This document shows, piece after piece, positions 1-64,000 of a DNA stretch of 64,000 nucleotides. The translations under genes and the position numbers were made by a program. This stretch comes from a virus. Positions within the stretch are counted from its first letter, which is position 1, and each line of letters begins with the position of its first letter. The notes below the pieces were generated by a model, which saw only the letters and a list, made by a program, of their open reading frames with translations, was not told the DNA's origin and did not search any database. The stretch covers positions 96,001-160,000 of the IMG/VR virus record IMGVR_UViG_3300034684_000299; one strand, given 5' to 3'.

Positions 1-2040
1 AGAAAATCCATTATTTTCAAATTGTCCAAAAGAATAACCTAAATGGTTCAATTGTTCTTGGTTATATTCAAAAGAATATTTATATATTGCATCGCTAAAT
101 GATTTAGTTCTATAAGAACCAATAGCTTTAAAAATTTCATCTTCATTCATTGTACCTATTGTAAATGAAGGAGATATGTATCCTTTACCATCTATATTAT
201 AATCTGAATTGGATACATTTAATCTATTAACAACCATCTGCGATTTTATCGGTTCCATTAAAAATTGTATGTACAAATCCTTTTGCCCTGTAACTTGTTG
301 TATTTTCTGCAAAATAAACGACTCAGGTATTATATATATAGACACATTTAAAGCTGATTGTGCCATACACGCTTCTATTTGTTGTCTTAACGAAGCATTT
401 ATAGAAAATTTTAAAGGAACATTGTAATCGTATACTGTCGTATTGTAACCTACACCATTAACAGTAATATGTGATAAGTTAGGTAAATACATTTGCCCTT
501 TAGTTTCTGATTTATATAAGTCTAAATTAAATACTGGGTTAACTACTTTATTGTATGCAGTTTTTATATTGTATCTGAAAATACCTAATTTATATTTTAA
601 ATCGTGGTCTTGAATACCTCTTGCACTATCAATGGAAAAATTTTTTGGCACGAAAATATCATTGGCTATAATTTTATTTATATATAAATTTTCATGCATA
701 TGATATCTTGGAGATATGTCTTTTGGTTCATATGTTTCATTATAAACGTCAGTTAATTTTGCCGAATATCTATGCTTCATACCCATTTGTGAATAATCTG
801 GATGTTCATGAGTATACTCTGATATAACACTTGGTTGCATGGAACCTTCGAGATACGTTTTAGATTTTTCAAAAACATTTTCCATTTCAAATAATGTTTC
901 TATAGCGGTTACTGAATTTATTGTATCTTTCAATACAGGTAATACTGCTTTACCTTCTTTGACATCATAATATTCACTATTTACTACTATATAACCATTT
1001 ACAAGATCTTTTATCTCATATTCACCTAATAAACTGCTTACATTACTTTGAACTATATAATAAATTTCTTCATCAGAATTTATCCCTCTTACACAAATTC
1101 CTTCATCTACATATTCAAACTTTTCTCTATCACTAACCAATTCTAATGTCTTTTTCTGACCTCTATCATTGAATACTTCCATTATATTTTTTACAAAAGA
1201 TTTTGGTAAATCTATCAACCAAATATCTCTACCTAAATATTCTTTTTGTATTTTAAAACCAATAGAAGATCCAGGTAAAATATTTCCTATATCTTTAGTT
1301 AGCAATAGATTCCCATTGTCATAAGTTAAATCTATAATTTCAGCCATTAAATCAACATTGTTCAAATACAATCTATACAAAGCATAATCTCTTTCAACAA
1401 AATTACCTAATATTTTTTTTAATTTCATCACTTCAGCATATTTAGTACTGTACAAATAATTGTATTTAACTTCTTGCACATGCAATGTCCTATAATAATT
1501 CCTATTAAAGAAAAATAAATTTTTATCAATAAATCCTGTGTACTCTTCCCCATTAACTTTTAATACATATTTATTGTTTGGATAATCTTTTATATTATTT
1601 ATAACTTTGTATCCAATTCCTTTGTTAGCTTCTAAATCTTCCTTTTCAAATAATATCTTTTGTTCTTTCAAGTAGTAATCATGTTTATGTTCCTTGCTTT
1701 CAGGAACAAACTCAACATAATTTGAATTTGTTAAATAATTCCTATCTACAACAGTTAAAACTTTTTGATTAATATATTTTGAATGATCATGTTTTACAGG
1801 AAGAAAATCAGTAGAAAAAAATTGTCTCCCAGATCTGTTAAGTAAACCTTTTGTAGTATAAGGAACTATATTTTTTGGCAAAAACATAGTATGTTTATGA
1901 TCTTCTAGACTAAATTTTGTATTACCCATATTAACATTTGATGTTTTAGTAGTTTTTAAATTCTTATCCACTACAAGGGATATCAATTGCATTATAAGAC
2001 TATGTGCTTTTTTTATTATCCATAAAAATCTTCCTACTAT
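1..2040 (-). CDS. Large hypothetical protein, 3' end outside window (possible virion protein)
   Basis: Manual translation of the minus strand is open from about 2040 (first ATG at 1992) to position 1. It is absent from the ORF track because its stop lies outside the window. SD-like AGGGGTGG and a TGGTATAAT extended -10 (2065-2073) lie upstream. Start uncertain. Confidence 0.7.
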   Translation of the reverse strand, partial: MVGRFLWIIKKAHSLIMQLISLVVDKNLKTTKTSNVNMGNTKFSLEDHKHTMFLPKNIVPYTTKGLLNRSGRQFFSTDFLPVKHDHSKYINQKVLTVVDRNYLTNSNYVEFVPESKEHKHDYYLKEQKILFEKEDLEANKGIGYKVINNIKDYPNNKYVLKVNGEEYTGFIDKNLFFFNRNYYRTLHVQEVKYNYLYSTKYAEVMKLKKILGNFVERDYALYRLYLNNVDLMAEIIDLTYDNGNLLLTKDIGNILPGSSIGFKIQKEYLGRDIWLIDLPKSFVKNIMEVFNDRGQKKTLELVSDREKFEYVDEGICVRGINSDEEIYYIVQSNVSSLLGEYEIKDLVNGYIVVNSEYYDVKEGKAVLPVLKDTINSVTAIETLFEMENVFEKSKTYLEGSMQPSVISEYTHEHPDYSQMGMKHRYSAKLTDVYNETYEPKDISPRYHMHENLYINKIIANDIFVPKNFSIDSARGIQDHDLKYKLGIFRYNIKTAYNKVVNPVFNLDLYKSETKGQMYLPNLSHITVNGVGYNTTVYDYNVPLKFSINASLRQQIEACMAQSALNVSIYIIPESFILQKIQQVTGQKDLYIQFLMEPIKSQMVVNRLNVSNSDYNIDGKGYISPSFTIGTMNEDEIFKAIGSYRTKSFSDAIYKYSFEYNQEQLNHLGYSFGQFENNGFS

Positions 2041-2080
2041 GGCGACCACCCCTTCTCTAGCAAAATTATACCAAAGACAG

Positions 2081-2118
2081 AAAAAAAAAGAAGTGAAGAG
2101 CACTACCACTCTTCACTT
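2081..2118 (-). terminator. Intrinsic terminator after nrdJ
   Basis: AAGTGAAGAG/CTCTTCACTT 10-bp stem followed by a T-run on the minus strand. Confidence 0.7.
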
Positions 2119-2135
2119 TAAGAAGAAAAAAGAGA

Positions 2136-5100
2136 TCACAAACACTTAGAATTGCCACAACTCAAGCAGGTTACACACCCCTCCGCATATTGTAAACTGT
2201 TTATTGCCCCACACACAGGGCATACTGAATTTCCTTCCTCATCAATATAAACATGATTTTTAGAATCATATTTCATATCTTTCATTTCTTCTTTTGTATA
2301 ATGTGTTTTCTTATTTACTTCTTTTTTGAAATATAATCTTGGTATATCTTTGATTATATTTTCCATTTCTTCTCCTATAGTTTTTGCATAAGTTCCTTTA
2401 GTCTTTTTTAGTTGTTTTATTATTTCGTCTGGGGACACACCAGCTCTTAAGGATATAGAAGCCAATCTACCAATGATCTCAGCAGTTTCATGACCATTGG
2501 ATAAAAAAATTTCTGATGGTGAGAAATTTTCTGGGTCTATTGTAATATTCATGTATGTCGTACCTTCTTGTGTTTTTACTTTTTTCGTTATACTTGGCAT
2601 AGTTTCTAATCTTGGTTTTGGTACAATTTTCTGTTTTTGATCCAAAAAGAAAGTAAATCCATCTACAGTATGTTTAGATTTTTTTGGTTCTTTACTTTTA
2701 GTAGTCAAAACTTGTGTTTGCAAACTACCATCTCTATAAATAGTAATACCTTTGACAAAATGTTTCATAGCTTGCAAATATATATCTTTAATATCTTCTA
2801 CTGTTGCTTCCTTTGGCATATTTATGGTTTTAGATACAGAAGCGTCTATATACTCTTGAAACGCTACTTGCATATATAAATGATCTATTGGTTTTATAGT
2901 TTGAGCAGTAACAAAAACCTTTTTCAGTTTTTCATCGATTTTATCTGAATACATAAGATTGTTCAAATCCATTATATCTTCTTCAAGTTTAGCTAGCTTA
3001 GGTACTTCTTTATAATTTTCAACTTTAGCAGCTTCACTTTGAAATTCTTCAACCTTATTCATTATTTCATTGTAATACTCTATATCTGTTTCTTTTAAAA
3101 ATGATTTTAATTCGTTGTTGATGTAAATTAGTGGTACTCTTTTGCCATCTTTATTAAGCATAAATCTGGTATATACCAAAGCAAAATTTGGTTCTAATCC
3201 AGAAGAGACATCAGCTAAATTAGATATAGACCCTGTTGGAGCTATTGTATTCAATTGAACATTCCTTTTATATTTTTTACCATCTGTTGAAAAATGTTCT
3301 ATTATTTTTTCGTTCAATCTTTTCAAATTATCAGTAAGGTCAGCTATCTCATCTGAATCTGTATGTAAAGGAAATGGAATATGTCCTTGCGGATATTTAG
3401 ACTTATCAAAATCAAGAAAATTACCTTTCTCTTTTGCTATTTCAGAACTTGCAACATGTGATAAATAAGATATAGCAGCTTGCATTTCCACCGCAATATT
3501 TCTAGCTTCTTTACTATCATATGGTATTCTTTTATTGTACAACATATCCGCAAATCCCATTATACCGAGTCCTAAAAATCTTTGTTCCCTAGCAGTTTTT
3601 TCTATTTCTTCTAAAGGATACACATTCATGGTAACAACGTCATCTAAAAACATAATGGTGTATCCTACTATTTCTTTAAATTTTTCAAAATCTGGAGTAC
3701 CTATTTTATAAAACTCTGGTAATTTCTCATTTATTATTTTCACATTCAAACTACCTAAATTACAAGATCCATGATTTGGTAATGGTTCTTCACCACAGTT
3801 GTGACATACCAATCCATTGACTACACCTGCATGTGTTTTTTCCATAGAAAAGTCATACACAGGTTCAATATCGTTCTGTACAATTTCAACCACTTTTGGT
3901 GAATTTTCTCTTATTGATTCTTTCACAGAATCTCTGTACTCTATATCAAAATAAGATTTGTATAAGATTTTTCTACCTAACATGTTACTAGCACTTTTCC
4001 AATTCAATGTCTCAGCATCATATACCTTATGGTCAGGAGTAACTCTTAATTCTTTGCCATTACTGAGCTTTAATGTTATTGTGTTCTTAGTTCCTGTTTT
4101 AAATACTTTTGATTTTACAAACTCTTTATCAAAAGGTGACCATACCATCACCGTTTGCCCGTCTAGTTCACCTATACTTATTTCACCTTTATCTGTTAAT
4201 AGTTTCTCATTATAAGCAAAACATGGATTTGTAGCAGTAACTGGAGTATTGTCTGAATTAGCATAATATTTGTTATGTCTGCCTAAGAACAATAAACCAG
4301 GATCACCAGTACCCCAAGCATTTTTTGAAATAATATCCAAAAATTCTCTTGCTGATACTTCTTTGTATTTTTGTCCATTAAAAACTAAGCTGAATTTATC
4401 ATCATGTTCATATTTATCTAAAAAGCTTTCTGGATCATCTATATTAACCGATATATTGAAATACGATAGTACACTATTACCATCGTTATTCTTTTTAGAG
4501 TTAATAAAATCCATAATATCGGGATGGTCATATCTCATTACAGCCATCTGTGCTGCTCGCCTTTTACCACCCTGTTGTATAGTAGAAGCGGTTGCATTGT
4601 ACACCTGCATAAAAGAAATAGGTCCTGAAGAATATCCAGAAGTACCATGTACTAATGCCCCTTTTGGTCTTAACACGCTGAAATCATACCCAACACCACC
4701 ACCATATTTCAATATAAGAGCTGCTTTTTTTGCATAATCAAATATACCTTCCATTGAATCGTCTTCAGTATAACTGACAAAACATGCCGATAACATATCG
4801 TGTCTATTGCGAGATTCATATATGAGCTCGTAATCCTTTAAACTCATCTCTTTTATATCTTTTTGGAACCATTCAATCGGCATAGCTTCTCCAGCATTAA
4901 ATAAAGTAGGAGAATTTGGAAGAAATATTCTTTTATTTATTAATTCATAATATATTTCTTCTTTTACCTTTATACGTTCCAAAAGTTCGTCATCTTCTAA
5001 TTCACTATCTACACCTTCTGCCGCCGCTATATATCTAGCCACTCTTCTTGCAACATCGCTCCATGTACTTTCAACATATTTGTCATTTCTCTTTGCAAAA

Positions 5101-5168
5101 TATCTGTCTTTTAAAATCTCTTGTGCATTTTCCGATACTAAATAATCATCAAATATATTTAACATCAA
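2136..5168 (-). CDS. nrdJ: Class II (adenosylcobalamin-dependent) ribonucleotide reductase with intein
   Basis: Motifs PNSPTLFNAG, SACF, GGGVG, NPC/GE active site, CNLGS, TIAPTGSIS, SKTINMP and GITIYRDGS, plus a C-terminal CPVCG..CLSCG Zn finger. No ATP cone and no adjacent nrdB. Confidence 0.93.
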   Translation of the reverse strand: MMLNIFDDYLVSENAQEILKDRYFAKRNDKYVESTWSDVARRVARYIAAAEGVDSELEDDELLERIKVKEEIYYELINKRIFLPNSPTLFNAGEAMPIEWFQKDIKEMSLKDYELIYESRNRHDMLSACFVSYTEDDSMEGIFDYAKKAALILKYGGGVGYDFSVLRPKGALVHGTSGYSSGPISFMQVYNATASTIQQGGKRRAAQMAVMRYDHPDIMDFINSKKNNDGNSVLSYFNISVNIDDPESFLDKYEHDDKFSLVFNGQKYKEVSAREFLDIISKNAWGTGDPGLLFLGRHNKYYANSDNTPVTATNPCFAYNEKLLTDKGEISIGELDGQTVMVWSPFDKEFVKSKVFKTGTKNTITLKLSNGKELRVTPDHKVYDAETLNWKSASNMLGRKILYKSYFDIEYRDSVKESIRENSPKVVEIVQNDIEPVYDFSMEKTHAGVVNGLVCHNCGEEPLPNHGSCNLGSLNVKIINEKLPEFYKIGTPDFEKFKEIVGYTIMFLDDVVTMNVYPLEEIEKTAREQRFLGLGIMGFADMLYNKRIPYDSKEARNIAVEMQAAISYLSHVASSEIAKEKGNFLDFDKSKYPQGHIPFPLHTDSDEIADLTDNLKRLNEKIIEHFSTDGKKYKRNVQLNTIAPTGSISNLADVSSGLEPNFALVYTRFMLNKDGKRVPLIYINNELKSFLKETDIEYYNEIMNKVEEFQSEAAKVENYKEVPKLAKLEEDIMDLNNLMYSDKIDEKLKKVFVTAQTIKPIDHLYMQVAFQEYIDASVSKTINMPKEATVEDIKDIYLQAMKHFVKGITIYRDGSLQTQVLTTKSKEPKKSKHTVDGFTFFLDQKQKIVPKPRLETMPSITKKVKTQEGTTYMNITIDPENFSPSEIFLSNGHETAEIIGRLASISLRAGVSPDEIIKQLKKTKGTYAKTIGEEMENIIKDIPRLYFKKEVNKKTHYTKEEMKDMKYDSKNHVYIDEEGNSVCPVCGAINSLQYAEGCVTCLSCGNSKCL
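3798..4223 (-). mobile_element. Mini-intein (142 aa, no homing endonuclease) in the RNR NP|CGE site
   Basis: Starts CFAYNEK, has block B TPDH, ends VCHN followed by Cys. Splicing restores TNP-CGEEPL. Confidence 0.92.
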
Positions 5169-5198
5169 CTATAGCCTCCTTGTTTTTAGATAAAAAAA

Positions 5199-5789
5199 TT
5201 AGAATCCTAATATTTCTCTTGCTTTAAAAATTAATTTTTCAATTGGTTCTTCACCATTAAGAAAGTAGAAAATGCGTGAAGGAAAGATTTTCGGAAGTTG
5301 CCTGTAGTATTTAAGTAATTCCGAAAGCTCTGCTTCTTTGAAGTCTTTTTCTATCATATCAAATTCCTTTCTATGATTCATCCTAGATATAACTGTTTCT
5401 AAAGAAACATCAACAATAAAGGTTAATTGCGGAATTAAAAAAATATCTTCACCTAACATCATTACTTTATCAACACCAAATTCATCCTTTAATCCTTGAT
5501 ATACCACAGTAGAATCTATATATCTATCCATAATAACTATTTTATCTTCTCTTTCTTGTTTTAGTATTTCACGTTTTAGAGATGCTTTTACAGCTAATAT
5601 GGAATATAACCTTTCCTCTTTTGTGGTTTCATTTTCTTTCAAATATTTTCTGAGATATTCTCCTAATTTAGTAGTACCTGGATCTCTCAATACAACCGCA
5701 TTGACACCTGAATTATTTAAAGAATCACACAACTTGTTCGATAACAAAGTTTTACCTGCAGCTTCGACTCCTTCTATGCTTATCAACAT
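5199..5789 (-). CDS. tmk: Thymidylate kinase
   Basis: ISIEGVEAAGKT P-loop, LRDPGTT, IMDRYIDSTVVYQG. Confidence 0.93.
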   Translation of the reverse strand: MLISIEGVEAAGKTLLSNKLCDSLNNSGVNAVVLRDPGTTKLGEYLRKYLKENETTKEERLYSILAVKASLKREILKQEREDKIVIMDRYIDSTVVYQGLKDEFGVDKVMMLGEDIFLIPQLTFIVDVSLETVISRMNHRKEFDMIEKDFKEAELSELLKYYRQLPKIFPSRIFYFLNGEEPIEKLIFKAREILGF

Positions 5790-5911
5790 TTTGTTCCTCC
5801 TACTTCAAATAAAAAATAAGTTAGCGTTTTAATTATATCAATCCAGATTGTAATCTTTAGATTTTTAAGAATTTAAATTACCCTTTTAAAAATTGACTTT
5901 TTTATGATATA

Positions 5912-5940
5912 ATTATACTATGTTTTTCTAAAAAAAGCAA
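5912..5940 (-). promoter_or_regulatory. sigma70-like promoter for tmk-nrdJ
   Basis: TTGCTT-17 nt-TATAAT on the minus strand. Confidence 0.6.
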
Positions 5941-6027
5941 GATTATTCTCTGTTAATGCATGAAATCTTCTTTAACTTTTTTTATCTTTTTGCTATTTGT
6001 CTTTAACTTTGAAATTTCATTATTTTT

Positions 6028-6037
6028 TGGTATATAT
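6028..6037 (+). promoter_or_regulatory. Recurrent promoter motif TGGTATATAT (copy 1 of 10; others at 9634, 19168, 20222, 20811, 24817, 28501, 37587, 48417, 51116)
   Basis: Identical 10-mer, always on the plus strand, intergenic or near an ORF start, usually behind a T-tract and followed by an SD-led ORF. Confidence 0.7.
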
Positions 6038-6093
6038 ATTTTAATTTAGAAGGGGTTTATTATTCAAAAACAAATATAAGGAGGTAAGCAAGT

Positions 6094-6957
6094 ATGATAA
6101 TAAGATTATTTGATGGGAAAGCAAGAGTAGGAATTTCTGGTGAATATTTAGTATATCAATCCGATTTTGCTGATCACATGGTAATTTCTGCAAAATATGG
6201 TAAGCCGAAAGGGTTGATGTGGGACCCAAACGATAAGGCATGGAAAATAGGTTTAGACAACACAGTAGCTTTGATGGATTTCATCAATTGGCTAGAACAG
6301 AGTCAGCAAGACGCATTCGCTGTGCAAGAGTTGATAGAAAATGCACAGAATAAAAAGTTCAATAGTAAAAAATCAAGCTTTTTAGATCTAATCTGGAGAA
6401 ATCCAAAAGTGAAAGAGAGATTTAAACAGTTAAATTCGTTTGAATCTTTTATGAATTATATTGATACAGCTTCCATAATAACAGGCGAATTCTTTGTGTT
6501 TTATGAAAATTATAAGACTTTCTTCGTTTTAGAAATAGTAGCAGAAGAAGGTAAAGTATTAATTTTCAAGCATGAACTTATAGACAATGCTTCTGTAGTT
6601 CTATCTGTTTCTACACAAATATTACCTGTAAGTGGAAGTATAAATTTTGTAGCTTCTTATGTCTTGAAAAATTATTCCGACATCTATTTTGATACTAGCA
6701 TAGTTGTTTATAGGTTCCCAAAACCCGAAGTAACAGATGCTATGGTGTTAGAAGACTTACAATTGACTAACCAAGGAAAAACTGAACTGGCAACCACTGA
6801 AACAGAAAATGAAAATGAAAGTAAGGTAAGTAACTCTGAAGTAAGTAACTCTGAAGTAAGTAAAAATGAAAAAAATATAATAACTCAAAATGCACTTCAA
6901 GAAAAAACTAAATGGTATCAACCACAAGATGAGGAAATGAGAGTTGAATATGAGTGA
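6094..6957 (+). CDS. Hypothetical protein
   Basis: 287-aa ORF with AGGAGG SD. Short GTAAGTAACTCTGAA tandem repeat near the 3' end. Confidence 0.75.
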   Translation: MIIRLFDGKARVGISGEYLVYQSDFADHMVISAKYGKPKGLMWDPNDKAWKIGLDNTVALMDFINWLEQSQQDAFAVQELIENAQNKKFNSKKSSFLDLIWRNPKVKERFKQLNSFESFMNYIDTASIITGEFFVFYENYKTFFVLEIVAEEGKVLIFKHELIDNASVVLSVSTQILPVSGSINFVASYVLKNYSDIYFDTSIVVYRFPKPEVTDAMVLEDLQLTNQGKTELATTETENENESKVSNSEVSNSEVSKNEKNIITQNALQEKTKWYQPQDEEMRVEYE

Positions 6958-7005
6958 TTTTCTGCCCTTTTTGGGCAGATTCTCTTTTTTCAAACAAGGA
7001 GGTAA

Positions 7006-7262
7006 GTCAACTACCCCACCCTATAGAGGGTGGAGCTTGTGATTAACAAGCTCAGTTGATTAGCCTCAGCCAGGGGGTATTAACCCTATCGGGCTACGTT
7101 ATATGGGAATATATAGTCACCATAGGATGCTCCACAAGTCCTATGCTCTGAGGGCAGTGGTTAAACATATCTGAGGGTAGGAGAAGTGCTGCTGCCATAC
7201 AAAACCCCATATAACATTGGCGATGTGGACTTACCACTACTTTGTAGTGAGTTATTACTCTT
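7006..7262 (+). ncRNA. IscB omegaRNA (HEARO-type)
   Basis: Structured leader directly 5' of iscB (CTACGTT..., AACATTGGCGA motifs) with homologues at 35324 and 55340. Confidence 0.8.
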
Positions 7263-8632
7263 TAAGGAGGGTTAATGTGGTATTTGTAATATCTAAAGAA
7301 GGTAAACCTTTAATGCCTACTAAAAATCATGCTAAAGTTAGAATACTACTAAAACACAAGAAAGCTAAAGTTATTAGAAGAAAACCATTTACTATTCAGC
7401 TTCTATATGAAACCACTACCTATACACAGCCTATTATACTTGGAATAGATAGTGGCTACAGTTATATTGGTTTTTCTGCTATTACTGAAAAGGAAGAACT
7501 AATATGTGGCGAAGTTAAACTAAGAAATGATATATCTGAGCTTCTTAAAGAAAGACGGATGTATCGTAGAATTAGGCGCAATAGACTTAGATATAGGAAA
7601 CCTAGATTTGATAACAGAATTTCATCTAAGAAAGAAGGTTGGTTAGCGCCCTCTATTAAACACAAGTTAGATTCTCATGTTAGGTTTATTAATTATCTTA
7701 AAAAGATATTGCCTATAGCTAACATAGTTGTAGAAGTGGCAAATTTTGATACTCATAAACTTAAAAACCCAAACGTAGTTGGTAAAGGTTATCAACAAGG
7801 TGAACAACAAGATTTTTGGAATGTAAGAGAATACGTTCTGTATAGAGATAATTATACCTGCCAGCTATGTGGCAAGAAAAACACCATACTTGAGGTACAT
7901 CATATAGGCTATTGGAAACAAGATAGAACAGATAGACCAGGCAATCTAATAACATTATGCACCAAATGCCACAATCCTAATAATCATAAAGAGGGAGGTA
8001 AATTGTATGGAATGAAGCCTGTTCAAAAACCATTAAAAGACGCAACATTTATGTCTACTATAAGATGGAAATTGGTCAATGCGCTGATGTGTGACTACAC
8101 TTACGGTTATATTACAAAATCCAAAAGAGTAAGTCTTGGTTTGGAAAAGACACATTATAACGATGCATTTTGCATAGCAGGTGGAATTAATCAACAGAGA
8201 ATAGAGCCTATCTATTTTGAGCAAATTAGGAGAAACAATCGTTCACTCGAAAAGTTCTATGATGCAAAATATGTTGATATAAGAGATAAGTCTATTAAAC
8301 CAGGACAAGAGCTTTTCTGTGGTAGAAGGACACGGAACAAAAACTTAAATGAAGAAAATCTTCATAAGTATCGTGGAGCTAAAAAATCAAAAGGCAGAAG
8401 AAATATTCGTAAGCAAAGATACGCTTATCAGCCTAAAGATATCGTTATCTTTAAGGGCAAAAAATATTCAGTTCAAGGTGTACAGAACAAAGGTAAATAT
8501 ATTAAGCTAATGGAAATGTCTAAGCCAGTCAAAACAGATTTAGTTAAGCCCTATATGTTTAGGAAAGGATTTAGTATGTTTTATAACTGCAATTCATCCC
8601 CCACTTACAGAAGTGGGAGTCTTCTTGCAGGA
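7006..8632 (+). mobile_element. IS200/IS605-superfamily IscB element
   Basis: Left-end hairpin GTCAACTACCCCACC..GGTGG, HEARO-type leader, iscB, and right-end hairpin CCCCACTT..AAGTGGGA. End coordinates approximate. Confidence 0.8.
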
Positions 8633-8638
8633 AAATGA
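7277..8638 (+). CDS. iscB: IscB RNA-guided endonuclease (RRXRR/HNH)
   Basis: PLMP motif, RuvC-I GIDSG, Arg-rich bridge helix, RuvC-II VVE, HNH (CQLCG..HH..NLITLCTKCH) and RuvC-III HYNDA. GTG start behind AGGAGG. Confidence 0.93.
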   Translation: MVFVISKEGKPLMPTKNHAKVRILLKHKKAKVIRRKPFTIQLLYETTTYTQPIILGIDSGYSYIGFSAITEKEELICGEVKLRNDISELLKERRMYRRIRRNRLRYRKPRFDNRISSKKEGWLAPSIKHKLDSHVRFINYLKKILPIANIVVEVANFDTHKLKNPNVVGKGYQQGEQQDFWNVREYVLYRDNYTCQLCGKKNTILEVHHIGYWKQDRTDRPGNLITLCTKCHNPNNHKEGGKLYGMKPVQKPLKDATFMSTIRWKLVNALMCDYTYGYITKSKRVSLGLEKTHYNDAFCIAGGINQQRIEPIYFEQIRRNNRSLEKFYDAKYVDIRDKSIKPGQELFCGRRTRNKNLNEENLHKYRGAKKSKGRRNIRKQRYAYQPKDIVIFKGKKYSVQGVQNKGKYIKLMEMSKPVKTDLVKPYMFRKGFSMFYNCNSSPTYRSGSLLAGK

Positions 8639-8657
8639 AAAAAAAGGAGATGTTTTT

Positions 8658-9143
8658 ATGACTGCAAAGGAAGTTGCCAATCAATTACACAAGTCTATAT
8701 TAGTAGTTGATCAGCCTCTTGTTAAAAAATATCCTGATTTATCATCTTTTATTGATATTTTCTTTAATACAAAAATGAACAAATTTGGTAAGAGAAATCT
8801 TATTCAAAAAATCATCGTTCAAAATCTCGACAAAAATGATCCTTTCAAAATAGCTTATTTTGCCCTTCAATTCTATACAAGTACTACTGAAATTCCAATT
8901 TTCGAAATTGGTAAAGAAGAACCTGAAAATTCAGCAACAGATATCACAATCGAATACAAAATAATTGGGCCTATTTTCTACCAATATCCTTTTGACCAAT
9001 TTGCTCACCTATCTGTGTTAATTTCTCCTCCAAAAAACAAGCAACTATTTATTCTTAGTTTGTTTTCTAAAGAAAAAGAACTTTTCAAAATTGGAGGTAA
9101 TCCTGATGGCAAGGATAATTGTAAAAGATGGAATAGAATTTAA
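8658..9143 (+). CDS. Hypothetical protein
   Basis: SD-led ATG within ORF 8613..9143. Confidence 0.65.
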   Translation: MTAKEVANQLHKSILVVDQPLVKKYPDLSSFIDIFFNTKMNKFGKRNLIQKIIVQNLDKNDPFKIAYFALQFYTSTTEIPIFEIGKEEPENSATDITIEYKIIGPIFYQYPFDQFAHLSVLISPPKNKQLFILSLFSKEKELFKIGGNPDGKDNCKRWNRI

Positions 9144-9540
9144 AGATTTAAAGATAACAAGACATATTTTTTCTGAACATCGTATCTTTTTATCTTTATT
9201 TGGTGAAGTAGTATGGTATTTAGAAACACAATCTAAAGAATATGATTATCCGTTGTTATCAATAATTTTATATGAAAATATTCTTAGTAATCCTTTTGAT
9301 AATGATTATTATTTTATCATGTCTTTTGACATAAGTTCTAGTTTGCACGATTTTTCACTACTATATCAACTAAAAGGGCCTTTCTTTAAAAAGTATCCAT
9401 TTGACAAATTTCGAATTGCCACACCGTTTTTAGAAATGGCAACACAAGAAGAAAAAGAACTAAAAGAAGTTTTAACTTCTAAAAATCTAGAATTCTTGGG
9501 AGATGAGAATAATGGTTATATTTACAGCCATAACACATAA
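9106..9540 (+). CDS. Hypothetical protein
   Basis: GGAGG-led ATG within ORF 9091..9540. Confidence 0.65.
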   Translation: MARIIVKDGIEFKDLKITRHIFSEHRIFLSLFGEVVWYLETQSKEYDYPLLSIILYENILSNPFDNDYYFIMSFDISSSLHDFSLLYQLKGPFFKKYPFDKFRIATPFLEMATQEEKELKEVLTSKNLEFLGDENNGYIYSHNT

Positions 9541-9689
9541 TAGATATTAATTCTAAACATAAAAAGATTTACAACACTAGTTCCCATAACTCAATTGCCC
9601 TATGAATTTTAAACTTAGAAAAAATTTATTTTTTGGTATATATAATTTAGATAGTTTATATCACTCAAAAATTATAAGGGGGTAACAAC

Positions 9690-10247
9690 GTGAAAAAAGT
9701 ATTTGTCATAATATTTTTTATTTTAGTTACTGCAATGTATTTTGCATCAGATTCAGATTTAGAAATCTTCCTTAAAAATTATATGGAAGATTTTTATAAT
9801 GTAGAACCAAAAATGGCTTCTACATTATCTGAAACCATTGTAAAAGAAGCTGGTAAATATGGGATAGATCCTTTGATTGTAGTTGCTGTTATACAACAGG
9901 AAAGTAGTTTCAGAAATGTTGTTGGTGATAACGGCGAAGCGATAGGATTTGCACAATTACATCAGGGAGCAGTGTTTTATGTTTGCTCATTTTTCCCTGA
10001 TGTTGCAGAAAAAGTTAGGAAGATAGGGGCACATAAAAACTTGTTGTATTATCCAGTTCTACAGATACAGATAGCGGTGAGATATCTGTTTTTATTACAG
10101 ATTAACTTTGATATAGATATTATCACAGCAATAGGGCGGTACAATGGGCAAACAAGTTATTACAATACATACACCACAAAAGTGTTGAACAATTATGCCT
10201 TCATTTTATCGACTTTCAACGAATATTTGTTGGTTCAAAAAAAATAA
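9690..10247 (+). CDS. Lytic transglycosylase (SLT domain) with N-terminal signal/anchor
   Basis: IDPLIVVAVIQQES (catalytic Glu), AIGFAQL, AIGRYNG; hydrophobic N-terminus. Confidence 0.85.
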   Translation: MKKVFVIIFFILVTAMYFASDSDLEIFLKNYMEDFYNVEPKMASTLSETIVKEAGKYGIDPLIVVAVIQQESSFRNVVGDNGEAIGFAQLHQGAVFYVCSFFPDVAEKVRKIGAHKNLLYYPVLQIQIAVRYLFLLQINFDIDIITAIGRYNGQTSYYNTYTTKVLNNYAFILSTFNEYLLVQKK

Positions 10248-10266
10248 AAAGGAGGTGTTTAAAGTT

Positions 10267-10424
10267 ATGCCATTACCTAAACCGAAAGAAGGTGAAAAAA
10301 AGAACGATTTTATCAGCCGTTTCATGAACAATGAGAATGCAAAAAAGAATTTGAAAGCAATAGTCAAAGGTTAGCTGTTGCTTATTCCATATGGGATAGA
10401 GAAACAAAAAAGAACAAAAAATAA
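10267..10424 (+). pseudogene. Small conserved phage-type protein (MPLPKPKEGE..QRLAVAYSIW) split by a 1-nt shortfall in an A-run
   Basis: The frame switches at A6 (10341-10346). One extra A gives a continuous 52-aa ORF with an SD. Confidence 0.55.
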
Positions 10425-10439
10425 AAGGAGGAGAATATT

Positions 10440-10877
10440 ATGAAAAAGGTTTTAGTGGTAGTTTTATTAGTTGTATTGGGTAGTTTAAGTTTATTTGCTT
10501 CTAAAGCTATGAGAGAAGAACTATTATACTACTGGGATATGAAAAACATTGAAACTCGTGTGAATTCTGGACATGGTGTAATGGTCACACCTTCAGGAAA
10601 CATTATAGTAGCATTGCCGGACAATTCTGAATCGGTAGTATTTGCTTTTAACCTCTATTCAGAAACAGAAGATTTTGAGTATTTTTTGAAAGATAGAACA
10701 ATGTTACCATATAATTCAGAATTTAGATTAGACTTTCTGAAAAAATTATCTGATTTTATGGATTATCAAATTGATCATGGTTACTTTCCTGGTGGAAAAT
10801 ATGTATGGTTGGATACATATTACGTATTAATGCAGGTAACCATGGATACTAAATATATTTATGTTCAACTATACTAA
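10440..10877 (+). CDS. Secreted hypothetical protein
   Basis: MKK + hydrophobic stretch + SLFA signal-peptide-like N-terminus. Confidence 0.7.
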   Translation: MKKVLVVVLLVVLGSLSLFASKAMREELLYYWDMKNIETRVNSGHGVMVTPSGNIIVALPDNSESVVFAFNLYSETEDFEYFLKDRTMLPYNSEFRLDFLKKLSDFMDYQIDHGYFPGGKYVWLDTYYVLMQVTMDTKYIYVQLY

Positions 10878-11051
10878 AAAAGGGGGGTTCCCCTTTTTTT
10901 TACAAAGATTTCGTGAAGAAAGCCCTTGCCTTTAGGCTTGGGATGAATTCACGTTTTATTTAATTTAAATTTAATATTTTATTAATTTTAATAATATAAT
11001 TATATATTATAATAATCATATTATAATTATTATATAATAGGAGTTGATATA

Positions 11052-11468
11052 GTGGAAATAATAGGTAAAGATGGAAATTATTTAACAAATAATACTACAG
11101 TTCATAAATGCATTTATCATATAATATGGACTACTAAATATCGAAGACCAGTATTAACTAATGAAATGCAAGAATATTTAAAAAATTTATTATTAAAATA
11201 TTCAAATGAAAATGAAAAATTTAATATTATTGAATTAGAAATTATGCCAGATCATGTTCATTGTTTAATACAAATAGATCCAGATTTTCCAATTTCATCT
11301 ACTTTAAATATTTTAAAAGGAAAAAGTTCTCATGATATGATTGAACATTTTCCTGAACTTAAAAAGAGACTTCCAACATTATGGACTAGATCTAAATTTA
11401 TTGCAAGTGTTGGGTCTGTATCATTAAAAACTGTTAAAGAATATCTTGAAAATCAGAAAAATAAGTGA
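11052..11468 (+). CDS. tnpA: IS200-type Y1 HUH transposase
   Basis: YHIIWTTKYRR, MPDHVH (HUH), LWTRSKF, KEYLENQ (catalytic Tyr). Confidence 0.95.
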   Translation: MEIIGKDGNYLTNNTTVHKCIYHIIWTTKYRRPVLTNEMQEYLKNLLLKYSNENEKFNIIELEIMPDHVHCLIQIDPDFPISSTLNILKGKSSHDMIEHFPELKKRLPTLWTRSKFIASVGSVSLKTVKEYLENQKNK

Positions 11469-11479
11469 GATGATTTATA

Positions 11480-12640
11480 ATGTTAAAAACTTATAAATTT
11501 AGATTATACCCAAACGAAGATCAAAAAGTTTTAATTGAAAAACATATTGGTGCTTATAGATTTATATATAATTTTTTCTTAGAATATTCTACTAAAGCTT
11601 ATAAAAACACCAAAACCTCTACCAATGTATATAATTGGATGAAAGAATTAACTAAATTAAAAAAGACTAAAAAATATTCTTGGTTAAATGAAATAAATAG
11701 TCAAAGCCTTCAAGATAGTTTGTTTAATTTGGATAGAGCTTATCAAAGATTTTATAAAAAACAAACTGGTTATCCTAAATTTAAAAAGAAAAATAAAGTT
11801 AAATGGTCTTTTAGTGTTCCCCAATATATTAAATTAGAATATTCTACTAATAATATTAAATTTGGATATTTGTTTATACCTAAATTTAAAAAAGATCCTA
11901 TTAAAGTTCGTATTCATAGAATATTACCAAATGAATATAAAATTAAAACTGCAACCATTGTTAAAACTAAAAGTAATAAATATTATGTTTCATTAGTTAT
12001 AGAATACCAACCGCAAGAAAAAAATATTTCTTTTGTAAAAGTAATACCAGATGGAATTGGTATTGATGTTGGTATAAAAGATACTATTGTTTTAAGTAAT
12101 GGTGAAAAATATAATTATCCTATTAATTCTAAAAAATATGATAAAAAACTTAAACATCTTCATAAATCATTATCACGAAAATATAAATCTGATCAACCAA
12201 GATCAAAAAATTTTGAAAAAGATCGTATAAAACTTGCTAAAACTTATGAAAAAATTAATAATATAAAAGAAAACTGGATTCATCAAATTACCAAGAAATT
12301 AGTTGCTGAGAACCAAGGTAGCTATTTTTTCTTGGAAGATTTGAATATCCGAGGTATGTTTAAAAATCATAAATTAGCAAAAGAAATACAATTTCAATCT
12401 TGGTATAAATTTAAAGAAGTATTAACATATAAATCCATTTGGAATGGCAAACAAGTTATCTCTATCAATAGATATGAACCAAGTACTAAAACATGTTCTA
12501 AATGTGGTTATATAAATAATAATTTAACTTTAGATGATAGAAGTTGGACATGTCCAAATTGTAATTCATATCATGATAGAGATATCAATGCAGCCATAAA
12601 TATTAAAAATTTTGGTATCAACCAGCTGGTAGCTGGATAA
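11480..12640 (+). CDS. tnpB: TnpB RNA-guided endonuclease
   Basis: HTH N-terminus, GIDVG, LEDL, CSKCG/CPNC Zn finger, DRDINAA. Confidence 0.95.
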   Translation: MLKTYKFRLYPNEDQKVLIEKHIGAYRFIYNFFLEYSTKAYKNTKTSTNVYNWMKELTKLKKTKKYSWLNEINSQSLQDSLFNLDRAYQRFYKKQTGYPKFKKKNKVKWSFSVPQYIKLEYSTNNIKFGYLFIPKFKKDPIKVRIHRILPNEYKIKTATIVKTKSNKYYVSLVIEYQPQEKNISFVKVIPDGIGIDVGIKDTIVLSNGEKYNYPINSKKYDKKLKHLHKSLSRKYKSDQPRSKNFEKDRIKLAKTYEKINNIKENWIHQITKKLVAENQGSYFFLEDLNIRGMFKNHKLAKEIQFQSWYKFKEVLTYKSIWNGKQVISINRYEPSTKTCSKCGYINNNLTLDDRSWTCPNCNSYHDRDINAAINIKNFGINQLVAG

Positions 12641-12760
12641 ACTACCCTACCGTAGGAACTACGGGAAGTTAAGCCTTTGGAGACTGTGTAAGACTTGCTA
12701 TCATAGAAGCAACGGTCTATGAATTAGGAAGCCAAGCCCTTTAGGGTTTGTGTAGTTCAC
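12610..12760 (+). ncRNA. TnpB omegaRNA (right-end RNA) scaffold
   Basis: Overlaps the tnpB 3' end and the right end. Shares GTTAAGCCTTTGGAGACTGTGTAAGAC and GATGAATTAGGAAGC-like blocks with 56864-57003. Confidence 0.7.
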
Positions 12761-12767
12761 CCTATCA

Positions 12768-13136
12768 ATGAAAACAAGGAGTGATAAAATGAGCAACATT
12801 ATTGTACATTTTAAAAACATTTCCGAATGCCCAAATATCATTAGATTTCCTAAGAAATGTGACGGTATTGAAAATCAATTCACTTACATAAGAAATTCAA
12901 AAGATTATATAGAATTTATCTCAAACAATCCCTTTGAAAAAAAAGTGAATATTTTAGACAACAAAAAAGCTGTTATGCTAGAAATTCACCATAAAAATCC
13001 TAATACAATTGAATATACTTTTTTTATAGGTAATGAACCAGATAAACAGTGGATAAATAAATATATTACTTGGATTAAATCAGATATCAATTCTGAAATT
13101 ATTTTCGATAATTCAATGAATTTATTTGATATATAA
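12768..13136 (+). CDS. Hypothetical protein
   Basis: ORF track; second Met follows an AGGAG SD. Confidence 0.6.
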   Translation: MKTRSDKMSNIIVHFKNISECPNIIRFPKKCDGIENQFTYIRNSKDYIEFISNNPFEKKVNILDNKKAVMLEIHHKNPNTIEYTFFIGNEPDKQWINKYITWIKSDINSEIIFDNSMNLFDI

Positions 13137-13198
13137 GGAATTATTTCGCCATATTGAAAAAACCCCCACATCTTTTGATGTGGGGTCAGGGGGCGAGG

Positions 13199-13474
13199 CT
13201 ATCTGTTCAGTTCATCTTTTAGCTTGTCACTAGGACGGAATCTTGGTTTCATTTTAGCGGGAATTTCGATATATTCTTTTGTTTGAGGATTTACACCTCT
13301 TCTACTGTTCATATGAATCGCATCAAATGCACCAAATTCTCTCAAAACGACTTTATCTCCATCTCTCATAGCTTCTTTAACCGTATCTATAAAAGCGTCT
13401 AAAAACTTTTTAGACATCTTCTGAGTAGTATTAGTTTTAGAAGCTATCTTCTCAATGGTTTCTTTAGTATTCAT
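13199..13474 (-). CDS. hup: Histone-like DNA-binding protein HU
   Basis: GDKVVLREFGAF, RRGVNPQTKEYIEIPA, PRFRPSDKLK. Confidence 0.93.
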   Translation of the reverse strand: MNTKETIEKIASKTNTTQKMSKKFLDAFIDTVKEAMRDGDKVVLREFGAFDAIHMNSRRGVNPQTKEYIEIPAKMKPRFRPSDKLKDELNR

Positions 13475-13520
13475 TGTTTCCCCTCCTTTTCAAAAAATCT
13501 CTTTCAATCAACGTTAATTA

Positions 13521-13549
13521 ATTATACCATGTAAAAAAACAATTGTCAA
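13521..13549 (-). promoter_or_regulatory. Consensus sigma70 promoter for HU
   Basis: TTGACA-17 nt-TATAAT with TG extension. Confidence 0.8.
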
Positions 13550-13709
13550 CTAATTTCTTCAATTTTTATGGGGAAAATACAAATTTATTTGGTTAAACCA
13601 CCGCCAAAATTGCAGTGTGCTATAATTAGATTGAAATCTATAATTCAAGGGGGTTTTAAGCATTTTCACTAAAGTATTTGATTACGAATTTGACAAAACA
13701 ACGGATATA

Positions 13710-14468
13710 TTGCTTATTGGAGATGTTCATTATGGAGTAGCTGGTAGCTTGTTGCCAGAATTGGATAATTACCTAACCAAAAAAGACAAAGAGAGTAAAA
13801 TACTTATACTAGGAGATATGGTTGACAATGCATTAGTTGCATCTGTAGGAGACGTATATGAGCAAGTTAAAAACCCTAATAAATCATTCGAACAAATAGA
13901 AAGTTTCTTAAAAAAATACAAAGATAGAATATTAGTTGTTATTTCAGGTAACCATGAGCATAGAACAAGAAGAGTCGCAGGAATAGACATATTAGAAATG
14001 ATTATGAGAAATTTAGAAATTCCTTATACTCCAAACAGTGCAATAGTAGATGTGAGTGTAAAAACAAATCATGGTTATGGTTCAAGACACAGATACAATT
14101 ATGTATTTGCTTTGCATCATGGTGTAGCTGGTGGAAGATACCCAGAAAAATCAACTCGTCAAGGAAGATGGTTCCAAGATAAACTTGTTGGAGTAGACGC
14201 TTATATAATGGGACATACTCATTCAGGTAATGTTACTCCATTAGCTCAAGAAATATATGATAGAAGAAATAAAAGCGTTTATAAAAGAACTCTATACTAT
14301 ATAACTATCAGTTCCTTTGTTGAAGATGAATATGCCGAAAGAAAATTACTACGTCCACCCGCATACAATTTATTCAAGATAAGATGTTATGGAGACGATA
14401 GAAGAAAACTTGAAGTATCTACGGAAGAGTTTATAGTCAATCTACCTGAAAAAGAGATTGAAAAGTAG
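13710..14468 (+). CDS. Calcineurin-like metallophosphoesterase
   Basis: GDVH, GDMVD, GNHE, HHG and GHTH motifs. True start may be slightly upstream. Confidence 0.85.
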   Translation: MLIGDVHYGVAGSLLPELDNYLTKKDKESKILILGDMVDNALVASVGDVYEQVKNPNKSFEQIESFLKKYKDRILVVISGNHEHRTRRVAGIDILEMIMRNLEIPYTPNSAIVDVSVKTNHGYGSRHRYNYVFALHHGVAGGRYPEKSTRQGRWFQDKLVGVDAYIMGHTHSGNVTPLAQEIYDRRNKSVYKRTLYYITISSFVEDEYAERKLLRPPAYNLFKIRCYGDDRRKLEVSTEEFIVNLPEKEIEK

Positions 14469-14572
14469 AAAAAGCTGTAACAAAAAAATAACAATAAAAA
14501 ATGTATAAATTGATATAATAGAAGAGAAAATTCTCTTTATATCAAACAATTATCGAGAAAGGAGTTGAACAC

Positions 14573-16333
14573 ATGATAAAAAACAAAAAAAATGATAAAG
14601 ATGTTGCTGTGCAGAACTCAGATTCTAAGAAGAAAAAGAAAGATAGTAAAAAGACCGAACCTAAAGCACCACCATTAGATCCATCCCAAAGAGAATTAAA
14701 CAAAATTTTTTTCCAATTACTTGAATATTCGAGAAACGACATTTTTATTGATGGTAATACCTTTTTTATTGACGGTTCTACAGACAAGCATGATCAACAA
14801 TCTATTCAAACAAAAAGGGACATTTATGTTGATTTAGACCCTCTTGATGAACATGCTAGTTATGACCAACCTGAAGTTATTGAAAAAATTGTTGCAATAG
14901 CCTCAGAAACCAATGCGTTTGGAGCTGTGTTCACAGGCAGAGGTTATCATATACATTATCTCCTGAACAAAAATATTCCTATTTTTTATATAAAAGATAT
15001 TTATATTCATATGGCTATGTATTTTCAAAATATAATAAAAGAAAAGATCAAAGAGTATGAATTAAATAAAATATTCAAAGTTGACCCTGCTTCTAAAAGC
15101 TATACTCAATTAAGCAGGACCCCTGGAAGTATAAATCCCAAAAATGGTAAACTCGTAAGATGGGTATATCAAAATGTAGATAGTTTTATAGACTATGAAA
15201 AATTATTAAACGTGCTCATACTTACAAAAGATGATATAAAAGAGCCAATATTGGACAGCGTAATAGCAGAATTTCCAGAATTTAACAATGCTCATATTGA
15301 TTCTATTGAAGATTTTTTCAGTACAGAATGGATGGAAAAGATTGTCAATCATATATCTTTAAAAGTTTATGGTGAAGAACAAAACGTAAGGAAAGGATTC
15401 AATTGTGTTTTACATGAAGAGAAACATCCTTCCGCATATATAATGAAAAGAAACGAAAAAGCTTCTTACAGTGATTTTCATTTAGAATCCAGACAGGACC
15501 CTATTATTCCAAATATCCTTGGAATGTATAAGAATATATTTGAAGTAATGTTATCTTATGTCCTCGGTAAGAACGTATTAATGACAAAAAAAGCAACAAA
15601 TGAATTTATTCGTGTATTGATAGACAAAGCTAACATCTATAATCATACATTTGAATCAGAAAAAGCAAAAGTTATGGATGATATTGATAATTTAATGGCT
15701 GAACTTAATATGAAAGGATTAAAAAATATAAAACTCTATCGATCACTAATGGTTATTCGAGATACAATAATTTATAAACTAAATTATGGACAAGATAAGT
15801 TTATTATGACACAGAAATGGCTTGCAGAACTAAGCAGAACTTCTCCAGCTGATGCCAGTAAAATTCTTTCTTTGCTCACAGCTTCAGGACTCTTAAAGAG
15901 AACAAGTATTTATTTAATGAATGCTAAAAATGAAACTAATGATAGATATCGATTCACAGAAATATCTTATGATACCTATTTAGAAGAGTATCAAGGGAAA
16001 TACAGCACTTATGCATATCAATATAATTTCAATGCCGATATCCATAAGATCGCTGATGATATTTACAATTTCTTCAAAAAATTTAGTTTTAAAGATATTA
16101 AATACAAAGTCTTAATCGCATTCTTCCCAATAAGAAACCTATTGATAATTCCTTCAAACAAAAGGAAAAAAGGTAATACTCCTTCTAAACCGCAAAAACA
16201 TCCTGATAGAAATCGCCAAGAGAATTTGACAGAAAGTCTTTTTCATCATATGCTAAAAGAACTTCCTAAATTGCTACATCCTTCTGTCTTTTTCTCAAGT
16301 CCACCAGAACTGGAGTTTGTCAAGCAAACTTAG
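14573..16333 (+). CDS. Primase-like (AEP/RepB-type) replication protein with Zn finger and HTH
   Basis: YVDLD, FTGRGYHIHY, RTPGSIN, FNCVLHEEKHPS and a wHTH-like segment (MTQKWLAEL..SKILSLLTASGLLKR). Confidence 0.6.
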   Translation: MIKNKKNDKDVAVQNSDSKKKKKDSKKTEPKAPPLDPSQRELNKIFFQLLEYSRNDIFIDGNTFFIDGSTDKHDQQSIQTKRDIYVDLDPLDEHASYDQPEVIEKIVAIASETNAFGAVFTGRGYHIHYLLNKNIPIFYIKDIYIHMAMYFQNIIKEKIKEYELNKIFKVDPASKSYTQLSRTPGSINPKNGKLVRWVYQNVDSFIDYEKLLNVLILTKDDIKEPILDSVIAEFPEFNNAHIDSIEDFFSTEWMEKIVNHISLKVYGEEQNVRKGFNCVLHEEKHPSAYIMKRNEKASYSDFHLESRQDPIIPNILGMYKNIFEVMLSYVLGKNVLMTKKATNEFIRVLIDKANIYNHTFESEKAKVMDDIDNLMAELNMKGLKNIKLYRSLMVIRDTIIYKLNYGQDKFIMTQKWLAELSRTSPADASKILSLLTASGLLKRTSIYLMNAKNETNDRYRFTEISYDTYLEEYQGKYSTYAYQYNFNADIHKIADDIYNFFKKFSFKDIKYKVLIAFFPIRNLLIIPSNKRKKGNTPSKPQKHPDRNRQENLTESLFHHMLKELPKLLHPSVFFSSPPELEFVKQT

Positions 16334-16906
16334 TTTGACTCCAATCAATGTGTGAAAGTAAAAAAGTTCGTCAGTTGAATGCATTCAAATATGCATTAAT
16401 TCTTCATTCCAAGTTTTTGAGTTTTCCAAATTCGCCAGCCATTCTTTTCTCATTCTTTCCAGTGTGTAATGTTATTTGTTAACTAAAGTTTTATATTTCA
16501 CTTGTAACTCTTAAAGTATAATCCTGGTTTGTTAATCTTATTCTTCTTTAGTTAATATATCTTAGATTCTTCTTATAACCATACATTACTAAGAGAAGCA
16601 TTTAGATTCTTCTTAGTACTATATGGTTTTACTGAAAAAAACAAAAACTGGATTTTTTTTTAAAGGCCAACTTTCTTTTTTTTGGTAATTGAGTTAGGCA
16701 AATCTACCAACTTTACAAACAGTTATTAACTAGAAGAAATCCATGACTATGCAAAAAAAGAAAGAAAGAATTGTGAGTGAACAGAGTAAGCGTTAGAAGA
16801 AAACTAGAAACTCACAATTCTTTGAAGTGAACACATTATTTTTCATTATTTCAAACTAATAAAAAAGCTGTGAGAACAAAATCCCACAGCTGATATTGAA
16901 AACAAT

Positions 16907-17941
16907 TCACTTTTTCTTATTCTTGTTTTTAAACTTTTTTTCTAGCTCTTCATCAGGATCAGGGTCAAGCTCGTTGTATGGAACGCGGGGCATATCGTCC
17001 TGATAACGATCAAGCCAATTTGTTATTTTCATTAATGCTTTAATGAACTCAATGAATTTTGGAGTAAACAACACCATAGTGTGATTAAATTCGTATTCTA
17101 ATTTAAACGGTTTTATTGTGAACTTATCAGAAGCTTTTCTATTATCCATTGAGAAAGTAAAAGTTCCATCTGGTTTAACTACGACTTCTAAGTGGTCTTT
17201 GTAGGTTGATTTATATCTAGCAAATGACACTTCCTTTCTCCAACCAACATATCTTTCAGTGCAGTACAAAGAATGATCAGATAAAACAGTATCGATATAA
17301 TTGAAAACTTCTGCTAATGTTGTATGAATACCATCAGCATCTCCGTCGATGAATGCAAATGGTTCTAAAAATGAAAGGAAATATCCTGCTTCTAACTTAA
17401 CGTCATTTTCTTCATTTTCAAGCGTATTTTCATAAAACTCGTTTACTGCTGGGTGATTAAATTCAAAAGATTGTGGAATCATTTCTTCTAGATTCGAATC
17501 AGGTGCAAAAGCGGTTTCAAGAGCTGAAGGTTCTATATTAAAATCTTCTTTTGAAAGATCTTCAACTGGAATCTTCTTGGCATTTTGTAAAATAACATAT
17601 TTTTCCCCATTGAGATCTTCTTCTTGTTTTAAATAATCGTCTATTTTAACAAATTTTGATAGAACAAATCTGAACCCAGACAAAGGTTGATCTTTAAGAA
17701 CATAAACTTTTATGGGGCCTTGGTTAGTATTTAATTCTAATGCATCGTTGATATATATCTTCTCGTCTTTATCTGTTTTGATATGAATGTATTTTTGAAA
17801 ATCAATATCGTCTAAATTTAGTTCTATAGGTACATTGTCTTCACTAGCAACTACTACTTTGTTGCTTAACTTATCCACCTTATAAATATTCTCGTAGGTT
17901 TTCTTCCAGACTTTGTCGTAAACTCTGTAATCTTCAAGCAT
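16907..17941 (-). CDS. Hypothetical protein with YopX-like N-terminal domain
   Basis: YRVYDKVWKK...QKYIHIKTDKDEKIYINDAL resembles YopX. SD-led start at 17941. Confidence 0.55.
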   Translation of the reverse strand: MLEDYRVYDKVWKKTYENIYKVDKLSNKVVVASEDNVPIELNLDDIDFQKYIHIKTDKDEKIYINDALELNTNQGPIKVYVLKDQPLSGFRFVLSKFVKIDDYLKQEEDLNGEKYVILQNAKKIPVEDLSKEDFNIEPSALETAFAPDSNLEEMIPQSFEFNHPAVNEFYENTLENEENDVKLEAGYFLSFLEPFAFIDGDADGIHTTLAEVFNYIDTVLSDHSLYCTERYVGWRKEVSFARYKSTYKDHLEVVVKPDGTFTFSMDNRKASDKFTIKPFKLEYEFNHTMVLFTPKFIEFIKALMKITNWLDRYQDDMPRVPYNELDPDPDEELEKKFKNKNKKK

Positions 17942-17952
17942 GTGGTCCCCTC

Positions 17953-19005
17953 CTATAATAATTTTGGTCTTTCTGGTTTCCAAGCTTTTTGCAATTTGTC
18001 CACTGACGTTGAAAGTATTTGAGTTTCTGGTGGTACTTCAATTGTTTTATGTGTTGGTTCGCCTTTGTATTTCAAATATATTTTATATGTTCCAGTAATA
18101 TCTTTGGGTAATTTGAGTCTAACTTTTGCTCCATAATAATCAAGTATTTCATGAGGGATTATTGTACCGTCTTCTAATTGAAATTCAAAATTGTCTAAGA
18201 TTTCTTGAGCAGAAGAACCTACTGATATTTGATATGGTTCTTCTGTTAATCCTTGATTTAACAAATGCCAATTTGGATGAAGATTCGGATAATAAGGTCC
18301 GCCATAAATTCCTATATTACATCTAGTACCGTCTGGATTGAGAATAGTAGGATCTCCTGTATGCAACCATGCTCCACCTGATACTATATTGTATGCTTGA
18401 TCAAAAGTGATATTATTATAATTAAGATTGTATCCAGAACCTCCGGGATACACACAGTTTTTGAATTCCATTGAGCCACCATATAGAGTTGGAGTATATG
18501 TGAATATTGTATTGTAAAAGTGTGCATTTAAATTATCAAAAGTAGAATAACCTCGAACAAATTTATTAAAAATGCAATTATAGATATTAATATTTATTAT
18601 GTCTGGCCAAGATCCAAAAAGATATGAAGCTCCAGCCGCCGCATCGTTTTGTTGAATAGTTAATCCTATAAGGTTAACGTTATTTAAAAAAAGAAATCCA
18701 CGATCCCAATCATGTGTGTTAGCTGTAGAAATAATAGTATTTAAAGGATTAGTTCCTATTAAGCTAGGAAAAAATATAGAATCTCCACGAGTATGAACGT
18801 AAACATAAGTTCCAGGCGAGAAAAATACAGCATGGGTATTATCTACTGTACCTAATGATATAGCTACAGATACAAATCCTTGAATAGTTTTAAATGGTTT
18901 ATTCTTACTCCCATCCCCAGTAGTATCTGAACCATTGTTTGCGTCTAAATACCAAATCTTACTGAACGTCAAGACTTCATTATTAATTTGAATACTTTCC
19001 GACAT
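17953..19005 (-). CDS. Pectin-lyase-like beta-helix protein (DUF1565-like N-terminus)
   Basis: WYLDANNGSDTTGDGSKNKPFKTIQ, Asn/Ile-rich repeats, DPTILNPDGTRCNIGIYGG. Confidence 0.6.
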   Translation of the reverse strand: MSESIQINNEVLTFSKIWYLDANNGSDTTGDGSKNKPFKTIQGFVSVAISLGTVDNTHAVFFSPGTYVYVHTRGDSIFFPSLIGTNPLNTIISTANTHDWDRGFLFLNNVNLIGLTIQQNDAAAGASYLFGSWPDIININIYNCIFNKFVRGYSTFDNLNAHFYNTIFTYTPTLYGGSMEFKNCVYPGGSGYNLNYNNITFDQAYNIVSGGAWLHTGDPTILNPDGTRCNIGIYGGPYYPNLHPNWHLLNQGLTEEPYQISVGSSAQEILDNFEFQLEDGTIIPHEILDYYGAKVRLKLPKDITGTYKIYLKYKGEPTHKTIEVPPETQILSTSVDKLQKAWKPERPKLL

Positions 19006-19220
19006 TGTGTATCCCTCGCTAATATAATTTCTTTCAGTTATTCCCTTGCTTCAATTATATCATACAATCAAAAATAAGTCCGCTCAAGATGAGGATTAAG
19101 TTGGAATGGGAAGAAATAAATAGTCCAAAAACTGCCTTATAATAACTTGAAAAAAATGGGTTTATTTTGGTATATATAATGTAGAGGAAAAGAAACATAA
19201 ATTATTAGGAGGTAGAAACA

Positions 19221-19364
19221 ATGATCATTGATTTATTGATTTTAATATGGTTTTTCATAGCATTTTTGCCTGCTTCTATATATTTCGGAGCAGGAATGGT
19301 AATTGTTCAAATAGCTCTGTTTACTGCTACTATTGTAGCAGTAATCATAGCTGAAAGAGACTGA
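19221..19364 (+). CDS. Small membrane protein (47 aa)
   Basis: AGGAGG SD; almost entirely hydrophobic; below the ORF-track cutoff. Confidence 0.6.
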   Translation: MIIDLLILIWFFIAFLPASIYFGAGMVIVQIALFTATIVAVIIAERD

Positions 19365-19416
19365 ACATGCGTCTCTTTTTTTTGGAAAATTATATCATGA
19401 AAAAGGAGGTGAAAAT

Positions 19417-19596
19417 ATGCAGAAATTATTTAATATAGTGGTTTTAACAATAGCCACTATACTTAGTATTGGAGTAATAATACATTTTGAAAAGAAAGAA
19501 GAATCAGTTGCAAGAGAAAGATTTTATCAGGAATTCGGGATGACTCCCGAGGAATACATGGAGAGTCGTCCTGATTGGGGATTTGAAGAGAGGTGA
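19417..19596 (+). CDS. Small single-TM protein (59 aa)
   Basis: AGGAGGTG SD; N-terminal hydrophobic helix. Confidence 0.6.
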   Translation: MQKLFNIVVLTIATILSIGVIIHFEKKEESVARERFYQEFGMTPEEYMESRPDWGFEER

Positions 19597-19648
19597 GAAA
19601 TCACCTCTTTTTTAGTAATAAAATTTTTTTAGAGAAGGAGGTTTTAAT

Positions 19649-20158
19649 ATGGTTATGGTTCGTACTACGTTCAGAGAAAGTATCCCGTTGGAAAACGGGA
19701 AGTATCTTTCTCGAGAAAAATGGATGGGATTAGTTGTAGTGGCGTCAGAACCACTAAGAAGAACGGTTCCAAGATCTGGATTTGAAGGGATAGGGGTGCC
19801 AGACCCCCTAGAATCTATCTTAATAAGTGGAGAGGAAAAAGAGGTTGGAAAGAAATTATTTAAAGGAGATACTGTAGAAGTATTTCCCGGGGAATATAGG
19901 ATTTCTAAAAAAGGTAATCCTGTATTTGAGTTCAAAAAGGATGGGTCTCATAGGTTCGTAGCAGTCAATTGGATGGTAACTTATGGAACAAACGGGGAAT
20001 TAAATTACCCAGTTGATCCAAAAATAGTAATTCACAAAAGAAAAGAAAGATCTGGTAGTGGCAAAACAGGCACTACCTATTATGTTCTTAATACTCCGTT
20101 GACTGAGGACCTCATCAACGGGGTATTTAGTGAGGATGATTTCACATTAGAGGAATGA
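19649..20158 (+). CDS. Hypothetical protein
   Basis: 169-aa ORF with SD, followed by a hairpin and T-run. Confidence 0.75.
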   Translation: MVMVRTTFRESIPLENGKYLSREKWMGLVVVASEPLRRTVPRSGFEGIGVPDPLESILISGEEKEVGKKLFKGDTVEVFPGEYRISKKGNPVFEFKKDGSHRFVAVNWMVTYGTNGELNYPVDPKIVIHKRKERSGSGKTGTTYYVLNTPLTEDLINGVFSEDDFTLEE

Positions 20159-20276
20159 ACACGCTTCCTCTTTTTTTTACTTTGACTTCCAAAGAGGAAG
20201 TCTAAAAAACCTTATAAATTTTGGTATATATAATTTAGAGAAGAAAGAATATTAATATTATAGGAGGTGGAGCATA

Positions 20277-20492
20277 ATGTTTAAATTGTTTTGTAACAAC
20301 TTTGTGCCTGAAGAGGCACGCAAAGGGGCGAAATTAGTTCTGCCCCTTAACACAGGGTTTTTAAGAGACCAGGATGAGGTGTATTTACTAGAGGATTGTA
20401 CATATACCATTAACAAACCAGAAGTACCATTTGTGACAATTAAAATAACCGAAAAAGACCGAGAACTCAACAGAGTTCTCGTCATCTATTAA
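20277..20492 (+). CDS. Hypothetical protein
   Basis: SD-led ORF after a TGGTATATAT motif. Same terminator (GAGGAATGAACACGCTTCCTC+T) as the previous gene. Confidence 0.7.
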   Translation: MFKLFCNNFVPEEARKGAKLVLPLNTGFLRDQDEVYLLEDCTYTINKPEVPFVTIKITEKDRELNRVLVIY

Positions 20493-20530
20493 AAAAGAGG
20501 AATGAACACGCTTCCTCTTTTTTTTACTAT

Positions 20531-20783
20531 GTGAACTACTTACCTCTAAAGAGGTAAGCTTCCTAATTCATCGACCGTTGCGACAATGAATGCCCGTCTT
20601 ACACAGTCTCCAAAGGCTTAACATCCCCCAGTTCCTGGGGTAGAGTTCTTTTAAGTAGGAACTAACTGCAATACAATTATATCACATTCGTAAGTAATTA
20701 ACAACGATTTTTGCCTTAAATTAGCCTTGTATTTTCAGCTTTCATCTCTCCAATAAATTGGAGAGTGTTCTCGCTGAATTTTC
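20531..20783 (-). mobile_element. Non-autonomous IS605-type element carrying only the ends and the TnpB omegaRNA
   Basis: Reverse complement of 20531-20670 is near-identical to 56864-57003. 20735-20783 matches the left end at 55572. TTAT lies 5' of the left end. Confidence 0.88.
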
Positions 20784-20844
20784 ATAATATTAAAAAAATC
20801 TTTAAAATATTGGTATATATAATATAGGAGGTGAAGAAAGAAAA

Positions 20845-21246
20845 ATGGATAAAATGAAAGTAGTAAGGAGAAAGAAAAAAGTATTGCTGTTAAACGAATT
20901 AGGTCACGACGTAGCCTCCTGGAGATTTAAAAGTCTCCAGAAGGCAGAAAAAGCAAAAAAGGAAATGAAAAAACAAAACTTAGAAGAGATTTACATGAAA
21001 GTAAAACAAAGGTGGGAACACAAGGAAGTCGAAGTACCACCTTGTGATTTACACGACCTTATAGTGTCGAGAAAAAAAAGGTTGGAAAAATGGGAGCGTT
21101 TGAGGAAAGTCAAATTGGCACATCCAGAAATATTTGAGCATTTAGAATTTGTTGAAGAAGAACCAAGTGTGCTTAACATTTGGTTCTATAGGGGCATAGA
21201 AAATAAGAGAACCGGTCACGATATAAAGTTTTTCTGGGAAGAGTAA
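20845..21246 (+). CDS. Hypothetical basic protein
   Basis: SD-led 133-aa Lys/Arg-rich ORF. Confidence 0.7.
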   Translation: MDKMKVVRRKKKVLLLNELGHDVASWRFKSLQKAEKAKKEMKKQNLEEIYMKVKQRWEHKEVEVPPCDLHDLIVSRKKRLEKWERLRKVKLAHPEIFEHLEFVEEEPSVLNIWFYRGIENKRTGHDIKFFWEE

Positions 21247-21300
21247 GGAGAGTGTCAATACTCTCCTTACTCTCCTTTTTTTAAAAAGGAGGTATAAGGA

Positions 21301-21591
21301 ATGACATATTTGGGTAATGCTTTCTCCCTTCAAATGTTGGCGGAGATTCCGTCAACTTTGAAAGTGGAAGAGGTTTCTTGGGGAGAAATTCCCGCGGGAG
21401 TTGTTTCAGTTGTCGGACACCAAGACACGGCCCGTGTCTTGGGTGTTCCGTTTAATAGAGTATCTATAACGTTGGAAAAGGGTGACATTTTATATGTTGC
21501 CCAGCTCCAAGGAGGACGTCTCCCAGAGGGGGCTACCACGCTCCCCGAGGGATTTAGTTTTAAATATTTGAAAGTCGAGATTGTTGATTAA
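21301..21591 (+). CDS. acrIII-1: AcrIII-1 family viral ring nuclease (DUF1874, STIV B116-like)
   Basis: YLGNAFSLQML N-terminus, VVGHQDTA (catalytic His motif), NRVSITLEKGD, YVAQLQGGRLPEGATTL; 96 aa. Confidence 0.85.
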   Translation: MTYLGNAFSLQMLAEIPSTLKVEEVSWGEIPAGVVSVVGHQDTARVLGVPFNRVSITLEKGDILYVAQLQGGRLPEGATTLPEGFSFKYLKVEIVD

Positions 21592-21754
21592 TCTCGACTT
21601 TCCTCCAACTAAGCACATTTTCCGTTCAGCTTAGTTGAAGTATGAACGAACGGATAGGTTTGCAGGCGTTGCCCCGCTACGTCTGCAAAACCGAAAACTA
21701 ATGCGGGGCTGCATTTCAAACCTAGCAGAATAAACTGTTGGGTTTGAAATGCAG
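21571..21754 (+). ncRNA. Structured RNA module: hairpin, two tandem H-type pseudoknots and a 19-bp hairpin (tmRNA H5/PK2/PK3-like)
   Basis: Stems read directly from the sequence: 21571-82/21590-601; 21606-14/21629-37 with loop 21621-27 pairing to 21648-54; 21657-69/21679-92 with loop 21671-77 pairing to 21703-09; 21710-28/21735-53. G-U pairs favour the plus strand. Confidence 0.65.
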
Positions 21755-21813
21755 AATTCTCACCTCGCTTCATAGAATCACTCCTCACCTCCTAAACACA
21801 TGTTTATTTATTG

Positions 21814-21860
21814 GGAACGTGCGTACAGGCAGGCGTACGTTCCATCTTTTTTTTATTTTT
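21814..21860 (+). terminator. Hairpin + T-tract between the pseudoknot module and the TLD
   Basis: GGAACGTGCG/CGTACGTTCC stem followed by a long T-run. Confidence 0.6.
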
Positions 21861-21875
21861 TTTATTTTTTATTTT

Positions 21876-21948
21876 GGGGACGAATGGGATTGACAAGGAT
21901 ACTGGTGCACATCCTTGGATGCGGGTTCGATTCCCGCCGTCTCCACCA
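21876..21948 (+). ncRNA. Minimal tmRNA-like RNA: tRNA-like domain only (73 nt)
   Basis: Acceptor GGGGACG/CGTCTCC with G3-U70, A73 and CCA. T arm GCGGG-TTCGATT-CCCGC. Stemless D-loop ending GAC. 6-bp H2a closed by a 10-nt loop. Confidence 0.8.
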
Positions 21949-21986
21949 GTTAGCTTCAAAAATTTAATTAGAAAGGAGGGAAGAAT

Positions 21987-22190
21987 ATGTTAACAGACAA
22001 AGAAATCTTTCAAGAAGTTTTAGATGTTATTGAAGGGAGGAAAAAAATAGAAGAAGTAGATGATATAGTCAGATGGGAATATGAAAGATGGATCAGATAC
22101 ATCAACGGTGGTATTCCCATTGAGACAGTTCTGAGAGAGTTGAAACACAGGTTGGAAACAGGAAACTTCCATCCTGAGTATGAAGAATAA
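21987..22190 (+). CDS. Hypothetical protein
   Basis: AGGAGG SD, 67 aa. Confidence 0.7.
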   Translation: MLTDKEIFQEVLDVIEGRKKIEEVDDIVRWEYERWIRYINGGIPIETVLRELKHRLETGNFHPEYEE

Positions 22191-22208
22191 TTTTTTTGCA
22201 AAAAAAGA

Positions 22209-22237
22209 TTGACAAAAAGAGAAAAAAGTAGTATCAT
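22209..22237 (+). promoter_or_regulatory. sigma70 promoter of the Y RNA-tRNA-rsr operon
   Basis: TTGACA-17 nt-TATCAT; the first Y-like RNA starts 9 nt downstream. Confidence 0.8.
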
Positions 22238-22245
22238 AAATATAT

Positions 22246-22304
22246 GGGGTGGTGTGTGAAACGGTTACTTCGGTTGAGAATAATACCGTTTCCAGTTGTT
22301 CCCC
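22246..22304 (+). ncRNA. Short Y-RNA-like RNA (Ro-binding stem only)
   Basis: GGGG/CCCC closing stem and GAAACGGT/ACCGTTTC stem. Shares the TGGTGT, TACTTCG and TGTTCC motifs with the next two RNAs. Confidence 0.6.
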
Positions 22305-22322
22305 TCATTTTATAGAAAAAAG

Positions 22323-22461
22323 TACTACGTTGGTGTAGTGAAGAGTTACTTCGCCTATTAAGCGGGAGGTCGCAGGTTCAAATCCTGCCTGTATGCTTCG
22401 GCATACAGTAGCTCAGCGGTAGAGCGCCATAAATTACTCTTCACGCCTGTTCCACGTAGTA
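22323..22461 (+). ncRNA. yrlA: YrlA-like Y RNA with permuted tRNA-like domain
   Basis: Outer stems TACTACG-TGG/CCA-CGTAGTA and GTGAAGAGT/ACTCTTCAC enclose a T arm (GCAGG TTCAAAT CCTGC), an acceptor-like stem capped by UUCG, and then a D arm (GCTC..GAGC). Lies upstream of Ro60. Confidence 0.85.
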
Positions 22462-22467
22462 TTTCAT

Positions 22468-22612
22468 AGCTGTGTTGGTGTAATGAAGAGATACTTCGCT
22501 TGTTAAGCCGGTAATGCTGGTTCAACTCCAGCCTGAAGTATTCCATTGGAATACTCAGTCGTCTAACGGGTAGGACGCCGTAAATTTCTCTTCATGCTTG
22601 TTCCACACAGCT
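22468..22612 (+). ncRNA. yrlA: Second YrlA-like Y RNA
   Basis: AGCTGTG-TGG/CCA-CACAGCT and ATGAAGAGA/TCTCTTCAT (compensatory changes relative to the first copy). T arm GCTGG TTCAACT CCAGC, closed acceptor-like stem, D arm. Confidence 0.85.
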
Positions 22613-22633
22613 TTTCTTTTTTTATCATTTTTT

Positions 22634-22708
22634 TCTGGGTTAGCTCAAAGGAAGAGCAAGTGGCTGTTAACCACTTTGTTGGGGGTTCGAATCCCTCACC
22701 CAGAGCCA
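22634..22708 (+). tRNA. tRNA-Asn (GTT) with encoded CCA
   Basis: Full cloverleaf: TCTGGGT/ACCCAGA, GCTC/GAGC, AGTGG-CTGTTAA-CCACT, GGGGG-TTCGAAT-CCCTC, G73, CCA. Confidence 0.95.
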
Positions 22709-22746
22709 TATTACTGGTTCCAAAAAAATAAAAAGGTGGTGGTAAA

Positions 22747-24069
22747 ATGAGTAAAGTAAATGTGAAGAAAAGTTCCCCTTTAAAAACCCATGAAGGAGGG
22801 CCAGCAAGAGAAATAAACGCTTTGTGGAAGTTAAAACGTTCTCTCATGGCCTGTTTGCTCTGGGAAGATACCTTCTACGAAGAAGGTGTTGACATTGCCC
22901 AGAGAATAGAAACATTAGTGAGTGAAGTAAAACCCGAAGAAGCAAAAAATCTAGCAATTGAAGCTAGAGAGAATATGAAGATTAGGCATGCACCTCTTTG
23001 GGTAGTTCGTGCTATGGCACGATTACCTGAACACAAAAGACTAGTGTCTGAGACGCTGGAAAGAGTGATTCAGCGTCCAGATGAATTAACAGAATTTTTA
23101 GCTCTTTACTGGTTAGATGGGAAACAACCTCTATCTAACCAAGTAAAGAAAGGATTGGCGAAGGCGTTTACAAAATTTGACGCCTATCAACTCGCCAAGT
23201 ACAACAGGGATGGGCAAGTGAAACTGAGAGACGTTATGTTTCTCACCCATCCAAAACCGTTAAACTTAGAACAGGAAGAAATATGGAAACAACTCGTGGA
23301 TGGTACTTTACCTTCTCCAGAAACATGGGAGGTAGAATTATCTGCGGGGAAAGATAAAAAAGAAACATGGGAAAGATTACTTTCCCAGAATAAATTAGGA
23401 GCTCTAGCTTTATTAAGGAATTTGAGAAACATGGAAGAAGTCGGAGTGAATAGAAAATTAATTATTGAAGCACTCCGACGTATGAAAACTGAAAAAGTTC
23501 TTCCATTTAGGTTTATTGCTGCTGCGAGATATGCTCCTTCACTAGAACCATACCTTGAGGAAGCAATGTTTAAATGTATTCCTCAAGAGAAAATAATTCA
23601 AGGTAAAACAATTCTATTAATTGATGTCTCTGGTTCGATGGAAAGGGCTCTGTCTGAAAAATCAGATATGACAAGAATGGATGCAGCAGCAGGACTTGCC
23701 ATCTTAGCTAGAGAAATGTGTGAAGAAGTAAATGTATATACGTTTTCAGATAATGAAAAATTAGTACCACCTCGAAGGGGATTTGCTCTTCGAGATGCAA
23801 TAGTTAATAGTCAGTCTCACAATGGCACTTATCTTGGTAGGTCAATAAGTGCTATAAATCAAAAAGAACAATATGATAGAATAATAGTATTTACAGACGA
23901 GCAATCTGCAGATTCAGTACCTGCTCCGGAATCTAGAGGTTACATGATCAATGTAGCCAATTACGAGAATGGAGTAGGCTACGGATCTTGGACACACATT
24001 GATGGTTTTTCAGAAGCTGTCATAGATTATATATTGGAATATGAAAAATTGATTAATAATAATTATTAG
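22747..24069 (+). CDS. rsr: Ro60/Rsr RNA-binding protein (TROVE + vWA)
   Basis: THEGG N-terminus, FDAYQLAKY, LRDVMFLTHPKP, TWEVELS, ALLRNLRN, LPFRF, LIDVSGSM (MIDAS), VFTDEQ. Confidence 0.93.
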   Translation: MSKVNVKKSSPLKTHEGGPAREINALWKLKRSLMACLLWEDTFYEEGVDIAQRIETLVSEVKPEEAKNLAIEARENMKIRHAPLWVVRAMARLPEHKRLVSETLERVIQRPDELTEFLALYWLDGKQPLSNQVKKGLAKAFTKFDAYQLAKYNRDGQVKLRDVMFLTHPKPLNLEQEEIWKQLVDGTLPSPETWEVELSAGKDKKETWERLLSQNKLGALALLRNLRNMEEVGVNRKLIIEALRRMKTEKVLPFRFIAAARYAPSLEPYLEEAMFKCIPQEKIIQGKTILLIDVSGSMERALSEKSDMTRMDAAAGLAILAREMCEEVNVYTFSDNEKLVPPRRGFALRDAIVNSQSHNGTYLGRSISAINQKEQYDRIIVFTDEQSADSVPAPESRGYMINVANYENGVGYGSWTHIDGFSEAVIDYILEYEKLINNNY

Positions 24070-24084
24070 CAATTTTTCAAAAAG

Positions 24085-24110
24085 AAGAGGCTTTTTAAGC
24101 CTCTTTTTTA
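24085..24110 (+). terminator. Intrinsic terminator after rsr
   Basis: AAGAGGC/GCCTCTT stem + T-run. Confidence 0.75.
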
Positions 24111-24132
24111 ATTTTTAATAGGAGGGGTTAGT

Positions 24133-24426
24133 ATGAGAAAAGAAGTCTTTGAAGGTTTAGAGATTTTGACAAAAGAAGCAAATTTTGGAAAATTACAATC
24201 AAAAGAGGTTTATTTTATAGTAAAAAGTGCTTTGGAAGAAGCAATATACCAAAGCACTAAAAAAAAAATACAAGTTGGAGACGATTTGGAAATACCAGAG
24301 GATTGTAGAAGCTATGTGATTAAGGAACAATTTCAAAGAATTCTCAGAAAAAAGTTAGAGAAGAAAGATCCGAGGATGGTATTAGTATCCATAGAAGGAG
24401 GAGATAAATATGGAAGAGGAAAATAA
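24133..24426 (+). CDS. Hypothetical protein
   Basis: SD-led ORF. Confidence 0.7.
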   Translation: MRKEVFEGLEILTKEANFGKLQSKEVYFIVKSALEEAIYQSTKKKIQVGDDLEIPEDCRSYVIKEQFQRILRKKLEKKDPRMVLVSIEGGDKYGRGK

Positions 24427-24550
24427 GGAACTTGAACAAGAAATACAAGAGATTTGGAAAAAGATGGCAAATTTGAGTTTAGAAGTTGCCAGCATAAAAG
24501 CTGATATAAAGTTATTGTTTGAAAAAGTTTTAGAAGACGAGCCTGATTAA
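24410..24550 (+). CDS. Small coiled-coil protein (46 aa)
   Basis: AGGAGGAG SD; heptad-like pattern. Confidence 0.55.
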   Translation: MEEENKELEQEIQEIWKKMANLSLEVASIKADIKLLFEKVLEDEPD

Positions 24551-24875
24551 CCTCCTAATCTTCTGCACCAAAGTAAACAAAATTGTTCACTTTGGTGTAT
24601 AAAAATGAGAAGAAAGGAGGTGACATTATGGCTAAAAGTAGTAAAAACGAAATTAAAGTCGCTTCCCATGATTTTTTGACTCCAATCATGGAAGTGATAG
24701 AAGAATCGTTCGAAAATTCGAAACCGAATTCAAATAAAAAATAATCCCATGACATATCAGGAGGCGTAAATCTCGCCTCCTTTTTTTTTACTTTTCTAAT
24801 AAAAAAAGATTTTTTTTGGTATATATTATTTGTTATCATAAAGAAGAGTTCTTACTCAAACAAGGAGGGGAAAAT

Positions 24876-25124
24876 ATGGTATTAGAAATTTATGCATTAA
24901 TAGCTATTTTAACAGCAACAGTAATGTACACCATGTTGGATGTTGTCCCTAAATTTAGGCACCACAAAACATTTTTTCAAGCCTTAAAAGAAGGTATTGA
25001 AAAAGAAAGACCAGATGTTGGAAAAGTTAAAATCTATTTCATATATTTAGGGACTATAGCAATTTTCAGTTTGGTGTGGTTTGTAACAATCCCAGCTAGT
25101 ATAATCAAAATATTAAAAAACTAA
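24876..25124 (+). CDS. Small two-TM membrane protein
   Basis: SD-led ATG within ORF 24816..25124; two hydrophobic segments. Confidence 0.65.
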   Translation: MVLEIYALIAILTATVMYTMLDVVPKFRHHKTFFQALKEGIEKERPDVGKVKIYFIYLGTIAIFSLVWFVTIPASIIKILKN

Positions 25125-25139
25125 AAAGGAGGATTATTT

Positions 25140-26294
25140 GTGGGAAAAACTCTAAAATATTTTTATGTTCCAGTGATTCAAAATGCGATTCAATTTGCTG
25201 ATGAAACGTTTGATGTCCTTATTACAGGTTTGGACATTATCCCATTTTATAAAGAGCAAAATTATGATCAGGAAACACGATTAAAAATATCGAGAGTTCT
25301 AACAATGTTTAATTTAATAGAGTTAATAAACGACGAAGAACTAAAAGACTCTCTAATTCAAATGAAGGTTGATGAATTCTATCAACTTTTGCTTGACTAT
25401 GTTTTACGAGGTGATGAGAAAATATTTGAAGTTAAGCAATTACGAGAGTTTAAGGAATGGTACGACAAACAAAACATAAAATACCAAATATTTGATGTAG
25501 AAGATGACACATATGATTCAAAAGGAATAGAAATATGGAAATTAGAAGATATGGTAGATATGTATGAAATCTTTACTAAACCCCAAAAGAAAAATCAAAG
25601 CTTTAATGTGAAATTGATTTTGACACCCGATAGAACATATCCATATCTAAAAGAAGGTGCAAAAAGATTTTTGATTATATCAAAAGATTATGGAGGAGTA
25701 TCAATACAATCAAAATGTATTATATATTATTTGCTGGGTGAGAATCAATTGTTGAATGCAACAGTAGAATTAGAAGTGGATTATAAACCGTCGGAAGTTT
25801 ATCTGAAGTTTGATGTAGATGGTAGAGAAGAAAGCATGTTATGGAAGGAATACGATAATAGAGTTATGTATGCAAGAAATAATTACACTATAGATCTGAC
25901 TAATTATTTACCAGAAAAATTTTTAAAAGAAAATTATCAAATTATTGTTGATGAGATGAAGAAATTAAGAGAAAAATATCCATATTTCAACACAATACTA
26001 AATTATGATTACAACCATATTGGTATAGAAAAAGGTGAATTTATAGTTTATGATAAAGTAATTGTAAAAATAACTCAAAAATTAATTAATGAGATAATGA
26101 AAGTAAGAGGTATGTTTACGATTAGAAACAGTGACTTTTATAATGATTTTGTAAAAGCTATTGGGCATGAATTAGTTAGAGGCACAATAGATGACGAGAT
26201 AAGAATAGAAAAATTAATATTGAATCAAGATTTTGTGAATTTTTCAAAAGATTTATATATGATTTTGGTAAAACTATCTGAAAAGGAGGAATAA
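25140..26294 (+). CDS. Acidic hypothetical protein, paralogue family A
   Basis: YVPxIxNA..FDV..IPFYxEQ..MFNL shared with 27109. Confidence 0.8.
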   Translation: MGKTLKYFYVPVIQNAIQFADETFDVLITGLDIIPFYKEQNYDQETRLKISRVLTMFNLIELINDEELKDSLIQMKVDEFYQLLLDYVLRGDEKIFEVKQLREFKEWYDKQNIKYQIFDVEDDTYDSKGIEIWKLEDMVDMYEIFTKPQKKNQSFNVKLILTPDRTYPYLKEGAKRFLIISKDYGGVSIQSKCIIYYLLGENQLLNATVELEVDYKPSEVYLKFDVDGREESMLWKEYDNRVMYARNNYTIDLTNYLPEKFLKENYQIIVDEMKKLREKYPYFNTILNYDYNHIGIEKGEFIVYDKVIVKITQKLINEIMKVRGMFTIRNSDFYNDFVKAIGHELVRGTIDDEIRIEKLILNQDFVNFSKDLYMILVKLSEKEE

Positions 26295-26295
26295 A

Positions 26296-27096
26296 ATGAA
26301 AATTCCTTGGAGTGATATGAATATTCCCAAAAGGGTTATCTTTGTAGATGCAAATGTTATTGATAGGTTTCCAGTATTTTGGAAACTAGTGAAAGATAAA
26401 TTAAAAAAAGAAAAAGTTAGAGGAACAATGGAAAAGATTTTATTGCAGAATATAGCATCGATAGGATTGTTTGAAAAAGAAAAATTATTATTTAAATTCC
26501 AAGACGATGGATATTATGAGCGAATCAAGAATTATCATTTGAATTATAGATATACTATTAATATCCCTAATTTTATGAATAAAGAAGATGCAGATGATAT
26601 AAATTACAAAACCTTGAATGATAAATATTACAAATTGAAAGTAGGCAGTATTTATCGAGTATTACAAGGAAAAACAGCAGAGCAATTGTTGAGTTTTTTC
26701 ATGAGATTAAACAAAAAGACGGAGAATTTGTACACATTATTGAATATGGGAATAGCGGATAAAATTATGAATTCGGAGTTCAACAAATATTTAGATGAAA
26801 ATGATTTGAAAAAATATTTGGAGTTTAGTGATTTTACAGCGTATTTCCCAACAATAGATTTTATAGATTACAATGATTTCGATGAAAATGGGAAAATCAT
26901 CTATTATCCATACGAAGAATTCTATAACCTCATGGTTGAATTAGAGAATAAGTCTTATTCAGCCAATGAGGATTTTAAAGACAGAGTAAAAAGATATAGA
27001 TATATGGAAGAATTAATTTTAGATTTAGAAAAACAAATAAAAGTTATATTGGAAAATGTACCAGATAAATATATCATTGATTTATCAAAAATATAA
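26296..27096 (+). CDS. Hypothetical protein, paralogue family B
   Basis: IPWxDxxIPKR..FPxxWxL..IDLSxx C-terminus. Confidence 0.8.
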   Translation: MKIPWSDMNIPKRVIFVDANVIDRFPVFWKLVKDKLKKEKVRGTMEKILLQNIASIGLFEKEKLLFKFQDDGYYERIKNYHLNYRYTINIPNFMNKEDADDINYKTLNDKYYKLKVGSIYRVLQGKTAEQLLSFFMRLNKKTENLYTLLNMGIADKIMNSEFNKYLDENDLKKYLEFSDFTAYFPTIDFIDYNDFDENGKIIYYPYEEFYNLMVELENKSYSANEDFKDRVKRYRYMEELILDLEKQIKVILENVPDKYIIDLSKI

Positions 27097-27108
27097 GGAG
27101 GGGCTAAC

Positions 27109-28458
27109 ATGGATGAGAAATTATTTGAAGTGAATAATAGTGTAGAAAGAACATTGCGATGGGTGTATGTGCCTATTATAAAAAATGCTTTTGAGTTTGA
27201 TAATGAAAGATTTGACGTTATGCTTGAAAATTATGTGGATTATATTCCTTTTTATGAAGAACAAAAGTTTGATGAAGATAATAGATATAAAGTAGCAAAA
27301 CTCTTAAATATGTTTAATTTAGCTGAATATTTTGGTGTGATTGACGATTATGATATTGAAGATCTGGACAAAGAAGAGTTATACCTTCTTATAAACCAAG
27401 AAGCGAGGAGTAATACAAAAGAATATACTTCCACTAATCTTATTAAAAATAAAATATTCGAGGACTTTGTAGAATGGTATAACAAACAAAACATTGATTT
27501 TATCCAATTAGATATGAAAGATAAGGAATATACAATAACAGGTTGGAATTTTTCAGAATACGTTAATACAGAACAAATATTCAAAGATGAAGATCAATGG
27601 AAATTTGATGTTAAACCCTGGCTAATTTTAAAACCAAATCATGACTATTCTTATTTAAAAGATGATGCTATTGAACACTTTAATTTATATTATGAACTAG
27701 CCAATTATGATATAACGGTTTCTTCCGTTATTCTTAAATATTATTTGTTAGGAGTACATCAAATGTTCAATTCATTAGCTGAAGTTGATGGGAAAGATTT
27801 TAAACCTTCTTGGGATTTTGATATAGAATTCGAAGTGGACGGGGAAAAGCAAAAGCTTCATTGGGAACCATATAGAGACACAAACGCTCCTGACAATTAT
27901 TGTATAAATGTAAAAGGATTGTATTTAGACCTTGTGGCACCATACGACGATTTAGACAATGAATATGGTGAAGTTGATTATGAATATATAAATAACTTAT
28001 ACAACAAAATTATAGAAGACCATATAAGATCTTTGGAAGGAGATTTTGATTTTCATCCATTGGTTCTAGGCAGAAGTGGTGGATATTTCGGATTTCAAAA
28101 AGAAGATTTTAAGATCTTTGATACCATTATTATTAAAGTAAATAACGAATTAATTGAAGAAGTAATCTCAGGTGGAGCTAACTTTTCAATTCAAGATTTT
28201 AGAGGAAGTTTTCTAAAAGAAATAGAAGATATGGTATCTGACATGTTTGCTTCAAACACTGATGTAGAAATGATTGAAATAGAAGATTTTGAATTTGATG
28301 ATGAATTCATTGAATTCAATCAATCTGTATACAAAGCTATAAAAGCATTAAGTTCTGGTCCAGAGTTGAGAAACTGGGAAGAATATGAGTTTTGGTTGGA
28401 GAATGATTATGATAATTCCAAGTTGGAGGAGTTTAGAAAAAAGAAACTTTCAGAATAA
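27109..28458 (+). CDS. Acidic hypothetical protein, paralogue family A
   Basis: Similar to 25140. Confidence 0.8.
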   Translation: MDEKLFEVNNSVERTLRWVYVPIIKNAFEFDNERFDVMLENYVDYIPFYEEQKFDEDNRYKVAKLLNMFNLAEYFGVIDDYDIEDLDKEELYLLINQEARSNTKEYTSTNLIKNKIFEDFVEWYNKQNIDFIQLDMKDKEYTITGWNFSEYVNTEQIFKDEDQWKFDVKPWLILKPNHDYSYLKDDAIEHFNLYYELANYDITVSSVILKYYLLGVHQMFNSLAEVDGKDFKPSWDFDIEFEVDGEKQKLHWEPYRDTNAPDNYCINVKGLYLDLVAPYDDLDNEYGEVDYEYINNLYNKIIEDHIRSLEGDFDFHPLVLGRSGGYFGFQKEDFKIFDTIIIKVNNELIEEVISGGANFSIQDFRGSFLKEIEDMVSDMFASNTDVEMIEIEDFEFDDEFIEFNQSVYKAIKALSSGPELRNWEEYEFWLENDYDNSKLEEFRKKKLSE

Positions 28459-28538
28459 AGAGGCTATATGCCTCTTTTTTTTCTAAAAAGCAAAGTTTTT
28501 TGGTATATATCAATTATATTTGATAAGGAGGTGTTTCT

Positions 28539-29303
28539 ATGCAAATACCATGGCAAGATATCAAAGTTCCAAAAAGATATATTACAGTTAACAAAAAAAT
28601 GACTGAGAAATTTCCTATATTATGGAAGTTATTTGAATATGGAGCTGATGATATTATAGCGGCACAAAAACGATTCAACAAATTATTAATAAAAAATATT
28701 TTTGAAATAGGATTAACTGAAGATATGAAATTAGAATTTAATTTTAGAGTTGGAGAAGATTTTCTACCACAAAAACTTATGTATTTTGTTAAACCAATAT
28801 TGAGAAAAAAACCCCTTAAGGATTTCATTGGTGGAAAATATACTTTAAATACTGTAAAACCAGAAGATGAAGCAAATGTATTTGAATTTTTTCAAAAATT
28901 AAATAGCAAAATTGGTACTAGATATCAACCTTATCAGAATCAAATAAATGAAATAGTTCAAAATTCTGAATTAGCCAAATTTCTAAAACAATTTCCGAAT
29001 ATTATAAGAATGTATAAATTACAACACAGCGAAATCATTAAATATGCTCCTGAGATTGAATTTGTTCAAGATGAGGATTTTTATAGTAATAGTAGAATTT
29101 TGAGATTTTATTTTACAGGTTCCATTAATATCCTTAGTGGCGAAATTAGACATGAGTTGGATGAAAATAAAGACCTTAACGATAGTGAAAGAGAGAAGTA
29201 TAAAGAACAAGTAAGCAATTGGTGTGATGAAATGGAACGAAAAATAACAAAATTGTTGGAAAATATAAAAGAAAGTGATATATTAGATTTATCTGAACTT
29301 TAA
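28539..29303 (+). CDS. Hypothetical protein, paralogue family B
   Basis: MQIPWQDIKVPKRY..APEIEF..LDLSEL. Confidence 0.8.
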   Translation: MQIPWQDIKVPKRYITVNKKMTEKFPILWKLFEYGADDIIAAQKRFNKLLIKNIFEIGLTEDMKLEFNFRVGEDFLPQKLMYFVKPILRKKPLKDFIGGKYTLNTVKPEDEANVFEFFQKLNSKIGTRYQPYQNQINEIVQNSELAKFLKQFPNIIRMYKLQHSEIIKYAPEIEFVQDEDFYSNSRILRFYFTGSINILSGEIRHELDENKDLNDSEREKYKEQVSNWCDEMERKITKLLENIKESDILDLSEL

Positions 29304-29329
29304 AACAACTGATAAAAAGGAGGAATATT

Positions 29330-30094
29330 ATGCGAATACCTTGGAGAGATATCAAAATACCAAAAAGATATATAAGAATAGATTATAAAACTATCAAGAA
29401 ATTTCCTGTATTTTGGAAGTTGTTTGCGGATCAAGCTTATGATATATTTCTTGATAAAAGAATAATAAACAAATTAATGATGAAAAATTTATTGGAAACT
29501 GGTCCAAATGAAAATACAAAGTTAGATTTTGCTTTCAAAATAGATGAAGGTATTACTCCAATAAGACTTGAATTTGAAATGCGTTTACATCCAGAAGATT
29601 TAAATTTTCCTTATGTGGATTCACTTCTAGATATTCAAGGAGTTATTTATGATCCTGACGATGAAATGGAATTGTTTGAATTTTTTAAAAAATTGAACAG
29701 CAAAATTAATTCAATGCATCCTTCTTACATTGATAAGATAAATGATATATTAAAAAATTCAAAGTTGCAACATTTTATCAAACAAGACGAGAAAATAAAT
29801 AAACTTCCTGAATTTCAGGATGAAGATTTAACAAAATTTGCTCCAAAAATAGAATTTATACAGAAAGGGGATTTTGATGAAAACGGAGAAATGACTTTTT
29901 ATGCAACGGATTCAATTAATTTACTTAGTGCCAAAATAAGAGGAAGATTCATAAACAATTCTAGTTTTTCTAAAGAAGAAGAAGAAAAATATACAGATAT
30001 AGTTAAAGAAGGATTCGAAGATATAGAGGAACAAATAAAGGAAATGTTGGAGAAAATAGATGAAAAAGATATGATAGATTTATCTGAACTTTGA
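29330..30094 (+). CDS. Hypothetical protein, paralogue family B
   Basis: MRIPWRDIKIPKRY..APKIEF..IDLSEL. Confidence 0.8.
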   Translation: MRIPWRDIKIPKRYIRIDYKTIKKFPVFWKLFADQAYDIFLDKRIINKLMMKNLLETGPNENTKLDFAFKIDEGITPIRLEFEMRLHPEDLNFPYVDSLLDIQGVIYDPDDEMELFEFFKKLNSKINSMHPSYIDKINDILKNSKLQHFIKQDEKINKLPEFQDEDLTKFAPKIEFIQKGDFDENGEMTFYATDSINLLSAKIRGRFINNSSFSKEEEEKYTDIVKEGFEDIEEQIKEMLEKIDEKDMIDLSEL

Positions 30095-30122
30095 AAAAAA
30101 GTTAATAAAAAGGAGAGATATT

Positions 30123-30893
30123 ATGTCAGTTTTGTGGGGAAATGTAAGAGTACCTAAACGGTATATAAGAATAAATCATCAAACCATCAAAAAGTTTCCT
30201 ATATTTTGGGAATTGTTTCTGAGCTATATAGACGATACATTCCAGAACCAAAACAGACAAAATCAAATATTGCTCAGAAATATGATGGAAATAGGTTTGA
30301 CAAAGGAAACCAATTTAGACGTTATGTTTGAAAAAGATTCAGAAACCTTTTCTTCGAGAGAATTATTTCCAGAGTCAATTAGATATGGAATAGAACCAAT
30401 AAATGCAAACATACCTTTTGAAGATTTGCCCATCCATACTATGAAATATATGATTGACCACAGAAAAGAGCTAGCTATTCTTGATTTCTTAGAAAAATTA
30501 AGTAGAAAAATTGATTCAATAAATGCTATATATCCATCAAAGATACAAGGTGTTATATGGAATTCAAATTTGTATAGTATTTTGTCAAAAGTTCCAGAGG
30601 ACAATTATGAATTGCAAGAAGAAGATATAATGAGATATGCACCTGAAATAGAGTTTATTCAGATTGATGATTTTGATGAAGAAGGAAATTTAATATTTAG
30701 TTTTAGGAATTTTATTGATGAATTTAATTTAAAATTAGACGAGTTTATAGAAAGAAATAATAAATTGACAGAATATGAGAAGAGCAATTATAGAATGCAA
30801 ATAAGAAAGGAATGTCTTAAGATTGAAAAAGAAATAAAACATATATTAGAAAGATTGGATAAAAATGAAATTATAGATTTATCACAATTGTAG
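30123..30893 (+). CDS. Hypothetical protein, paralogue family B
   Basis: WGNVRVPKRY..APEIEF..IDLSQL. Confidence 0.8.
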   Translation: MSVLWGNVRVPKRYIRINHQTIKKFPIFWELFLSYIDDTFQNQNRQNQILLRNMMEIGLTKETNLDVMFEKDSETFSSRELFPESIRYGIEPINANIPFEDLPIHTMKYMIDHRKELAILDFLEKLSRKIDSINAIYPSKIQGVIWNSNLYSILSKVPEDNYELQEEDIMRYAPEIEFIQIDDFDEEGNLIFSFRNFIDEFNLKLDEFIERNNKLTEYEKSNYRMQIRKECLKIEKEIKHILERLDKNEIIDLSQL

Positions 30894-30908
30894 AAAGGAG
30901 GAAGAAAG

Positions 30909-31259
30909 ATGAAAAAGGAAGAATTTAAAAAAATAGTTGAAAAGAAAGCTGGAGATTTGCGATTTGTAAAAGTTGAAATAGAATTAGACAAGCTAAAGGA
31001 AATTGATAATGCAGAGTATCAACGATGGATTCAAAGAATTAGTGAGTTCAAACAGTTGGAAGATTCAGGAGAAGAGTTCAAGAAAAATGGAAAAGTTATG
31101 TATGAGTTTAATCTGAATGCTTCATCTATTGAGAGTTGTTTGACTTATTATCAGCGAATGATTCAAAGTGGTGGCATAAAATTTTGGAATTATTTGGATG
31201 ATGGAGAATTGGATATGTACGCACAAATTCTCAATCAAACAGAAAATTTATATAACTAA
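30909..31259 (+). CDS. Hypothetical protein, paralogue family F
   Basis: FxxxGxxxYxFD/N and C-terminal Wxxxxxxxxxx(W/Y)xxIL pattern. Confidence 0.75.
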   Translation: MKKEEFKKIVEKKAGDLRFVKVEIELDKLKEIDNAEYQRWIQRISEFKQLEDSGEEFKKNGKVMYEFNLNASSIESCLTYYQRMIQSGGIKFWNYLDDGELDMYAQILNQTENLYN

Positions 31260-31271
31260 GGAGGAATTAGT

Positions 31272-32042
31272 ATGATGCAAGAATATCAGATTTTTGTGAA
31301 GGATGTAGAATATAAAGATTTAAAAGGTGATTTGTATGTAGGGAGTATTTTGGAAGGCGATTGGTTTGAAACTCCACAAGATACATTGGAGCAAAGAGCT
31401 ATTATGTTAATTCCAGAGTTGAAAGACAAAAAATTCGAGATTATAGTTGGAGAACCTATCTCATTGTTAGCAGAAAAGAATTTAAGAACCGACAAATTAT
31501 ATATAAGTATATACGAAACGAGTTACGATATGGAATACAAACCATATGATTCATTAATATATGCATTATATCATCCACATATTGAACTAATAAATAATGC
31601 AAATAAAAGTTATACTGAGTTTGATTCGTGGGAAAAGTATCGAAATTATTTAATCACAGAATATGACCCTCATGTTATATTCCCAGTAAAGTATCCTGGA
31701 GGTTCAGCTTTTGGATTGCAATTACAGAAAGAAATTCCAAATAAACATATGGTAGGTTTTATGCTTATGACAAAGGAGTTTGCAAGTGCAAACCTCATTT
31801 CACAATATGAAGCAAAAATAATCATAGAAGAAGCTTTAGAGGAATATAGCTATTATCTTTCAGATGAAGTATACAAAGTAGTTGCTTATGATCTACTCAA
31901 GCTGTATAAACATAATGAAATAGAGCCCATACTCGAAGAAGTTATCTTGGGATATGATAATGCATTAGCTTTTGTCGAAGAACTAAATGATGCTTTGCCA
32001 GAAAGTCTAAAATTTGAACCTAATGAACTTAAGGATGATTAA
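31272..32042 (+). CDS. Acidic hypothetical protein, paralogue family C
   Basis: TDKLY..YxP..YAL..GFM..YxxYxxxE pattern. Confidence 0.8.
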   Translation: MMQEYQIFVKDVEYKDLKGDLYVGSILEGDWFETPQDTLEQRAIMLIPELKDKKFEIIVGEPISLLAEKNLRTDKLYISIYETSYDMEYKPYDSLIYALYHPHIELINNANKSYTEFDSWEKYRNYLITEYDPHVIFPVKYPGGSAFGLQLQKEIPNKHMVGFMLMTKEFASANLISQYEAKIIIEEALEEYSYYLSDEVYKVVAYDLLKLYKHNEIEPILEEVILGYDNALAFVEELNDALPESLKFEPNELKDD

Positions 32043-32061
32043 TAAATAAGGAGGAATTAAA

Positions 32062-32490
32062 ATGAAAATAGGAGACTTTAAAAAAGAAGTATTAAACAAA
32101 ATACGTCAGGATATTGACTATGAAGAACAATTTCCTATAGATGATTATGAAATGAGTTTAGAGGAAGTATTAAACATAGATGATGAGAAAGAAATGTCTT
32201 TAAAAGATATAGAAGATGAATTGAAAAATGCTCAAGAATATTTTGGAGAACACGCTGATAGTTTAGTAGATGTTTATACAAGGGATTTATTGTATTGGTA
32301 TGCAGAAGATGTCAACAGAATAGCTTATATGGAAGATGCAATCAAAGAACTAGGAGCACAAGAGGCTTACCAGATTTTGTCTGGAGGGCAGTATCTGTAT
32401 TGGGAAGAAGTTTTGAATGAGGTAATAGAAGCAGGATTGGGATTAGTTCAAACGGAAGATAACGAAACAGAAGAAGATGAAGAAGAATAA
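32062..32490 (+). CDS. Ocr-like acidic protein, paralogue family D
   Basis: HADSLVDVYTRDLLYWY resembles T7 Ocr AADNAVPHYYADIF; acidic tail. Confidence 0.6.
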   Translation: MKIGDFKKEVLNKIRQDIDYEEQFPIDDYEMSLEEVLNIDDEKEMSLKDIEDELKNAQEYFGEHADSLVDVYTRDLLYWYAEDVNRIAYMEDAIKELGAQEAYQILSGGQYLYWEEVLNEVIEAGLGLVQTEDNETEEDEEE

Positions 32491-32503
32491 AGGAGGAATT
32501 AAA

Positions 32504-32950
32504 ATGAAAATAGGAGATTTTAAGAAAGCAGTATTATACAAAATATGGCAAGATTTTGCTTTTAAAAATAGAACTCCTACAGTTGATTATCAAACAGCTA
32601 TAAATGAGATTTTGTATGAGACAGATGATACAGAGAAGACTAAAGAAGAAATAGCAGATAAATTAACAAAAGTACAGGATTTTGTAGGAGACTATGCTGA
32701 CAATTTAATTGACACTTATACAACAGATCAATTAGATTGGTATTCAAACGACGCTAACAGAATAGATTATATGGATGATGCAATCAAAGAACTAGGAGCA
32801 CAAGAGGCTTACCAGATTTTGTCTGGAGGGCAGTATCTGTATTGGGAAGAAGTTCTTAATGAGGTAATAGAAGCAGGATTGGAAGTAGTTCAAACGGAAG
32901 ATAACGAAACAGAAGAAGATAAAGATGAAAATGAAAATAAAGAAGAATAA
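32504..32950 (+). CDS. Ocr-like acidic protein, paralogue family D
   Basis: YADNLIDTYTTDQLDWY; 3' part near-identical to 32062. Confidence 0.6.
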   Translation: MKIGDFKKAVLYKIWQDFAFKNRTPTVDYQTAINEILYETDDTEKTKEEIADKLTKVQDFVGDYADNLIDTYTTDQLDWYSNDANRIDYMDDAIKELGAQEAYQILSGGQYLYWEEVLNEVIEAGLEVVQTEDNETEEDKDENENKEE

Positions 32951-32964
32951 AGGAGGTATAAAAA

Positions 32965-33351
32965 ATGAGTGATGCAGAATTGTGGGAGGAACGTTTAAAA
33001 AAAGAAGAAGTAAAACAACAAATAAAAGAAAAAATGATAGAAGCAATTACTAAACTTCTATCAAAAAACGATAGGAATTTGTATAGTTATTGGATATATT
33101 TTGATGTTAAAGGTAATGTTCATTTAGAACAAACAAAACAAATGGAAGCAGAAGATTTTAGAGACAACAAAAATGAAAAAATTTATGTTATTACACATTT
33201 TAATACTACTGATAGATTTTTGAAAGACTTTCTTAAAAAACCAGACTTTTGGTTAGAACATATAATCGAAGTGGCTATGAATGAAATTCAAAGAAAAATA
33301 GCTTGGGAAGAATATTTCAGAAAACAAAAAGAAAAACAAAGTGTTATTTAA
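32965..33351 (+). CDS. Hypothetical protein, paralogue family G
   Basis: W..IKEKM.EAI..xxxxGxVxL pattern. Confidence 0.7.
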   Translation: MSDAELWEERLKKEEVKQQIKEKMIEAITKLLSKNDRNLYSYWIYFDVKGNVHLEQTKQMEAEDFRDNKNEKIYVITHFNTTDRFLKDFLKKPDFWLEHIIEVAMNEIQRKIAWEEYFRKQKEKQSVI

Positions 33352-33369
33352 AAAAAAGGAGGAATTTAA

Positions 33370-33693
33370 ATGTATAAAGTAATTACAATTAAAAATTTCG
33401 TTGATGACTTCAAAAATTCAAGTTACAAAGACCATTTTTCGTATGAAGGGCTTATTGAACTCTTCAAGCATTTCGAAGAGATGGAAAATGAGTTTGATGA
33501 AAATTATGTGTTTGATATTGTGGGTATATGTGGCCAATTTAGTGAATATCCAAATGTCGAAACGGCTTTAAAAGAATTGGGTGTAGATTCTGAAAAAGAG
33601 CTAAGAGAAAATTATTTTGTTATTGATATACCAGAACGTGATGGCATAATAGTACAAGTTGATGATTTCCCACAGGAATGGCAATTAATATAA
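33370..33693 (+). CDS. Acidic hypothetical phage protein, paralogue family E
   Basis: FSYEGLxxLFxxxEE..FDIVxICxxFSEY. Confidence 0.8.
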   Translation: MYKVITIKNFVDDFKNSSYKDHFSYEGLIELFKHFEEMENEFDENYVFDIVGICGQFSEYPNVETALKELGVDSEKELRENYFVIDIPERDGIIVQVDDFPQEWQLI

Positions 33694-33714
33694 ACTTTAA
33701 AAGGAGGAATTAAA

Positions 33715-34047
33715 ATGTATAAAAAATTAGATTTTTGTGATTTTATTCAAGAATTTAGAAATTCAAGATTTAGAGACTATTTTTCAAATCAAGGTTTGCT
33801 TGTTTTATTTAACTATTTAGAAAAACTTGAAGAAGAACTTAAGGAGAATTTCGTTTTTGATATTGTAACAATTTGTGATCAATTTCGGGAATTTCCAGAT
33901 GTAGAAACAGTTTTAGAGGAATTTTATTTAGGTACTGAACAAGATTTAAGAGAAAGATATAAAATTATTGAATTTCCTGGAAATGAGGGTTTGATTGTTC
34001 AAATTGATAAATTCCCTAAACCTTGGCAAAAGGTTCAGAACTTTTGA
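33715..34047 (+). CDS. Acidic hypothetical phage protein, paralogue family E
   Basis: FSNQGLLVLFNYLEKLEE..FDIVTICDQFREF. Confidence 0.8.
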   Translation: MYKKLDFCDFIQEFRNSRFRDYFSNQGLLVLFNYLEKLEEELKENFVFDIVTICDQFREFPDVETVLEEFYLGTEQDLRERYKIIEFPGNEGLIVQIDKFPKPWQKVQNF

Positions 34048-34074
34048 GACAAAATTTAAAAAGGAGGAATTAAT

Positions 34075-34872
34075 GTGTTGAAACAATATAAGATACTTAT
34101 TGATAATGCTGAGAGCAAAGGTTTTAAAGGGAAGTTAGATATAAATAAAAGTTTCTTAGCATATGTTGAAGACGAGGAAAGAGAAGAAGAAACGTTAAGA
34201 AATAAAGCAATTGAACTAATTCCAGAATTAAAAGATATGAGTTTTTCTTTAGAACCAATTTGGGAATTAAAAAAAGAAGGTCATAATTATAATAATGATA
34301 GGTTCACGGACAAGATATATGTAAGTGTGGATTATGATACAGGAGAATGGGAATATGAACCATTAGACTATGTGGATTTTGCACTATTCTACAAAAAATA
34401 TAAGTTCATAAATACAGTTCCATTCACACCTGATAGATTTGAAAGTTGGGAAGAAATGGAAAGATTTATAATGAAAGAATACAATCCTGTTGCTATTATC
34501 CCAGTATCCCTCCATGATCATGGGGGGCTTGTTTTACTTGATTGGGTAGAAAGGGGATGGGATACTATGCAAATAGGATATATGTTTATATCAAGAGAGA
34601 CGGCAAATCGAGAAAATTTAACTGAAGAGCAAGCTAAGAAACTTTTGAAAGACACATTTGATGAATATGCGGCTTATGTGCAAGGTGAGTGTTATATAAT
34701 AGATATATTTGATTTAACTGAGTTATATAAAGAAGATGAAATGGCTCCAATCGAAACCATATCTATTTTAGGGTATGACTATTTGCAAGAAGTGTTAGAA
34801 AAAAAGTTAAATGAATTTTTACCGGAAAGGTTGCAATTTAAGAAAGACGAGTTATTAGAAGTTCTCGAATGA
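34075..34872 (+). CDS. Acidic hypothetical protein, paralogue family C
   Basis: TDKIY..YEP..HDHGGL..IGYMFI..YAAYVQGE. Confidence 0.8.
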   Translation: MLKQYKILIDNAESKGFKGKLDINKSFLAYVEDEEREEETLRNKAIELIPELKDMSFSLEPIWELKKEGHNYNNDRFTDKIYVSVDYDTGEWEYEPLDYVDFALFYKKYKFINTVPFTPDRFESWEEMERFIMKEYNPVAIIPVSLHDHGGLVLLDWVERGWDTMQIGYMFISRETANRENLTEEQAKKLLKDTFDEYAAYVQGECYIIDIFDLTELYKEDEMAPIETISILGYDYLQEVLEKKLNEFLPERLQFKKDELLEVLE

Positions 34873-34900
34873 AAAAACAAAAATCAAAGGAGGAATTTAA

Positions 34901-35308
34901 ATGAAAGCAGGAGATTTTAGAAAAGAAGTATTAGACATAATACGTGATAATTTTGATTACGACAAACGAATCCCAATGGAAGATTATGAAACTGCTTTAG
35001 ATAAAGTTTTAGATGCGGTTGATGAAGAAGATATGACATTAGAGGAAATAGAAAAAGAATTAACAGATGTTGAAGGTAATGTACATGATTATGCCGATGG
35101 TTCTGTTCATCCTTATACAGCGGATCTTTTGAGATGGTATTTGGAAGATATAAATAGGGTATATTATATGGAAGATGCAATCAAAGAGCTAGGTGCTGAA
35201 GATGGATTTCAGGTTTTAACTGGTGGGCAATATTTATATTGGGAAGAAGTTTTGAACGAAGTAATAGAAGTTTGTTTGCAATTAATAGAAACAAAGAAAA
35301 AAAAATGA
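34901..35308 (+). CDS. Ocr-like acidic protein, paralogue family D
   Basis: VHDYADGSVHPYTADLLRWY, GGQYLYWEEVLNEVIE. Confidence 0.6.
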   Translation: MKAGDFRKEVLDIIRDNFDYDKRIPMEDYETALDKVLDAVDEEDMTLEEIEKELTDVEGNVHDYADGSVHPYTADLLRWYLEDINRVYYMEDAIKELGAEDGFQVLTGGQYLYWEEVLNEVIEVCLQLIETKKKK

Positions 35309-35323
35309 ATCTAAAAAAGAAGA

Positions 35324-35580
35324 GTCAACTACCCCCGTCTAAAGACGGTGGCTTGTAATAAGCAAGCCCTAGTTGATTAGCCTCAGCCAGAGTCGCAAGA
35401 CTATCGGGCTACGTTATATCGGAATATATAGGTACCATAGGATGCTCCACAAGTCCGATGCTCTACGGTCAGTGATTAAACATCTCTGAGGGGTAGGAGA
35501 AGTGTTGCTGACAACAAACCCAATATAACATTGGCGATGTGGACCTACCGCTTAACAGCGGATTTATCCTCGAAAGAGGA
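35324..35580 (+). ncRNA. Stand-alone IscB omegaRNA (no iscB ORF)
   Basis: High identity to 7006-7262 (GTTGATTAGCCTCAGCCAG, CCATAGGATGCTCCACAAGTCC, AACATTGGCGATGTGGAC). Followed by a hairpin instead of an ORF. Confidence 0.85.
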
Positions 35581-35629
35581 TCTAAGTAGGTTCCTATCTC
35601 CAAAGATAGGAGCCTATTTCTATTAATTA

Positions 35630-35678
35630 CCAGCTTTCATCTCTCCAATGAATTGGAGAGTGTTCTAGCTGAATTTTC
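35630..35678 (-). mobile_element. Isolated left end of the TnpB element family
   Basis: TTTAT|GAAAATTCAGC..CTCTCCAATTCATTGGAGAG matches 55572-55620. Confidence 0.75.
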
Positions 35679-35695
35679 ATAAAGGAGGAATTAAA

Positions 35696-36097
35696 ATGGG
35701 AACAGGTGAATTCAAAAAATTGGTAGAAAGTTTGAATAACGGGGAACCAGTCAGAGTAATAGTAAACAAAGAAGAATTAGAGAAATTAACACAGATTTAT
35801 AAATTTGATGAAAATTATTTTGAATTAGGTTTATACATGATGGATGTAACAAGGGACAGAGACCCAGATATTGATCTCAACGATGAAGATTTTGATTATT
35901 ATCGAGAAAATGGGGAAATACTATTTGTATTTGACCCAAGATCAGAAGATACTTCAATGTATTGGTGGTTAGATGGGTATTATTTTCTAACTGAAGATCC
36001 TTTTGAGGGTTCCGAATGGGAAAAAACTTCTATTAGCGAAATAAATTTTTGGGCAAAAATTCTCGAAAATAAATATATGAAGGAGGAAGGGAAATGA
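35696..36097 (+). CDS. Hypothetical protein, paralogue family F
   Basis: YRENGEILFVFD..WEKTSISEINFWAKIL. Confidence 0.75.
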   Translation: MGTGEFKKLVESLNNGEPVRVIVNKEELEKLTQIYKFDENYFELGLYMMDVTRDRDPDIDLNDEDFDYYRENGEILFVFDPRSEDTSMYWWLDGYYFLTEDPFEGSEWEKTSISEINFWAKILENKYMKEEGK

Positions 36098-36360
36098 TAA
36101 GAATGCCATATGGTATGTTTTTTGAAGATATGAAAATAATGACTTCATATTCTGATGATGCCATAGATACTATCTTTGAATTTCTAGACGATTTTGATGG
36201 AGAAGCAAACTATGATCCAGTTAATATGACATATGAGTTTCATGAATACGATAGTTTGGAAAAAGCTTGTGAAGATCTGGATATGTCTAAAAAAGAAATT
36301 GAAGACAAATACACTATATTAAAAATGAAAAATGGTGGAGTAGTTATTTGGATAGTGTGA
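36094..36360 (+). CDS. Acidic hypothetical protein, paralogue family E (short)
   Basis: YSDDAIDTIFEFLDD..YDPV..FHEY. Confidence 0.65.
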   Translation: MIRMPYGMFFEDMKIMTSYSDDAIDTIFEFLDDFDGEANYDPVNMTYEFHEYDSLEKACEDLDMSKKEIEDKYTILKMKNGGVVIWIV

Positions 36361-36409
36361 TTTACAGGGGAGTATTCTCCCCTATTTTTTTAAATAAGGA
36401 GGTAATTAA

Positions 36410-37501
36410 ATGGAAAGAAAATTAGCAAGTATACAAAGGATTACAGAGATACGCCCAATCGAGAATGCTGATAATATCGAAGTTGCAAAAGTTCTTGGTT
36501 GGGAATGTGTTGTTAAAAAATCAGATAATTTTAAAGTTGGAGATCTTGTAGTTTATATAGAAATAGACTCTATCGTTCCAGATAGACCAGAATTTGAGTT
36601 TTTAAAAGAAAGAAAGTTCAAAGTTAAAACAATAAAACTTAGAGGGCAAGTATCTCAAGGACTTATAATGCCTCTTAACATACTTCCAAAAAGGCATTAT
36701 AAAGAAGGAGATAATGTTACTAAAGTACTTGGAGTAAAGAAATATGATCCCCAAGCTGAGTTAGAACAAAAATTACAAGAACAAAGAGCAAACATAAGTA
36801 AAAATAGAGTATATAAATTTTTATCAAGATATTCTTGGTTTCGCAGACTAATTTTTAGAAAAAGAAGAGATAGATTTCCTAAGTTTATCAAGAAAACTGA
36901 TGAACCAAGAATTCAGTTATTCCCTACAATCTGTGAGGATTATAAAGATTTAACGTTCTCGGTTACAGAAAAAATAGATGGAATGAGCGCCACCTACTTT
37001 TTGTTAAAGAATCCTAAAAAACGGTTTGCTAATAAAAACAAATATATCTTTGGAGTTTGTAGTAGAAACTTATATCTATTACAGGAAGGTAATTCTTCAT
37101 ACTGGATTATAGCAAGAAAGTTTAACATCAAACATGTACTTGAAAAATTAATAGGGAACAATGACTATATAGTATTACAAGGAGAAATAATAGGACCTGG
37201 AATTCAAGAAAACAAATATCAGCTTTCAGATTATGATTTTTATGTGTTTAATTATATCTATCCACATACACAATTCAATAATCTAGAAGCAAAAGATGCA
37301 TTAGAACCATATGGCATAAAATTTGTTCCCATATTGGAAGATATGAAATTGAAACCAACAATTCAAGAAATGGTTGAATATTCAAAAGGAAAGTCTAAAT
37401 TATTACCAATCGATAGAGAAGGGATTGTTTGTAGAAATTATGAACACAATATATCCTTTAAGGTAATAAACCCGGATTTTTTGCTCACTAACGATGAATA
37501 A
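36410..37501 (+). CDS. ATP-dependent RNA ligase, DRB0094/Rnl2-like family
   Basis: N-terminal ERKLASIQRI..ADNIE OB-like module; TEKIDG (adenylated Lys), LQGE, FYVF, EGIV, FKVIN. Confidence 0.88.
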   Translation: MERKLASIQRITEIRPIENADNIEVAKVLGWECVVKKSDNFKVGDLVVYIEIDSIVPDRPEFEFLKERKFKVKTIKLRGQVSQGLIMPLNILPKRHYKEGDNVTKVLGVKKYDPQAELEQKLQEQRANISKNRVYKFLSRYSWFRRLIFRKRRDRFPKFIKKTDEPRIQLFPTICEDYKDLTFSVTEKIDGMSATYFLLKNPKKRFANKNKYIFGVCSRNLYLLQEGNSSYWIIARKFNIKHVLEKLIGNNDYIVLQGEIIGPGIQENKYQLSDYDFYVFNYIYPHTQFNNLEAKDALEPYGIKFVPILEDMKLKPTIQEMVEYSKGKSKLLPIDREGIVCRNYEHNISFKVINPDFLLTNDE

Positions 37502-37623
37502 TTTTTATTTTAAAGTTGTTTTGGCAAAGAAAATAAGGTATAATTGATCGATATAATCTTTGTTTTTATCAAAAAATATGATTTTTTGGTATATATTATG
37601 TAATTATATAAGGAGGAATAAAA

Positions 37624-38166
37624 ATGACAAACGAAATTTTAGTAGGGTTAAGAGAATGGCTAAAAGAACAAGGAAGCATTAATCCTGAAGAGTTAGAGAT
37701 TATATCAAGAAATTGGATAAAAGAGAATAAGAGTAAAAAGGTTGTAGAGATAGATGAAAAAGTTCGTGAGCTTTATCCAGCAATTGAAGATATGTACAAA
37801 AGACTAATGGATGAGTTGTGTGATATATTAGTTTCTATTTTTGAATATGGATGGTCTGATACTTATATTTACTATAATGAAATGTCACGTGTTACTTATA
37901 AAATTCATCCAAAAACTCATTCTCTAGAGATTGGGGAAAATTACATTCTAGAATCTACAGAAAGCGAAATAGAATATAATGTTAAGCATATGAGTACAGA
38001 AAAAATATTGTATCTCATATCACCAAAAAATGATTTTATCGAGAATTTTCCTGCAATAATTCATAGACTTTTAGAAGAATACTTGAGTAGATTTGATATG
38101 GATTACCAAGATCTAAGTAAAAAATACAAAGATTTAATTGATACTTTCACAAAAAAGGAGGAATAA
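37624..38166 (+). CDS. Hypothetical protein
   Basis: SD-led ORF after a TGGTATATAT motif. Confidence 0.75.
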   Translation: MTNEILVGLREWLKEQGSINPEELEIISRNWIKENKSKKVVEIDEKVRELYPAIEDMYKRLMDELCDILVSIFEYGWSDTYIYYNEMSRVTYKIHPKTHSLEIGENYILESTESEIEYNVKHMSTEKILYLISPKNDFIENFPAIIHRLLEEYLSRFDMDYQDLSKKYKDLIDTFTKKEE

Positions 38167-38168
38167 CA

Positions 38169-38819
38169 ATGGAAGAATGGAGTAAAATATTTTTGAAACA
38201 TGAGGATGAGATAAAGGAAAAGTTAGGAGAAATGTTGAAGATAGCTTACGGAAGGCTTTCTGGTATAATAAGTCTTATATTAGACGAAGAAGGAAAGTTA
38301 TACATAGAAATTTCAGAGTCAGAAAGTACTATAAACGAAGACATAAATTCCGGGAAAGCTGTATATGTAGAAACATTCGACGCCCAATATTTCGAGATCA
38401 GTGATGATTTGTATACGATGAACATAGATAATGCAGAAAGAATATTCACTGAATGTGGTGGTGGTGAATATTATGAAAAGTATATAAAAAATTTAGGTGA
38501 AGAAGAAAGGTTTGACGCAAGAGAAATATACGACAGTCTTCCAATAGAAATTCGTAAAAAGGTTTTTGAAAAAATTGTTCAAAACAACATCGATTACTAC
38601 TTTGATAAATTTTATCCTGAACTTCAGGATTATTGGACTACTGATGAAGTCGACGAAGAGGAAGAAGATGATGGAATAACAGAAGAGAAAATTGAATGGA
38701 ATAACGATAAAATCAAAAAAGAAAGAAAAAAAGAAGATGAAGAGGAAGAAGAGCAAAAAATAGAAATGGAGGTAATACATATCAAAAAGAAAGGAGACAA
38801 AGATGTTGAAAAAGATTAA
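38169..38819 (+). CDS. Acidic hypothetical protein, paralogue family G
   Basis: EW..EDEIKEK..AY..IISLILDEEGKLY; close to 40381. Confidence 0.75.
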   Translation: MEEWSKIFLKHEDEIKEKLGEMLKIAYGRLSGIISLILDEEGKLYIEISESESTINEDINSGKAVYVETFDAQYFEISDDLYTMNIDNAERIFTECGGGEYYEKYIKNLGEEERFDAREIYDSLPIEIRKKVFEKIVQNNIDYYFDKFYPELQDYWTTDEVDEEEEDDGITEEKIEWNNDKIKKERKKEDEEEEEQKIEMEVIHIKKKGDKDVEKD

Positions 38820-39195
38820 TTTTAGAAATTTATTTTCGCCACGCAAAAAGAATGTCAAAGCAGAAAAAGAATTGACGAAAGAAGAATGGTTAAAAATAGC
38901 TATTGAAGAAAAAACAAAAATCAAAGGTAGTATACAAGAAGCGTTAGATAGTTTTTCTAAAATAAAGGAATATCCTGGTGTGTACGATGTATGGATATTT
39001 CCAAACAGAGAAGTAAGTTGTATTCTGAGAGGCATTCCAAAACCAGAGGATAATTTTTCAATGTATCAACTTGGTAATAATGGGAAACTTTTTTGTAGCT
39101 TTTTTCCACAAAGAGTAATAAAATACAATAAACAAGAATTTGACTTGTGGTTTGAAAAAATACTTGAAAGATTTATAGACAGATTACAATTTTAG
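38803..39195 (+). CDS. Hypothetical protein, paralogue family G
   Basis: KEEWLKIA..QEAL; close to 54319. Confidence 0.7.
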   Translation: MLKKINFRNLFSPRKKNVKAEKELTKEEWLKIAIEEKTKIKGSIQEALDSFSKIKEYPGVYDVWIFPNREVSCILRGIPKPEDNFSMYQLGNNGKLFCSFFPQRVIKYNKQEFDLWFEKILERFIDRLQF

Positions 39196-39213
39196 GAAAA
39201 GGGAGGAAATTAG

Positions 39214-40323
39214 ATGGCATTCGAAATAAATACAAGAGATCTAAGAAATGCTGTTCAACTCACCACAAATGCTGTTTCAAAAAAGACAACTAATCCTATT
39301 TTGAAGGGAATAAAGTTAGAAGTAGATGGTGATGTGTTACATATCTATGCTACTGATTTACAAACCGGATTTCATAAATGGTTGGAAATTAAAAGTGATG
39401 GCAAGAACTTTTCTACTGTGGTAGAACAAAATATTTTCTTAGAAATCATATCAAATCTTAATTATGATACACTTAATATCGATTTAGATGGTGTATTAAA
39501 GATATCTAGTGGTAATTCAGTATTCAAGTTGCCTACGATGAATCCTGAATTGTTCCCTTCAGTTACATTTGATGTTAGAGGGAACATTATTGAAATAGAT
39601 AGAACACTTCTTACAGACATGATTGATAAAGTTATCTTCTGTGTTGCAAAAGATTCTTCTCCATTTTCAGCTAGTATAAACGCTATTTACTGGGATTTCA
39701 CACAAGAAGGATTTTTAAATCTAGTTGCTACAGATTCATATCGATTAGCTATTTGTAAACATCAGTTGGAAAATGGGGATAGACTTTCCCCATTCCTTTT
39801 ATCGTTGAAAAGTATGAACGAATTAAAAGTTATTTTATCAGAATCAAAAGAAGAGAAAATAAAAATAGTTCAGGATATATCACAGGTTCTTTTTGATTTT
39901 GAAGAGGATAATAATCGTGTGATTTTTAATGTTGTAGAAGCAAACTTCCCAGACTATATTAGTATAATTCCACAAAAATTCATTACCGAAATTAAATCCA
40001 AATCCACAGAATTTCTAGGAATAATGAAAAGAATGTCTATTGTATCAAAACAAGAAGATTTAACTTTGTTCAATATAAACGATGGATATATACAATTTTA
40101 TGCTGATTCTCCAGATGTTGGTGAAGCAAGAGAAGAAATAACAGTAGAACAAAAAGGAAAAAATCTTGAGATAGGTTATTCGCCAAAATTTTTTAGAGAA
40201 GCTTTGGAAAAAGTAGAGACAGCAGAATTCGAATTAAAAATATCCGGTGAGGAACAACCAGCTATATTAAAACCTGCAGAAGATGACAGTTATATGTTTA
40301 TAATAATGCCAAAAAGGAAATAA
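39214..40323 (+). CDS. dnaN: DNA polymerase III beta sliding clamp
   Basis: NPILKGI, YATDL, LVATDSYRL, EANFPDY, SPDVGEA, IGYSPKF, FIIMP; three-domain length. Confidence 0.93.
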   Translation: MAFEINTRDLRNAVQLTTNAVSKKTTNPILKGIKLEVDGDVLHIYATDLQTGFHKWLEIKSDGKNFSTVVEQNIFLEIISNLNYDTLNIDLDGVLKISSGNSVFKLPTMNPELFPSVTFDVRGNIIEIDRTLLTDMIDKVIFCVAKDSSPFSASINAIYWDFTQEGFLNLVATDSYRLAICKHQLENGDRLSPFLLSLKSMNELKVILSESKEEKIKIVQDISQVLFDFEEDNNRVIFNVVEANFPDYISIIPQKFITEIKSKSTEFLGIMKRMSIVSKQEDLTLFNINDGYIQFYADSPDVGEAREEITVEQKGKNLEIGYSPKFFREALEKVETAEFELKISGEEQPAILKPAEDDSYMFIIMPKRK

Positions 40324-40380
40324 ATTCAGCTTCCTATCTTCAGATAGGAGGCTTATTTTTTTATAAAGGAGGAATAGAAA

Positions 40381-40902
40381 ATGAGCAAATGGGAAAAATT
40401 AGCTGAAAAATTTGAAGAAAAAATTAAAGATAAAATAGAAGAAGCTATTGAAATGGCTTATGAAAGTCCATGGGGTATCATAAGTGTTGTATTACATGAA
40501 GATGGAGATGTTTATGTGACACACGATGCTTCTGATAGCACCACTGATGGTGAAGTTTGGGCTGGAAGGGCTATTTATATAGTTAGTTTTGACGCTAATG
40601 ATTATCATATAACTAATGATTTATATGATTTAGAAAAAGAAGATGCTGAAAGAATTATAGCTAAAGAATGTAATGGAAAAGAGTATTTTGATAAATATAT
40701 ACAAGATTTAGAAAATTCTGAAGAAGAAGATAAGGATTTCGATGCTAGAGACATTTACTATGATTATCTTCCACCAGAAATTCAAAAACTTGTATATGAA
40801 GATTTAGTTGATGCATATGTTTATTATTATTTTACAGAATACTATGATGATTTAATTAACAATTTAATTAAAGAATTAGAAGAAGAAAATGAAGAAAACT
40901 AA
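40381..40902 (+). CDS. Acidic hypothetical protein, paralogue family G
   Basis: KWEK..IKDKIEEAIEMAY..IISVVLHEDGDVY. Confidence 0.75.
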   Translation: MSKWEKLAEKFEEKIKDKIEEAIEMAYESPWGIISVVLHEDGDVYVTHDASDSTTDGEVWAGRAIYIVSFDANDYHITNDLYDLEKEDAERIIAKECNGKEYFDKYIQDLENSEEEDKDFDARDIYYDYLPPEIQKLVYEDLVDAYVYYYFTEYYDDLINNLIKELEEENEEN

Positions 40903-40917
40903 GAAGGAGATGTTTAA

Positions 40918-41613
40918 ATGGAAAAAAGAATAGAAGTATTAGACAAAGGATTTGTAGAATTGATTGATATAATGGGGGACGACAGATCTGCTGTTAGAGC
41001 TGCTAGAGTTTCTCATGGGAAAGATGTATCTACTGATGAAAGAGATAAAAAACTTATTAACTACTTAATGTCTCACGAACACACATCACCATTCGAACAT
41101 ATTACTTTTACGTTCCATATAAAAGCTCCAATATTTGTAGCTCGCCAATTATTTCGCCACAGAATTGGAATAAGTTTTAACGAGCGTAGTGCAAGATATA
41201 CTTCTAAAGGTACAGATGAATTTTATATTCCTAACCATATCAGAGTTCAAGATACAAAAGACAAACAAAATAGTATTCGTTTTGAAAATGAAGAATTGAA
41301 AAATGAAGCTATTAATCTAATTGAAGAAGCATATAAAAATAGTTATGAGACATACGAAAAGCTTATAAATATGGGTGTAGCAAGGGAAATGGCACGTATT
41401 GTATTACCTGTTGGACAATACACTGAATTTTATTTAACTTTAAATGCTAGAGCTTTAATGCATTTTCTAGATTTAAGGGCTTCTTCACATGCCCAGTGGG
41501 AAATACAGGAATACGCTAAAGCTCTAGCTTATTTTTTCAAAGAGACATGCCCTTGGAGTTATGAAGCGTATTTAAAGCATCAATACAAGGGAGATATTTT
41601 AAAGGAGGAATAA
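40918..41613 (+). CDS. thyX: Flavin-dependent thymidylate synthase
   Basis: [23 protein letters not shown] (ThyX motif), [15 protein letters not shown]. Confidence 0.96.
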
Positions 41614-41615
41614 TA

Positions 41616-41999
41616 ATGACAAGTACATCAGATCTTTTAGAAGGAAGCTTTTTAGAAGAAAAAGACAAGGAAACTGTTAATGCTCAATTAAAAGAATTTT
41701 TGGATGAGATAAAATTACCTCAGGGATGGTATATTAATTTCCATGTCTATCATAGTAATACAGAAGATGTTGAGATAGACTTTTACAATGAAAGTTCAGA
41801 AGATGAAAATATTCCTAAATTAGAAATATGGCTTAGAACTAAAAAAAAAGGGAGAAAAATTAATTTAATAATGGACTTTTGTGGAGCAAAATTAGGGAGT
41901 AAGATGGTTCAATTAAACTATTTACCAATTAATAAAATAAAAGATTTTTTGGAAAGATATGAAGAAATTAATAATATTTTTGAGGAAATAGGTATTTGA
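41616..41999 (+). CDS. Hypothetical protein, paralogue family H
   Basis: LKEFLxxIxxPxxW..DFYN..FLExYEEI..FEEI. Confidence 0.75.
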   Translation: MTSTSDLLEGSFLEEKDKETVNAQLKEFLDEIKLPQGWYINFHVYHSNTEDVEIDFYNESSEDENIPKLEIWLRTKKKGRKINLIMDFCGAKLGSKMVQLNYLPINKIKDFLERYEEINNIFEEIGI

Positions 42000-42027
42000 T
42001 AAATTCTATAAAAAGGGGTGTTTTTAA

Positions 42028-42384
42028 ATGACAATTGAAAAATTGTTTTGTGAACTCAACACTAAACCAGCTGATATGCCAGTAGTAGTTTTAATTGATG
42101 GAGAATATTACAATATAATAATAACATATTCTCTCTGGAAATCTTATACAATCAAAGCTTCAAAAAATAATGTTGACAGATTAATGACAGTTAAAGATTT
42201 GAGAAAGGACCTTTTTGGATATCGAAAGGATCTAAGTTTGTTAACAAAAGTTAGTGTGGAAGCTGTATGGAAAAAAGAAAATGGGGATAAAGACTCTAAA
42301 ATATTTTACGAGCCTGAGATTAAAATTTTAGAAAAAAATGAGAAATTAATACTAAACATAATTTCAGAAATTGAGGAGGCTTGA
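42028..42384 (+). CDS. Hypothetical protein, paralogue family K
   Basis: Two-repeat organisation similar to 44719 (weak). Confidence 0.65.
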   Translation: MTIEKLFCELNTKPADMPVVVLIDGEYYNIIITYSLWKSYTIKASKNNVDRLMTVKDLRKDLFGYRKDLSLLTKVSVEAVWKKENGDKDSKIFYEPEIKILEKNEKLILNIISEIEEA

Positions 42385-42385
42385 A

Positions 42386-42778
42386 ATGAGGAATGGAATT
42401 GAATTTTATAGAGGAAATGCAATTCGTGAAGGAGAAAATGAAGAAATATTAAAAAGTAAGTTAAAAGATTTTTTAAGTAAAATTAATATTCCGGATGATT
42501 GGTATATAGTAATAGATGATTTCATGGATCCTCCTAGAATATCAGAATATATATCTGTAGATTTTTATAATAAAAAATTTGAAGATGAAGACACAGAAAT
42601 ATTATCTATCGTGTTAGAAGTATCTAGAAGAGAAAATCCAAGGCTGGAAATATTAAATTGTTATGTAGGAATCAAGGAAAATATATTGAAACTGAAAAAT
42701 ATAAAACCAGAGAAAGTTTATAAGTTTTTAGAAAAATACGAAGAAATTTATAGAATTTTTGAAGAAATAGATTTATAA
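42386..42778 (+). CDS. Hypothetical protein, paralogue family H
   Basis: LKDFLSKINIPDDW..DFYN..FLEKYEEIYRIFEEI. Confidence 0.75.
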   Translation: MRNGIEFYRGNAIREGENEEILKSKLKDFLSKINIPDDWYIVIDDFMDPPRISEYISVDFYNKKFEDEDTEILSIVLEVSRRENPRLEILNCYVGIKENILKLKNIKPEKVYKFLEKYEEIYRIFEEIDL

Positions 42779-42790
42779 GGAGGTAATAAA

Positions 42791-43144
42791 ATGACAGAAG
42801 AGGAAGAATGGGGATGGGAAGAACAAACAGGCATTATTATAGGTGGAATTTTTCTAATATTTTTTCTTATTAGTTCAACATTGTTTCTTTACATGGGAGA
42901 ATTATTGTTCAGCATAGTATGCCTTATATTAGCTGGAATTTTTTCTTTTGGTGCTAATGATAAGGAAACATCTCCTATCACAATTTTGGGATTGCTAAGC
43001 ATTTTTACTATTATAATTCTTATTATTTTAAAAACATCATGGATAATTGCTTTTGTTTCCGCAATATTATGGTCTATTTTAATTGTAATACAATTAATAG
43101 CGTATGGTACAACAATTAAAAGAGAAAAGGAGGTTAAAAAATGA
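42791..43144 (+). CDS. Membrane protein (about 4 TM)
   Basis: Multiple hydrophobic segments. Confidence 0.75.
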   Translation: MTEEEEWGWEEQTGIIIGGIFLIFFLISSTLFLYMGELLFSIVCLILAGIFSFGANDKETSPITILGLLSIFTIIILIILKTSWIIAFVSAILWSILIVIQLIAYGTTIKREKEVKK

Positions 43145-43464
43145 CTAAAGAAGAATTTAAAACATTTTTGTATACTGCACAACATACTTGTATTGATATT
43201 TATGAAGACAACGAAGATTTTGATAAATTTCTAAAAGAAATGGAAGAAGGTATCTATGATGATAAAGACGTCGAAAAGTTTGAAATGCATGGATGGGTTT
43301 ATTATGAATTTGATGTCGATGAAGAAATAACAGAAATAACACCAATATGTCCAGAATCTGATGAACCAGTTGAATTACCAGCACCGATTGTTTATTATTG
43401 GGATGAAGTTGAACCTGAAATGTTTGATAAATGGGCTAATTATATTCAGCAGTATACAAAATAG
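43141..43464 (+). CDS. Acidic hypothetical protein, paralogue family F
   Basis: FEMHGWVYYEFD..YWDEVEPEMFDKW. Confidence 0.75.
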   Translation: MTKEEFKTFLYTAQHTCIDIYEDNEDFDKFLKEMEEGIYDDKDVEKFEMHGWVYYEFDVDEEITEITPICPESDEPVELPAPIVYYWDEVEPEMFDKWANYIQQYTK

Positions 43465-43491
43465 TAACATTTAGAAAAGGAGAGATCGAAT

Positions 43492-43908
43492 ATGAGCGAA
43501 AATTTTGTGTGGTTATTAGAAAAAGCCAAGGCTGAAATAGATAATCCTTATGGATATACAAATGAATTTGGTGAATATACTATCCGTATTCCAATGAAAG
43601 AATTAGAAGAAATTGATGATTTGGAATGGGATTTTTGGGTTTATAAGATTATTTCAATTATAAAAGGCGAAGAAGAAAGAAAAGATTTTGAGGAAAATGG
43701 TGCTATAGAATATTCTTTTGATTTACGCTATCGAGGGACTTCAACAACAGCTTATGATTCTAAAGGGCAAGAAATTGTGTTTGGAAGTACACAATATTGG
43801 AAAGAAGTTTCAGACGAAGAATTTAATTTTTGGGAAAAATTACTTAAATGGTTGATACAAAAAGATAAAGCATTGGATAATGGGAGCAATCATGTCCACA
43901 TATCATAA
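43492..43908 (+). CDS. Hypothetical protein, paralogue family F
   Basis: FEENGAIEYSFD..YWKEVSDEEFNFWEKLL. Confidence 0.75.
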   Translation: MSENFVWLLEKAKAEIDNPYGYTNEFGEYTIRIPMKELEEIDDLEWDFWVYKIISIIKGEEERKDFEENGAIEYSFDLRYRGTSTTAYDSKGQEIVFGSTQYWKEVSDEEFNFWEKLLKWLIQKDKALDNGSNHVHIS

Positions 43909-44722
43909 ACTATTCATCAAAAATAGTTCTAATATGTTAGAAATAGCAAGTGAAAGTATCCAATTAATACTCACTTCTCCTCCATACTTCAATGCACCAT
44001 TCGATTACAAAGATATGTTTGATACTTACGAACAATATTTAGAACTTTTGCAACAAGTATCCAAAGAACTATACAGAGTTTTAGCTGAAGGAAGGATCTG
44101 TGTTATCAATATCGATGATATGTTGATTAATGGAGAAAAATTCCCTATTGTTGCAGATGCAACTAAAATTTTCCAAGAAGCTGGGTTTAAGTACAGGGAC
44201 AGGATTATATGGAAAAAGCCAGATGGTTATTTGAGAATAAGTAGAAGAAGCGGTGTTGTTCTACAAAATCCATATCCCATGTATTTTTATCCAGACAATC
44301 TCTTGGAGAGTATACTAATCTTCCAGAAAGGGAAATTTGATTACAAGTCTATTCCTCAAGATGTTAAAGAGAGCTCAAAAATAGATACAAAAGAAATATT
44401 AGAAGAAAAATGGTATATGAATCTATGGGAAATGACAAATGTTCTTCCAAATCAGTCATTAGAGAAAGATATAGCAGCGTTTCCTGACGAATTACCTTAT
44501 AGAATAATTAAATTATTCTCTTATGTAGGTGAAACAGTTTTAGACCCATTTGTAGGATCTGGAACTACTATGAAAGTTGCAAGGCAATTGGGAAGAAATA
44601 GTATAGGGATAGAAATAGATAGTTCTTTGGTTCCAATAATCAAAGAAAAAGTCGGGTTTGGAGGACAATTGAGTTTGTTCCAAAACAAAGATACGTTTGA
44701 AATAATACGCGAAAAGGAGTGA
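43880..44722 (+). CDS. Amino-DNA methyltransferase (N4-C/N6-A, beta class)
   Basis: LTSPPY catalytic motif before DPFVGSGTT SAM-binding motif; AAFPDELP; C-terminal QLSLF. Confidence 0.9.
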   Translation: MGAIMSTYHKLFIKNSSNMLEIASESIQLILTSPPYFNAPFDYKDMFDTYEQYLELLQQVSKELYRVLAEGRICVINIDDMLINGEKFPIVADATKIFQEAGFKYRDRIIWKKPDGYLRISRRSGVVLQNPYPMYFYPDNLLESILIFQKGKFDYKSIPQDVKESSKIDTKEILEEKWYMNLWEMTNVLPNQSLEKDIAAFPDELPYRIIKLFSYVGETVLDPFVGSGTTMKVARQLGRNSIGIEIDSSLVPIIKEKVGFGGQLSLFQNKDTFEIIREKE

Positions 44723-45069
44723 TATCAATGATTATTTATACAAAAGATTTATTAGAAAAATTGGGTAATCATTCTGAACAATACATGACAGTTGTTACCC
44801 AAGATGTAGATTCAAAAAGATACACGATCTATTATATAAAAGAAGTGGTTTGTGCAGGTAACTTCATAATTTTAGATTTGATGTATCAAAAGAAGTTTTA
44901 TTCAACAAAAGAAGTTTATGACATTATTTCTCATCTTGACAAAGAAAATTCAGAGTCAACAGTGAAAATAAACCTTCCAGAAGGCAAGTTTATTGATGAT
45001 TTTGAATTTTGGGATGTAATCAGCCCGGTAGAAAATAGCTTAATACTCATTATAGGGGTAAAAAGTTGA
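44719..45069 (+). CDS. Hypothetical protein, paralogue family K
   Basis: Weak similarity to 42028. Confidence 0.65.
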   Translation: MISMIIYTKDLLEKLGNHSEQYMTVVTQDVDSKRYTIYYIKEVVCAGNFIILDLMYQKKFYSTKEVYDIISHLDKENSESTVKINLPEGKFIDDFEFWDVISPVENSLILIIGVKS

Positions 45070-45215
45070 TATAGGCTAGCAAATTGCTAGCCTTTTTGTT
45101 TTTATAGAATATTAAATAAGTTTATCTACTAATGATCAGATTTTTGTTGACTTATTTATTGTTAGTGTGGTACAATCGAATTAATCAGTATTTACCGAAA
45201 GAAAGAGGGAAAAGT

Positions 45216-45701
45216 ATGACTTTTGAAGAATTTGATAAATATATAAAGAAATTATGCAATAGTACTTATTATGTCATAGTAATGCAAAAAGAAGATTTGA
45301 AACAATTAGGATTAGAATATTTTTTCAGGTATATAATTGAAAAGATAGAAACGGGATATCCTTTGGTAAAACCAGAACAAATAGATTTATTTATCTCTGA
45401 AGGATTAATTGAATCTGATAGAGCGGTTATGACACCCGGAGAGTTTGAGAAATTTAAAAAAGAAGGATGTTTGATGTTAGGATTTTCATACCAGATGCAA
45501 AGTTTAGAAATCTTTCCATATTGTCCTAATCAAAAATATTTTTATAGACCGTATTGGCCTTATTATCTCGATGATGAAGACCCAGAAGAATGGATGAGTA
45601 TATCTTGGAGCAATTTTAGTGAAAAGTTGTTCGATATTTTTGTTGATTATATAGAAAAACAGCAACAAAAAATATTAAAATTAATTGAAAAAGGAGAGTG
45701 A
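45216..45701 (+). CDS. Hypothetical protein, paralogue family F
   Basis: FKKEGCLMLGF; SD-led start behind a TTGACT-18-TACAAT promoter (45147-45176). Confidence 0.7.
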   Translation: MTFEEFDKYIKKLCNSTYYVIVMQKEDLKQLGLEYFFRYIIEKIETGYPLVKPEQIDLFISEGLIESDRAVMTPGEFEKFKKEGCLMLGFSYQMQSLEIFPYCPNQKYFYRPYWPYYLDDEDPEEWMSISWSNFSEKLFDIFVDYIEKQQQKILKLIEKGE

Positions 45702-45705
45702 AAAA

Positions 45706-46011
45706 ATGGCAGATTTAAAAACTTTAAGGAGTTTGATTTATGGGGACTATCTCGAGGTAACGTTAACACCAAAAGTTTTAAAAAAATTAGTTGGAAATAG
45801 GTATTATTTACCAGAAACATGTCAGGGCAATGTAACTTTTACTTTTGACAAAACAAACAATACAACTGAAATTTTTAAACAATGGTTTAAAGACAACGAA
45901 TTTGATTGGCGAGAAAAAAAGTTATTTATGTGGGGAAGAGCTGATGATGATGAAATAGAAGCTTGGTGCACAATCCTTGAACATGTAAAAGGCACATCAG
46001 CTGTTCAATAA
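45706..46011 (+). CDS. Hypothetical protein, paralogue family F
   Basis: TFTFDKT..DDEIEAWCTILE. Confidence 0.75.
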   Translation: MADLKTLRSLIYGDYLEVTLTPKVLKKLVGNRYYLPETCQGNVTFTFDKTNNTTEIFKQWFKDNEFDWREKKLFMWGRADDDEIEAWCTILEHVKGTSAVQ

Positions 46012-46033
46012 TTTATAAAAAGGAGGAAACAAA

Positions 46034-46345
46034 ATGGCAAATTTGCAAACTGTAAGGGATTTAATTAATGGGCTCTGGTTTGAGGTAACATTAACATCAA
46101 AAGCTTATAAAAAAATATTTAAAAACATAAGGGAGCAACCAGCAACACTTGATTATGATATAACTTTTACTTTTGATAAAACAAAAAATACAACTAATAT
46201 TCTCAAACATTATTTTAAAGAAGGTGAATTTGATTGGTATGAAAAGAAAGAAATTTTTTGGGATAGTGCTGATGAGAATGAAATAGAAGAATGGTGTACA
46301 ATCCTTGAACATGTAAAAAGGACATCAGCTGTTCAACAATTTTAA
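46034..46345 (+). CDS. Hypothetical protein, paralogue family F
   Basis: Close tandem copy of 45706. Confidence 0.75.
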   Translation: MANLQTVRDLINGLWFEVTLTSKAYKKIFKNIREQPATLDYDITFTFDKTKNTTNILKHYFKEGEFDWYEKKEIFWDSADENEIEEWCTILEHVKRTSAVQQF

Positions 46346-46360
46346 AAAGGAGGTAACAAA

Positions 46361-46843
46361 ATGGTTAGTATAGTAGAAGTTTTAAAGGGACAAAACGAAT
46401 GGCAAAATATAGTAGATCAGATTAAAAATCATTACACAAAACAAGAAGAACAAAATGCACATATCAAGAATCTTGAAAACGTTTTTGAAGAGATAAAAAT
46501 ACCTGACGATTGGGAGGTGATCATTGCAGGATTTGAATTCAATGAGCCAAGTGTCCCATCATATATATCTGTGAACTTATATAAAAAAGATGGGAAAAAG
46601 CCTCTATTCTTTTTCTATATTGCCCTAAATAGAGGTTCCACATTTGAAGAAGAGAAATATAAATATAAAATATTTGTAAGAGATCTTACGCTTCACTTTT
46701 ATGACCCTGAAATTCGAATATTAATTGATGAACCTGATACTCCAGATTTTTACAAAAATATAGATCTTGATAAGCTGTTAGAAAAGTATGATGAATTAAA
46801 TTCTTTATTTCAGAATTTTTATAAAAAGGAGGTAACAAAATGA
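46361..46843 (+). CDS. Hypothetical protein, paralogue family H
   Basis: IKIPDDW..ISVNLY..LLEKYDEL. Confidence 0.7.
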   Translation: MVSIVEVLKGQNEWQNIVDQIKNHYTKQEEQNAHIKNLENVFEEIKIPDDWEVIIAGFEFNEPSVPSYISVNLYKKDGKKPLFFFYIALNRGSTFEEEKYKYKIFVRDLTLHFYDPEIRILIDEPDTPDFYKNIDLDKLLEKYDELNSLFQNFYKKEVTK

Positions 46844-47316
46844 GAATAGTTATTATTTGGCCAAAAGATACAAAGAATTATGTAGAGGAAGGTAACAAAG
46901 ATATAGGTTCAAACTTAACTATTTATCCACCAGTAGGTCATAATCCCATTGAAATTTTATGGGAAGAAAGAGATTTTGATGGGTATATATGGAGGTCTGA
47001 ATTTGAATGTGATGTTAAAGACAAAGTATGGGCTGAACAATGGAAAACGGAAAAGGATCACTCAAGATTTTATATAAAAAAATATGCCCATGAAGATGTA
47101 CTAAAAAGAGGGTTTGAACCAGACGAATTAAAATTTCTTAATGCCTATAGAGACAGATTTCTTCTTATAGGTATAAGGGGTAATACTCCCATTGAAGGAA
47201 TGCAAGATTTGTACATTTGGGATAATGAAACTAAAGAGAAATATCTAATGGAATATACACACCCGGCAAATTTTGACAGTTTTAAAAAGAAATTAGAAGA
47301 ATTGCACTTAATTTAA
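46840..47316 (+). CDS. Hypothetical protein, paralogue family I
   Basis: EFECxVKDKVW..YAHxDVLxRGF..DLYIWDN shared with 47879. Confidence 0.8.
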   Translation: MRIVIIWPKDTKNYVEEGNKDIGSNLTIYPPVGHNPIEILWEERDFDGYIWRSEFECDVKDKVWAEQWKTEKDHSRFYIKKYAHEDVLKRGFEPDELKFLNAYRDRFLLIGIRGNTPIEGMQDLYIWDNETKEKYLMEYTHPANFDSFKKKLEELHLI

Positions 47317-47336
47317 TAATAATAAGGAGTGAAAAA

Positions 47337-47609
47337 ATGGTAGAGATGAAAAAATATGAAGTAAGAATAGATAGGGAATATCTTGTTGAAATTTATGCTA
47401 AAAATGCAGAAGAAGCTGAAGAGTATGTTCAAACATATTTAGGCAATTTAGTTGATGAATCAACTCCTAAAGATCAAGAAGAGAAAAATTTCAAAATATC
47501 CGATATGGAACTCTTATGGAGCGAAGTTTTAGACTGTCAAGAAGCTGAAATTAAGGAAAAAGCAAGAAAAATGGGTGTATTTGATAGGTTTTTTGGGGCA
47601 AAATATTAA
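47337..47609 (+). CDS. Hypothetical protein, paralogue family J
   Basis: YEVxIxRxY..A.EY..DESTP..LDC. Confidence 0.75.
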   Translation: MVEMKKYEVRIDREYLVEIYAKNAEEAEEYVQTYLGNLVDESTPKDQEEKNFKISDMELLWSEVLDCQEAEIKEKARKMGVFDRFFGAKY

Positions 47610-47643
47610 ACTCAAAAAAACAAATTATTAAGGAGGCAAAAAA

Positions 47644-47862
47644 ATGAAAGAATTTGAAGTGGTACTATCTAGAGATTATGTTGTAAGAATCAAGGCTGAG
47701 AATAAAGAGAAAGCAAAAGAATATGCAGAAATATTTATTGGTGACCCAAAAGACGAATCCACACCAGAAGATAGGGAAGAAAAAAGATTTGAAATTTTAG
47801 AGATTAGTTCAGAATTCAACGAAGCATTAGATTGCGAAGAAGTAGAAGAAATAGAAGAATAA
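47644..47862 (+). CDS. Hypothetical protein, paralogue family J
   Basis: Tandem paralogue of 47337. Confidence 0.75.
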   Translation: MKEFEVVLSRDYVVRIKAENKEKAKEYAEIFIGDPKDESTPEDREEKRFEILEISSEFNEALDCEEVEEIEE

Positions 47863-47878
47863 AAGGAGATGATGGTTA

Positions 47879-48352
47879 GTGGAAATGGTAAGAATTTGGC
47901 AAAAAGATACAAAAGTGTTTTTGGAAAAATCACCCGAGAATTTTAAATCTAGTTTGACTCTTTTAGCACCGGAAGGGCAAAATCCACCAAAGATTTTGTG
48001 GTGGGAAGAGCCAAATTTTAATGGGCATGAGTGGCAAAAAGAGTTTGAATGTAACGTGAAAGATAAGGTTTGGATTGAACATTGGAAAAAAGTAGACAAT
48101 ATAGAGTTTAAAGTAGAATATGCACACAAAGATGTTCTAGAAAGAGGATTTACACCTGAAGAATTGAAGTTTCTGAACGTATACAGAGATAAATTTTTGT
48201 TGTTAGCTATTCCCAAAGACAGCGAAAGTGAAACAATAGAAGATTTGTATATTTGGGATAACAGCACTAAAGAGAAATATTTGTTACCGGATGATTTCAC
48301 GTGCAAATTGGAAGAATTTAAACTAGAATTAGAAAAACTTAAACTAATCTAA
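47879..48352 (+). CDS. Hypothetical protein, paralogue family I
   Basis: Paralogue of 46840. Confidence 0.8.
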   Translation: MEMVRIWQKDTKVFLEKSPENFKSSLTLLAPEGQNPPKILWWEEPNFNGHEWQKEFECNVKDKVWIEHWKKVDNIEFKVEYAHKDVLERGFTPEELKFLNVYRDKFLLLAIPKDSESETIEDLYIWDNSTKEKYLLPDDFTCKLEEFKLELEKLKLI

Positions 48353-48456
48353 AGTCATAAAACTCACCTTCTCCCCACCTAAACAGGTGGGGCTTTTTTC
48401 AAAATTTTATTTTTTTTGGTATATATTAGTTAATATATATTAAAGGAGGGATTTTA

Positions 48457-48783
48457 ATGGGAAATATGATTACTAAGGAAGATTTTTTGGAATTGTTATA
48501 CAGCCCCATAGTAACTAAAGCATTGGAAATTACTGATATGGAAAAGATCTCAAAAGAAGAGTTTGACAGAATAATGGAAAATGCAAATGATGAAGAAGAT
48601 AAACTTTTTATGCAATATAAAGGGTTTATTGCATACACTTTTGATTCATACAATCAAGAAACCAAAATCAGGATATTTTCTAAAGTTGAAAACAATATCC
48701 AACACAAAGGATTCTTTTGTGAAAAATGGAGTGAAGTAACTCCAGAGAAGTTTGAACTATGGGCAAAAATTTTGCAATACTAA
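48457..48783 (+). CDS. Hypothetical protein, paralogue family F
   Basis: GFIAYTFD..KWSEVTPEKFELWAKIL. Confidence 0.75.
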   Translation: MGNMITKEDFLELLYSPIVTKALEITDMEKISKEEFDRIMENANDEEDKLFMQYKGFIAYTFDSYNQETKIRIFSKVENNIQHKGFFCEKWSEVTPEKFELWAKILQY

Positions 48784-48798
48784 AAGGAGGTAATTTGT

Positions 48799-49947
48799 GT
48801 GATTATACAAGGAAAATATAATTTTGCTAAGGTATTTACAGAAAATATAGAAGAACAAGCTATTGAACAAATAAAAGAATTTTTAGATCAAGAATTCTCT
48901 AAAGATCTAAAGATACGAATAATGCCAGATGCACATGCAGGTGCAGGATGTGTAATTGGTACTACTATTTACTATCCTAAGAATGATAAAATAATTCCTA
49001 ATCTGGTTGGAGTTGATATAGGTTGTGGAGTACAAGTGGTGAAACTAGAAGAGAAAGATATAGATTATGCTAAATTAGACGAAGTTATAAGACAAGAAAT
49101 TCCTTCTGGTTTTCATGTACGTAATGTTCCACATAAATACGCTGAAAAAATACGAATAGAAGAGTTAATGATGTGCGTTTATAACATAAACTGGCGAAGA
49201 GCACAATTAAGCATAGGAACATTAGGGGGAGGAAACCACTTTATTGAAGTCGATAGAAATGACGATGGAGAGCTATATTTGGTAGTACATTCCGGGAGCA
49301 GATATTTAGGTAAGGAGATAGCGGATTACTATCAAAAATTGGCTGGTGCTTCCCTTACTGGTTATCCAATAGAACAAAAAAAGAGTATCAAAAAGAAACT
49401 TCAAGAAATGGGAATACCAAAAGACTTAGCATATCTAGAAGGAGAAGATTTAAGAAAGTATTTGTACGATATGGATATAGCACAACATTTTGCTATTTTG
49501 AACAGGATGGCTATTATAGACACTATTGTTGAAAAAATGAGATTCAAAGTTATAGATAGATTTGAGTCTGTACATAATTATATAGATATAGACAATATGA
49601 TACTGAGAAAAGGAGCTGTATCTGCTCAATTTGGACAAAGGTTAATCATTCCAATAAATATGAAAGATGGTAGTTTGATATGTGTAGGAAAAGGTAATCC
49701 AGATTGGAATTATTCGGCTCCTCATGGTGCAGGTAGGATAATGGGCAGACGGCAAGCAAAAGAAACTCTGTCTTTAGATGAATACAAGTATGCAATGGCA
49801 GGTGTTTATTCGACGTCTGTTAATGAAGATACAATAGATGAAGCACCTATGGCATATAAACCAATAGAAGAAATAGAAGCAAACATAAAAGATACAGTAG
49901 AGATCTTGGAAAGGATATATCCAGTTTACAATTTCAAAGCTAATTAG
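48799..49947 (+). CDS. rtcB: RtcB RNA ligase (2',3'-cyclic phosphate/3'-P to 5'-OH)
   Basis: MPDAHAGAGCVIG, VGVDIGCG, GGGNHFIE, HSGSR, HNY, RKGA, PHGAGR, DEAPMAYK. Confidence 0.95.
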   Translation: MIIQGKYNFAKVFTENIEEQAIEQIKEFLDQEFSKDLKIRIMPDAHAGAGCVIGTTIYYPKNDKIIPNLVGVDIGCGVQVVKLEEKDIDYAKLDEVIRQEIPSGFHVRNVPHKYAEKIRIEELMMCVYNINWRRAQLSIGTLGGGNHFIEVDRNDDGELYLVVHSGSRYLGKEIADYYQKLAGASLTGYPIEQKKSIKKKLQEMGIPKDLAYLEGEDLRKYLYDMDIAQHFAILNRMAIIDTIVEKMRFKVIDRFESVHNYIDIDNMILRKGAVSAQFGQRLIIPINMKDGSLICVGKGNPDWNYSAPHGAGRIMGRRQAKETLSLDEYKYAMAGVYSTSVNEDTIDEAPMAYKPIEEIEANIKDTVEILERIYPVYNFKAN

Positions 49948-49969
49948 TCTTAAAAAAGGAGGAGCTCAT

Positions 49970-50707
49970 ATGCTGAAAAGTTATAGAATACTAATAAAAG
50001 ATGCATATAAAGATGAATTTAAAGGAGATCTTGAAATATGTAGTATATTAGTGCCAGTAGGTGAAGACGAAAGGGAAAAAGCATTACAATTAATTCCTGA
50101 TTTAAAGAATTTAAATTGGGAAATTGAAGAAGAGAAAACGATAACAAATGAGCCAATGGAGACTGGAGTGTACGATGAAGAATTCTATATTAACGTAGTT
50201 CAAAAAGTTATCGGTATTAACTTCGAACCAGTAGAGTTTGTTAAATACGCTTTGTTTGATAATAAACATAACTTATTTAACAACATTGATTACAAACAAA
50301 AAGATTTTAAAAGCATTATAGAAATGCGGGAATATATATTGGAAAAATTCGAACCTGTTGCTATGAAAGAGATATTTCTGATAGAAAATGGTGTTGTTAA
50401 ATTAACTGATAAACACGAAATAAATTCCAAACCTGTAGGGTTTATGTATATAACTAAAAAAGATATGGAAAACAATGATTTATCCAAGAAAGATTGTGAA
50501 GATATATTAGAAGAAGAGTTCAAATATTACAAAGCATTTGTAGAAGGAGAATTGTTTCTGATAGAAATATATGATTTAAAAGAAATTTATAAAGATGGTA
50601 TAGAACCTTTAGGTACAATGGTATATTATGGTTTTGAGAGTGTCGAAAAGTTGTTGAATGGGAATATAGAGGATTATTCATATTTTAAAAAAAATAAGAG
50701 GAGGTAA
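49970..50707 (+). CDS. Acidic hypothetical protein, paralogue family C
   Basis: FEP..YAL..VGFMYI..YKAFVEGE. Confidence 0.8.
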   Translation: MLKSYRILIKDAYKDEFKGDLEICSILVPVGEDEREKALQLIPDLKNLNWEIEEEKTITNEPMETGVYDEEFYINVVQKVIGINFEPVEFVKYALFDNKHNLFNNIDYKQKDFKSIIEMREYILEKFEPVAMKEIFLIENGVVKLTDKHEINSKPVGFMYITKKDMENNDLSKKDCEDILEEEFKYYKAFVEGELFLIEIYDLKEIYKDGIEPLGTMVYYGFESVEKLLNGNIEDYSYFKKNKRR

Positions 50708-50712
50708 AAAAA

Positions 50713-51075
50713 ATGAAAGTTGAAGAATTCAAAAATATAATAAGTAAAGAGAAAAAGAAACATAATAGTTTGATAATCAAAATAACTAAAAAAAAGCTTG
50801 AAAATATAATTCCAAAATATTTTGAATATATAAAAAAGAATATTGCTGATGGGATAGTCCACAAAGAAGAAGTAGAAAATGAAAAATGGAATTGTTTATA
50901 TCTTGAAATTGATCCACAATATCAAGATATTTTTTTCTATTTATCAACAGAGGATATTAAAAATGATGGTAGTTTTATGTTTAGAAAAAAATTCAATGAA
51001 GTGTCTGAAGAAGAATTAGAAATTTTAAGTAATCTATTTAGTAATGACAAATTTTACTACAAACCAAAAAAATAG
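50713..51075 (+). CDS. Hypothetical protein, paralogue family F
   Basis: KFNEVSEEELEIL C-terminal pattern. Confidence 0.65.
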   Translation: MKVEEFKNIISKEKKKHNSLIIKITKKKLENIIPKYFEYIKKNIADGIVHKEEVENEKWNCLYLEIDPQYQDIFFYLSTEDIKNDGSFMFRKKFNEVSEEELEILSNLFSNDKFYYKPKK

Positions 51076-51193
51076 AAAACAATTAAGAGAAATTTCTAAA
51101 AATGTTTGTCAAAATTGGTATATATCTTCTAGAAATTTGAAGTATTTAAGGAAGGAAGATTGGGACGACAAAATATAAGAGGAGGTAAAAAAA

Positions 51194-51613
51194 ATGAAAG
51201 TTGAAGAATTCAAAAAGAGTGTCTTAAACAGTTTAGATGAAATACCTGAATTACCGTATGGTTCAGTGTTCATTGAGATGCATTATGATAAAGCCGATTA
51301 CCAAAAAACTTTAGACGAAATATTAGATCAAGAAGAAATGAGTGTTAAAGAAATAGAAGAAACATTAAAAGAAGCACAAAATGAGCCATATAGAATAGCT
51401 GATAATTTGACTGATATTTATACAGCCGATCTTTTGGAATGGTATATGAAAGATCTTGACAGAATTTCTTATTTAGACGAAGCTCTCAAAAATTTAGAAG
51501 CACCAGATGGTATTACTGCTTTGTCAGAAGGACAATTTTTATATTGGGAAGAGGTAGTATCAGAAGTAATTGAAAAGGGACTTGAAACACTTAAAAACTT
51601 TAAAAAAAAATAA
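51194..51613 (+). CDS. Ocr-like acidic protein, paralogue family D
   Basis: IADNLTDIYTADLLEWY, GQFLYWEEVVSEVIE. Confidence 0.6.
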   Translation: MKVEEFKKSVLNSLDEIPELPYGSVFIEMHYDKADYQKTLDEILDQEEMSVKEIEETLKEAQNEPYRIADNLTDIYTADLLEWYMKDLDRISYLDEALKNLEAPDGITALSEGQFLYWEEVVSEVIEKGLETLKNFKKK

Positions 51614-51628
51614 GAGGAGGAATTTAAA

Positions 51629-52372
51629 ATGCCAAATTGGGTATATAACAATCTAACGTTAAAAGCTAAAAGCGAAAAAAGATTATTAGAAGTAATTCAA
51701 GAAATAACTAGCGACGAAGACGGAAAAATGGTATTAGATTTCAACAAGATAATTCCAGCTCCGGCGAATGTCTTTCAAGCATCATACAATGAAAGTACTA
51801 TTGAAGCATTGAATGCTTATATAAACTTAAACAACATTACTTCTGATGAAGAGTTAAATAAAGTATTAAAAGATCCGCACTGGGAAGATGAAACACCTAA
51901 GTTTGAATTTATAGACATGACAAAGAAAGAATTTGTGGAAAAATACAAAGATATGAAATATAAACCTAAAATAGAGATTGTGAGTTGGTACGACTGGAAT
52001 ACAGCTTGTTGGGATACCAAATGGAATGCGTATACTAGAAATATTGAACTATCAGGAGATACGGCATACATTGAATTCGAAACAGCTTGGTCTGCACCTG
52101 AAGACATTTTTAAAGAGCTGAAGAAAAAGTATCCCGATATTGTTTTTAAATGGAAGTATTGGGAACCGATGATGGGATGGGCTGGTAGTAATGGATATTA
52201 TGTAGATGTTAGCGAGGGACTAACAAAATATGTAGAGTTTTTAATTATGAATGATTTCATTGACGAACCAGAAGAAATTGGTTATACAATGGATGAAGAT
52301 GGGGATTATAGATGTATGTCAGAAGACGAAAATGAAGAATGGGAAAAAACAAGGGGTGAATTAAATGACTGA
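51629..52372 (+). CDS. DUF1281/YubB-like ferredoxin-fold protein
   Basis: MPNWVYN, LDFNKIIP, WYDW...WDTKWN, FETAWSAP. Confidence 0.7.
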   Translation: MPNWVYNNLTLKAKSEKRLLEVIQEITSDEDGKMVLDFNKIIPAPANVFQASYNESTIEALNAYINLNNITSDEELNKVLKDPHWEDETPKFEFIDMTKKEFVEKYKDMKYKPKIEIVSWYDWNTACWDTKWNAYTRNIELSGDTAYIEFETAWSAPEDIFKELKKKYPDIVFKWKYWEPMMGWAGSNGYYVDVSEGLTKYVEFLIMNDFIDEPEEIGYTMDEDGDYRCMSEDENEEWEKTRGELND

Positions 52373-52856
52373 TAATCTCACTGTGCAAGATTGGAACAAA
52401 ATAATAGAAGAAAAAGAAGTCGATTTACTTATAGAAATTGAAAATATGATAGATCAGGCGTTTGAAAAAAACGATGATGATGTTTTAAGTGTTATTTTAA
52501 ACTCAGACGGAGAAGTATATACAAAAATCTTCCATCCCGGGGAAGAAATTAAGGTAAATGACAACGAAGTGGTAATAGAAAGTCTGTTACCAGAGATGTG
52601 TCAATTAGAAAGCGAATTAATGGATTTGCATTATGAATTTTTTGAAGAATTGATGTATGAATTAGACCTTATAGAAGAATACAAAAAATTTAAACAACAA
52701 CATGGGAACAGTACTAATTTCAAGGAATTTCCTATGGACAAATTTTATCAATTTCTTCCAAAAGATAAACAAGAGAAAGTGAAAGAATTTATTATTGAAA
52801 AGTTCAAAGGAGATTTTTTTAAAAATTACCGTATATATCCAAAGTTTTGGAGATGA
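52365..52856 (+). CDS. Acidic hypothetical protein, paralogue family G
   Basis: DWNK..VILNSDGEVY. Confidence 0.7.
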   Translation: MTDNLTVQDWNKIIEEKEVDLLIEIENMIDQAFEKNDDDVLSVILNSDGEVYTKIFHPGEEIKVNDNEVVIESLLPEMCQLESELMDLHYEFFEELMYELDLIEEYKKFKQQHGNSTNFKEFPMDKFYQFLPKDKQEKVKEFIIEKFKGDFFKNYRIYPKFWR

Positions 52857-52923
52857 GTTAAGTGTTTTAAGGGTTCCTATCAATTGGGATAGGAACCTAA
52901 TTTTTAAAAAAGGAGGTAATAAA

Positions 52924-53328
52924 ATGAGTCATGGAGGAAAGAAAAAAGAAATACTTAAAGAAATTGAAGAAATAGAAAGTCAATTTAATGATTGGGAGTG
53001 TACTGGCAAAGAAGATTTATATGATGAGACTGTTGATTATTTAAAAATAGTGTTTGAAAAACACAAAAATATAACTAAATCGATTTTTTTAAGTTATACA
53101 GTAGTTTTTCATGGAAATGTTAGTTGGGAATTGCCAATTTTTGATTGTATAATAACTATTGGTAATGCTGGAGATAATATAGGTTTTTGGGAGGAATTTT
53201 CACTTATTACATATAACAAATCAGAATATTTAGCAATAAAAGATATTCCAAATATTTTAAAGGCAATAGACAATTTTGGAAGTCCTGAAAATAATCTACA
53301 ACTTTTATTCAATAAAACTATAAGCTAA
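52924..53328 (+). CDS. Hypothetical protein
   Basis: AGGAGG-led ATG within ORF 52795..53328. Confidence 0.7.
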   Translation: MSHGGKKKEILKEIEEIESQFNDWECTGKEDLYDETVDYLKIVFEKHKNITKSIFLSYTVVFHGNVSWELPIFDCIITIGNAGDNIGFWEEFSLITYNKSEYLAIKDIPNILKAIDNFGSPENNLQLLFNKTIS

Positions 53329-53358
53329 TTTATTACATAACAAAAAGGAGGCTTTAAA

Positions 53359-54168
53359 ATGCTGAGAGAAATACAAGTTTTTGAACAAAATAATCCATTT
53401 GAAATTCCTTATGATTATTATTTAGGCAATGTTTTAACTCCAGATGAAAATTTAGAAGATACTTATTCAAAATTATCATTCCCAAAAGACACTAAATCCA
53501 AAAATCCGCAGTACTATTTCCTCAAAAAAGGAATAATAGCTGAAAACACGTTGGGATTAGATGTTAAGACTGATAAATTGTATATGAGTGTAGAAATGTT
53601 CGACGGTGATTTGAAATATCAATCATTAGAGAATATCAAATACGCATTGAATGATGAGAAATATAAATTTTTGAATAACACAACAGTTAATTTTAAGTAT
53701 TTCAATTATATTTTTGGTTTAAGGGATTACATAATATCCGAATATAATCCAATAGCTATAAAATTATTGTCAATAATAGATTCTGGCACTGGCTTTGAAT
53801 TGAAAGAAGGTATTCTAACAAATTTTGAATCCCGTGAAATTGGATACATGTTTATCACAGAAAAAACAGCAGAAAAGATGGGATGGAGTAAAGAACAAGC
53901 AGAATTAGAACTGCAAAAAGCATTTGAAGATTATAAACATTATGTAGAAGGAGAAATATTTTTGATTAATGTATATAATATATACAGCATCTACAAACAA
54001 TCAAGGAAGATAGAAAGAACCAGGAAATCTAATCTTCCTTTCATCACATTGATATGTTTTGGAGAAGAAGAATTAAAGAATATATTGGATGAGAAACTTA
54101 ATGAGATTTTACCAAAAATGTTTAAGTACAAAAAAGAAGATTTAATTCATGTTGGAAAAGGAAATTAA
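53359..54168 (+). CDS. Hypothetical protein, paralogue family C
   Basis: TDKLY..YNPIA..IGYMFI..YKHYVEGE. Confidence 0.8.
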   Translation: MLREIQVFEQNNPFEIPYDYYLGNVLTPDENLEDTYSKLSFPKDTKSKNPQYYFLKKGIIAENTLGLDVKTDKLYMSVEMFDGDLKYQSLENIKYALNDEKYKFLNNTTVNFKYFNYIFGLRDYIISEYNPIAIKLLSIIDSGTGFELKEGILTNFESREIGYMFITEKTAEKMGWSKEQAELELQKAFEDYKHYVEGEIFLINVYNIYSIYKQSRKIERTRKSNLPFITLICFGEEELKNILDEKLNEILPKMFKYKKEDLIHVGKGN

Positions 54169-54190
54169 ATTTTAGAGAGGAGGAATTTAA

Positions 54191-54322
54191 ATGGCTGAAG
54201 ATTTGGATGAATTAATAAATGAATATAAAAATAAGAATGACGAACTCTCAAAGTCATATAAAAGAGCTTTAGAAATACTAAAAGCAAAAGAAAGTATAGA
54301 AGAAAAGAAGGGGGAAAAATGA
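54191..54322 (+). CDS. Small hypothetical protein (43 aa)
   Basis: GAGGAGG SD; overlaps the next start. Confidence 0.5.
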   Translation: MAEDLDELINEYKNKNDELSKSYKRALEILKAKESIEEKKGEK

Positions 54323-54609
54323 CTAAAGAAGAATGGCTAAAGGTGGCAAATGATAGTCATGACCAATTAAAAGAAAAATTTAAGGAAGCGTTGGAATTAA
54401 CTCGTACTAAAAATATGGAACATACGGTAGTATTGGAAAGTAATGGCAATTGTTATGTTACTGATAATTACTCAGAAAATCAAACAAGTTTAGATTTCAT
54501 AAGATTTGAAAATCTAAAAGAAGAAATTGAGCTGTTTGAAAGAAAGTTAGACTTTTGGTTTGAGATATTTTTTGAAACATTCATTGAGCGGATAGAACTA
54601 ACACTTTGA
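54319..54609 (+). CDS. Hypothetical protein, paralogue family G
   Basis: KEEWLKVA..KEAL..VVLESNGNCY. Confidence 0.7.
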   Translation: MTKEEWLKVANDSHDQLKEKFKEALELTRTKNMEHTVVLESNGNCYVTDNYSENQTSLDFIRFENLKEEIELFERKLDFWFEIFFETFIERIELTL

Positions 54610-54631
54610 ATTAAACAAAGGAGGTAATATC

Positions 54632-55321
54632 ATGGGACAATACTATTTAATTGCAAATATAGATAAGAAAGAATATTTAGAACCTGATTTGCTGAAATTA
54701 ATGGAAACTTCTTACATTGGGAACCCGTATCCAGAAACTGTAGTTGATTTATTAGCAGGTAGATGGAAAGGGGATAGAGTAATGTGGTGTGGTGATTATG
54801 CCCAAGATGAACCACATTTTAAAGAATTTATGAAAGGTATTGATTTAGACAAATTAGAAGAAGATATAATTAAACAAGGGCATTTTGATATTAAATCTAT
54901 CAAAGCTAATTTTGGGTCGGTAAAAGATTATATTAAAGAAGCATTCAATTATTACTTCTTGGCTGAATATACTTTTACAAAAATAGAACCAAATTATTCA
55001 TCCAATAGTGTAGTAGAAAGGACAGGAGCGTGTGTTGAGTTTATTCTGAATGAAGACAAAAAAGAAGCTATTGCAGTACCTTTTTATCGTCATGCCCATT
55101 TAGATTATACAATTCATCCACTCCCATTATTAACAGCAACTTCTAATGGACGTGGAAGCGGAGATTATGAAGGAATAAACATGGAATATGTGGGAAGTTG
55201 GGCTGGTGATAGATTATCAGCAATAATAAACGATTTTTCAGATCCAAAAGACAACAAGTATATCAAATTATTGGATGAAGGTTATCAAATATTAGATATA
55301 CATTTTCAAGAAACTTACTGA
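54632..55321 (+). CDS. Conserved hypothetical phage protein
   Basis: MGQYY..NIDKKEY, LKLME, WxGDRV..GDYA, PLPLLT..NGRGSGDY, GSWAGD. Confidence 0.75.
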   Translation: MGQYYLIANIDKKEYLEPDLLKLMETSYIGNPYPETVVDLLAGRWKGDRVMWCGDYAQDEPHFKEFMKGIDLDKLEEDIIKQGHFDIKSIKANFGSVKDYIKEAFNYYFLAEYTFTKIEPNYSSNSVVERTGACVEFILNEDKKEAIAVPFYRHAHLDYTIHPLPLLTATSNGRGSGDYEGINMEYVGSWAGDRLSAIINDFSDPKDNKYIKLLDEGYQILDIHFQETY

Positions 55322-55339
55322 AGAAATAAAAGAGATCTA

Positions 55340-55555
55340 GTCAACTACCCCACCCTATAGAGGGTGGAGCTTGTAAAAGCTCAAGTTGACTACCCTAAGT
55401 CCTTCGAGGACTACGTTATATAGGTCATAACACCTACGGGCGTTTCTCCTAACTCGTAGCTCTGTTGCTTAACTTTAAACAATCCTGTGAGGTAGGGATA
55501 GTGAGTTAAGTGTAAAAAGCCTATATAACATTGGGGAAGGAGACATTACTCCAAA
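55340..55555 (+). ncRNA. Third IscB-type omegaRNA; downstream iscB replaced by a TnpB element
   Basis: First 30 nt identical to 7006; CTACGTTATA, TTAAACA and ATAACATTGG blocks; ends in SD + ATG. Confidence 0.8.
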
Positions 55556-55719
55556 AGGAGGTATACTTTATGAAAATCCAGCGAGAACACTCTCCAATTC
55601 ATTGGAGAGATGAGAGCTGGCTTTAAACAATGAAACAAATTTTAACTACAAATATTATATATAAATGTATGATACATTTGTAATATATTATACAATTATC
55701 TAATAAAGGAGAATTTAAG

Positions 55720-56883
55720 ATGTTGAAGACATATAAGTTTCGTATATACCCAACAGAAGAACAAATTGAGAAGTTGAACCAGCATTTCGGACATACTCGA
55801 TTTGTATATAACTTGTTCTTAGAGCTTTCAAGCAATGCATATAAAAATACCAAAACGCATACTAATTACAATGTTTGGGCTAAAATGCTTGTGGCTCTTA
55901 AGAAATCCGAAAAGTATAAATGGCTGAACGATGTTAACTCTCAATCGTTACAACAATCTTTGAAAGACTTAGATACTGGCTATAAACGTTTCTTTAAGAA
56001 GCAGAGTAAACATCCGAAATTCAAGAAAAAAGCGAATAGACAATCGTTTAGAGTTCCTCAACATATACAATTGTACGAAAATGAGAGTAACGATAAATAC
56101 GGTATTCTTTTCATTCCTAAGTTTAAAGAAGGCATTAAAGTACGTATGCATCGTAAAGTACCTTCTAATGCTAAGTTGAAAAGTTGTACGATTGTTAAAA
56201 CTACTACAAATAATTACTATGTGTCTATTCTTGTGGAAACAGATGAAATCGTACCTGTAAGAGATATAGACTACAAAAATTCAATTGGTATAGATGTAGG
56301 GCTTAAGGATATGGCAATTTTGTCTAACGGTAAAAAATACGAAGTGCTCAAACCATTAGCCAAACTTGAGAGAAAACTAAAACGTGTTCAAAAGAAACTT
56401 TCAAAGAAAGTTCTATATTCCAAGAATTGGCATAAAGCAAAATTAGAGGTGGCTAAAGTACATGAGAAAATTAAGAATACAAGAGAGGATTTTTTACATA
56501 AACTAACGAAGGAAATCAGCGAGAACCAAGCTGATGTCTTTTTCGTTGAGACTCTTAATATAAGTGGCATGTTAAAGAATCATCATTTAGCTAAAAGTAT
56601 CTCAGATGTAAGTTGGTACAAATTCAAGACGTTTCTAAAATACAAAGCAGAGAGGTTAGGTAAGAAGGTAATCGAGATAGGAATGTTCGAACCTTCGTCT
56701 AAGATTTGTAGTGTTTGTGGATATAAGAACAAAGATTTAGAACTCTCTGATAGAGAATGGATATGTCCTGAATGTGGTACCAAACACGATAGAGATATAA
56801 ATGCCGCTATCAATATTAGACAGTTTGGAATAGATAAATATACTTCCAAACCATCGAAAGAGTTGCAGTTAGTTCCTGCTTAA
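55720..56883 (+). CDS. tnpB: TnpB RNA-guided endonuclease
   Basis: GIDVG, FVETL, CSVCG/CPECG, DRDINAA. Confidence 0.95.
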   Translation: MLKTYKFRIYPTEEQIEKLNQHFGHTRFVYNLFLELSSNAYKNTKTHTNYNVWAKMLVALKKSEKYKWLNDVNSQSLQQSLKDLDTGYKRFFKKQSKHPKFKKKANRQSFRVPQHIQLYENESNDKYGILFIPKFKEGIKVRMHRKVPSNAKLKSCTIVKTTTNNYYVSILVETDEIVPVRDIDYKNSIGIDVGLKDMAILSNGKKYEVLKPLAKLERKLKRVQKKLSKKVLYSKNWHKAKLEVAKVHEKIKNTREDFLHKLTKEISENQADVFFVETLNISGMLKNHHLAKSISDVSWYKFKTFLKYKAERLGKKVIEIGMFEPSSKICSVCGYKNKDLELSDREWICPECGTKHDRDINAAINIRQFGIDKYTSKPSKELQLVPA

Positions 56884-57003
56884 AAGAACTCTACCCCAGG
56901 GACTGGGGAATGTTAAGCCTTTGGAGACTGTGTAAGACGAGCATTCATTGTCGCAACAGTCGATGAATTAGGAAGCTTACCTCTTTAGAGGTAAGTAGTT
57001 CAC
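56864..57003 (+). ncRNA. TnpB omegaRNA scaffold
   Basis: Right-end region retained near-identically in the ORF-less element at 20531-20783. Confidence 0.75.
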
Positions 57004-57018
57004 GACAAGAAATAGGAG

Positions 57019-57315
57019 ATGATTAAAATGGATTTTAATGATCAAGATTTAGAACAACTTGTAGATCTTATTATAGATAAAATAGCTGATAAACTAAAAA
57101 AAATCAAAGAGTTTGAAAATGAAAATAGTTGGTTGACTTATGACAACACAAAACTAAAAAGTGAAATAAGTAACCAAAATAATGTAATATATTATTATTC
57201 CTCTCAAGTGTCAGATTTAAGAAAAGAAAATAAAAAATTGAAAAAAGAATTAGAAGAAGCTGAGAAAGAAATTAGTTTTCTCCATGAAGAACTAAACAAA
57301 AGTGAATATCAATAA
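57019..57315 (+). CDS. Coiled-coil hypothetical protein
   Basis: Heptad-rich C-terminal half. Confidence 0.65.
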   Translation: MIKMDFNDQDLEQLVDLIIDKIADKLKKIKEFENENSWLTYDNTKLKSEISNQNNVIYYYSSQVSDLRKENKKLKKELEEAEKEISFLHEELNKSEYQ

Positions 57316-57329
57316 AGGAGATCTTATAA

Positions 57330-57851
57330 ATGGTTAATTGGATAGAATTAATTGAAAAAAATGACAAAAAAATTAGAAAGAAAATAGAAATAGCAATAAG
57401 AAAAACTTATGATTTTACTTTAGGATTTAATAAACTTTTAGATATTTTTGTGTTGTTGAGCAAGAAGGGTAAAGTTTATTTAAAATATAGAAAAAATGAT
57501 ATTGATAAAGAATTAAAAGAAGTCGAAAAAGGAGAGGCTATTTTAATTGCTTCTTTCTACCCACTAGAATGTGATTCAGATGATGAATTATATAGGATGG
57601 ATAGAGAAATAATACAAGAGATCTTTGAAAAGTGTAATTGTGTAGAGTATTTAGAAGATTTCTTAAAACTAAAAGAAAGTGACGAATATAATAAAGCTAT
57701 GGTGTTTCTTTATAATTTACCACAAGAAAAAATATATTGTTTAACAAAAACAACTACAAATTATATTGTTGATAATTACTTCCAAACATATTATCTGGAA
57801 AATCTGGACAATCTGTTTGAAGAATATAAAAAGGAGGAATTAAAATGTTAG
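57330..57851 (+). CDS. Hypothetical protein, paralogue family G
   Basis: NWIELIEK..IRKKIE.AI..VLLSKKGKVY..IASFYP. Confidence 0.7.
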   Translation: MVNWIELIEKNDKKIRKKIEIAIRKTYDFTLGFNKLLDIFVLLSKKGKVYLKYRKNDIDKELKEVEKGEAILIASFYPLECDSDDELYRMDREIIQEIFEKCNCVEYLEDFLKLKESDEYNKAMVFLYNLPQEKIYCLTKTTTNYIVDNYFQTYYLENLDNLFEEYKKEELKC

Positions 57852-58390
57852 AAATACCAGAGTTATTAAGTATTTTTGGAGATCTAAAACCAAAAAATAA
57901 AGAGGTTTTGTACAATTTCTTAGTAGATCCAAGAACATACAATGATAGAGGTGAAATTAAAGAGTTTAGACAGATATTGAGGGAAATGAAAAATGATTTG
58001 TTGTACTATGATGCATATTTTGATGAAGAAATGAGTCAAAGTGAAGAGAAGTTCAGACAACTAATAACTGAGAACAAAGGCAGATATAAGACCGTAACTA
58101 TTAAAATGGAGGATTTATTTAAGATCTCCGAAGAAGAATATCGATATTGGGTAGAATGTATAGAGGAAGAATATAATGCGATAATGACTGCTGGATTTGA
58201 GAAAATAGGAATAATTACTTATTATTTTGATTTAGAAAATGAAGAAACGTTGTCAGAAGCTGAAGCTGACAACGTACCTATGGGTGAAGAAAGGATAGAG
58301 AAATGGGTCGATCAGACAAATTCAAAATTTGATTTATGGTCTGAAATAATTGAGTATTACATAGAAAAGAAAAAGGAGGAAAAATCTTGA
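57845..58390 (+). CDS. Acidic hypothetical protein, paralogue family F (extended)
   Basis: FEKIGIITYYFD..KWVD..FDLWSEIIE. Confidence 0.7.
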   Translation: MLEIPELLSIFGDLKPKNKEVLYNFLVDPRTYNDRGEIKEFRQILREMKNDLLYYDAYFDEEMSQSEEKFRQLITENKGRYKTVTIKMEDLFKISEEEYRYWVECIEEEYNAIMTAGFEKIGIITYYFDLENEETLSEAEADNVPMGEERIEKWVDQTNSKFDLWSEIIEYYIEKKKEEKS

Positions 58391-58523
58391 ATGTACAAAT
58401 ATTTGAAACAAGGGATTAAGTTTCAATATCAATTAGAAATACAGCCCTATCTTTTAGGTAGGGCCTTTTTTTTACCCTATTGAATTTTTTGAAATGATAC
58501 AATGTAGACAGGAGGTGGGATAA

Positions 58524-59003
58524 ATGGACAAAGGAGAACTAATTGAACAAGCCAAGAAAATGGAACAAGAAAGCACTTATTCCGCTGTTGCACATTTTAT
58601 TATGTACAAGATATGGAATAATTTTCGTTTTTTTATAGGTATACCTGCTATTATTTTGAACGTTGTTTGGCTTATTCTTATGATACCTAATTTTAATCTA
58701 GATATCTATATATTAGGAATAACAGAATTATTATTAGTAGCTTTTTTAGTTTTTTACGATATAGATCTAAAAAAAGATAGATATAGCAAGACATGGAAAC
58801 GATATTATTCTATTAAATTAAAAATACACAATTTAACTCAGCATTCTAAAGGGGAAATAGACAAGGAGATGTTTCAAAAAATAAGATTTGAATTTGAAGA
58901 GTTAAACAACAATGCACCAAAAGTCTGGAAATATGTCGATAAGATTTCTAAAACAAGTAAAATAGATACTTCCAAAGGAAAAACCACTGGAAAAAATAAG
59001 TAA
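58524..59003 (+). CDS. SLATT-like two-TM protein
   Basis: AHF...W....IGIPAIIL, second TM, then Y...W..Y..I helical C-terminus. Confidence 0.55.
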   Translation: MDKGELIEQAKKMEQESTYSAVAHFIMYKIWNNFRFFIGIPAIILNVVWLILMIPNFNLDIYILGITELLLVAFLVFYDIDLKKDRYSKTWKRYYSIKLKIHNLTQHSKGEIDKEMFQKIRFEFEELNNNAPKVWKYVDKISKTSKIDTSKGKTTGKNK

Positions 59004-59073
59004 TGATATAATTATTAAGACAATTGACAAAATTTTTAAAGGAGGGGAAGGTGCGTTTTTTGCACAGAATATA

Positions 59074-60432
59074 ATGGAAGAAAAATTATTAAAATTAGCT
59101 TCAAATGTTGAACTTTACCAATACGACAGACCGATTGGTCCTGGTCAAGGAGCAGAAGATTATTTATCTTATCAATTAATGAAACAAAAACAAGAAGAAG
59201 ATAGGAAAAAAGCCAGAAAAGAAGGGAGAGGTGTCGCTATAGCAACTGGAGCAGGATTAGGAGCTTTAGCATCGTTGATAGCTAGAAAACCATTAGGTTT
59301 GGATGCACTACCAAATAAAATGCAAGCTGGACTAATACTAGGTGGAGCTGGCGAAGGTGCTATCGCAGCAGGAATTCCTTATGCAGTTGGAAGGACGAGT
59401 GAAGAAAGAAAATACAAAAAGTTAGAAAAGAAAGGAGCAGATATTGAAGGCACTTATACTCCAGTTAATTATGAATTAACACCTGAACAATATGAGGCGT
59501 TGCAAAAAGAGCAAGAACGATTAGTAAAAAAGGTATCAAGAGCTAATATATCGGGAGCGGTAGGAGCTGGTGCCGCAACTGCAGCTGGGTTAGCAGCTTT
59601 AATAGCTGGTAAAAATTTGAAAACAAAAACTCCAAAAGAATTAGGAAAATATTTTGCAACTTCTGCAGGTGCTGGTGCTGCAGCTGGATTAGCTGGGAAC
59701 ATAGGGGGATTAGCTGCCGCTACTTCAACTGCTAAAAAGGAATTAGATAAAAAAGCTGAATTGTTTAATGCGGGAGTTAACTATGCACTAAAACAAGCTG
59801 AGTTAACACCTGCTGAAGAAAGAAAATTGCAACAAATGCAAGCAGAATATTATCAAACAATGAGCGATCTCGAAAGGAGATATTACAATAGATACCAGGA
59901 AGAAAAAAGAAATGTAGAAAAGAAACAAATGGCTAAGAACTTAGGTGCTGGTGCTTTAACAGGAGCTGCTGTGGGTTCAACTGTTGGGTTAATTGCTACA
60001 CCTAAACCAAATAAAATGTCTGGGACGGCTAAAGGTGCTATTGGCGGAGCCGCTGTTGGAACTCTTGGTAGATATGTGGGTGAAAAGGTTAAAAAGGGTA
60101 AAGAGCAAAAAGTAATAGACGAAATAGCATACACTAAAGCATTGCAAGGTGGTAATCCTTACAGCCCAGAATATGACTTAGCATTAATGAGATATACTAA
60201 AAATGCATCTGATAATACGGAAGATATATTAAAAAAAAGAGCTAATTTTTTTAAAGGGGCTTACAAGAATTTAAGTCAATTCATGAATCAAGTAAAAAAA
60301 GATATATTGAGTACTTCTGATGGAAGTATAAAAAAAAATAAAATAAATGTTGAGGAACCCAAAAGTATACGTCAGACTAACAAAAAGATAACCGAAGATC
60401 AGGTTAAAACACAGCCTCAAGCTGGAATGTAA
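59074..60432 (+). CDS. Gly/Ala-rich protein with glycine-zipper-like hydrophobic repeats (possible virion/ejection protein)
   Basis: Several GAxxGAxxG segments separated by charged helices. Confidence 0.7.
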   Translation: MEEKLLKLASNVELYQYDRPIGPGQGAEDYLSYQLMKQKQEEDRKKARKEGRGVAIATGAGLGALASLIARKPLGLDALPNKMQAGLILGGAGEGAIAAGIPYAVGRTSEERKYKKLEKKGADIEGTYTPVNYELTPEQYEALQKEQERLVKKVSRANISGAVGAGAATAAGLAALIAGKNLKTKTPKELGKYFATSAGAGAAAGLAGNIGGLAAATSTAKKELDKKAELFNAGVNYALKQAELTPAEERKLQQMQAEYYQTMSDLERRYYNRYQEEKRNVEKKQMAKNLGAGALTGAAVGSTVGLIATPKPNKMSGTAKGAIGGAAVGTLGRYVGEKVKKGKEQKVIDEIAYTKALQGGNPYSPEYDLALMRYTKNASDNTEDILKKRANFFKGAYKNLSQFMNQVKKDILSTSDGSIKKNKINVEEPKSIRQTNKKITEDQVKTQPQAGM

Positions 60433-60510
60433 TGTGGGGGAAACGATGACGTTGGGGTGAACGGCGGGCTCTTATCGTAAGATAAGGGCTCGTTTTGTTT
60501 TAGCAATAGA

Positions 60511-60534
60511 AAAGGGCTGATACTTGATCAGCCC
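60511..60534. repeat. 24-bp direct repeat / hairpin, copy 1
   Basis: AAAGGGCTGATACTTGATCAGCCC identical to 61796-61819. Confidence 0.9.
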
Positions 60535-60663
60535 GGTGTGTGAGTGTCTATACGAGGAGTTAAAGATGAAAAAAAAGGAGATGAATTCTTACATTGGTTG
60601 TTAATTTAATTATATCATGAAATCAAAAAGATGTCAACGAAATATCTTTAATTTAAAATTAAA

Positions 60664-61719
60664 TTATATTTTTAGTTCATTCGGTTCTATACTATCATAT
60701 TCTATTCCAGCAAAGCAATTAAGAATAGCTTCAAAAATAATCTTTGCTCCTTGACAAGGTACTGCCATTCCTATTTGTTTTCGCACACTCTCTTTTGTCC
60801 CAAAGAAAACATACGTATCCGGGAAAGTTTGAAGTCGAGCTCTTTCTCTGTTTGTTAAAGCTCTAGGCTCTGACCAGTGATACATATGAGTTCCTCCACC
60901 TCCACTACCAGTAACTGTATAAGCGGGTTTATTTGGGTCCAATCTCTTATAAATTTGGCTTATTTTTGCACCTTTTACTTTTAATTGAAGCTCTGGAGGA
61001 AGATTAGCTGTAAAAGCATTTTCCCCGGGCTTAATATGAAGAAGCCTTTGTATTACAGTTTCAGATTGTTGGGTTCTTTCATTGTTTGGAGCATCCGCAG
61101 GTATTGGAGGCACTTCAAGTGCAGTACGACATGTATTATCAATATTTGCATAAGGGGCAGGGGATGGCACTTTAAAAGTTACATTTATATCATTTCGAAT
61201 ACCTACAATAATAATTCGGTGTCGTGACTGTGGTATTCCATATTCCTCAAATTTATATAAATGTGGAGTAATTGTATACCCGGCTTCCTGTAATTCATTC
61301 AGTATTTTTGTAAAAGCTTTTCCGTCATTGGCATTACGAAGTCCACCTACATTCTCTGCAAGGAACCACATAGGGCGAAACTTTTTCAATGCTTTAACTC
61401 CATAAGAATATAACGGTCCAAAAACTCCGTTAATTCCTTTCTGTTCGCCAACTATACTAAAATCATTGCATGGGAAACCGAATGCCAAAGCATCAATTGG
61501 AGATAATTTATCCATATCTAGTTTGCGAATATCTTCTTGATAAACTGTTTCTGGATTGTTTGGACAAATATTGTAGCGATATGTTTTACAGGTATCTTCA
61601 TCGTAATCACTAGCCCATTCATGGACTATAAAATGCTGTCCGTCAGCACTGGTGGCATTTATAGCGCCGTAAGCAAGTCCTCCAGGTCCACAGAATAATT
61701 CACCTAATCTATATTTCAT
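60664..61719 (-). CDS. dcm: C5-cytosine DNA methyltransferase
   Basis: ELFCGPGG, GFPC, AENV, PQSRHR, ERARLQTFP, IGMAVP. Specificity unknown. Confidence 0.93.
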   Translation of the reverse strand: MKYRLGELFCGPGGLAYGAINATSADGQHFIVHEWASDYDEDTCKTYRYNICPNNPETVYQEDIRKLDMDKLSPIDALAFGFPCNDFSIVGEQKGINGVFGPLYSYGVKALKKFRPMWFLAENVGGLRNANDGKAFTKILNELQEAGYTITPHLYKFEEYGIPQSRHRIIIVGIRNDINVTFKVPSPAPYANIDNTCRTALEVPPIPADAPNNERTQQSETVIQRLLHIKPGENAFTANLPPELQLKVKGAKISQIYKRLDPNKPAYTVTGSGGGGTHMYHWSEPRALTNRERARLQTFPDTYVFFGTKESVRKQIGMAVPCQGAKIIFEAILNCFAGIEYDSIEPNELKI

Positions 61720-61795
61720 ATATTCACTCCATTATATTTGAAAATTCTAATTTATTTTATTATAACAAATTCAACTTAGTAATATAATAATAAAT

Positions 61796-61819
61796 AAAGG
61801 GCTGATACTTGATCAGCCC
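61796..61819. repeat. 24-bp direct repeat / hairpin, copy 2
   Basis: Identical to 60511-60534. Confidence 0.9.
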
Positions 61820-61867
61820 TATACGAATAAGCCTATCGGAGCAAGTTTTTTTATATTTTCATTCAAA

Positions 61868-61896
61868 TTATACCACGAAAAAAATCCTTTGTCAAT
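61868..61896 (-). promoter_or_regulatory. Consensus sigma70 promoter upstream of dcm
   Basis: TTGACA-17-TATAAT with TG extension; a second such promoter lies at about 60610-60638. Confidence 0.75.
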
Positions 61897-62007
61897 ATAA
61901 TTAGAAAAAAGGGATCGATTATTCATCAATCCCAAAAGATAATAAAAAGAGTTGAACCATGATCTGATTATATTTTATCATATATGAATATTAAAGGAGG
62001 TAAAACA

Positions 62008-62193
62008 ATGGACGAATACGAAAAGGCAAAAAAAGAAGCCGAGAGATCTTACTTGAGGGCAAGAAAATATGCAGAAAAAGTGAAGAAAGAGTTGTATTTT
62101 TCAGAAAATTATGATACAATAGAAGTGGACGAAGATTTTATAGATTTATTCAAAGAATATTTAAAAGAGGAGGAAGAAAATGCTGAAAGTTGA
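62008..62193 (+). CDS. Hypothetical protein
   Basis: AGGAGG-led ATG. Confidence 0.65.
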   Translation: MDEYEKAKKEAERSYLRARKYAEKVKKELYFSENYDTIEVDEDFIDLFKEYLKEEEENAES

Positions 62194-62482
62194 AGGAGCT
62201 CAAAAATTAGGTGGAAATGTTGGTGTTATCTTATACTACGATACAAAAGAAAAAATGTATTACTCATATCTATACTCATTTGGGACCATGCTTTATGGCA
62301 GAACGTTAGAAGAATGTTTGGATGAAACTAAAAAAGTTCTGAACGAATACAAAGAAATGCTGGAAAATAAAGAAGTGAAATTCAGCTCATTGAAGAAGAA
62401 AGAAAAATTATCCAAAACAATTCAGTTGTATTGGGGAATAATAAAAGTAAAACTAGCTTCAATTTTTGGTTTTGTGAAATGA
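62180..62482 (+). CDS. Hypothetical protein
   Basis: SD-led ORF. Confidence 0.65.
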   Translation: MLKVEGAQKLGGNVGVILYYDTKEKMYYSYLYSFGTMLYGRTLEECLDETKKVLNEYKEMLENKEVKFSSLKKKEKLSKTIQLYWGIIKVKLASIFGFVK

Positions 62483-62491
62483 GGGGATAAT

Positions 62492-62680
62492 ATGTTTTTT
62501 GCATGGTATTATTTAATAACAATAACTGCAGTATTGGTGCTAATTATTGTTTTCTTTTATCTTCTAAAGACTCCAAATAAAAGACCAAAAATGCAAAGAA
62601 ATATAGAAATGATAATAATTACGATATTATTTTTTGATTTGTTCTTTGTATTGCTTTATGCATTGTCAAGATGTTGCTGA
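62492..62680 (+). CDS. Small two-TM membrane protein
   Basis: Two hydrophobic segments flanking a basic loop. Confidence 0.6.
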   Translation: MFFAWYYLITITAVLVLIIVFFYLLKTPNKRPKMQRNIEMIIITILFFDLFFVLLYALSRCC

Positions 62681-62701
62681 TTTCAAAAAGGAGGAATATT
62701 T

Positions 62702-62902
62702 GTGTATAGAATGTATTTTGATGACGGAACAGCTAAGTATTTTGAATATGACCCATTTGATAATGGAAGCACAGCGAAACCATGTATATACGATCCATTC
62801 GATAACGGAAGTACAGCAAAACTATTCTTTTATGATCAATTAATCTTTGACCCATTCACAAATGATGAAAACTCAATCAAGCATATTATCATTAATTTCT
62901 AA
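62702..62902 (+). CDS. Small protein with YDPFDNGSTAK repeats
   Basis: AGGAGG SD, GTG start; tandem 14-aa repeats. Confidence 0.6.
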   Translation: MYRMYFDDGTAKYFEYDPFDNGSTAKPCIYDPFDNGSTAKLFFYDQLIFDPFTNDENSIKHIIINF

Positions 62903-63053
62903 TACTTTTTGAATGATTTGTTCTTTACTGTACTTATTTTTTTCTGCTTCCTTTAGAAAATCTATTTCTTCTTCAGATATATCATACCCTTCTATTGCTA
63001 GGGTATTCTTTATGTACTCAATTTTATCATACATAATTTAACCTCCATACAAA

Positions 63054-63980
63054 TCAAAAGTTTCTAATAATTAATTCATTAATTTCTCCTCGTTTGTTTG
63101 GGTCACTGTTGATAGATCTCTTTGCTTTTATTCTCTCTATTGTATATCCAGCATATAACTCTTCAAAGAAATTATCGTCTGGGTTTGTATTCTTAGGATC
63201 AGAATTACTCAACAACAAATATGCCCCTTTCTCATCCATTCTTTTAAAGAATTCTGCTAACCTTTTTTGCTCATTATCATCAAATACATCGTTACTATAA
63301 TTATTAAAATTTGATGTAGTATTCAATGGACGATAAGGTGGGTCTAAGTATACTAACGTATTTTCCTTTATATATTTCTCACTTTGTTCAAAATCACCAC
63401 AAATAATTTCTGCTTTTTGCAATGCTTTACTGGCAGCTAGCAATTCGTCAACATCATAAATATTACGTTTCTTATAAGTACCCATAGGCACATTGAATTC
63501 ACCATTTTTATTCACTCTATACAATCCGTTGAAACATGTTTTGTTTAAGAAAATAGTATCAGCAGCTCTTTGAATCCAAGATTCACTAAACTTTTCGTAA
63601 TCAAAATTATTTCTTTCCTTATTGTACCTGTCTCGGATAAAATAATAATAAGCTTCAACATCGGCATAAGGTGCTTCGTTGTATATAGAATTATACATAC
63701 TCAACAAATCAATTAATTTTGAAACGTTGTGTTTGACGACTTTATAGGTTAAAATAAGATCTTTGTTGATATCTAACAAATAGTATTGTTTGATGTTGGT
63801 GCTATTTCTTAACATAAAGAAGAAAGCACCTCCACCCAGGAATGGTTCTACATATCTATTTATCTTTTTCACTGGAACCCTTTTATACAATTCTTCTAAT
63901 ATTTGAGTTTTACCACCAGCCCAATGTAGAAATGGTTTTGCTAAAACAAATTGATTGAATAAAGTATTCATAGTAAACAC
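63054..63980 (-). CDS. dam: D12-class N6-adenine DNA methyltransferase (Dam-like)
   Basis: KPFLHWAGGK, EPFLGGG, FLNKTCFNGLYRVN, YLDPPY. Confidence 0.92.
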   Translation of the reverse strand: MFTMNTLFNQFVLAKPFLHWAGGKTQILEELYKRVPVKKINRYVEPFLGGGAFFFMLRNSTNIKQYYLLDINKDLILTYKVVKHNVSKLIDLLSMYNSIYNEAPYADVEAYYYFIRDRYNKERNNFDYEKFSESWIQRAADTIFLNKTCFNGLYRVNKNGEFNVPMGTYKKRNIYDVDELLAASKALQKAEIICGDFEQSEKYIKENTLVYLDPPYRPLNTTSNFNNYSNDVFDDNEQKRLAEFFKRMDEKGAYLLLSNSDPKNTNPDDNFFEELYAGYTIERIKAKRSINSDPNKRGEINELIIRNF

Positions 63981-64000
63981 CTCCTTATAACTTAATTATA

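Follow-up and report, generated by a model that had tools for sequence, protein, structure and literature searches.

A PK3–PK4 fragment of Thermotogota-type tmRNA retained behind an anti-CRISPR gene in a phage genome

The pseudoknots PK2–PK4 of tmRNA are conserved yet replaceable for tagging, and their role has long been unclear. The main one credited to them is folding and maturation of the molecule, and no partner other than ribosomal protein S1 is known to bind the pseudoknot ring (PMC3968760). In the permuted tmRNAs of Alpha- and Betaproteobacteria and Cyanobacteria (RF04321), the molecule is in two parts and the gene order is non-standard, with an acceptor piece first and a coding piece second, which together rebuild the tRNA-like domain (TLD) and keep the tag frame. 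Both full-length and TLD-only tmRNAs are already known from phages. The TLD-only case is mycobacteriophage DS6A, whose gene is described as little more than a TLD, with no mention of a separate pseudoknot piece, and in E. coli a molecule consisting of the TLD alone is a strong inhibitor of tmRNA (PMC4131195; PMC11915505). Here we describe a phage locus in which a TLD is accompanied by a second, unlinked piece of tmRNA. The locus lies within a 64,000-nucleotide stretch (the window), bases 96001–160000 of the 185-kb IMG/VR phage record IMGVR_UViG_3300034684_000299. A full-text literature search returned no report of a separately retained PK3–PK4 fragment on an mRNA.

Beyond the stop codon of an AcrIII-1-type gene there follow, in order, pseudoknot A, pseudoknot B, a 20-bp hairpin, a C/U-rich box, an intrinsic terminator and the TLD (Table 1). 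The Acr ORF matches Pfam PF08960 at E 4.6e-5 and 23.9 bits, slightly below the 26-bit cut-off; it has 2712 homologues at E ≤ 1e-10, and PF08960 is present in 120 of the 120 of those listed. A 133-residue ORF upstream has no relatives in IMG/VR. Together with Y-RNA-like genes, the tRNA-Asn and the Ro60 gene, the latter two downstream of the TLD, AcrIII-1 forms an RNA-focused island. The pseudoknot module occurs once in the 185-kb phage genome, and a repeat or mobile element is thereby ruled out.

Table 1. Features of the anti-CRISPR/tmRNA-fragment locus, in window positions
Feature	Position	Strand	Remarks
AcrIII-1-type gene	21301–21591	+	DUF1874/STIV B116-like, 96 aa; pseudoknot module in its probable 3′ untranslated region
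Stop-codon hairpin	21570–21602	+	21570–21583 with 21589–21602, 14 pairs including one G·U; stop UAA (21589–21591) at top of 3′ strand
Pseudoknot A	21603–21653	+	Homologue of tmRNA PK3; stem 1, 21606–21614 with 21629–21637 (12 bp in relatives, 21603–21614 with 21629–21640); stem 2, 21622–21627 with 21648–21653
AUA linker	21654–21656	+	Within conserved GGAUAGG junction PK3/PK4; invariant among phage variants
Pseudoknot B	21657–21708	+	Homologue of tmRNA PK4; stem 1, 21657–21669 with 21679–21692, 13 bp, one bulged A; stem 2, CCCCGC 21672–21677 with GCGGGG 21703–21708; loop 3, GAAAACUAAU
20-bp hairpin	21709–21754	+	21709–21728 with 21735–21754, 20 pairs; position of helix 2 after PK4 in tmRNA
C/U-rich box	21755–21800	+	Nearly invariant, single-stranded; anti-Shine-Dalgarno-like CACCUCCU motifs
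Intrinsic terminator and U-rich tract	21814–21875	+	Hairpin 21814–21843 (terminator scan); tract reaches TLD
TLD-only mini-tmRNA	21876–21948	+	Acceptor stem with G3:U70, T arm, CCA; 73 nt
tRNA-Asn	22634–22708		Downstream of TLD
Ro60/TROVE gene	22747–24069		Downstream of TLD

The architecture is largely as it had been read in a preliminary description of the window, with corrections in detail. That description gave the stop-codon hairpin 12 bp, the linker as UA and the last hairpin 19 bp; the hairpins and pseudoknots are there in the sequence, but the pairs number 14 and 20, and the linker is AUA. Its placing of a TLD about 120 nt downstream, beyond a terminator, holds: the TLD starts 121 nt beyond the 20-bp hairpin. 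A 196-nt stretch of the region folds at −83.4 kcal/mol (z = −9.5), and none of 200 shuffles does as well. An alternative pairing of the 3′ strand of pseudoknot B stem 2 (GCGGGG) with CCUCGC at 21763–21768 also fits all variants, and the 20-bp hairpin carries one C·A mismatch in most of them. A scan of the locus turned up no promoter-like site in the interval from the Acr stop to the module, nor in that from the terminator to the TLD. Inspection of the sequence at the Acr stop found no canonical slippery site as a readthrough or frameshift signal, and readthrough would add only 6 residues. The box is 91–98% identical among variants of the locus in related phages, and the terminator with its U tract of about 30 nt is 97–100% conserved. 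As side observations, the box (AUAGAAUCACUCCUCACCUCCUAA) is similar to the anti-Shine-Dalgarno sequence at the 3′ tail of 16S rRNA and lies directly 5′ of the terminator, like the seed of a 3′-UTR-derived sRNA.

The origin of the pseudoknots was examined with two covariance models, each built blind to the other side: R2, from three phage variants only, and R1, from 40 Thermotogota PK3–PK4 segments only. R2 was searched against 30 Thermotogota loci, each spanning about 3.3 kb, and 11 further tmRNAs, including those of the host clade; of these 41 Thermotogota tmRNA genes, 39 gave a full-length, right-strand match at PK3–PK4. In the first set, 29 of 30 loci matched there and filled 29 of the 30 best places, with top scores of 33.1 and 33.0 bits (E about 5e-6); in the second, 10 of 11 did so, the best at 32.4 bits, which puts the three best scores overall at E 3–5e-6. 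Scores reached at least 19 bits in 22 of the 39 matches, whereas the best match outside PK3–PK4 in the same searches scored 15.7 bits. The same model gave no match in the surroundings of tmRNA genes from other phyla (79 genes, 565 kb in total; best 12.2 bits) or in 252 kb of viral loci; 33 viral loci that a gapped pattern had picked out were rejected as chance matches by R2. In the forward direction, the top match of R1 in the window (both strands, filters off) covers 21595–21709 on the + strand from end to end, with PK3 stem 1 placed on stem 1 of pseudoknot A and PK4 stem 1 on stem 1 of pseudoknot B. At 14.6 bits (E about 0.09), this match stands little above noise, which reaches 13 bits, and among the variants R1 gives L057 just 8.4 bits and misses L053 at its module position. 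The forward result is weak when taken alone; the reciprocal search is decisive.

A joint alignment of the phage and Thermotogota PK3–PK4 segments gives 43–52% identity, with conserved loops, covarying stems and the motifs UCCUCC..., GAGUAU, GGAUAGG, CCGAAA and GCGGGGCUGC in common. Most Thermotogota tmRNAs have the same GGAUAGG at the PK3/PK4 junction, that is, between their last two pseudoknots, and in Thermotogota tmRNAs loop 3 of PK4 reads CCGAAA(n)...; the CCGAAA loop 3 and GCGGGGCUGC are common to pseudoknot B and tmRNA PK4. By eye, host-clade tmRNAs read ...GGGUAAUAGG (13-bp stem) CG-GUCCGC-AA (stem) CCGAAAACUGAUUGCGGACUGCG, and the phage counterpart reads ...GAACGGAUAGG (13-bp stem) UG-CCCCGC-U (stem) CCGAAAACUAAUGCGGGGCUGCA. 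From the reciprocal models and the joint alignment, we conclude that pseudoknot A is PK3 and pseudoknot B is PK4 of a Thermotogota-type tmRNA; the module very probably derives from tmRNA. The preliminary description had likened the pseudoknot-UA-pseudoknot-GAAAAC layout to PK2/PK3 of Thermotoga tmRNA; the layout is real in Thermotogota, but the homologues by R2 are PK3/PK4. Its broader proposal, that the pseudoknots are a tmRNA piece beside a tmRNA TLD, is borne out by the R2 matches.

Methods that use sequence alone return nothing here. BLAST and nhmmer with the pseudoknot body found no match in 158 tmRNA-bearing loci, and nhmmer with Thermotogota tmRNA profiles recovered the TLD and no other significant match from the 185-kb phage genome, with a non-significant placement (E 2.5) of host-clade tmRNA positions 225–299 on 21637–21712; such methods are therefore blind to the module. 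Searching with tmRNA models, a check that the preliminary description had suggested, gave a divided answer: at E ≤ 10, Rfam found no tmRNA match over the pseudoknot body in 21200–22000, but R1 placed its best window match there. Because the Rfam tmRNA model is blind at this threshold, genome annotators would miss the fragment.

Window 21603–21712 is a fragment of Thermotogota-type tmRNA that comprises PK3, PK4, the GGAUAGG junction between them and the first CUGC of helix 2, the sole remnant of that helix after PK4 in the phage. Against one host-clade tmRNA (L247), for which the segments compared were imprecise, only this first CUGC of the 20-bp hairpin is alike, and neither the box and terminator nor the stop-codon hairpin (compared with H5) shows a clear likeness; on this weak test, the 20-bp hairpin is without a tmRNA counterpart. 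The stop-codon hairpin, which had been compared to tmRNA helix 5, proves to be an analogy only. It is part of the Acr gene end, built from the last Acr codons, and it is kept in Acr relatives that have neither pseudoknots nor TLD (L065–L067) and also in L060, a locus discussed below. A one-sided U-A to U-G change in it is consistent with a + strand RNA.

Closer relatives of the Acr locus were gathered by exact-protein look-ups. Two of them, L053 and L057, whose Acr is 76–77% identical to that of the window, have the whole arrangement. L060 has the stop hairpin, box, terminator and TLD, with about 13 nt between the terminator/U tract and the TLD, and is missing about 21612–21771; L056 has only the hairpin and pseudoknot A. 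Neighboring genes are retained in both. Since the first bases of PK3 stem 1 remain in it (UUCCUCCAA), L060 more probably arose by deletion than preserves the ancestral arrangement. The module is dispensable in nature, since L060 lives without it and L056 with pseudoknot A alone. Eleven more distant IMG/VR Acr loci (57–67% identity) have neither module nor TLD, and an exact-pattern scan for the module or box in viral and metagenome contigs returned only the known L058 contig. L070 (482–1165) is a mosaic: its Acr is 74% identical to that of the window, its PK3–PK4 and TLD are 100% identical, and the hairpin–box stretch between them is of the L053/L057 type, so that recombination breakpoints seem, from the alignment, to fall at the borders of structural modules. 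Other observations concern the wider Acr family. Distant AcrIII-1 loci (L004:3274–3400, L008:3334–3460 and L003:3274–3400) have another conserved post-gene sequence, a GUUGGGUU...AUACCCAAC hairpin followed by GGGGUUCAAAUAGAAA..CCUC, which may be a further unannotated RNA or promoter element tied to this family. In L062, a 457-nt G+C-rich non-coding stretch (2795–3250) with no Rfam match at E ≤ 0.01 follows an Acr relative, and the same locus carries a Cas12f/TnpB-like fragment (380–757), about 1.7 kb 5′ of the Acr gene.

Comparison of the variants shows that the fold of the module is under selection, because five stem pairs carry compensatory changes at about 20% divergence. The module differs by 19–21% between variants (the Acr gene by 26–27% at the DNA level), and across the aligned structure 95.8% of cells pair, versus 33–44% in slid controls. 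Pairs changed on both sides number 7, versus 3.4 ± 1.3 in shuffles, of which 2 in 500 reach 7; these counts are small, coming from three to four distinct phage variants. The five in the module comprise two in pseudoknot A stem 1, two in pseudoknot B stem 1 and one in pseudoknot B stem 2, where CCCCGC/GCGGGG becomes CCCCAC/GUGGGG. Helix 2 of the TLD has two compensatory pairs. The covariation among related phages that the preliminary description had proposed as a check is seen in three of the four pseudoknot stems, but pseudoknot A stem 2 has zero covarying pairs and draws its support from a position homologous to PK3 stem 2. G·U patterns among the variants are consistent with the + strand.

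The second tmRNA piece, the TLD, is recognized by Rfam RF00023 at 65.4 bits over model positions 1–374 minus 310 internal positions. Its helix 2 has 7 bp and is closed on itself by a 10-nt loop, and its two halves are nearest to the tmRNAs of six Thermotogota genomes (G092–G097). In sequence it looks like a Thermotogota tmRNA from which the interior has been deleted. A 32-nt pattern from its 3′ part has no exact match in bacterial genomes.

By its sequence matches, the host phylum of this phage is Thermotogota, because a CRISPR spacer, the tRNA-Asn, a 117-nt element and the TLD all match there. The entry to this phylum was a scan with the TLD 3′-end pattern, which singled out a Thermotogota genome (L096), and a 20-kb phage query was run against 151 Thermotogota genomes. 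A 36-nt stretch of the window (22976–23011) is 97% identical to a CRISPR spacer in genome G060, and the phage tRNA-Asn is 90% identical in G092 and G094–G096. The spacer, from an array at L253:737–1699 (G060:C1, about 719737–720699) with the 30-nt repeat GTTTATAGAATACCTATGAGGAATTGAAAC, matches Ro60 of the phage and gives direct evidence of its host phylum; a neighboring spacer is 88% identical to the Y-RNA/tRNA-Asn junction (window 22601–22642). That the region mimics the CRISPR repeat, as an RNA anti-CRISPR, was considered and rejected: the repeat shares only the 7-mer ATAGAAT with it, in the box and outside the hairpins. Other elements of the window were also observed. The 117-nt intergenic stretch at 20530–20646 is 97% identical to G093, 92% to G094 and 80% to G095/G096, and a 680-nt stretch (12056–12734) is 74% identical to G078; both may be small mobile elements common to phage and host. 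The window holds three full-length HEARO (IscB-type omega) RNAs of 146–163 bits (7006–7234, 35324–35548 and 55340–55549), at least two of which precede a long ORF (7217–8638 and 55720–56883). Upstream of the Ro60 gene lie the tRNA-Asn and tandem Y-RNA-like repeats (region 22246–22612; 22329–22455 and 22474–22606 are about 74% alike), placed under a near-consensus promoter at 22209–22237; in relatives, the Rfam YrlA matches are below threshold (33–36 bits versus a cut-off of 69; L053:4062–4126, L060:3676–3798).

The reading that we prefer, tentatively, is that the fragment acts in cis on the anti-CRISPR transcript. The fragment was most probably captured by the phage lineage from its host phylum. 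The module most likely lies on the + strand and is transcribed within the 3′ UTR of the Acr mRNA, since there is no promoter-like site before it and a terminator after it. There, it may form a compact, nuclease-resistant fold that slows 3′-to-5′ decay of the Acr transcript. Damage to the transcript could plausibly come from the collateral RNases of type III CRISPR. The fold might also bind S1, the recognizer of the tmRNA pseudoknot ring, and RNA of the anti-Shine-Dalgarno box behind the module could likewise be shielded from 3′-to-5′ decay. Such a role matches the folding and maturation job credited to PK2–PK4 in tmRNA. The preliminary description had offered such a shield of the Acr mRNA 3′ end as its second possibility, and it stays a candidate explanation. 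Against it, the 3′ end already has the protection of a terminator hairpin, and the need for a further shield is not obvious. Identity and mechanism taken jointly stand, in our judgment, at an even balance.

Several other readings of the locus have to be set against this cis role. The two pieces could be released as separate stable RNAs that mimic, in trans and without a tag, a split tmRNA: the TLD would soak up SmpB, EF-Tu and AlaRS, and the pseudoknots S1 or RNase R, damping or redirecting trans-translation while host type III CRISPR RNases cut mRNA. Both pieces trace back to one kind of host tmRNA, with 120 nt between them, and in L070 they are co-inherited at 100% identity beside an Acr of only 74%; a TLD-only molecule does inhibit tmRNA in E. 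coli (PMC4131195; PMC11915505), S1 does bind the pseudoknot ring (PMC3968760), and the surrounding island of AcrIII-1, Y-RNA-like genes, tRNA-Asn and Ro60 is itself focused on RNA. Excision of the module as an RNA of its own and its binding of proteins are purely putative, however, and L060 has the TLD without the module, and we consider this reading unlikely, if still worth weighing. A stronger form of it, that the phage dismantled a host tmRNA on purpose and kept the TLD and PK3–PK4 as separate protein-binding RNAs, which would capture SmpB/EF-Tu/AlaRS and S1/RNase R during type III CRISPR RNA damage, is distinctly unlikely; if true, it would mean that the pseudoknot ring has a function of its own, separable from tagging. 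The module might instead be a neutral relic of a rearranged phage tmRNA gene with no present function. Its loss in L060 and truncation in L056 with neighboring genes retained fit this, as does the disappearance of the tmRNA parts needed for tagging. But a decaying relic should lose pairing, and the stems stay paired at about 20% divergence, having undergone five compensatory double changes and hardly any disruptive change, which counts against a relic and leaves it improbable.

The position of the module upstream of the TLD suggests, further, a leader for TLD maturation, in which transcripts that read through the terminator would carry PK3–PK4 ahead of the TLD and the pseudoknots would aid precursor folding, RNase P processing or stability. 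The lack of a promoter-like site between terminator and TLD, together with the 13-nt gap in L060, makes the TLD seem dependent on upstream transcription, and PK2–PK4 help tmRNA to fold and mature (PMC3968760). Yet the strong terminator with its 30-nt U tract intervenes, L060 manages without the module, and pairing between module and TLD is not beyond chance; a leader is accordingly quite improbable. A functional two-piece tmRNA that assembles in trans, which the preliminary description had entertained, is largely refuted and very improbable. The two tmRNA-derived pieces are adjacent on the same strand, with a stop codon in a hairpin just 5′ of the pseudoknots, but Rfam and nhmmer recovered no PK1, resume codon or tag frame, H5 or PK2 from the 185-kb phage genome, and with this message half gone the locus is neither a functional tmRNA nor one of its halves. 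The C terminus of the Acr protein, ...VEIVD, is no degradation tag. In a working tmRNA, TLD and body are joined via helix 2; here the TLD is closed on itself, a terminator intervenes, and the best body–TLD duplex is no better in energy than with shuffled bodies. With the permuted-tmRNA model RF04321, the match covers only the T arm and stays at 25.3 bits, below the 47-bit cut-off, and the order (body, terminator, then a complete, self-closed TLD in place of an acceptor piece first) is, as had been noted, unlike standard and permuted tmRNA genes alike. Finally, the box could be the Shine-Dalgarno site of a small protein on the minus strand, followed by an ATG and a 54-codon frame. The window has such an ORF (54/59 aa), with AGGAGGUGAGGAG 7 nt ahead of the ATG, and gene callers mark ORFs of 54–90 aa in some relatives. 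In L053 and L070 a stop interrupts the frame at codon 12, in L057 1-nt indels shift it, and L060 is without the ATG though the box is kept; these broken frames refute the ORF, whose likelihood is next to nil.

In general, the locus illustrates that a phage tmRNA gene can come apart into pieces that are each retained, and that one of the pieces can probably be reused as the 3′ end of an anti-CRISPR transcript. PK3–PK4 persist on their own, with neither the message nor a link to the TLD, and their fold is maintained by compensatory changes. This retention points to a function of their own, such as nuclease resistance or binding of a host protein.

Comparison with the described systems places the locus more exactly. 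The phage pseudoknots share with Thermotogota tmRNA PK3–PK4 (RF00023) a tandem of H-type pseudoknots of the same topology, a 2-nt loop 1 (UG), the GGAUAGG junction, a CCGAAA-type loop 3 and the ...GGGCUGC end. In tmRNA, however, PK3–PK4 lie between PK2 and helix 2 in one closed RNA with the TLD and tag frame, whereas in the phage they follow a protein-coding gene, precede an unrelated hairpin and a terminator, and stand apart from the TLD. With the permuted tmRNAs the locus has in common a tmRNA in two parts and a non-standard gene order, but the acceptor-first order, the TLD-rebuilding pairing and the tag frame are all missing. As in DS6A, a phage gene has been reduced to the tRNA-like domain; in contrast to DS6A, PK3–PK4 survive here as a second, unlinked fragment. 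An analogy that is functional only is offered by the 3′ UTRs of plant viruses, for example tobamoviruses, which combine an upstream pseudoknot domain with a tRNA-like structure. There, too, stacked pseudoknots come behind a viral message and ahead of a tRNA-like element, although the sequences are unrelated, the viruses are eukaryotic RNA viruses, and no terminator separates the two parts as it does in the phage.

What the first reader, a model, noticed from the sequence alone, without database searches (positions are those of the whole stretch)
21301..49947. Candidate multi-layer RNA protection/repair system
One genome segment carries signal destruction (AcrIII-1), RNA decoys or spares (mini-TLD, Y RNAs, tRNA-Asn), an RNA chaperone (Rsr) and both ligase chemistries: RtcB for cyclic-P/5'-OH ends and a DRB0094/Rnl2-type ATP ligase for 3'-OH/5'-P ends. 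A metallophosphoesterase at 13710 could heal ends. Bacterial rsr-yrl-rtcB operons respond to tRNA damage (established). A viral version combined with an anti-CRISPR and a tmRNA mimic would be a new counter-defence strategy (inference).
Basis: inference. Interest (0 to 1): 0.75.

Follow-up and report, generated by a model that had tools for sequence, protein, structure and literature searches.

The report
Phage RNA island plus scattered ligases
A 185-kb environmental phage really carries an anti-CRISPR ring nuclease, a stripped-down tmRNA, three Y RNAs, one tRNA, a Ro60 protein and two RNA ligases, but these are separate modules of an RNA-repair toolkit already described in large phages, not one newly discovered system.

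Summary
The coherent unit is small: a 2.8-kb island with raised G+C (window 21301-24069). It holds a DUF1874/AcrIII-1 gene, a 260-nt structured stretch, a 73-nt tmRNA reduced to its tRNA-like domain, a 67-aa ORF, and an operon behind a near-consensus sigma-70 promoter: Y1, Y2, Y3, tRNA-Asn, rsr.

The Rnl5-type ATP RNA ligase lies 12 kb from rsr and RtcB 25 kb. 42 ORFs separate them, including DnaN, ThyX and a DNA methylase. Both ligase genes have genome-typical G+C.

Only Rsr with YrlA-like RNA is conserved in relatives. Rsr, RtcB and an ATP ligase co-occur in phage genomes more often than chance, but are rarely adjacent. AcrIII-1 and the tmRNA stub never accompanied Rsr in any other set I examined. 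I found no end-healing enzyme. The phosphoesterase at 13710 matches a family annotated as DNA-repair exonuclease.

RNA-repair suites with RtcB, ATP ligases, TROVE proteins and tRNAs in large phages were described in 2021. TLD-only phage tmRNA, phage Rsr with YrlA, and a phage Ro60-Y RNA-PNPase complex are also published. This scan has noted similar phage Ro60/Y-RNA/tmRNA/RtcB islands on at least 19 other genomes.

Verdict: a rich new example of a known kind. The single-system reading is unsupported.

The parts
21301..21591 (+). DUF1874 / AcrIII-1-type ring nuclease gene (96 aa; G+C 46% against 31% for the genome)
   Evidence: PF08960 at 23.9 bits; PDB 2x4i at E 9e-7; His40, R73 and E76 align to H47, R85 and E88 of SIRV1 gp29; 49.5% identity to the THSA-485A protein, which abolished cA4-based immunity (10.1101/778746).
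21592..21852 (+). Strongly structured G+C-rich stretch after the AcrIII-1 stop, ending in a terminator-like hairpin (21814-21843). It is either a + strand RNA or a 54-59 aa ORF on the minus strand.
   Evidence: -93.8 kcal/mol, z = -7.95 on the + strand; z = -4.61 on the minus strand. No Rfam match. Minus-strand ORF 21609-21788 behind AGGAGGTGA. Unresolved.
21876..21948 (+). TLD-only mini-tmRNA: 7-bp acceptor stem with G3:U70, encoded CCA, T arm and tmRNA-type D-loop. It has no tag reading frame and no pseudoknots.
   Evidence: RF00023 at 65.4 bits, E 5e-24; the roughly 310-nt middle of the model is replaced by a 10-nt loop. ARAGORN calls no tmRNA in the genome.
21987..22190 (+). 67-aa ORF with a strong ribosome-binding site, function unknown
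   Evidence: no Pfam, PHROG or Atlas match.
22209..22237 (+). Sigma-70-type promoter (TTGACA, 17 nt, TATCAT; 11 of 12 matches) in front of the Y RNA-tRNA-rsr operon
   Evidence: It is the best promoter match in 20200-25200.
22244..22305 (+). Y1: short Y-like RNA that shares the 5' and 3' stem motif of Y2 and Y3 but lacks the tRNA-like module
   Evidence: z = -2.6. The ends are approximate.
22330..22455 (+). Y2: YrlA-like Y RNA (basal stem, T arm, acceptor-like hairpin, D arm)
   Evidence: RF02553, 33.6 bits, model positions 1-114.
22473..22604 (+). Y3: second YrlA-like Y RNA
   Evidence: same architecture as Y2, with 6 compensatory pairs of 27 and none broken.
22634..22708 (+). tRNA-Asn(GUU), the only tRNA of the phage
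   Evidence: Asn makes up 7.0% of residues in long ORFs (AAT 2641, AAC 891).
22747..24069 (+). Rsr / Ro60 homologue (TROVE plus vWA with DVSGS MIDAS motif), followed by a terminator-like hairpin at 24081-24109
   Evidence: PDB 9l5y/9kop (Thermus phage phiLo Ro60) at E 3e-28.
36410..37501 (+). Rnl5-family ATP-dependent RNA ligase (N-terminal OB fold plus nucleotidyltransferase; Lys188 in KIDG)
   Evidence: PF21189 at 112 bits, PF09414 at 76 bits, PDB 5cot (Naegleria RNA ligase) at E 6e-44.
48799..49947 (+). RtcB 3'-phosphate/5'-OH RNA ligase (MPDAH, DIGCG, GNHF, HSGSR and His309 in HGAGR all present)
13710..14468 (+). Calcineurin-like metallophosphoesterase. It probably does not belong to the set.
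   Evidence: PF00149; phrog_7339 'DNA repair exonuclease', E 3e-43; no PDB relative. Its neighbours are IS200/IS605 tnpA and tnpB.

Best explanation
These are three separately organised accessory modules in the non-structural arm of a 185-kb phage. They are not one system.

(1) A 2.8-kb island with raised G+C.
- AcrIII-1 cleaves the cyclic tetra-adenylate signal of type III CRISPR. This activity is inferred from conserved catalytic residues and a tested close homologue.
- The TLD-only tmRNA is probably charged with alanine and binds host SmpB. It has no template, so it most likely competes with host tmRNA and damps trans-translation. This is inferred from published work on similar TLD-only molecules.
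- A host-type promoter drives Y1-Y2-Y3-tRNA-Asn-rsr. The Y RNAs dock on the Rsr ring and tether it to host PNPase, redirecting or damping that exonuclease. This is inferred from Deinococcus, Salmonella and Thermus phage phiLo.
- tRNA-Asn supplies a heavily used codon family, or replaces a cleaved host tRNA.

(2) RtcB, elsewhere in the genome, reseals RNAs (typically tRNAs) cut to 2',3'-cyclic-phosphate and 5'-OH ends.

(3) The Rnl5 ligase seals 3'-OH/5'-phosphate nicks in duplex RNA. It has no recognisable healing partner, so its substrate is unknown.

Together they form a toolkit of the kind already described for large phages, gathered piecemeal.
For: Identity and intactness of the parts.

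Operon anatomy: a promoter matching 11 of 12 positions at 22209, then the Y RNAs, tRNA and rsr, then a hairpin at 24081.

The Y RNA fold is shared by two diverged copies, with 6 compensatory pairs. YrlA-like hits lie directly beside rsr in four metagenomic relatives. Rsr with a Y RNA is therefore the conserved core.

Separate histories: the island is 40% G+C (acrIII-1 46%, rsr 38%), whereas RtcB is 33%, Rnl5 29.5% and the window 30.5%.

Separation: 42 ORFs lie between the parts, including DnaN, ThyX and an N6/N4 methylase. Terminator-like hairpins stand before Rnl5 and before the RtcB unit.

Co-occurrence:
- RtcB is in 5 of 15 Rsr-positive phage lineages, and adjacent only in HGTV-1.
- It is adjacent to rsr in 2 viral contigs.
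- 3 of the 5 also have a PF09414 ligase.
- AcrIII-1 and the TLD show no linkage to Rsr elsewhere.

Literature: PMC7824862 (phage RNA-repair suites), PMC4201824 (phage Rsr-YrlA), PMC12135203 (phage Ro60-Yrl-PNPase), PMC4131195 and PMC11915505 (TLD-only tmRNA of phage DS6A; a similar TLD molecule inhibits tmRNA), 10.1101/778746 (AcrIII-1).
Against: There are no expression data.

Several 'terminators' are followed directly by a ribosome-binding site. They may be read through.

The genome-level enrichment of Rsr with RtcB and an ATP ligase does suggest functional cooperation. AcrIII-1 sitting 0.3-1.5 kb from the TLD and the rsr operon may not be chance, given the published idea that phage Ro60 sequesters PNPase, which type III CRISPR needs.

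The host is unknown, so I cannot say whether it has type III CRISPR.

An AcrIII-1 homologue did not act as an anti-CRISPR in a native infection (10.1101/2023.01.10.523387).
Confidence: 0.6

Rival explanations
1. One reading: a coordinated multi-layer counter-defence. AcrIII-1 removes the alarm signal. The TLD, Y RNAs and tRNA-Asn act as decoys or spares. Rsr chaperones damaged RNA. RtcB and the ATP ligase reseal both kinds of broken ends. All are selected together.
For: All parts are present and intact in one genome arm. HEPN RNases activated by cA4 leave the ends that RtcB joins (established chemistry). Rsr, RtcB and an ATP ligase co-occur in CcrColossus, HGTV-1 and Desulfovibrio phage 7757. 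rsr and rtcB are adjacent in some viral contigs.
Against: AcrIII-1 and the TLD are linked to the rest nowhere else. The ligases are 12 and 25 kb away and differ from the island in base composition. No healing enzyme was found for the ATP ligase. The phosphoesterase matches a DNA-repair exonuclease family. Published data make a TLD-only RNA an inhibitor, not a spare (PMC4131195).
Confidence: 0.13
2. The island is an anti-type-III-CRISPR unit. AcrIII-1 destroys cA4, while Rsr and the Y RNAs trap host PNPase, which matures type III crRNAs. The neighbourhood would then be functional, with RtcB and Rnl5 unrelated.
For: AcrIII-1 lies 1.15 kb upstream of the rsr operon inside one block of raised G+C. 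Thermus phage Ro60 with its Y RNAs binds and attenuates host PNPase, and the authors suggest an effect on type III CRISPR (PMC12135203). The window's Rsr is homologous to that protein.
Against: This is a single instance. None of the 15 Rsr-positive phage lineages is among the 17 DUF1874 records, and none of 11 AcrIII-1 viral loci has Rsr within 10 kb. The PNPase-CRISPR link is itself a hypothesis. The host and its CRISPR type are unknown.
Confidence: 0.12
3. Ordinary housekeeping with no link to defence. tRNA-Asn matches the phage's Asn-rich, AT-rich codon use. Rsr and the Y RNAs stabilise or clear phage RNAs. RtcB and Rnl5 maintain tRNAs or process phage transcripts. The TLD stops tagging of phage proteins. 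DUF1874 has another role, such as inhibiting a host enzyme.
For: Asn is 7% of residues, with 2641 AAT codons. Phage Rsr genes lie within about 4 kb of tRNA genes in all 15 lineages examined. SIRV2 gp37 (DUF1874) acted through a host methyltransferase rather than as an anti-CRISPR in native infection (10.1101/2023.01.10.523387).
Against: The catalytic residues of the ring nuclease are kept, and its closest tested relative blocks cA4 immunity (10.1101/778746). RtcB and RNA ligases in phages are generally read as counter-defence (PMC7824862).
Confidence: 0.15

Closest known systems
RNA-repair and translation-protection toolkits of large and jumbo phages (Iyer, Anantharaman, Krishnan, Burroughs, Aravind 2021, PMC7824862)
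   Same: The genome combines RtcB, an ATP-dependent RNA ligase, a TROVE/Ro protein with tRNA-like partner RNAs, and a phage tRNA. The parts are dispersed rather than in one operon.
   Different: This phage has only one tRNA and no recognisable kinase, phosphatase, 2H, RlaP or CCA enzyme. Its ATP ligase is Rnl5 type rather than Rnl1 or Rnl2. An AcrIII-1 gene and a TLD-only tmRNA sit beside rsr.
Thermus phage phiLo Ro60 with Yrl1 and Yrl2 (PMC12135203; PDB 9kop, 9l5y)
   Same: A phage-encoded Ro60 with phage-encoded Y RNAs. It is the best solved relative of the window's Rsr (E 3e-28).
   Different: Only distantly related: the tblastn match to the phiLo record is 28% identical. This phage has three Y RNAs and a tRNA in one promoter-led operon. 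Binding to PNPase is untested here.
Salmonella rsr-yrlBA-rtcBA RNA repair operon (PMC7790460, PMC4201824)
   Same: It contains Rsr, a YrlA-type and a shorter Y RNA, and RtcB.
   Different: Here RtcB is 24.7 kb away. There is no RtcA, and no RtcR/sigma-54 control was seen. The Y RNAs score below the Rfam cut-off.
TLD-only tmRNA of mycobacteriophage DS6A (PMC4131195, PMC11915505)
   Same: A phage RNA that keeps little more than the tmRNA tRNA-like domain.
   Different: The host group is unrelated and unknown. This one lies next to Y RNAs and rsr. My pattern scan suggests such RNAs are common in viral contigs.
AcrIII-1 of Thermoanaerobacterium phage THSA-485A and SIRV1 gp29 (10.1101/778746)
   Same: A DUF1874 protein with the catalytic His and loop residues; 49.5% identical to the THSA-485A protein.
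   Different: It is shorter (96 aa). Activity, timing and host are untested.

Membership tests
AcrIII-1 / DUF1874 ring nuclease | Sequence membership in PF08960 | tested here: met
   My hmmscan gives 23.9 bits, under the 26-bit cut-off. However, the collection's precomputed Pfam tag for this protein and for the homologues listed among 2791 hits is PF08960. PDB 2x4i matches at E 9e-7.
AcrIII-1 / DUF1874 ring nuclease | Catalytic His47 and conserved loop residues (SIRV1 gp29 numbering) | tested here: met
   His40 in GHQDT aligns to H47. R73 and E76 in RLPEG align to R85 and E88.
AcrIII-1 / DUF1874 ring nuclease | Cleaves cA4 and blocks type III CRISPR during infection | not testable with these tools
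   Inferred only. The 49.5%-identical THSA-485A protein did so in a plasmid assay (10.1101/778746). A native-system study questions the anti-CRISPR role for SIRV2 gp37 (10.1101/2023.01.10.523387).
tmRNA (RF00023) | tRNA-like domain: acceptor stem with G3:U70, CCA end, T arm, SmpB-type D-loop | tested here: met
   65.4 bits against a 47-bit cut-off. The stem and wobble pair can be read from the sequence.
tmRNA (RF00023) | mRNA-like domain with resume codon, tag reading frame and pseudoknots | tested here: not met
   About 310 model positions are replaced by a 10-nt loop. ARAGORN finds no tmRNA or tag peptide. It is therefore a TLD-only derivative, not a working tmRNA.
YrlA Y RNA (RF02553) | Score at or above Rfam's gathering cut-off | tested here: not met
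   Y2 scores 33.6 bits against 69. Y3 is not reported at E below 1. Rsr-adjacent RNAs in relatives score 35-44 bits, also below the cut-off.
YrlA Y RNA (RF02553) | Architecture (basal stem plus T arm, acceptor-like hairpin, D arm), next to rsr on the same strand | tested here: met
   Full-length model match over positions 1-114. Y2 and Y3 fold alike, with 6 compensatory pairs of 27 and none broken. They lie 140-420 nt upstream of rsr.
Rsr / Ro60 | TROVE domain plus vWA domain with MIDAS motif | tested here: met
   TROVE 80.8 bits (cut-off 23), VWA_2 29 bits, DVSGS at residue 293. phiLo Ro60 matches at E 3e-28.
RtcB | PF01139 plus metal ligands and the guanylylated histidine | tested here: met
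   217.5 bits. MPDAH at 42, DIGCG at 73, GNHF at 145, HSGSR at 164, HGAGR at 309.
Rnl5 (DraRnl / NgrRnl) RNA ligase | N-terminal OB fold followed by a nucleotidyltransferase domain with motif I lysine | tested here: met
   PF21189 at 112 bits and PF09414 at 76 bits. Both domains align to NgrRnl 5cot at E 6e-44. KIDG at residue 188.
Bacterial rsr-yrlBA-rtcBA operon | rsr, Y RNAs, rtcB and rtcA contiguous in one operon | tested here: not met
   RtcB is 24.7 kb from rsr with 42 ORFs between them. There is no RtcA in the genome.
T4-type heal-and-seal pathway (Pnkp plus ATP ligase) | Polynucleotide kinase/phosphatase or other end-healing partner | tested here: not met
   The only AAA_33 hit is a thymidylate kinase. 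No 2H esterase, RlaP, CCA enzyme or RtcA was found. The genome is 91% complete, so absence is not proven.

The most novel reading that the evidence does not exclude
The AcrIII-1 to rsr island is a dedicated anti-type-III-CRISPR and anti-RNase unit. The ring nuclease removes cA4. Rsr and the Y RNAs sequester PNPase, which is needed for crRNA maturation. The TLD-only RNA handles or blocks the ribosome-rescue response to Csm6-cut mRNAs. The distant RtcB reseals what was cut. This would be a functionally coupled programme rather than a chance neighbourhood.
Probability: 0.12. Interest if true: 0.7.

Novelty: new member of a known kind. Interest (0 to 1): 0.35.

Why it matters
If the parts did cooperate, this phage would be a compact test bed for how viruses survive RNase-based immunity, from alarm signal to repair.

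As it stands, the value is more modest. It is a clean example of a promoter-led Y RNA-tRNA-rsr operon in an uncultured low-G+C phage. It is the only case I found of AcrIII-1 beside Ro60, which bears on the published PNPase/type III idea. It also led to the observation that TLD-only tmRNA stubs look common in viral contigs, which deserves its own study.

Tried and rejected
- Host identification from the tmRNA stub. The 3' half is identical in more than 120 genomes of many phyla, and no 5' half matched closely. This gave no host.
- Close relatives of the phage. A protein next to rsr gave none in IMG/VR. DNA search of the phage collection found only short matches within the tRNA/Y RNA stretch. 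A viral contig shares just 188 bp of the RtcB 3' end.
- Structure prediction of the two largest paralogue families downstream of rsr. Mean pLDDT was 46.6 and 43.2, too poor for a fold search, so none was run.
- The 67-aa ORF: no Pfam, PHROG or Atlas lead.
- The phosphoesterase as an RNA end healer. I rejected this as unsupported. Its best family is a DNA-repair exonuclease, it has no PDB relative, and it sits beside an IS200/IS605 element.
- The AAA_33 hit as a polynucleotide kinase. Rejected: it is a thymidylate kinase.
- RtcB partners near RtcB, such as archease: none found.

Full report
**Setting.** The window is bases 96001-160000 of a single 185,437-bp IMG/VR virus record. It has 31% G+C and is estimated 91% complete. 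ARAGORN finds one tRNA and no tmRNA in the whole genome. No close DNA relative exists in the phage collection.

**Are the parts real?** Yes, all of them.
- *AcrIII-1.* The 96-aa product of 21301-21591 scores just below Pfam's cut-off for PF08960 (23.9 against 26 bits). Other evidence is stronger. It hits SIRV1 gp29 structures 2x4i and 6scf at E 9e-7. His40 aligns to the catalytic H47, and R73/E76 to R85/E88. It is 49.5% identical to the DUF1874 protein of Thermoanaerobacterium phage THSA-485A, the gene shown to abolish cA4-based type III immunity (10.1101/778746). It belongs to a family of 2791 or more proteins, those listed all tagged PF08960.
- *Mini-tmRNA.* 21876-21948 matches the tmRNA model end to end at 65.4 bits, with about 310 central positions replaced by a 10-nt loop. 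The sequence shows a 7-bp acceptor stem with G3:U70 and an encoded CCA.
- *Y RNAs.* 22330-22455 matches YrlA over the whole model, but at 33.6 bits against a 69-bit cut-off. A second copy at 22473-22604 folds the same way. The two differ by six compensatory pairs out of 27, with none broken. A shorter copy at about 22244-22305 shares the terminal stem motif only.
- *tRNA and Rsr.* tRNA-Asn(GUU) follows at 22634-22708. Then comes Rsr at 22747-24069, with TROVE at 80.8 bits and a vWA domain carrying DVSGS. Its best solved relative is the Ro60 of Thermus phage phiLo.
- *ATP ligase.* 36410-37501 has the N-terminal OB fold plus nucleotidyltransferase layout of Rnl5 (DraRnl/NgrRnl), with the KIDG lysine. 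'DRB0094-type' is right and 'Rnl2-type' is not.
- *RtcB.* 48799-49947 has every catalytic motif.

**Anatomy.** The tight unit runs from 21301 to 24069, which is 2.8 kb. A near-consensus sigma-70 promoter (TTGACA, 17 nt, TATCAT) at 22209-22237 precedes Y1, Y2, Y3, tRNA-Asn and rsr. A hairpin with a T-run follows rsr at 24081-24109. AcrIII-1 lies upstream, between two terminator-like hairpins.

This island is 40% G+C (acrIII-1 46%, rsr 38%), against 26-35% in its flanks. RtcB (33%) and Rnl5 (29.5%) look like the rest of the genome.

rsr and Rnl5 are 12.3 kb apart. rsr and RtcB are 24.7 kb apart. Between them lie 42 ORFs, including DnaN, ThyX, a DNA methylase and an 11-kb block of tandem paralogues with no database match. 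Terminator-like hairpins stand just before Rnl5 and before the RtcB unit, and no strong shared promoter appears.

One caution applies. Several such hairpins are followed directly by a ribosome-binding site. Transcription units are therefore not settled.

**Do the parts travel together?**
- *From the Rsr side.* 92 phage records encode a relative. In the 15 lineages I examined, tRNA genes lay within about 4 kb of rsr in all. A tmRNA lay within about 4 kb in three: Bacillus phage G, crAss-like cr106_1, and Brevundimonas phage Gurke (permuted form). RtcB was present in 5 of the 15, against 703 of 50,697 records overall. That gives a binomial p of about 2e-6 by my own calculation, uncorrected for genome size and relatedness. 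It lay close to rsr only in HGTV-1. Three of those five also have a PF09414 ligase.
- *Viral and metagenomic contigs.* RtcB lies 1.7 kb from rsr in one contig, and RtcB pieces lie near rsr in another. YrlA-like RNAs sit directly beside rsr in four relatives.
- *From the AcrIII-1 side.* The 17 phage records with a homologue come from genera that do not appear among those seen for Rsr-positive phages. In 11 viral loci, no Rsr, RtcB or Rnl5 lies within 10 kb.
- *From the TLD side.* Of 119 loci from the pattern scan (about 60 of them TLD-type), only one has Rsr nearby, and that RNA is tRNA-Ala-like.
- *From the RtcB side.* 0 of 7 viral loci have Rsr nearby.

So Rsr with a Y RNA is the conserved core. 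Rsr, RtcB and an ATP ligase form a loose genome-level association. AcrIII-1 and the TLD beside rsr are peculiar to this phage.

**End healing.** The genome has no RtcA, CCA-adding enzyme, 2H esterase or RlaP. Its only AAA_33-like protein is a thymidylate kinase. It also has no SmpB. The phosphoesterase at 13710 matches phrog_7339, 'DNA repair exonuclease', at E 3e-43. It has no solved relative and sits next to IS200/IS605 tnpA and tnpB. 'Both ligase chemistries' is therefore true of the enzymes, but the ATP branch has no visible healing step.

**How it most likely works.** Shown here: gene identity, intact motifs, RNA folds and operon layout. The rest is inferred.
- AcrIII-1 cleaves cA4.
- The TLD RNA is alanylated and binds host SmpB but cannot template tagging, so it competes with host tmRNA. 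The precedent is the TLD-only RNA of phage DS6A; a similar TLD molecule strongly inhibited tmRNA, perhaps by titrating SmpB (PMC4131195, PMC11915505).
- The Y RNAs tether Rsr to host PNPase, as in Deinococcus, Salmonella and phage phiLo, where the complex attenuates PNPase (PMC4201824, PMC12135203).
- tRNA-Asn serves a codon family that makes up 7% of phage residues, or replaces a cleaved host tRNA.
- RtcB reseals RNAs cut to cyclic-phosphate ends.
- The substrate of Rnl5 is unknown.

**Comparison with what is known.** Iyer et al. 2021 (PMC7824862) describe jumbo-phage RNA-repair systems in detail. [quoted passage not shown] They add that a subset also carry a ROT/TROVE protein with a tRNA-like partner, and they read all of this as counter-defence. 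Phage Rsr-YrlA pairs date from 2014 (PMC4201824).

What is new here is the particular mix, with AcrIII-1 and a TLD stub next to rsr. One published idea makes that neighbourhood interesting: phage Ro60 may blunt type III CRISPR by trapping PNPase (PMC12135203). It remains a single case.

This scan has also reported similar phage Ro60/Y-RNA/tmRNA/RtcB islands on at least 19 other genomes.

**Verdict.** This is a new member of a known kind, of moderate interest.

Noticed in passing
About 60 hits (52 unique sequences, 60-88 nt) have tmRNA-type D-loops and G3:U70. Only 7 have a tRNA within 1 kb. TLD-only tmRNA stubs therefore seem common in phages, far beyond the single DS6A case cited in the papers I read.
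   Followed up: partly
L010, L026, L030, L033, L035, L038, L083 (Caulobacter phage CcrColossus) and others: 24 of the same hits are 58-63-nt (a few up to 75-nt) RNAs with a TTGCA (Ala UGC) anticodon-like loop, an alanine-type acceptor stem and apparently no D arm. ARAGORN of them tRNA-Ala.
   Followed up: no
window 21592-21852: This G+C-rich stretch folds far better than shuffles on the + strand (z = -7.95 against -4.61 on the minus strand). Two hairpin loops are each complementary to 7 nt downstream, so pseudoknots are possible. The tail is CU-rich and contains UCACCUCCU, like the 16S rRNA 3' end. The minus strand instead offers a 54-59 aa ORF behind AGGAGGTGA. It is unresolved which reading is real.
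   Followed up: partly
window 25140-35308: An 11-kb block made of five tandem paralogue families: 25140/27109; 26296/28539/29330/30123; 31272/34075; 32062/32477/34901; 33370/33715. None has a Pfam or PHROG match. AlphaFold models were of low confidence.
   Followed up: partly
window 7006-7234, 35324-35548, 55340-55549: Three HEARO (IscB omega-RNA) copies. The one at 35324 is followed only by short ORFs (133 and 88 aa) rather than a full IscB, and lies directly upstream of the Rnl5 ligase.
   Followed up: no
window 11052-12640: An IS200/IS605 element (Y1 transposase TnpA plus TnpB/Cas12f-like) lies next to the metallophosphoesterase.
   Followed up: no
L137 (first 14 kb of a 223-kb IMG/VR phage, G001): RtcB sits inside an array of about 27 tRNA genes. 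The array also holds a 74-nt TLD-pattern RNA that neither the tRNA nor the tmRNA model recognises, and a partial YrlA-like match. This phage has no Rsr.
   Followed up: partly
L300:4389-4576: An otherwise unrelated 7.9-kb viral contig shares a 188-bp stretch, 94.7% identical, with the 3' end of this phage's rtcB. It may be a recombination scar or a gene fragment.
   Followed up: no
L259-L269: ARAGORN calls tRNA genes (a few of undetermined type) within 10 kb of the AcrIII-1 homologue in 6 of 11 viral contigs, sometimes within 1 kb (L259, L266, L267).
   Followed up: no
window 21240-21300, 24081-24134, 36366-36412: A terminator-like hairpin with a T-run is followed at once by a strong ribosome-binding site and a start codon, with no room for a promoter. 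These hairpins may be read-through or RNA-stabilising elements rather than true terminators.
   Followed up: no

Follow-up and report, generated by a model that had tools for sequence, protein, structure and literature searches.

A tag-less mini-tmRNA gene and a separate tmRNA-like pseudoknot pair in a probable Petrotoga phage

The tRNA-like domain (TLD) is the main binding site for the partners of tmRNA, and a complex of TLD, SmpB and EF-Tu enters stalled ribosomes. PK2 to PK4 are dispensable for tagging and have a role in folding and maturation (PMC3968760). Message-less tmRNAs have been described for plastids and mitochondria (PMC11915505), and the tmRNA of mycobacteriophage DS6A is listed as 'TLD only' (tmRNA Website tmID 11587; PMC4131195). 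According to second-hand accounts of a result in E. coli, a DS6A-like molecule strongly inhibits tmRNA, perhaps via titration of SmpB (Hudson 2014, PMC4131195; PMC11915505). The published basis for TLD-only phage RNAs consists of this one example and this one indirect experiment. The RNA analysed here belongs to this known, under-studied kind; the unusual part of the locus is a separate PK3-PK4 piece close by.

The window, i.e. the whole stretch of 64,000 nt that was analysed, is part of a viral record of 185 kb with 31% G+C and 91% completeness. The sole match of the record to the tmRNA model RF00023 lies at 21876-21948 (65.4 bits, cut-off 47, E 3e-23) on the plus strand, as do all annotated features of the locus. 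It covers a complete tmRNA TLD, in which 10 nt stand in for the 310 model positions of the message region. The acceptor stem (21876-21882/21938-21944) forms seven of seven pairs including G3·U70 and is followed by A73 (21945) and an encoded CCA (21946-21948). The D loop lacks a stem, is of the GG..U.GAC type and has GAC at its end. Helix 2a (21894-21900/21911-21917) comprises 7 bp and is capped by a 10-nt loop (21901-21910), and GGAU precedes a canonical T arm (21921-21937). The first-pass annotation had read these hallmarks, as well as the replacement of message and pseudoknots by a 10-nt loop, from the letters of the DNA, and the family model agrees on both points. It had also stated that such an RNA cannot add a tag. 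Indeed, the 73 nt contain neither a tag reading frame nor a pseudoknot ring, and a genome-wide search for a tag-like frame found none. Both Infernal and ARAGORN had been suggested for confirmation; the Rfam model recovers the TLD without message, while ARAGORN did not report the RNA at 21876-21948. As the folding energy of the 73-nt RNA is unremarkable by itself (z −1.3), the case for TLD identity rests on the family model and on covariation.

The loop is complementary to the 3′ end of the RNA over 7 nt (about 0.2% by chance, for a match chosen post hoc), and this shrinks to 5 nt (about 3% by chance) after 3′ trimming to CCA. While the match had been correctly noticed before, the self-masking switch proposed on its basis is rejected, since the complementarity is not conserved in the close strain L338: the loop change in this strain lets the duplex with the 3′ end fall from −10.1 to −1.7 kcal/mol, and in the mature RNA it is for the most part trimmed off. 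The loop also contains the palindrome GUGCAC, which is unchanged in L338 although two adjacent bases differ. A kissing-loop dimer via this palindrome is a weak lead: it is kept in two variants, yet only 2 of 64 family members (see below) have such a palindrome.

Further TLD-only RNAs were searched by pattern scans over viral, metagenome and genome contigs, followed by sorting with a script. This yielded 64 distinct RNAs of 63-90 nt including the present one, 47 of them on viral contigs. All 64 have G3·U70; U70 and ACCA were required by some search patterns, G3 by none. An alignment of 22 members, which had been fitted to the model, shows pairing in 97.8% of cells (52-61% in slid controls) and changes on both sides for 11 of 17 pairs, with position 3·70 being G·U in 22 of 22. 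Most members of 78-86 nt have, besides helix 2a, an internal loop rich in A and a capped short helix 2b. Several members are located inside phage tRNA arrays, others among replication genes. Left out of the family were tRNAs (L002, L003), 3′ ends of full or permuted tmRNAs (L010, L039, L080, L098, L133, L170, L215), the L034 group and L162. The latter (3823-3902, in an Achromobacter MAG, between MFS and acyltransferase genes) carries a tmRNA which seems internally deleted and is a likely deletion or assembly artefact.

A model built from eight members, DS6A not among them, finds the DS6A TLD at 49 bits (JN698994 28478-28560, 83 nt, between gp33 and gp34). The statement of the first-pass annotation that it knew of no described phage TLD-only RNA is thereby superseded by a published case which our family model found again. 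The two RNAs share the one-piece TLD, alanine identity, a short closed helix 2, the lack of a tag frame and the stand-alone position in a phage. They differ in size and loop, as the present RNA has 73 nt and a plain 10-nt loop, whereas DS6A falls into the 80-nt class with an inner hairpin, and in the 3′ end, which is an encoded CCA here and CUA in DS6A. A Thermotogota-type host and a separate upstream PK3-PK4 piece are features of the present locus only, and the model for the pseudoknot piece finds nothing in DS6A.

Compared to the one-piece tmRNA of Petrotogaceae (RF00023), the acceptor stem, T arm and D-loop motif are alike, but PK1, the resume codon, the tag and PK2 are missing and there is no H5 inside helix 2. 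The architecture and loop motifs of PK3-PK4 are also shared; in the standard tmRNA this pair is inside the ring, whereas here it precedes the 5′ end. Message-less organellar tmRNAs (mitochondrial RF02544 and the plastid forms of about 65 nt in Mallomonadaceae; PMC11915505) are likewise TLDs without a tag frame. The mitochondrial ones are usually permuted, however, and the phage RNA instead coexists with a full host tmRNA. Permuted two-piece tmRNAs (RF04321) resemble the locus in having body and acceptor elements in a rearranged gene order. In RF04321 the 3′ half stands before the 5′ half and the pieces pair via the acceptor stem, while the halves of the phage RNA are contiguous, in standard order and self-closed. 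RF04321 scores 25.3 bits on the phage RNA (cut-off 47), and no separate tag-coding piece was found.

Several other RNAs were noted during the search. A second reduced class comprises 140-nt tmRNA-like RNAs with a full TLD, a long helix 2, two inner hairpins and no conserved tag frame (L050:1498-1637 (−), L051:2513-2652 (+), L064:1922-2061 (−) and about 30 similar marine loci such as L027, L028, L035 and L038); the L050 RNA reaches 62 bits with RF00023. An 11-nt inner hairpin sequence is common to the DS6A TLD and the TLD of an unrelated viral contig (L199:3479-3561 and L017:806-887). L034, L060, L067, L070 and L128 carry a 71-nt TLD-like sequence with weak helix 2 that is perhaps an integration remnant; in L060, L067 and L128 a full tmRNA lies about 1 kb away. 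The viral contig L269 has a full tmRNA-like gene (4252-4612) with a seemingly degenerate T arm and 3′ end. A Pistol ribozyme match (50.7 bits) was found at L009:5916-6012 (−), about 2 kb from a TLD-only RNA.

DNA of the phage was found in subsurface and oil-field samples. Its beta clamp shares 72% identity with that of Petrotoga sp. DB-2; the values for P. olearia and Defluviitoga are 70% and 64%, respectively. For its ThyX, the best solved relatives bear the name TM0449, which we take to be a Thermotoga maritima protein. Judged by these similarities the host is probably Petrotoga (Thermotogota).

We favour the reading, with a probability of roughly 0.5, that the mini-tmRNA is a maintained phage gene of the DS6A kind whose RNA would compete with host tmRNA and so lower tagging and proteolysis. 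Its transcription would come by read-through from the phage promoter upstream of the acr gene (see below), and RNase P and 3′ trimming would release the RNA, which would be charged with alanine through G3·U70 and A73. The charged RNA would be bound by SmpB and EF-Tu of the host. SmpB was found in 25 of the 26 host-family genomes searched, while a search of the phage record (91% complete) for an SmpB gene found none. Host tmRNA would then face competition from the RNA for both SmpB and non-stop ribosomes. Because it has no resume codon, no degradation tag would be added, alanine at most, and trans-translation as well as tag-driven proteolysis would be damped during infection. An SmpB decoy that blocks host trans-translation had already been proposed in the first-pass annotation; it stands as the leading idea in view of the inhibition of tmRNA attributed to the DS6A-like molecule (PMC4131195, which gives it second-hand), with a putative benefit for the phage.

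The phage promoter motif is located at about 20811 and in L189 lies directly before acr. Between this motif and the TLD two terminator-like elements are found at 21240 and 21814, and a search for a closer promoter in the same interval gave no match. The second element is a terminator-like hairpin which together with a U-rich leader (21814-21875) directly precedes the mini-tmRNA, with no promoter match between them. With this hairpin and its U tract close before the RNA, and with no promoter of its own detected, the RNA may be present at a low level, which would be ill-suited to a titrating decoy. The RNA-library contigs X6 and X9 span the locus, although contigs alone do not show transcription. 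An extended −10 type phage promoter motif, UGGUAUAUAUA(A)U, is repeated before short genes at 6028, 9634, 19168, 20222 and 20811.

A tentative alternative, to which we give some but limited credit, is that the RNA helps phage translation after nuclease attack instead of blocking the host. As a tag-less rescue factor, the alanyl-TLD with SmpB would enter non-stop ribosomes, take over the chain and add one or several alanines, and drop-off would free the ribosome, as for the message-less mitochondrial tmRNA. In vitro and with no mRNA present, a TLD fragment together with SmpB is cited as making polyalanine (Shimizu and Ueda 2006, cited in PMC3929946), and mitochondria keep message-less tmRNAs together with SmpB (PMC11915505). 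Furthermore, alanine identity and CCA are kept family-wide and would not be needed by a pure SmpB sponge; U70 and ACCA are partly imposed by the search patterns, G3 is not. Nevertheless, the RNA offers no stop codon for release factors, and the DS6A-like RNA is said in the second-hand accounts to inhibit and not to replace tmRNA. Competition and tag-less rescue overlap as readings, because both lower tagging.

The gene upstream (21301-21591, 96 aa) is a putative AcrIII-1-like gene (DUF1874, STIV B116-like), assigned by homology from a PF08960 match below the cut-off (E 5e-5) and matches to PDB 2x4i and 6scf. An anti-CRISPR role of AcrIII-1 is reportedly questioned in one native system by a preprint (bioRxiv 10.1101/2023.01.10.523387). 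Directly downstream of the mini-tmRNA lies a gene of unknown function (21987-22190, 67 aa) which has a ribosome-binding site. It is followed by a unit of three Y-RNA-like RNAs, tRNA-Asn (22634-22708) and rsr/Ro60 (22747-24069), which extends from 22246 to 24069 and has a sigma70-type promoter match at 22209-22237. A U-rich leader also precedes tRNA-Asn. One of the Y RNAs is minimal and two are of the YrlA type (RF02553 33.6 bits, below the cut-off); pairs of Y RNA and Ro60 are already known from phages (PMC4201824). YrlA RNAs and the mini-tmRNA are alike as tRNA mimics in phages and are neighbours at this locus. YrlA has a permuted tRNA module and a capped acceptor stem, whereas the mini-tmRNA has a predicted chargeable 3′ end and no Ro-binding stem, and RF02553 matches only 22330-22452, not the mini-tmRNA. 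Elsewhere in the window three HEARO RNAs were identified at 7006-7234, 35324-35548 and 55340-55549 (146-163 bits), of which the first and third precede long ORFs; no long ORF comes immediately after the second (35324).

This neighbourhood of AcrIII-1-like gene, Y RNAs, Ro60 and tRNA-Asn would fit an RNA that, together with the adjacent anti-defence and RNA-handling genes, serves as a decoy or a replacement substrate when host defence targets tmRNA or tRNA by nucleases or sensors. CoCoNuT systems have SmpB-like domains predicted to bind tmRNA (PMC11090510). We consider such a role unlikely, as neither the TLD nor the pseudoknot piece occurs in any of 11 other acr and 5 other rsr loci and the other family members lie among tRNAs or replication genes. 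The linkage to rsr and acrIII-1, for which a search of phage metagenomes had been suggested, is local.

Turning to the history of the gene, ten Petrotogaceae tmRNAs have the same acceptor stem and a matching T arm, and 31 of their last 32 nt are identical to the phage RNA, while its D loop and helix 2a are unlike all 26 host-family genomes searched. That the mini-tmRNA derives from a Petrotoga-type host tmRNA gene is part of the favoured reading and shares its even odds, which apply to both jointly. Strains L189, L191 and L193 have all 73 nt unchanged, while nearby segments differ by up to 14-20%; this identity is weak by itself, since some flanks are invariant as well. In L338, helix 2a reads AGGAAU/AUUCCU in place of AAGGAU/AUCCUU, i.e. 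two pairs are altered on both sides and the fold stays the same. The presence of the locus in the independent assemblies L189, L191 and L338 rules out an assembly artefact. With compensated stem pairs in a close strain, and with no tyrosine or serine recombinase or integrase found in the 91% complete genome, the mini-tmRNA looks like a maintained phage gene.

The near-identity of the last 32 nt to host tmRNA, the second tmRNA fragment close by and deletion-type cases among the search matches (L162, L034 group) could alternatively point to a non-functional remnant or to a leftover attachment site from integration at a tmRNA 3′ end. We regard this as improbable given the compensated changes in helix 2a, the divergence of D loop and helix 2a from the host genomes and the missing recombinase; the DS6A copy also lies about 9.6 kb away from its integrase. 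A fresh deletion remnant of a full tmRNA, which the first-pass annotation had allowed for, is contradicted by the L338 pairs and by a 5′ half that is complete and paired.

The second tmRNA-like piece, located behind the acr gene at 21604-21712, folds into tandem H-type pseudoknots that match PK3-PK4 of Petrotogaceae tmRNAs. The PK3-like stems (21606-21614/21629-21637 and 21621-21627/21648-21654) and, after a UA linker, the PK4-like stems (21657-21668/21680-21692 and 21671-21677/21703-21709) are all paired. For comparison 50 Thermotogota tmRNAs were used, and a covariance model was made from 18 host sequences only. This model ranks 21604-21712 first in the 185-kb genome with 28.8 bits (E about 5e-4, a rough value), the next match having 15 bits. 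Held-out Thermotogota tmRNAs score 32-62 bits, above the phage piece; of four tmRNAs from other phyla, two reach 19-23 bits. Two pseudoknot stems that are absent from the model are each seven of seven paired in the host register. The phage piece and host PK3-PK4 have in common a UAG junction, GAAAAC in PK4 loop 3 and the closing CUGC, and loop 3 of PK3 has AGUA, which several Petrotoga and Defluviitoga-like sequences have as well. In L189, PK3 stem 1 has one compensated and one improved pair, and PK4 stem 1 has one broken pair. A loose descriptor for tandem pseudoknots matched 0 of 400 local shuffles, but is no proof alone because of about 20 spurious AT-rich matches genome-wide. The element was not picked up by a sequence-only nhmmer profile, by BLAST against phages and plasmids or by a pre-filtered genome search, and a second phage lineage carrying it was sought and not found. 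An assignment as PK2-PK3 was discarded, as the alignment to Thermotogota tmRNAs matches PK3-PK4 instead. In our judgement homology of 21604-21712 to host PK3-PK4 is very probable.

The piece has no H5/PK2 before it and no helix-2 3′ strands after it; searches for PK1, PK2 and a tag-coding piece found none. It is flanked by a hairpin holding the acr stop codon (21570-21602, −18.5 kcal/mol, invariant in three strains) and by a hairpin of about 20 bp directly after the PK4-like element (21709-21754, −31.6 kcal/mol, with loop and some stem positions varying in L191 and L338). The former stands at the place of H5/PK2 in tmRNA and resembles it in position only. Two UCACCUC tracts between 21756 and 21795 look like the 16S anti-Shine-Dalgarno, and their pairing with the ribosome-binding site of acr is predicted at −18.6 kcal/mol, a value without control; the first tract is also similar to the helix-2 3′ strand of host tmRNA (9 of 12 versus L314). 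Pairing of the linker 21756-21800 with host tmRNA was dismissed, as it beats shuffles for one of four hosts, is marginal for one and fails for two. An antisense ORF of 54-59 aa at 21609-21788 is no gene, because it has a premature stop in L191 and indels in L189.

The gene order PK3-PK4, 5′ TLD, 3′ TLD is neither that of a standard nor of a permuted tmRNA. It seems that a captured tmRNA gene was split and two of its pieces were kept in rearranged order, with PK3-PK4 as the second surviving piece; this order would probably follow from tandem duplication of the captured gene and complementary losses. The earlier suggestion that the RNA is half of a split tmRNA is therefore partly right as history, given the PK3-PK4 piece upstream, but no tag-coding or pairing partner was found. 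Most likely the role of the pair is simply to stabilise the acr message, whose 3′ end it would structure or shield from nucleases, and it would not be part of a working tmRNA. It is very improbable that the phage has dismembered host tmRNA into two RNAs that each work on their own, one being the tag-less TLD and the other a PK3-PK4 module joined to the 3′ side of the acr frame; in this reading the module would contact the ribosome like the tmRNA ring or cooperate with TLD-SmpB to steer ribosomes stalled on nuclease-cut messages to acr RNA, away from the host degradation tag. We give the least credence to a working two-part tmRNA with acr message, stop hairpin and PK3-PK4 as coding piece and the TLD as acceptor, steering rescued ribosomes onto acr RNA. 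In its favour, reading frame, stop-codon hairpin, PK3 and PK4 follow each other in a tmRNA-like order, and 164 nt separate the piece from the downstream TLD on the same strand. Against it, the TLD closes on itself and its loop was not found to pair convincingly with the upstream RNA; PK1, resume context and PK2 are missing, acr is equipped with a ribosome-binding site and a start of its own, a terminator-like element stands between the pieces, and not one of the 63 other members comes with a credible partner of this kind.

The locus is a likely record of how a TLD-only RNA originates through splitting of a captured host gene, and tmRNA pseudoknots may have been reused here as a 3′ element of an mRNA. 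TLD-only RNAs are natural test molecules for what a message-less tmRNA does on the stalled ribosome, be it a block, rescue or an alanine tail; the answer would matter for mitochondrial tmRNA as well. As such RNAs are common and missed by ARAGORN, interference of phages with ribosome rescue may be widespread.
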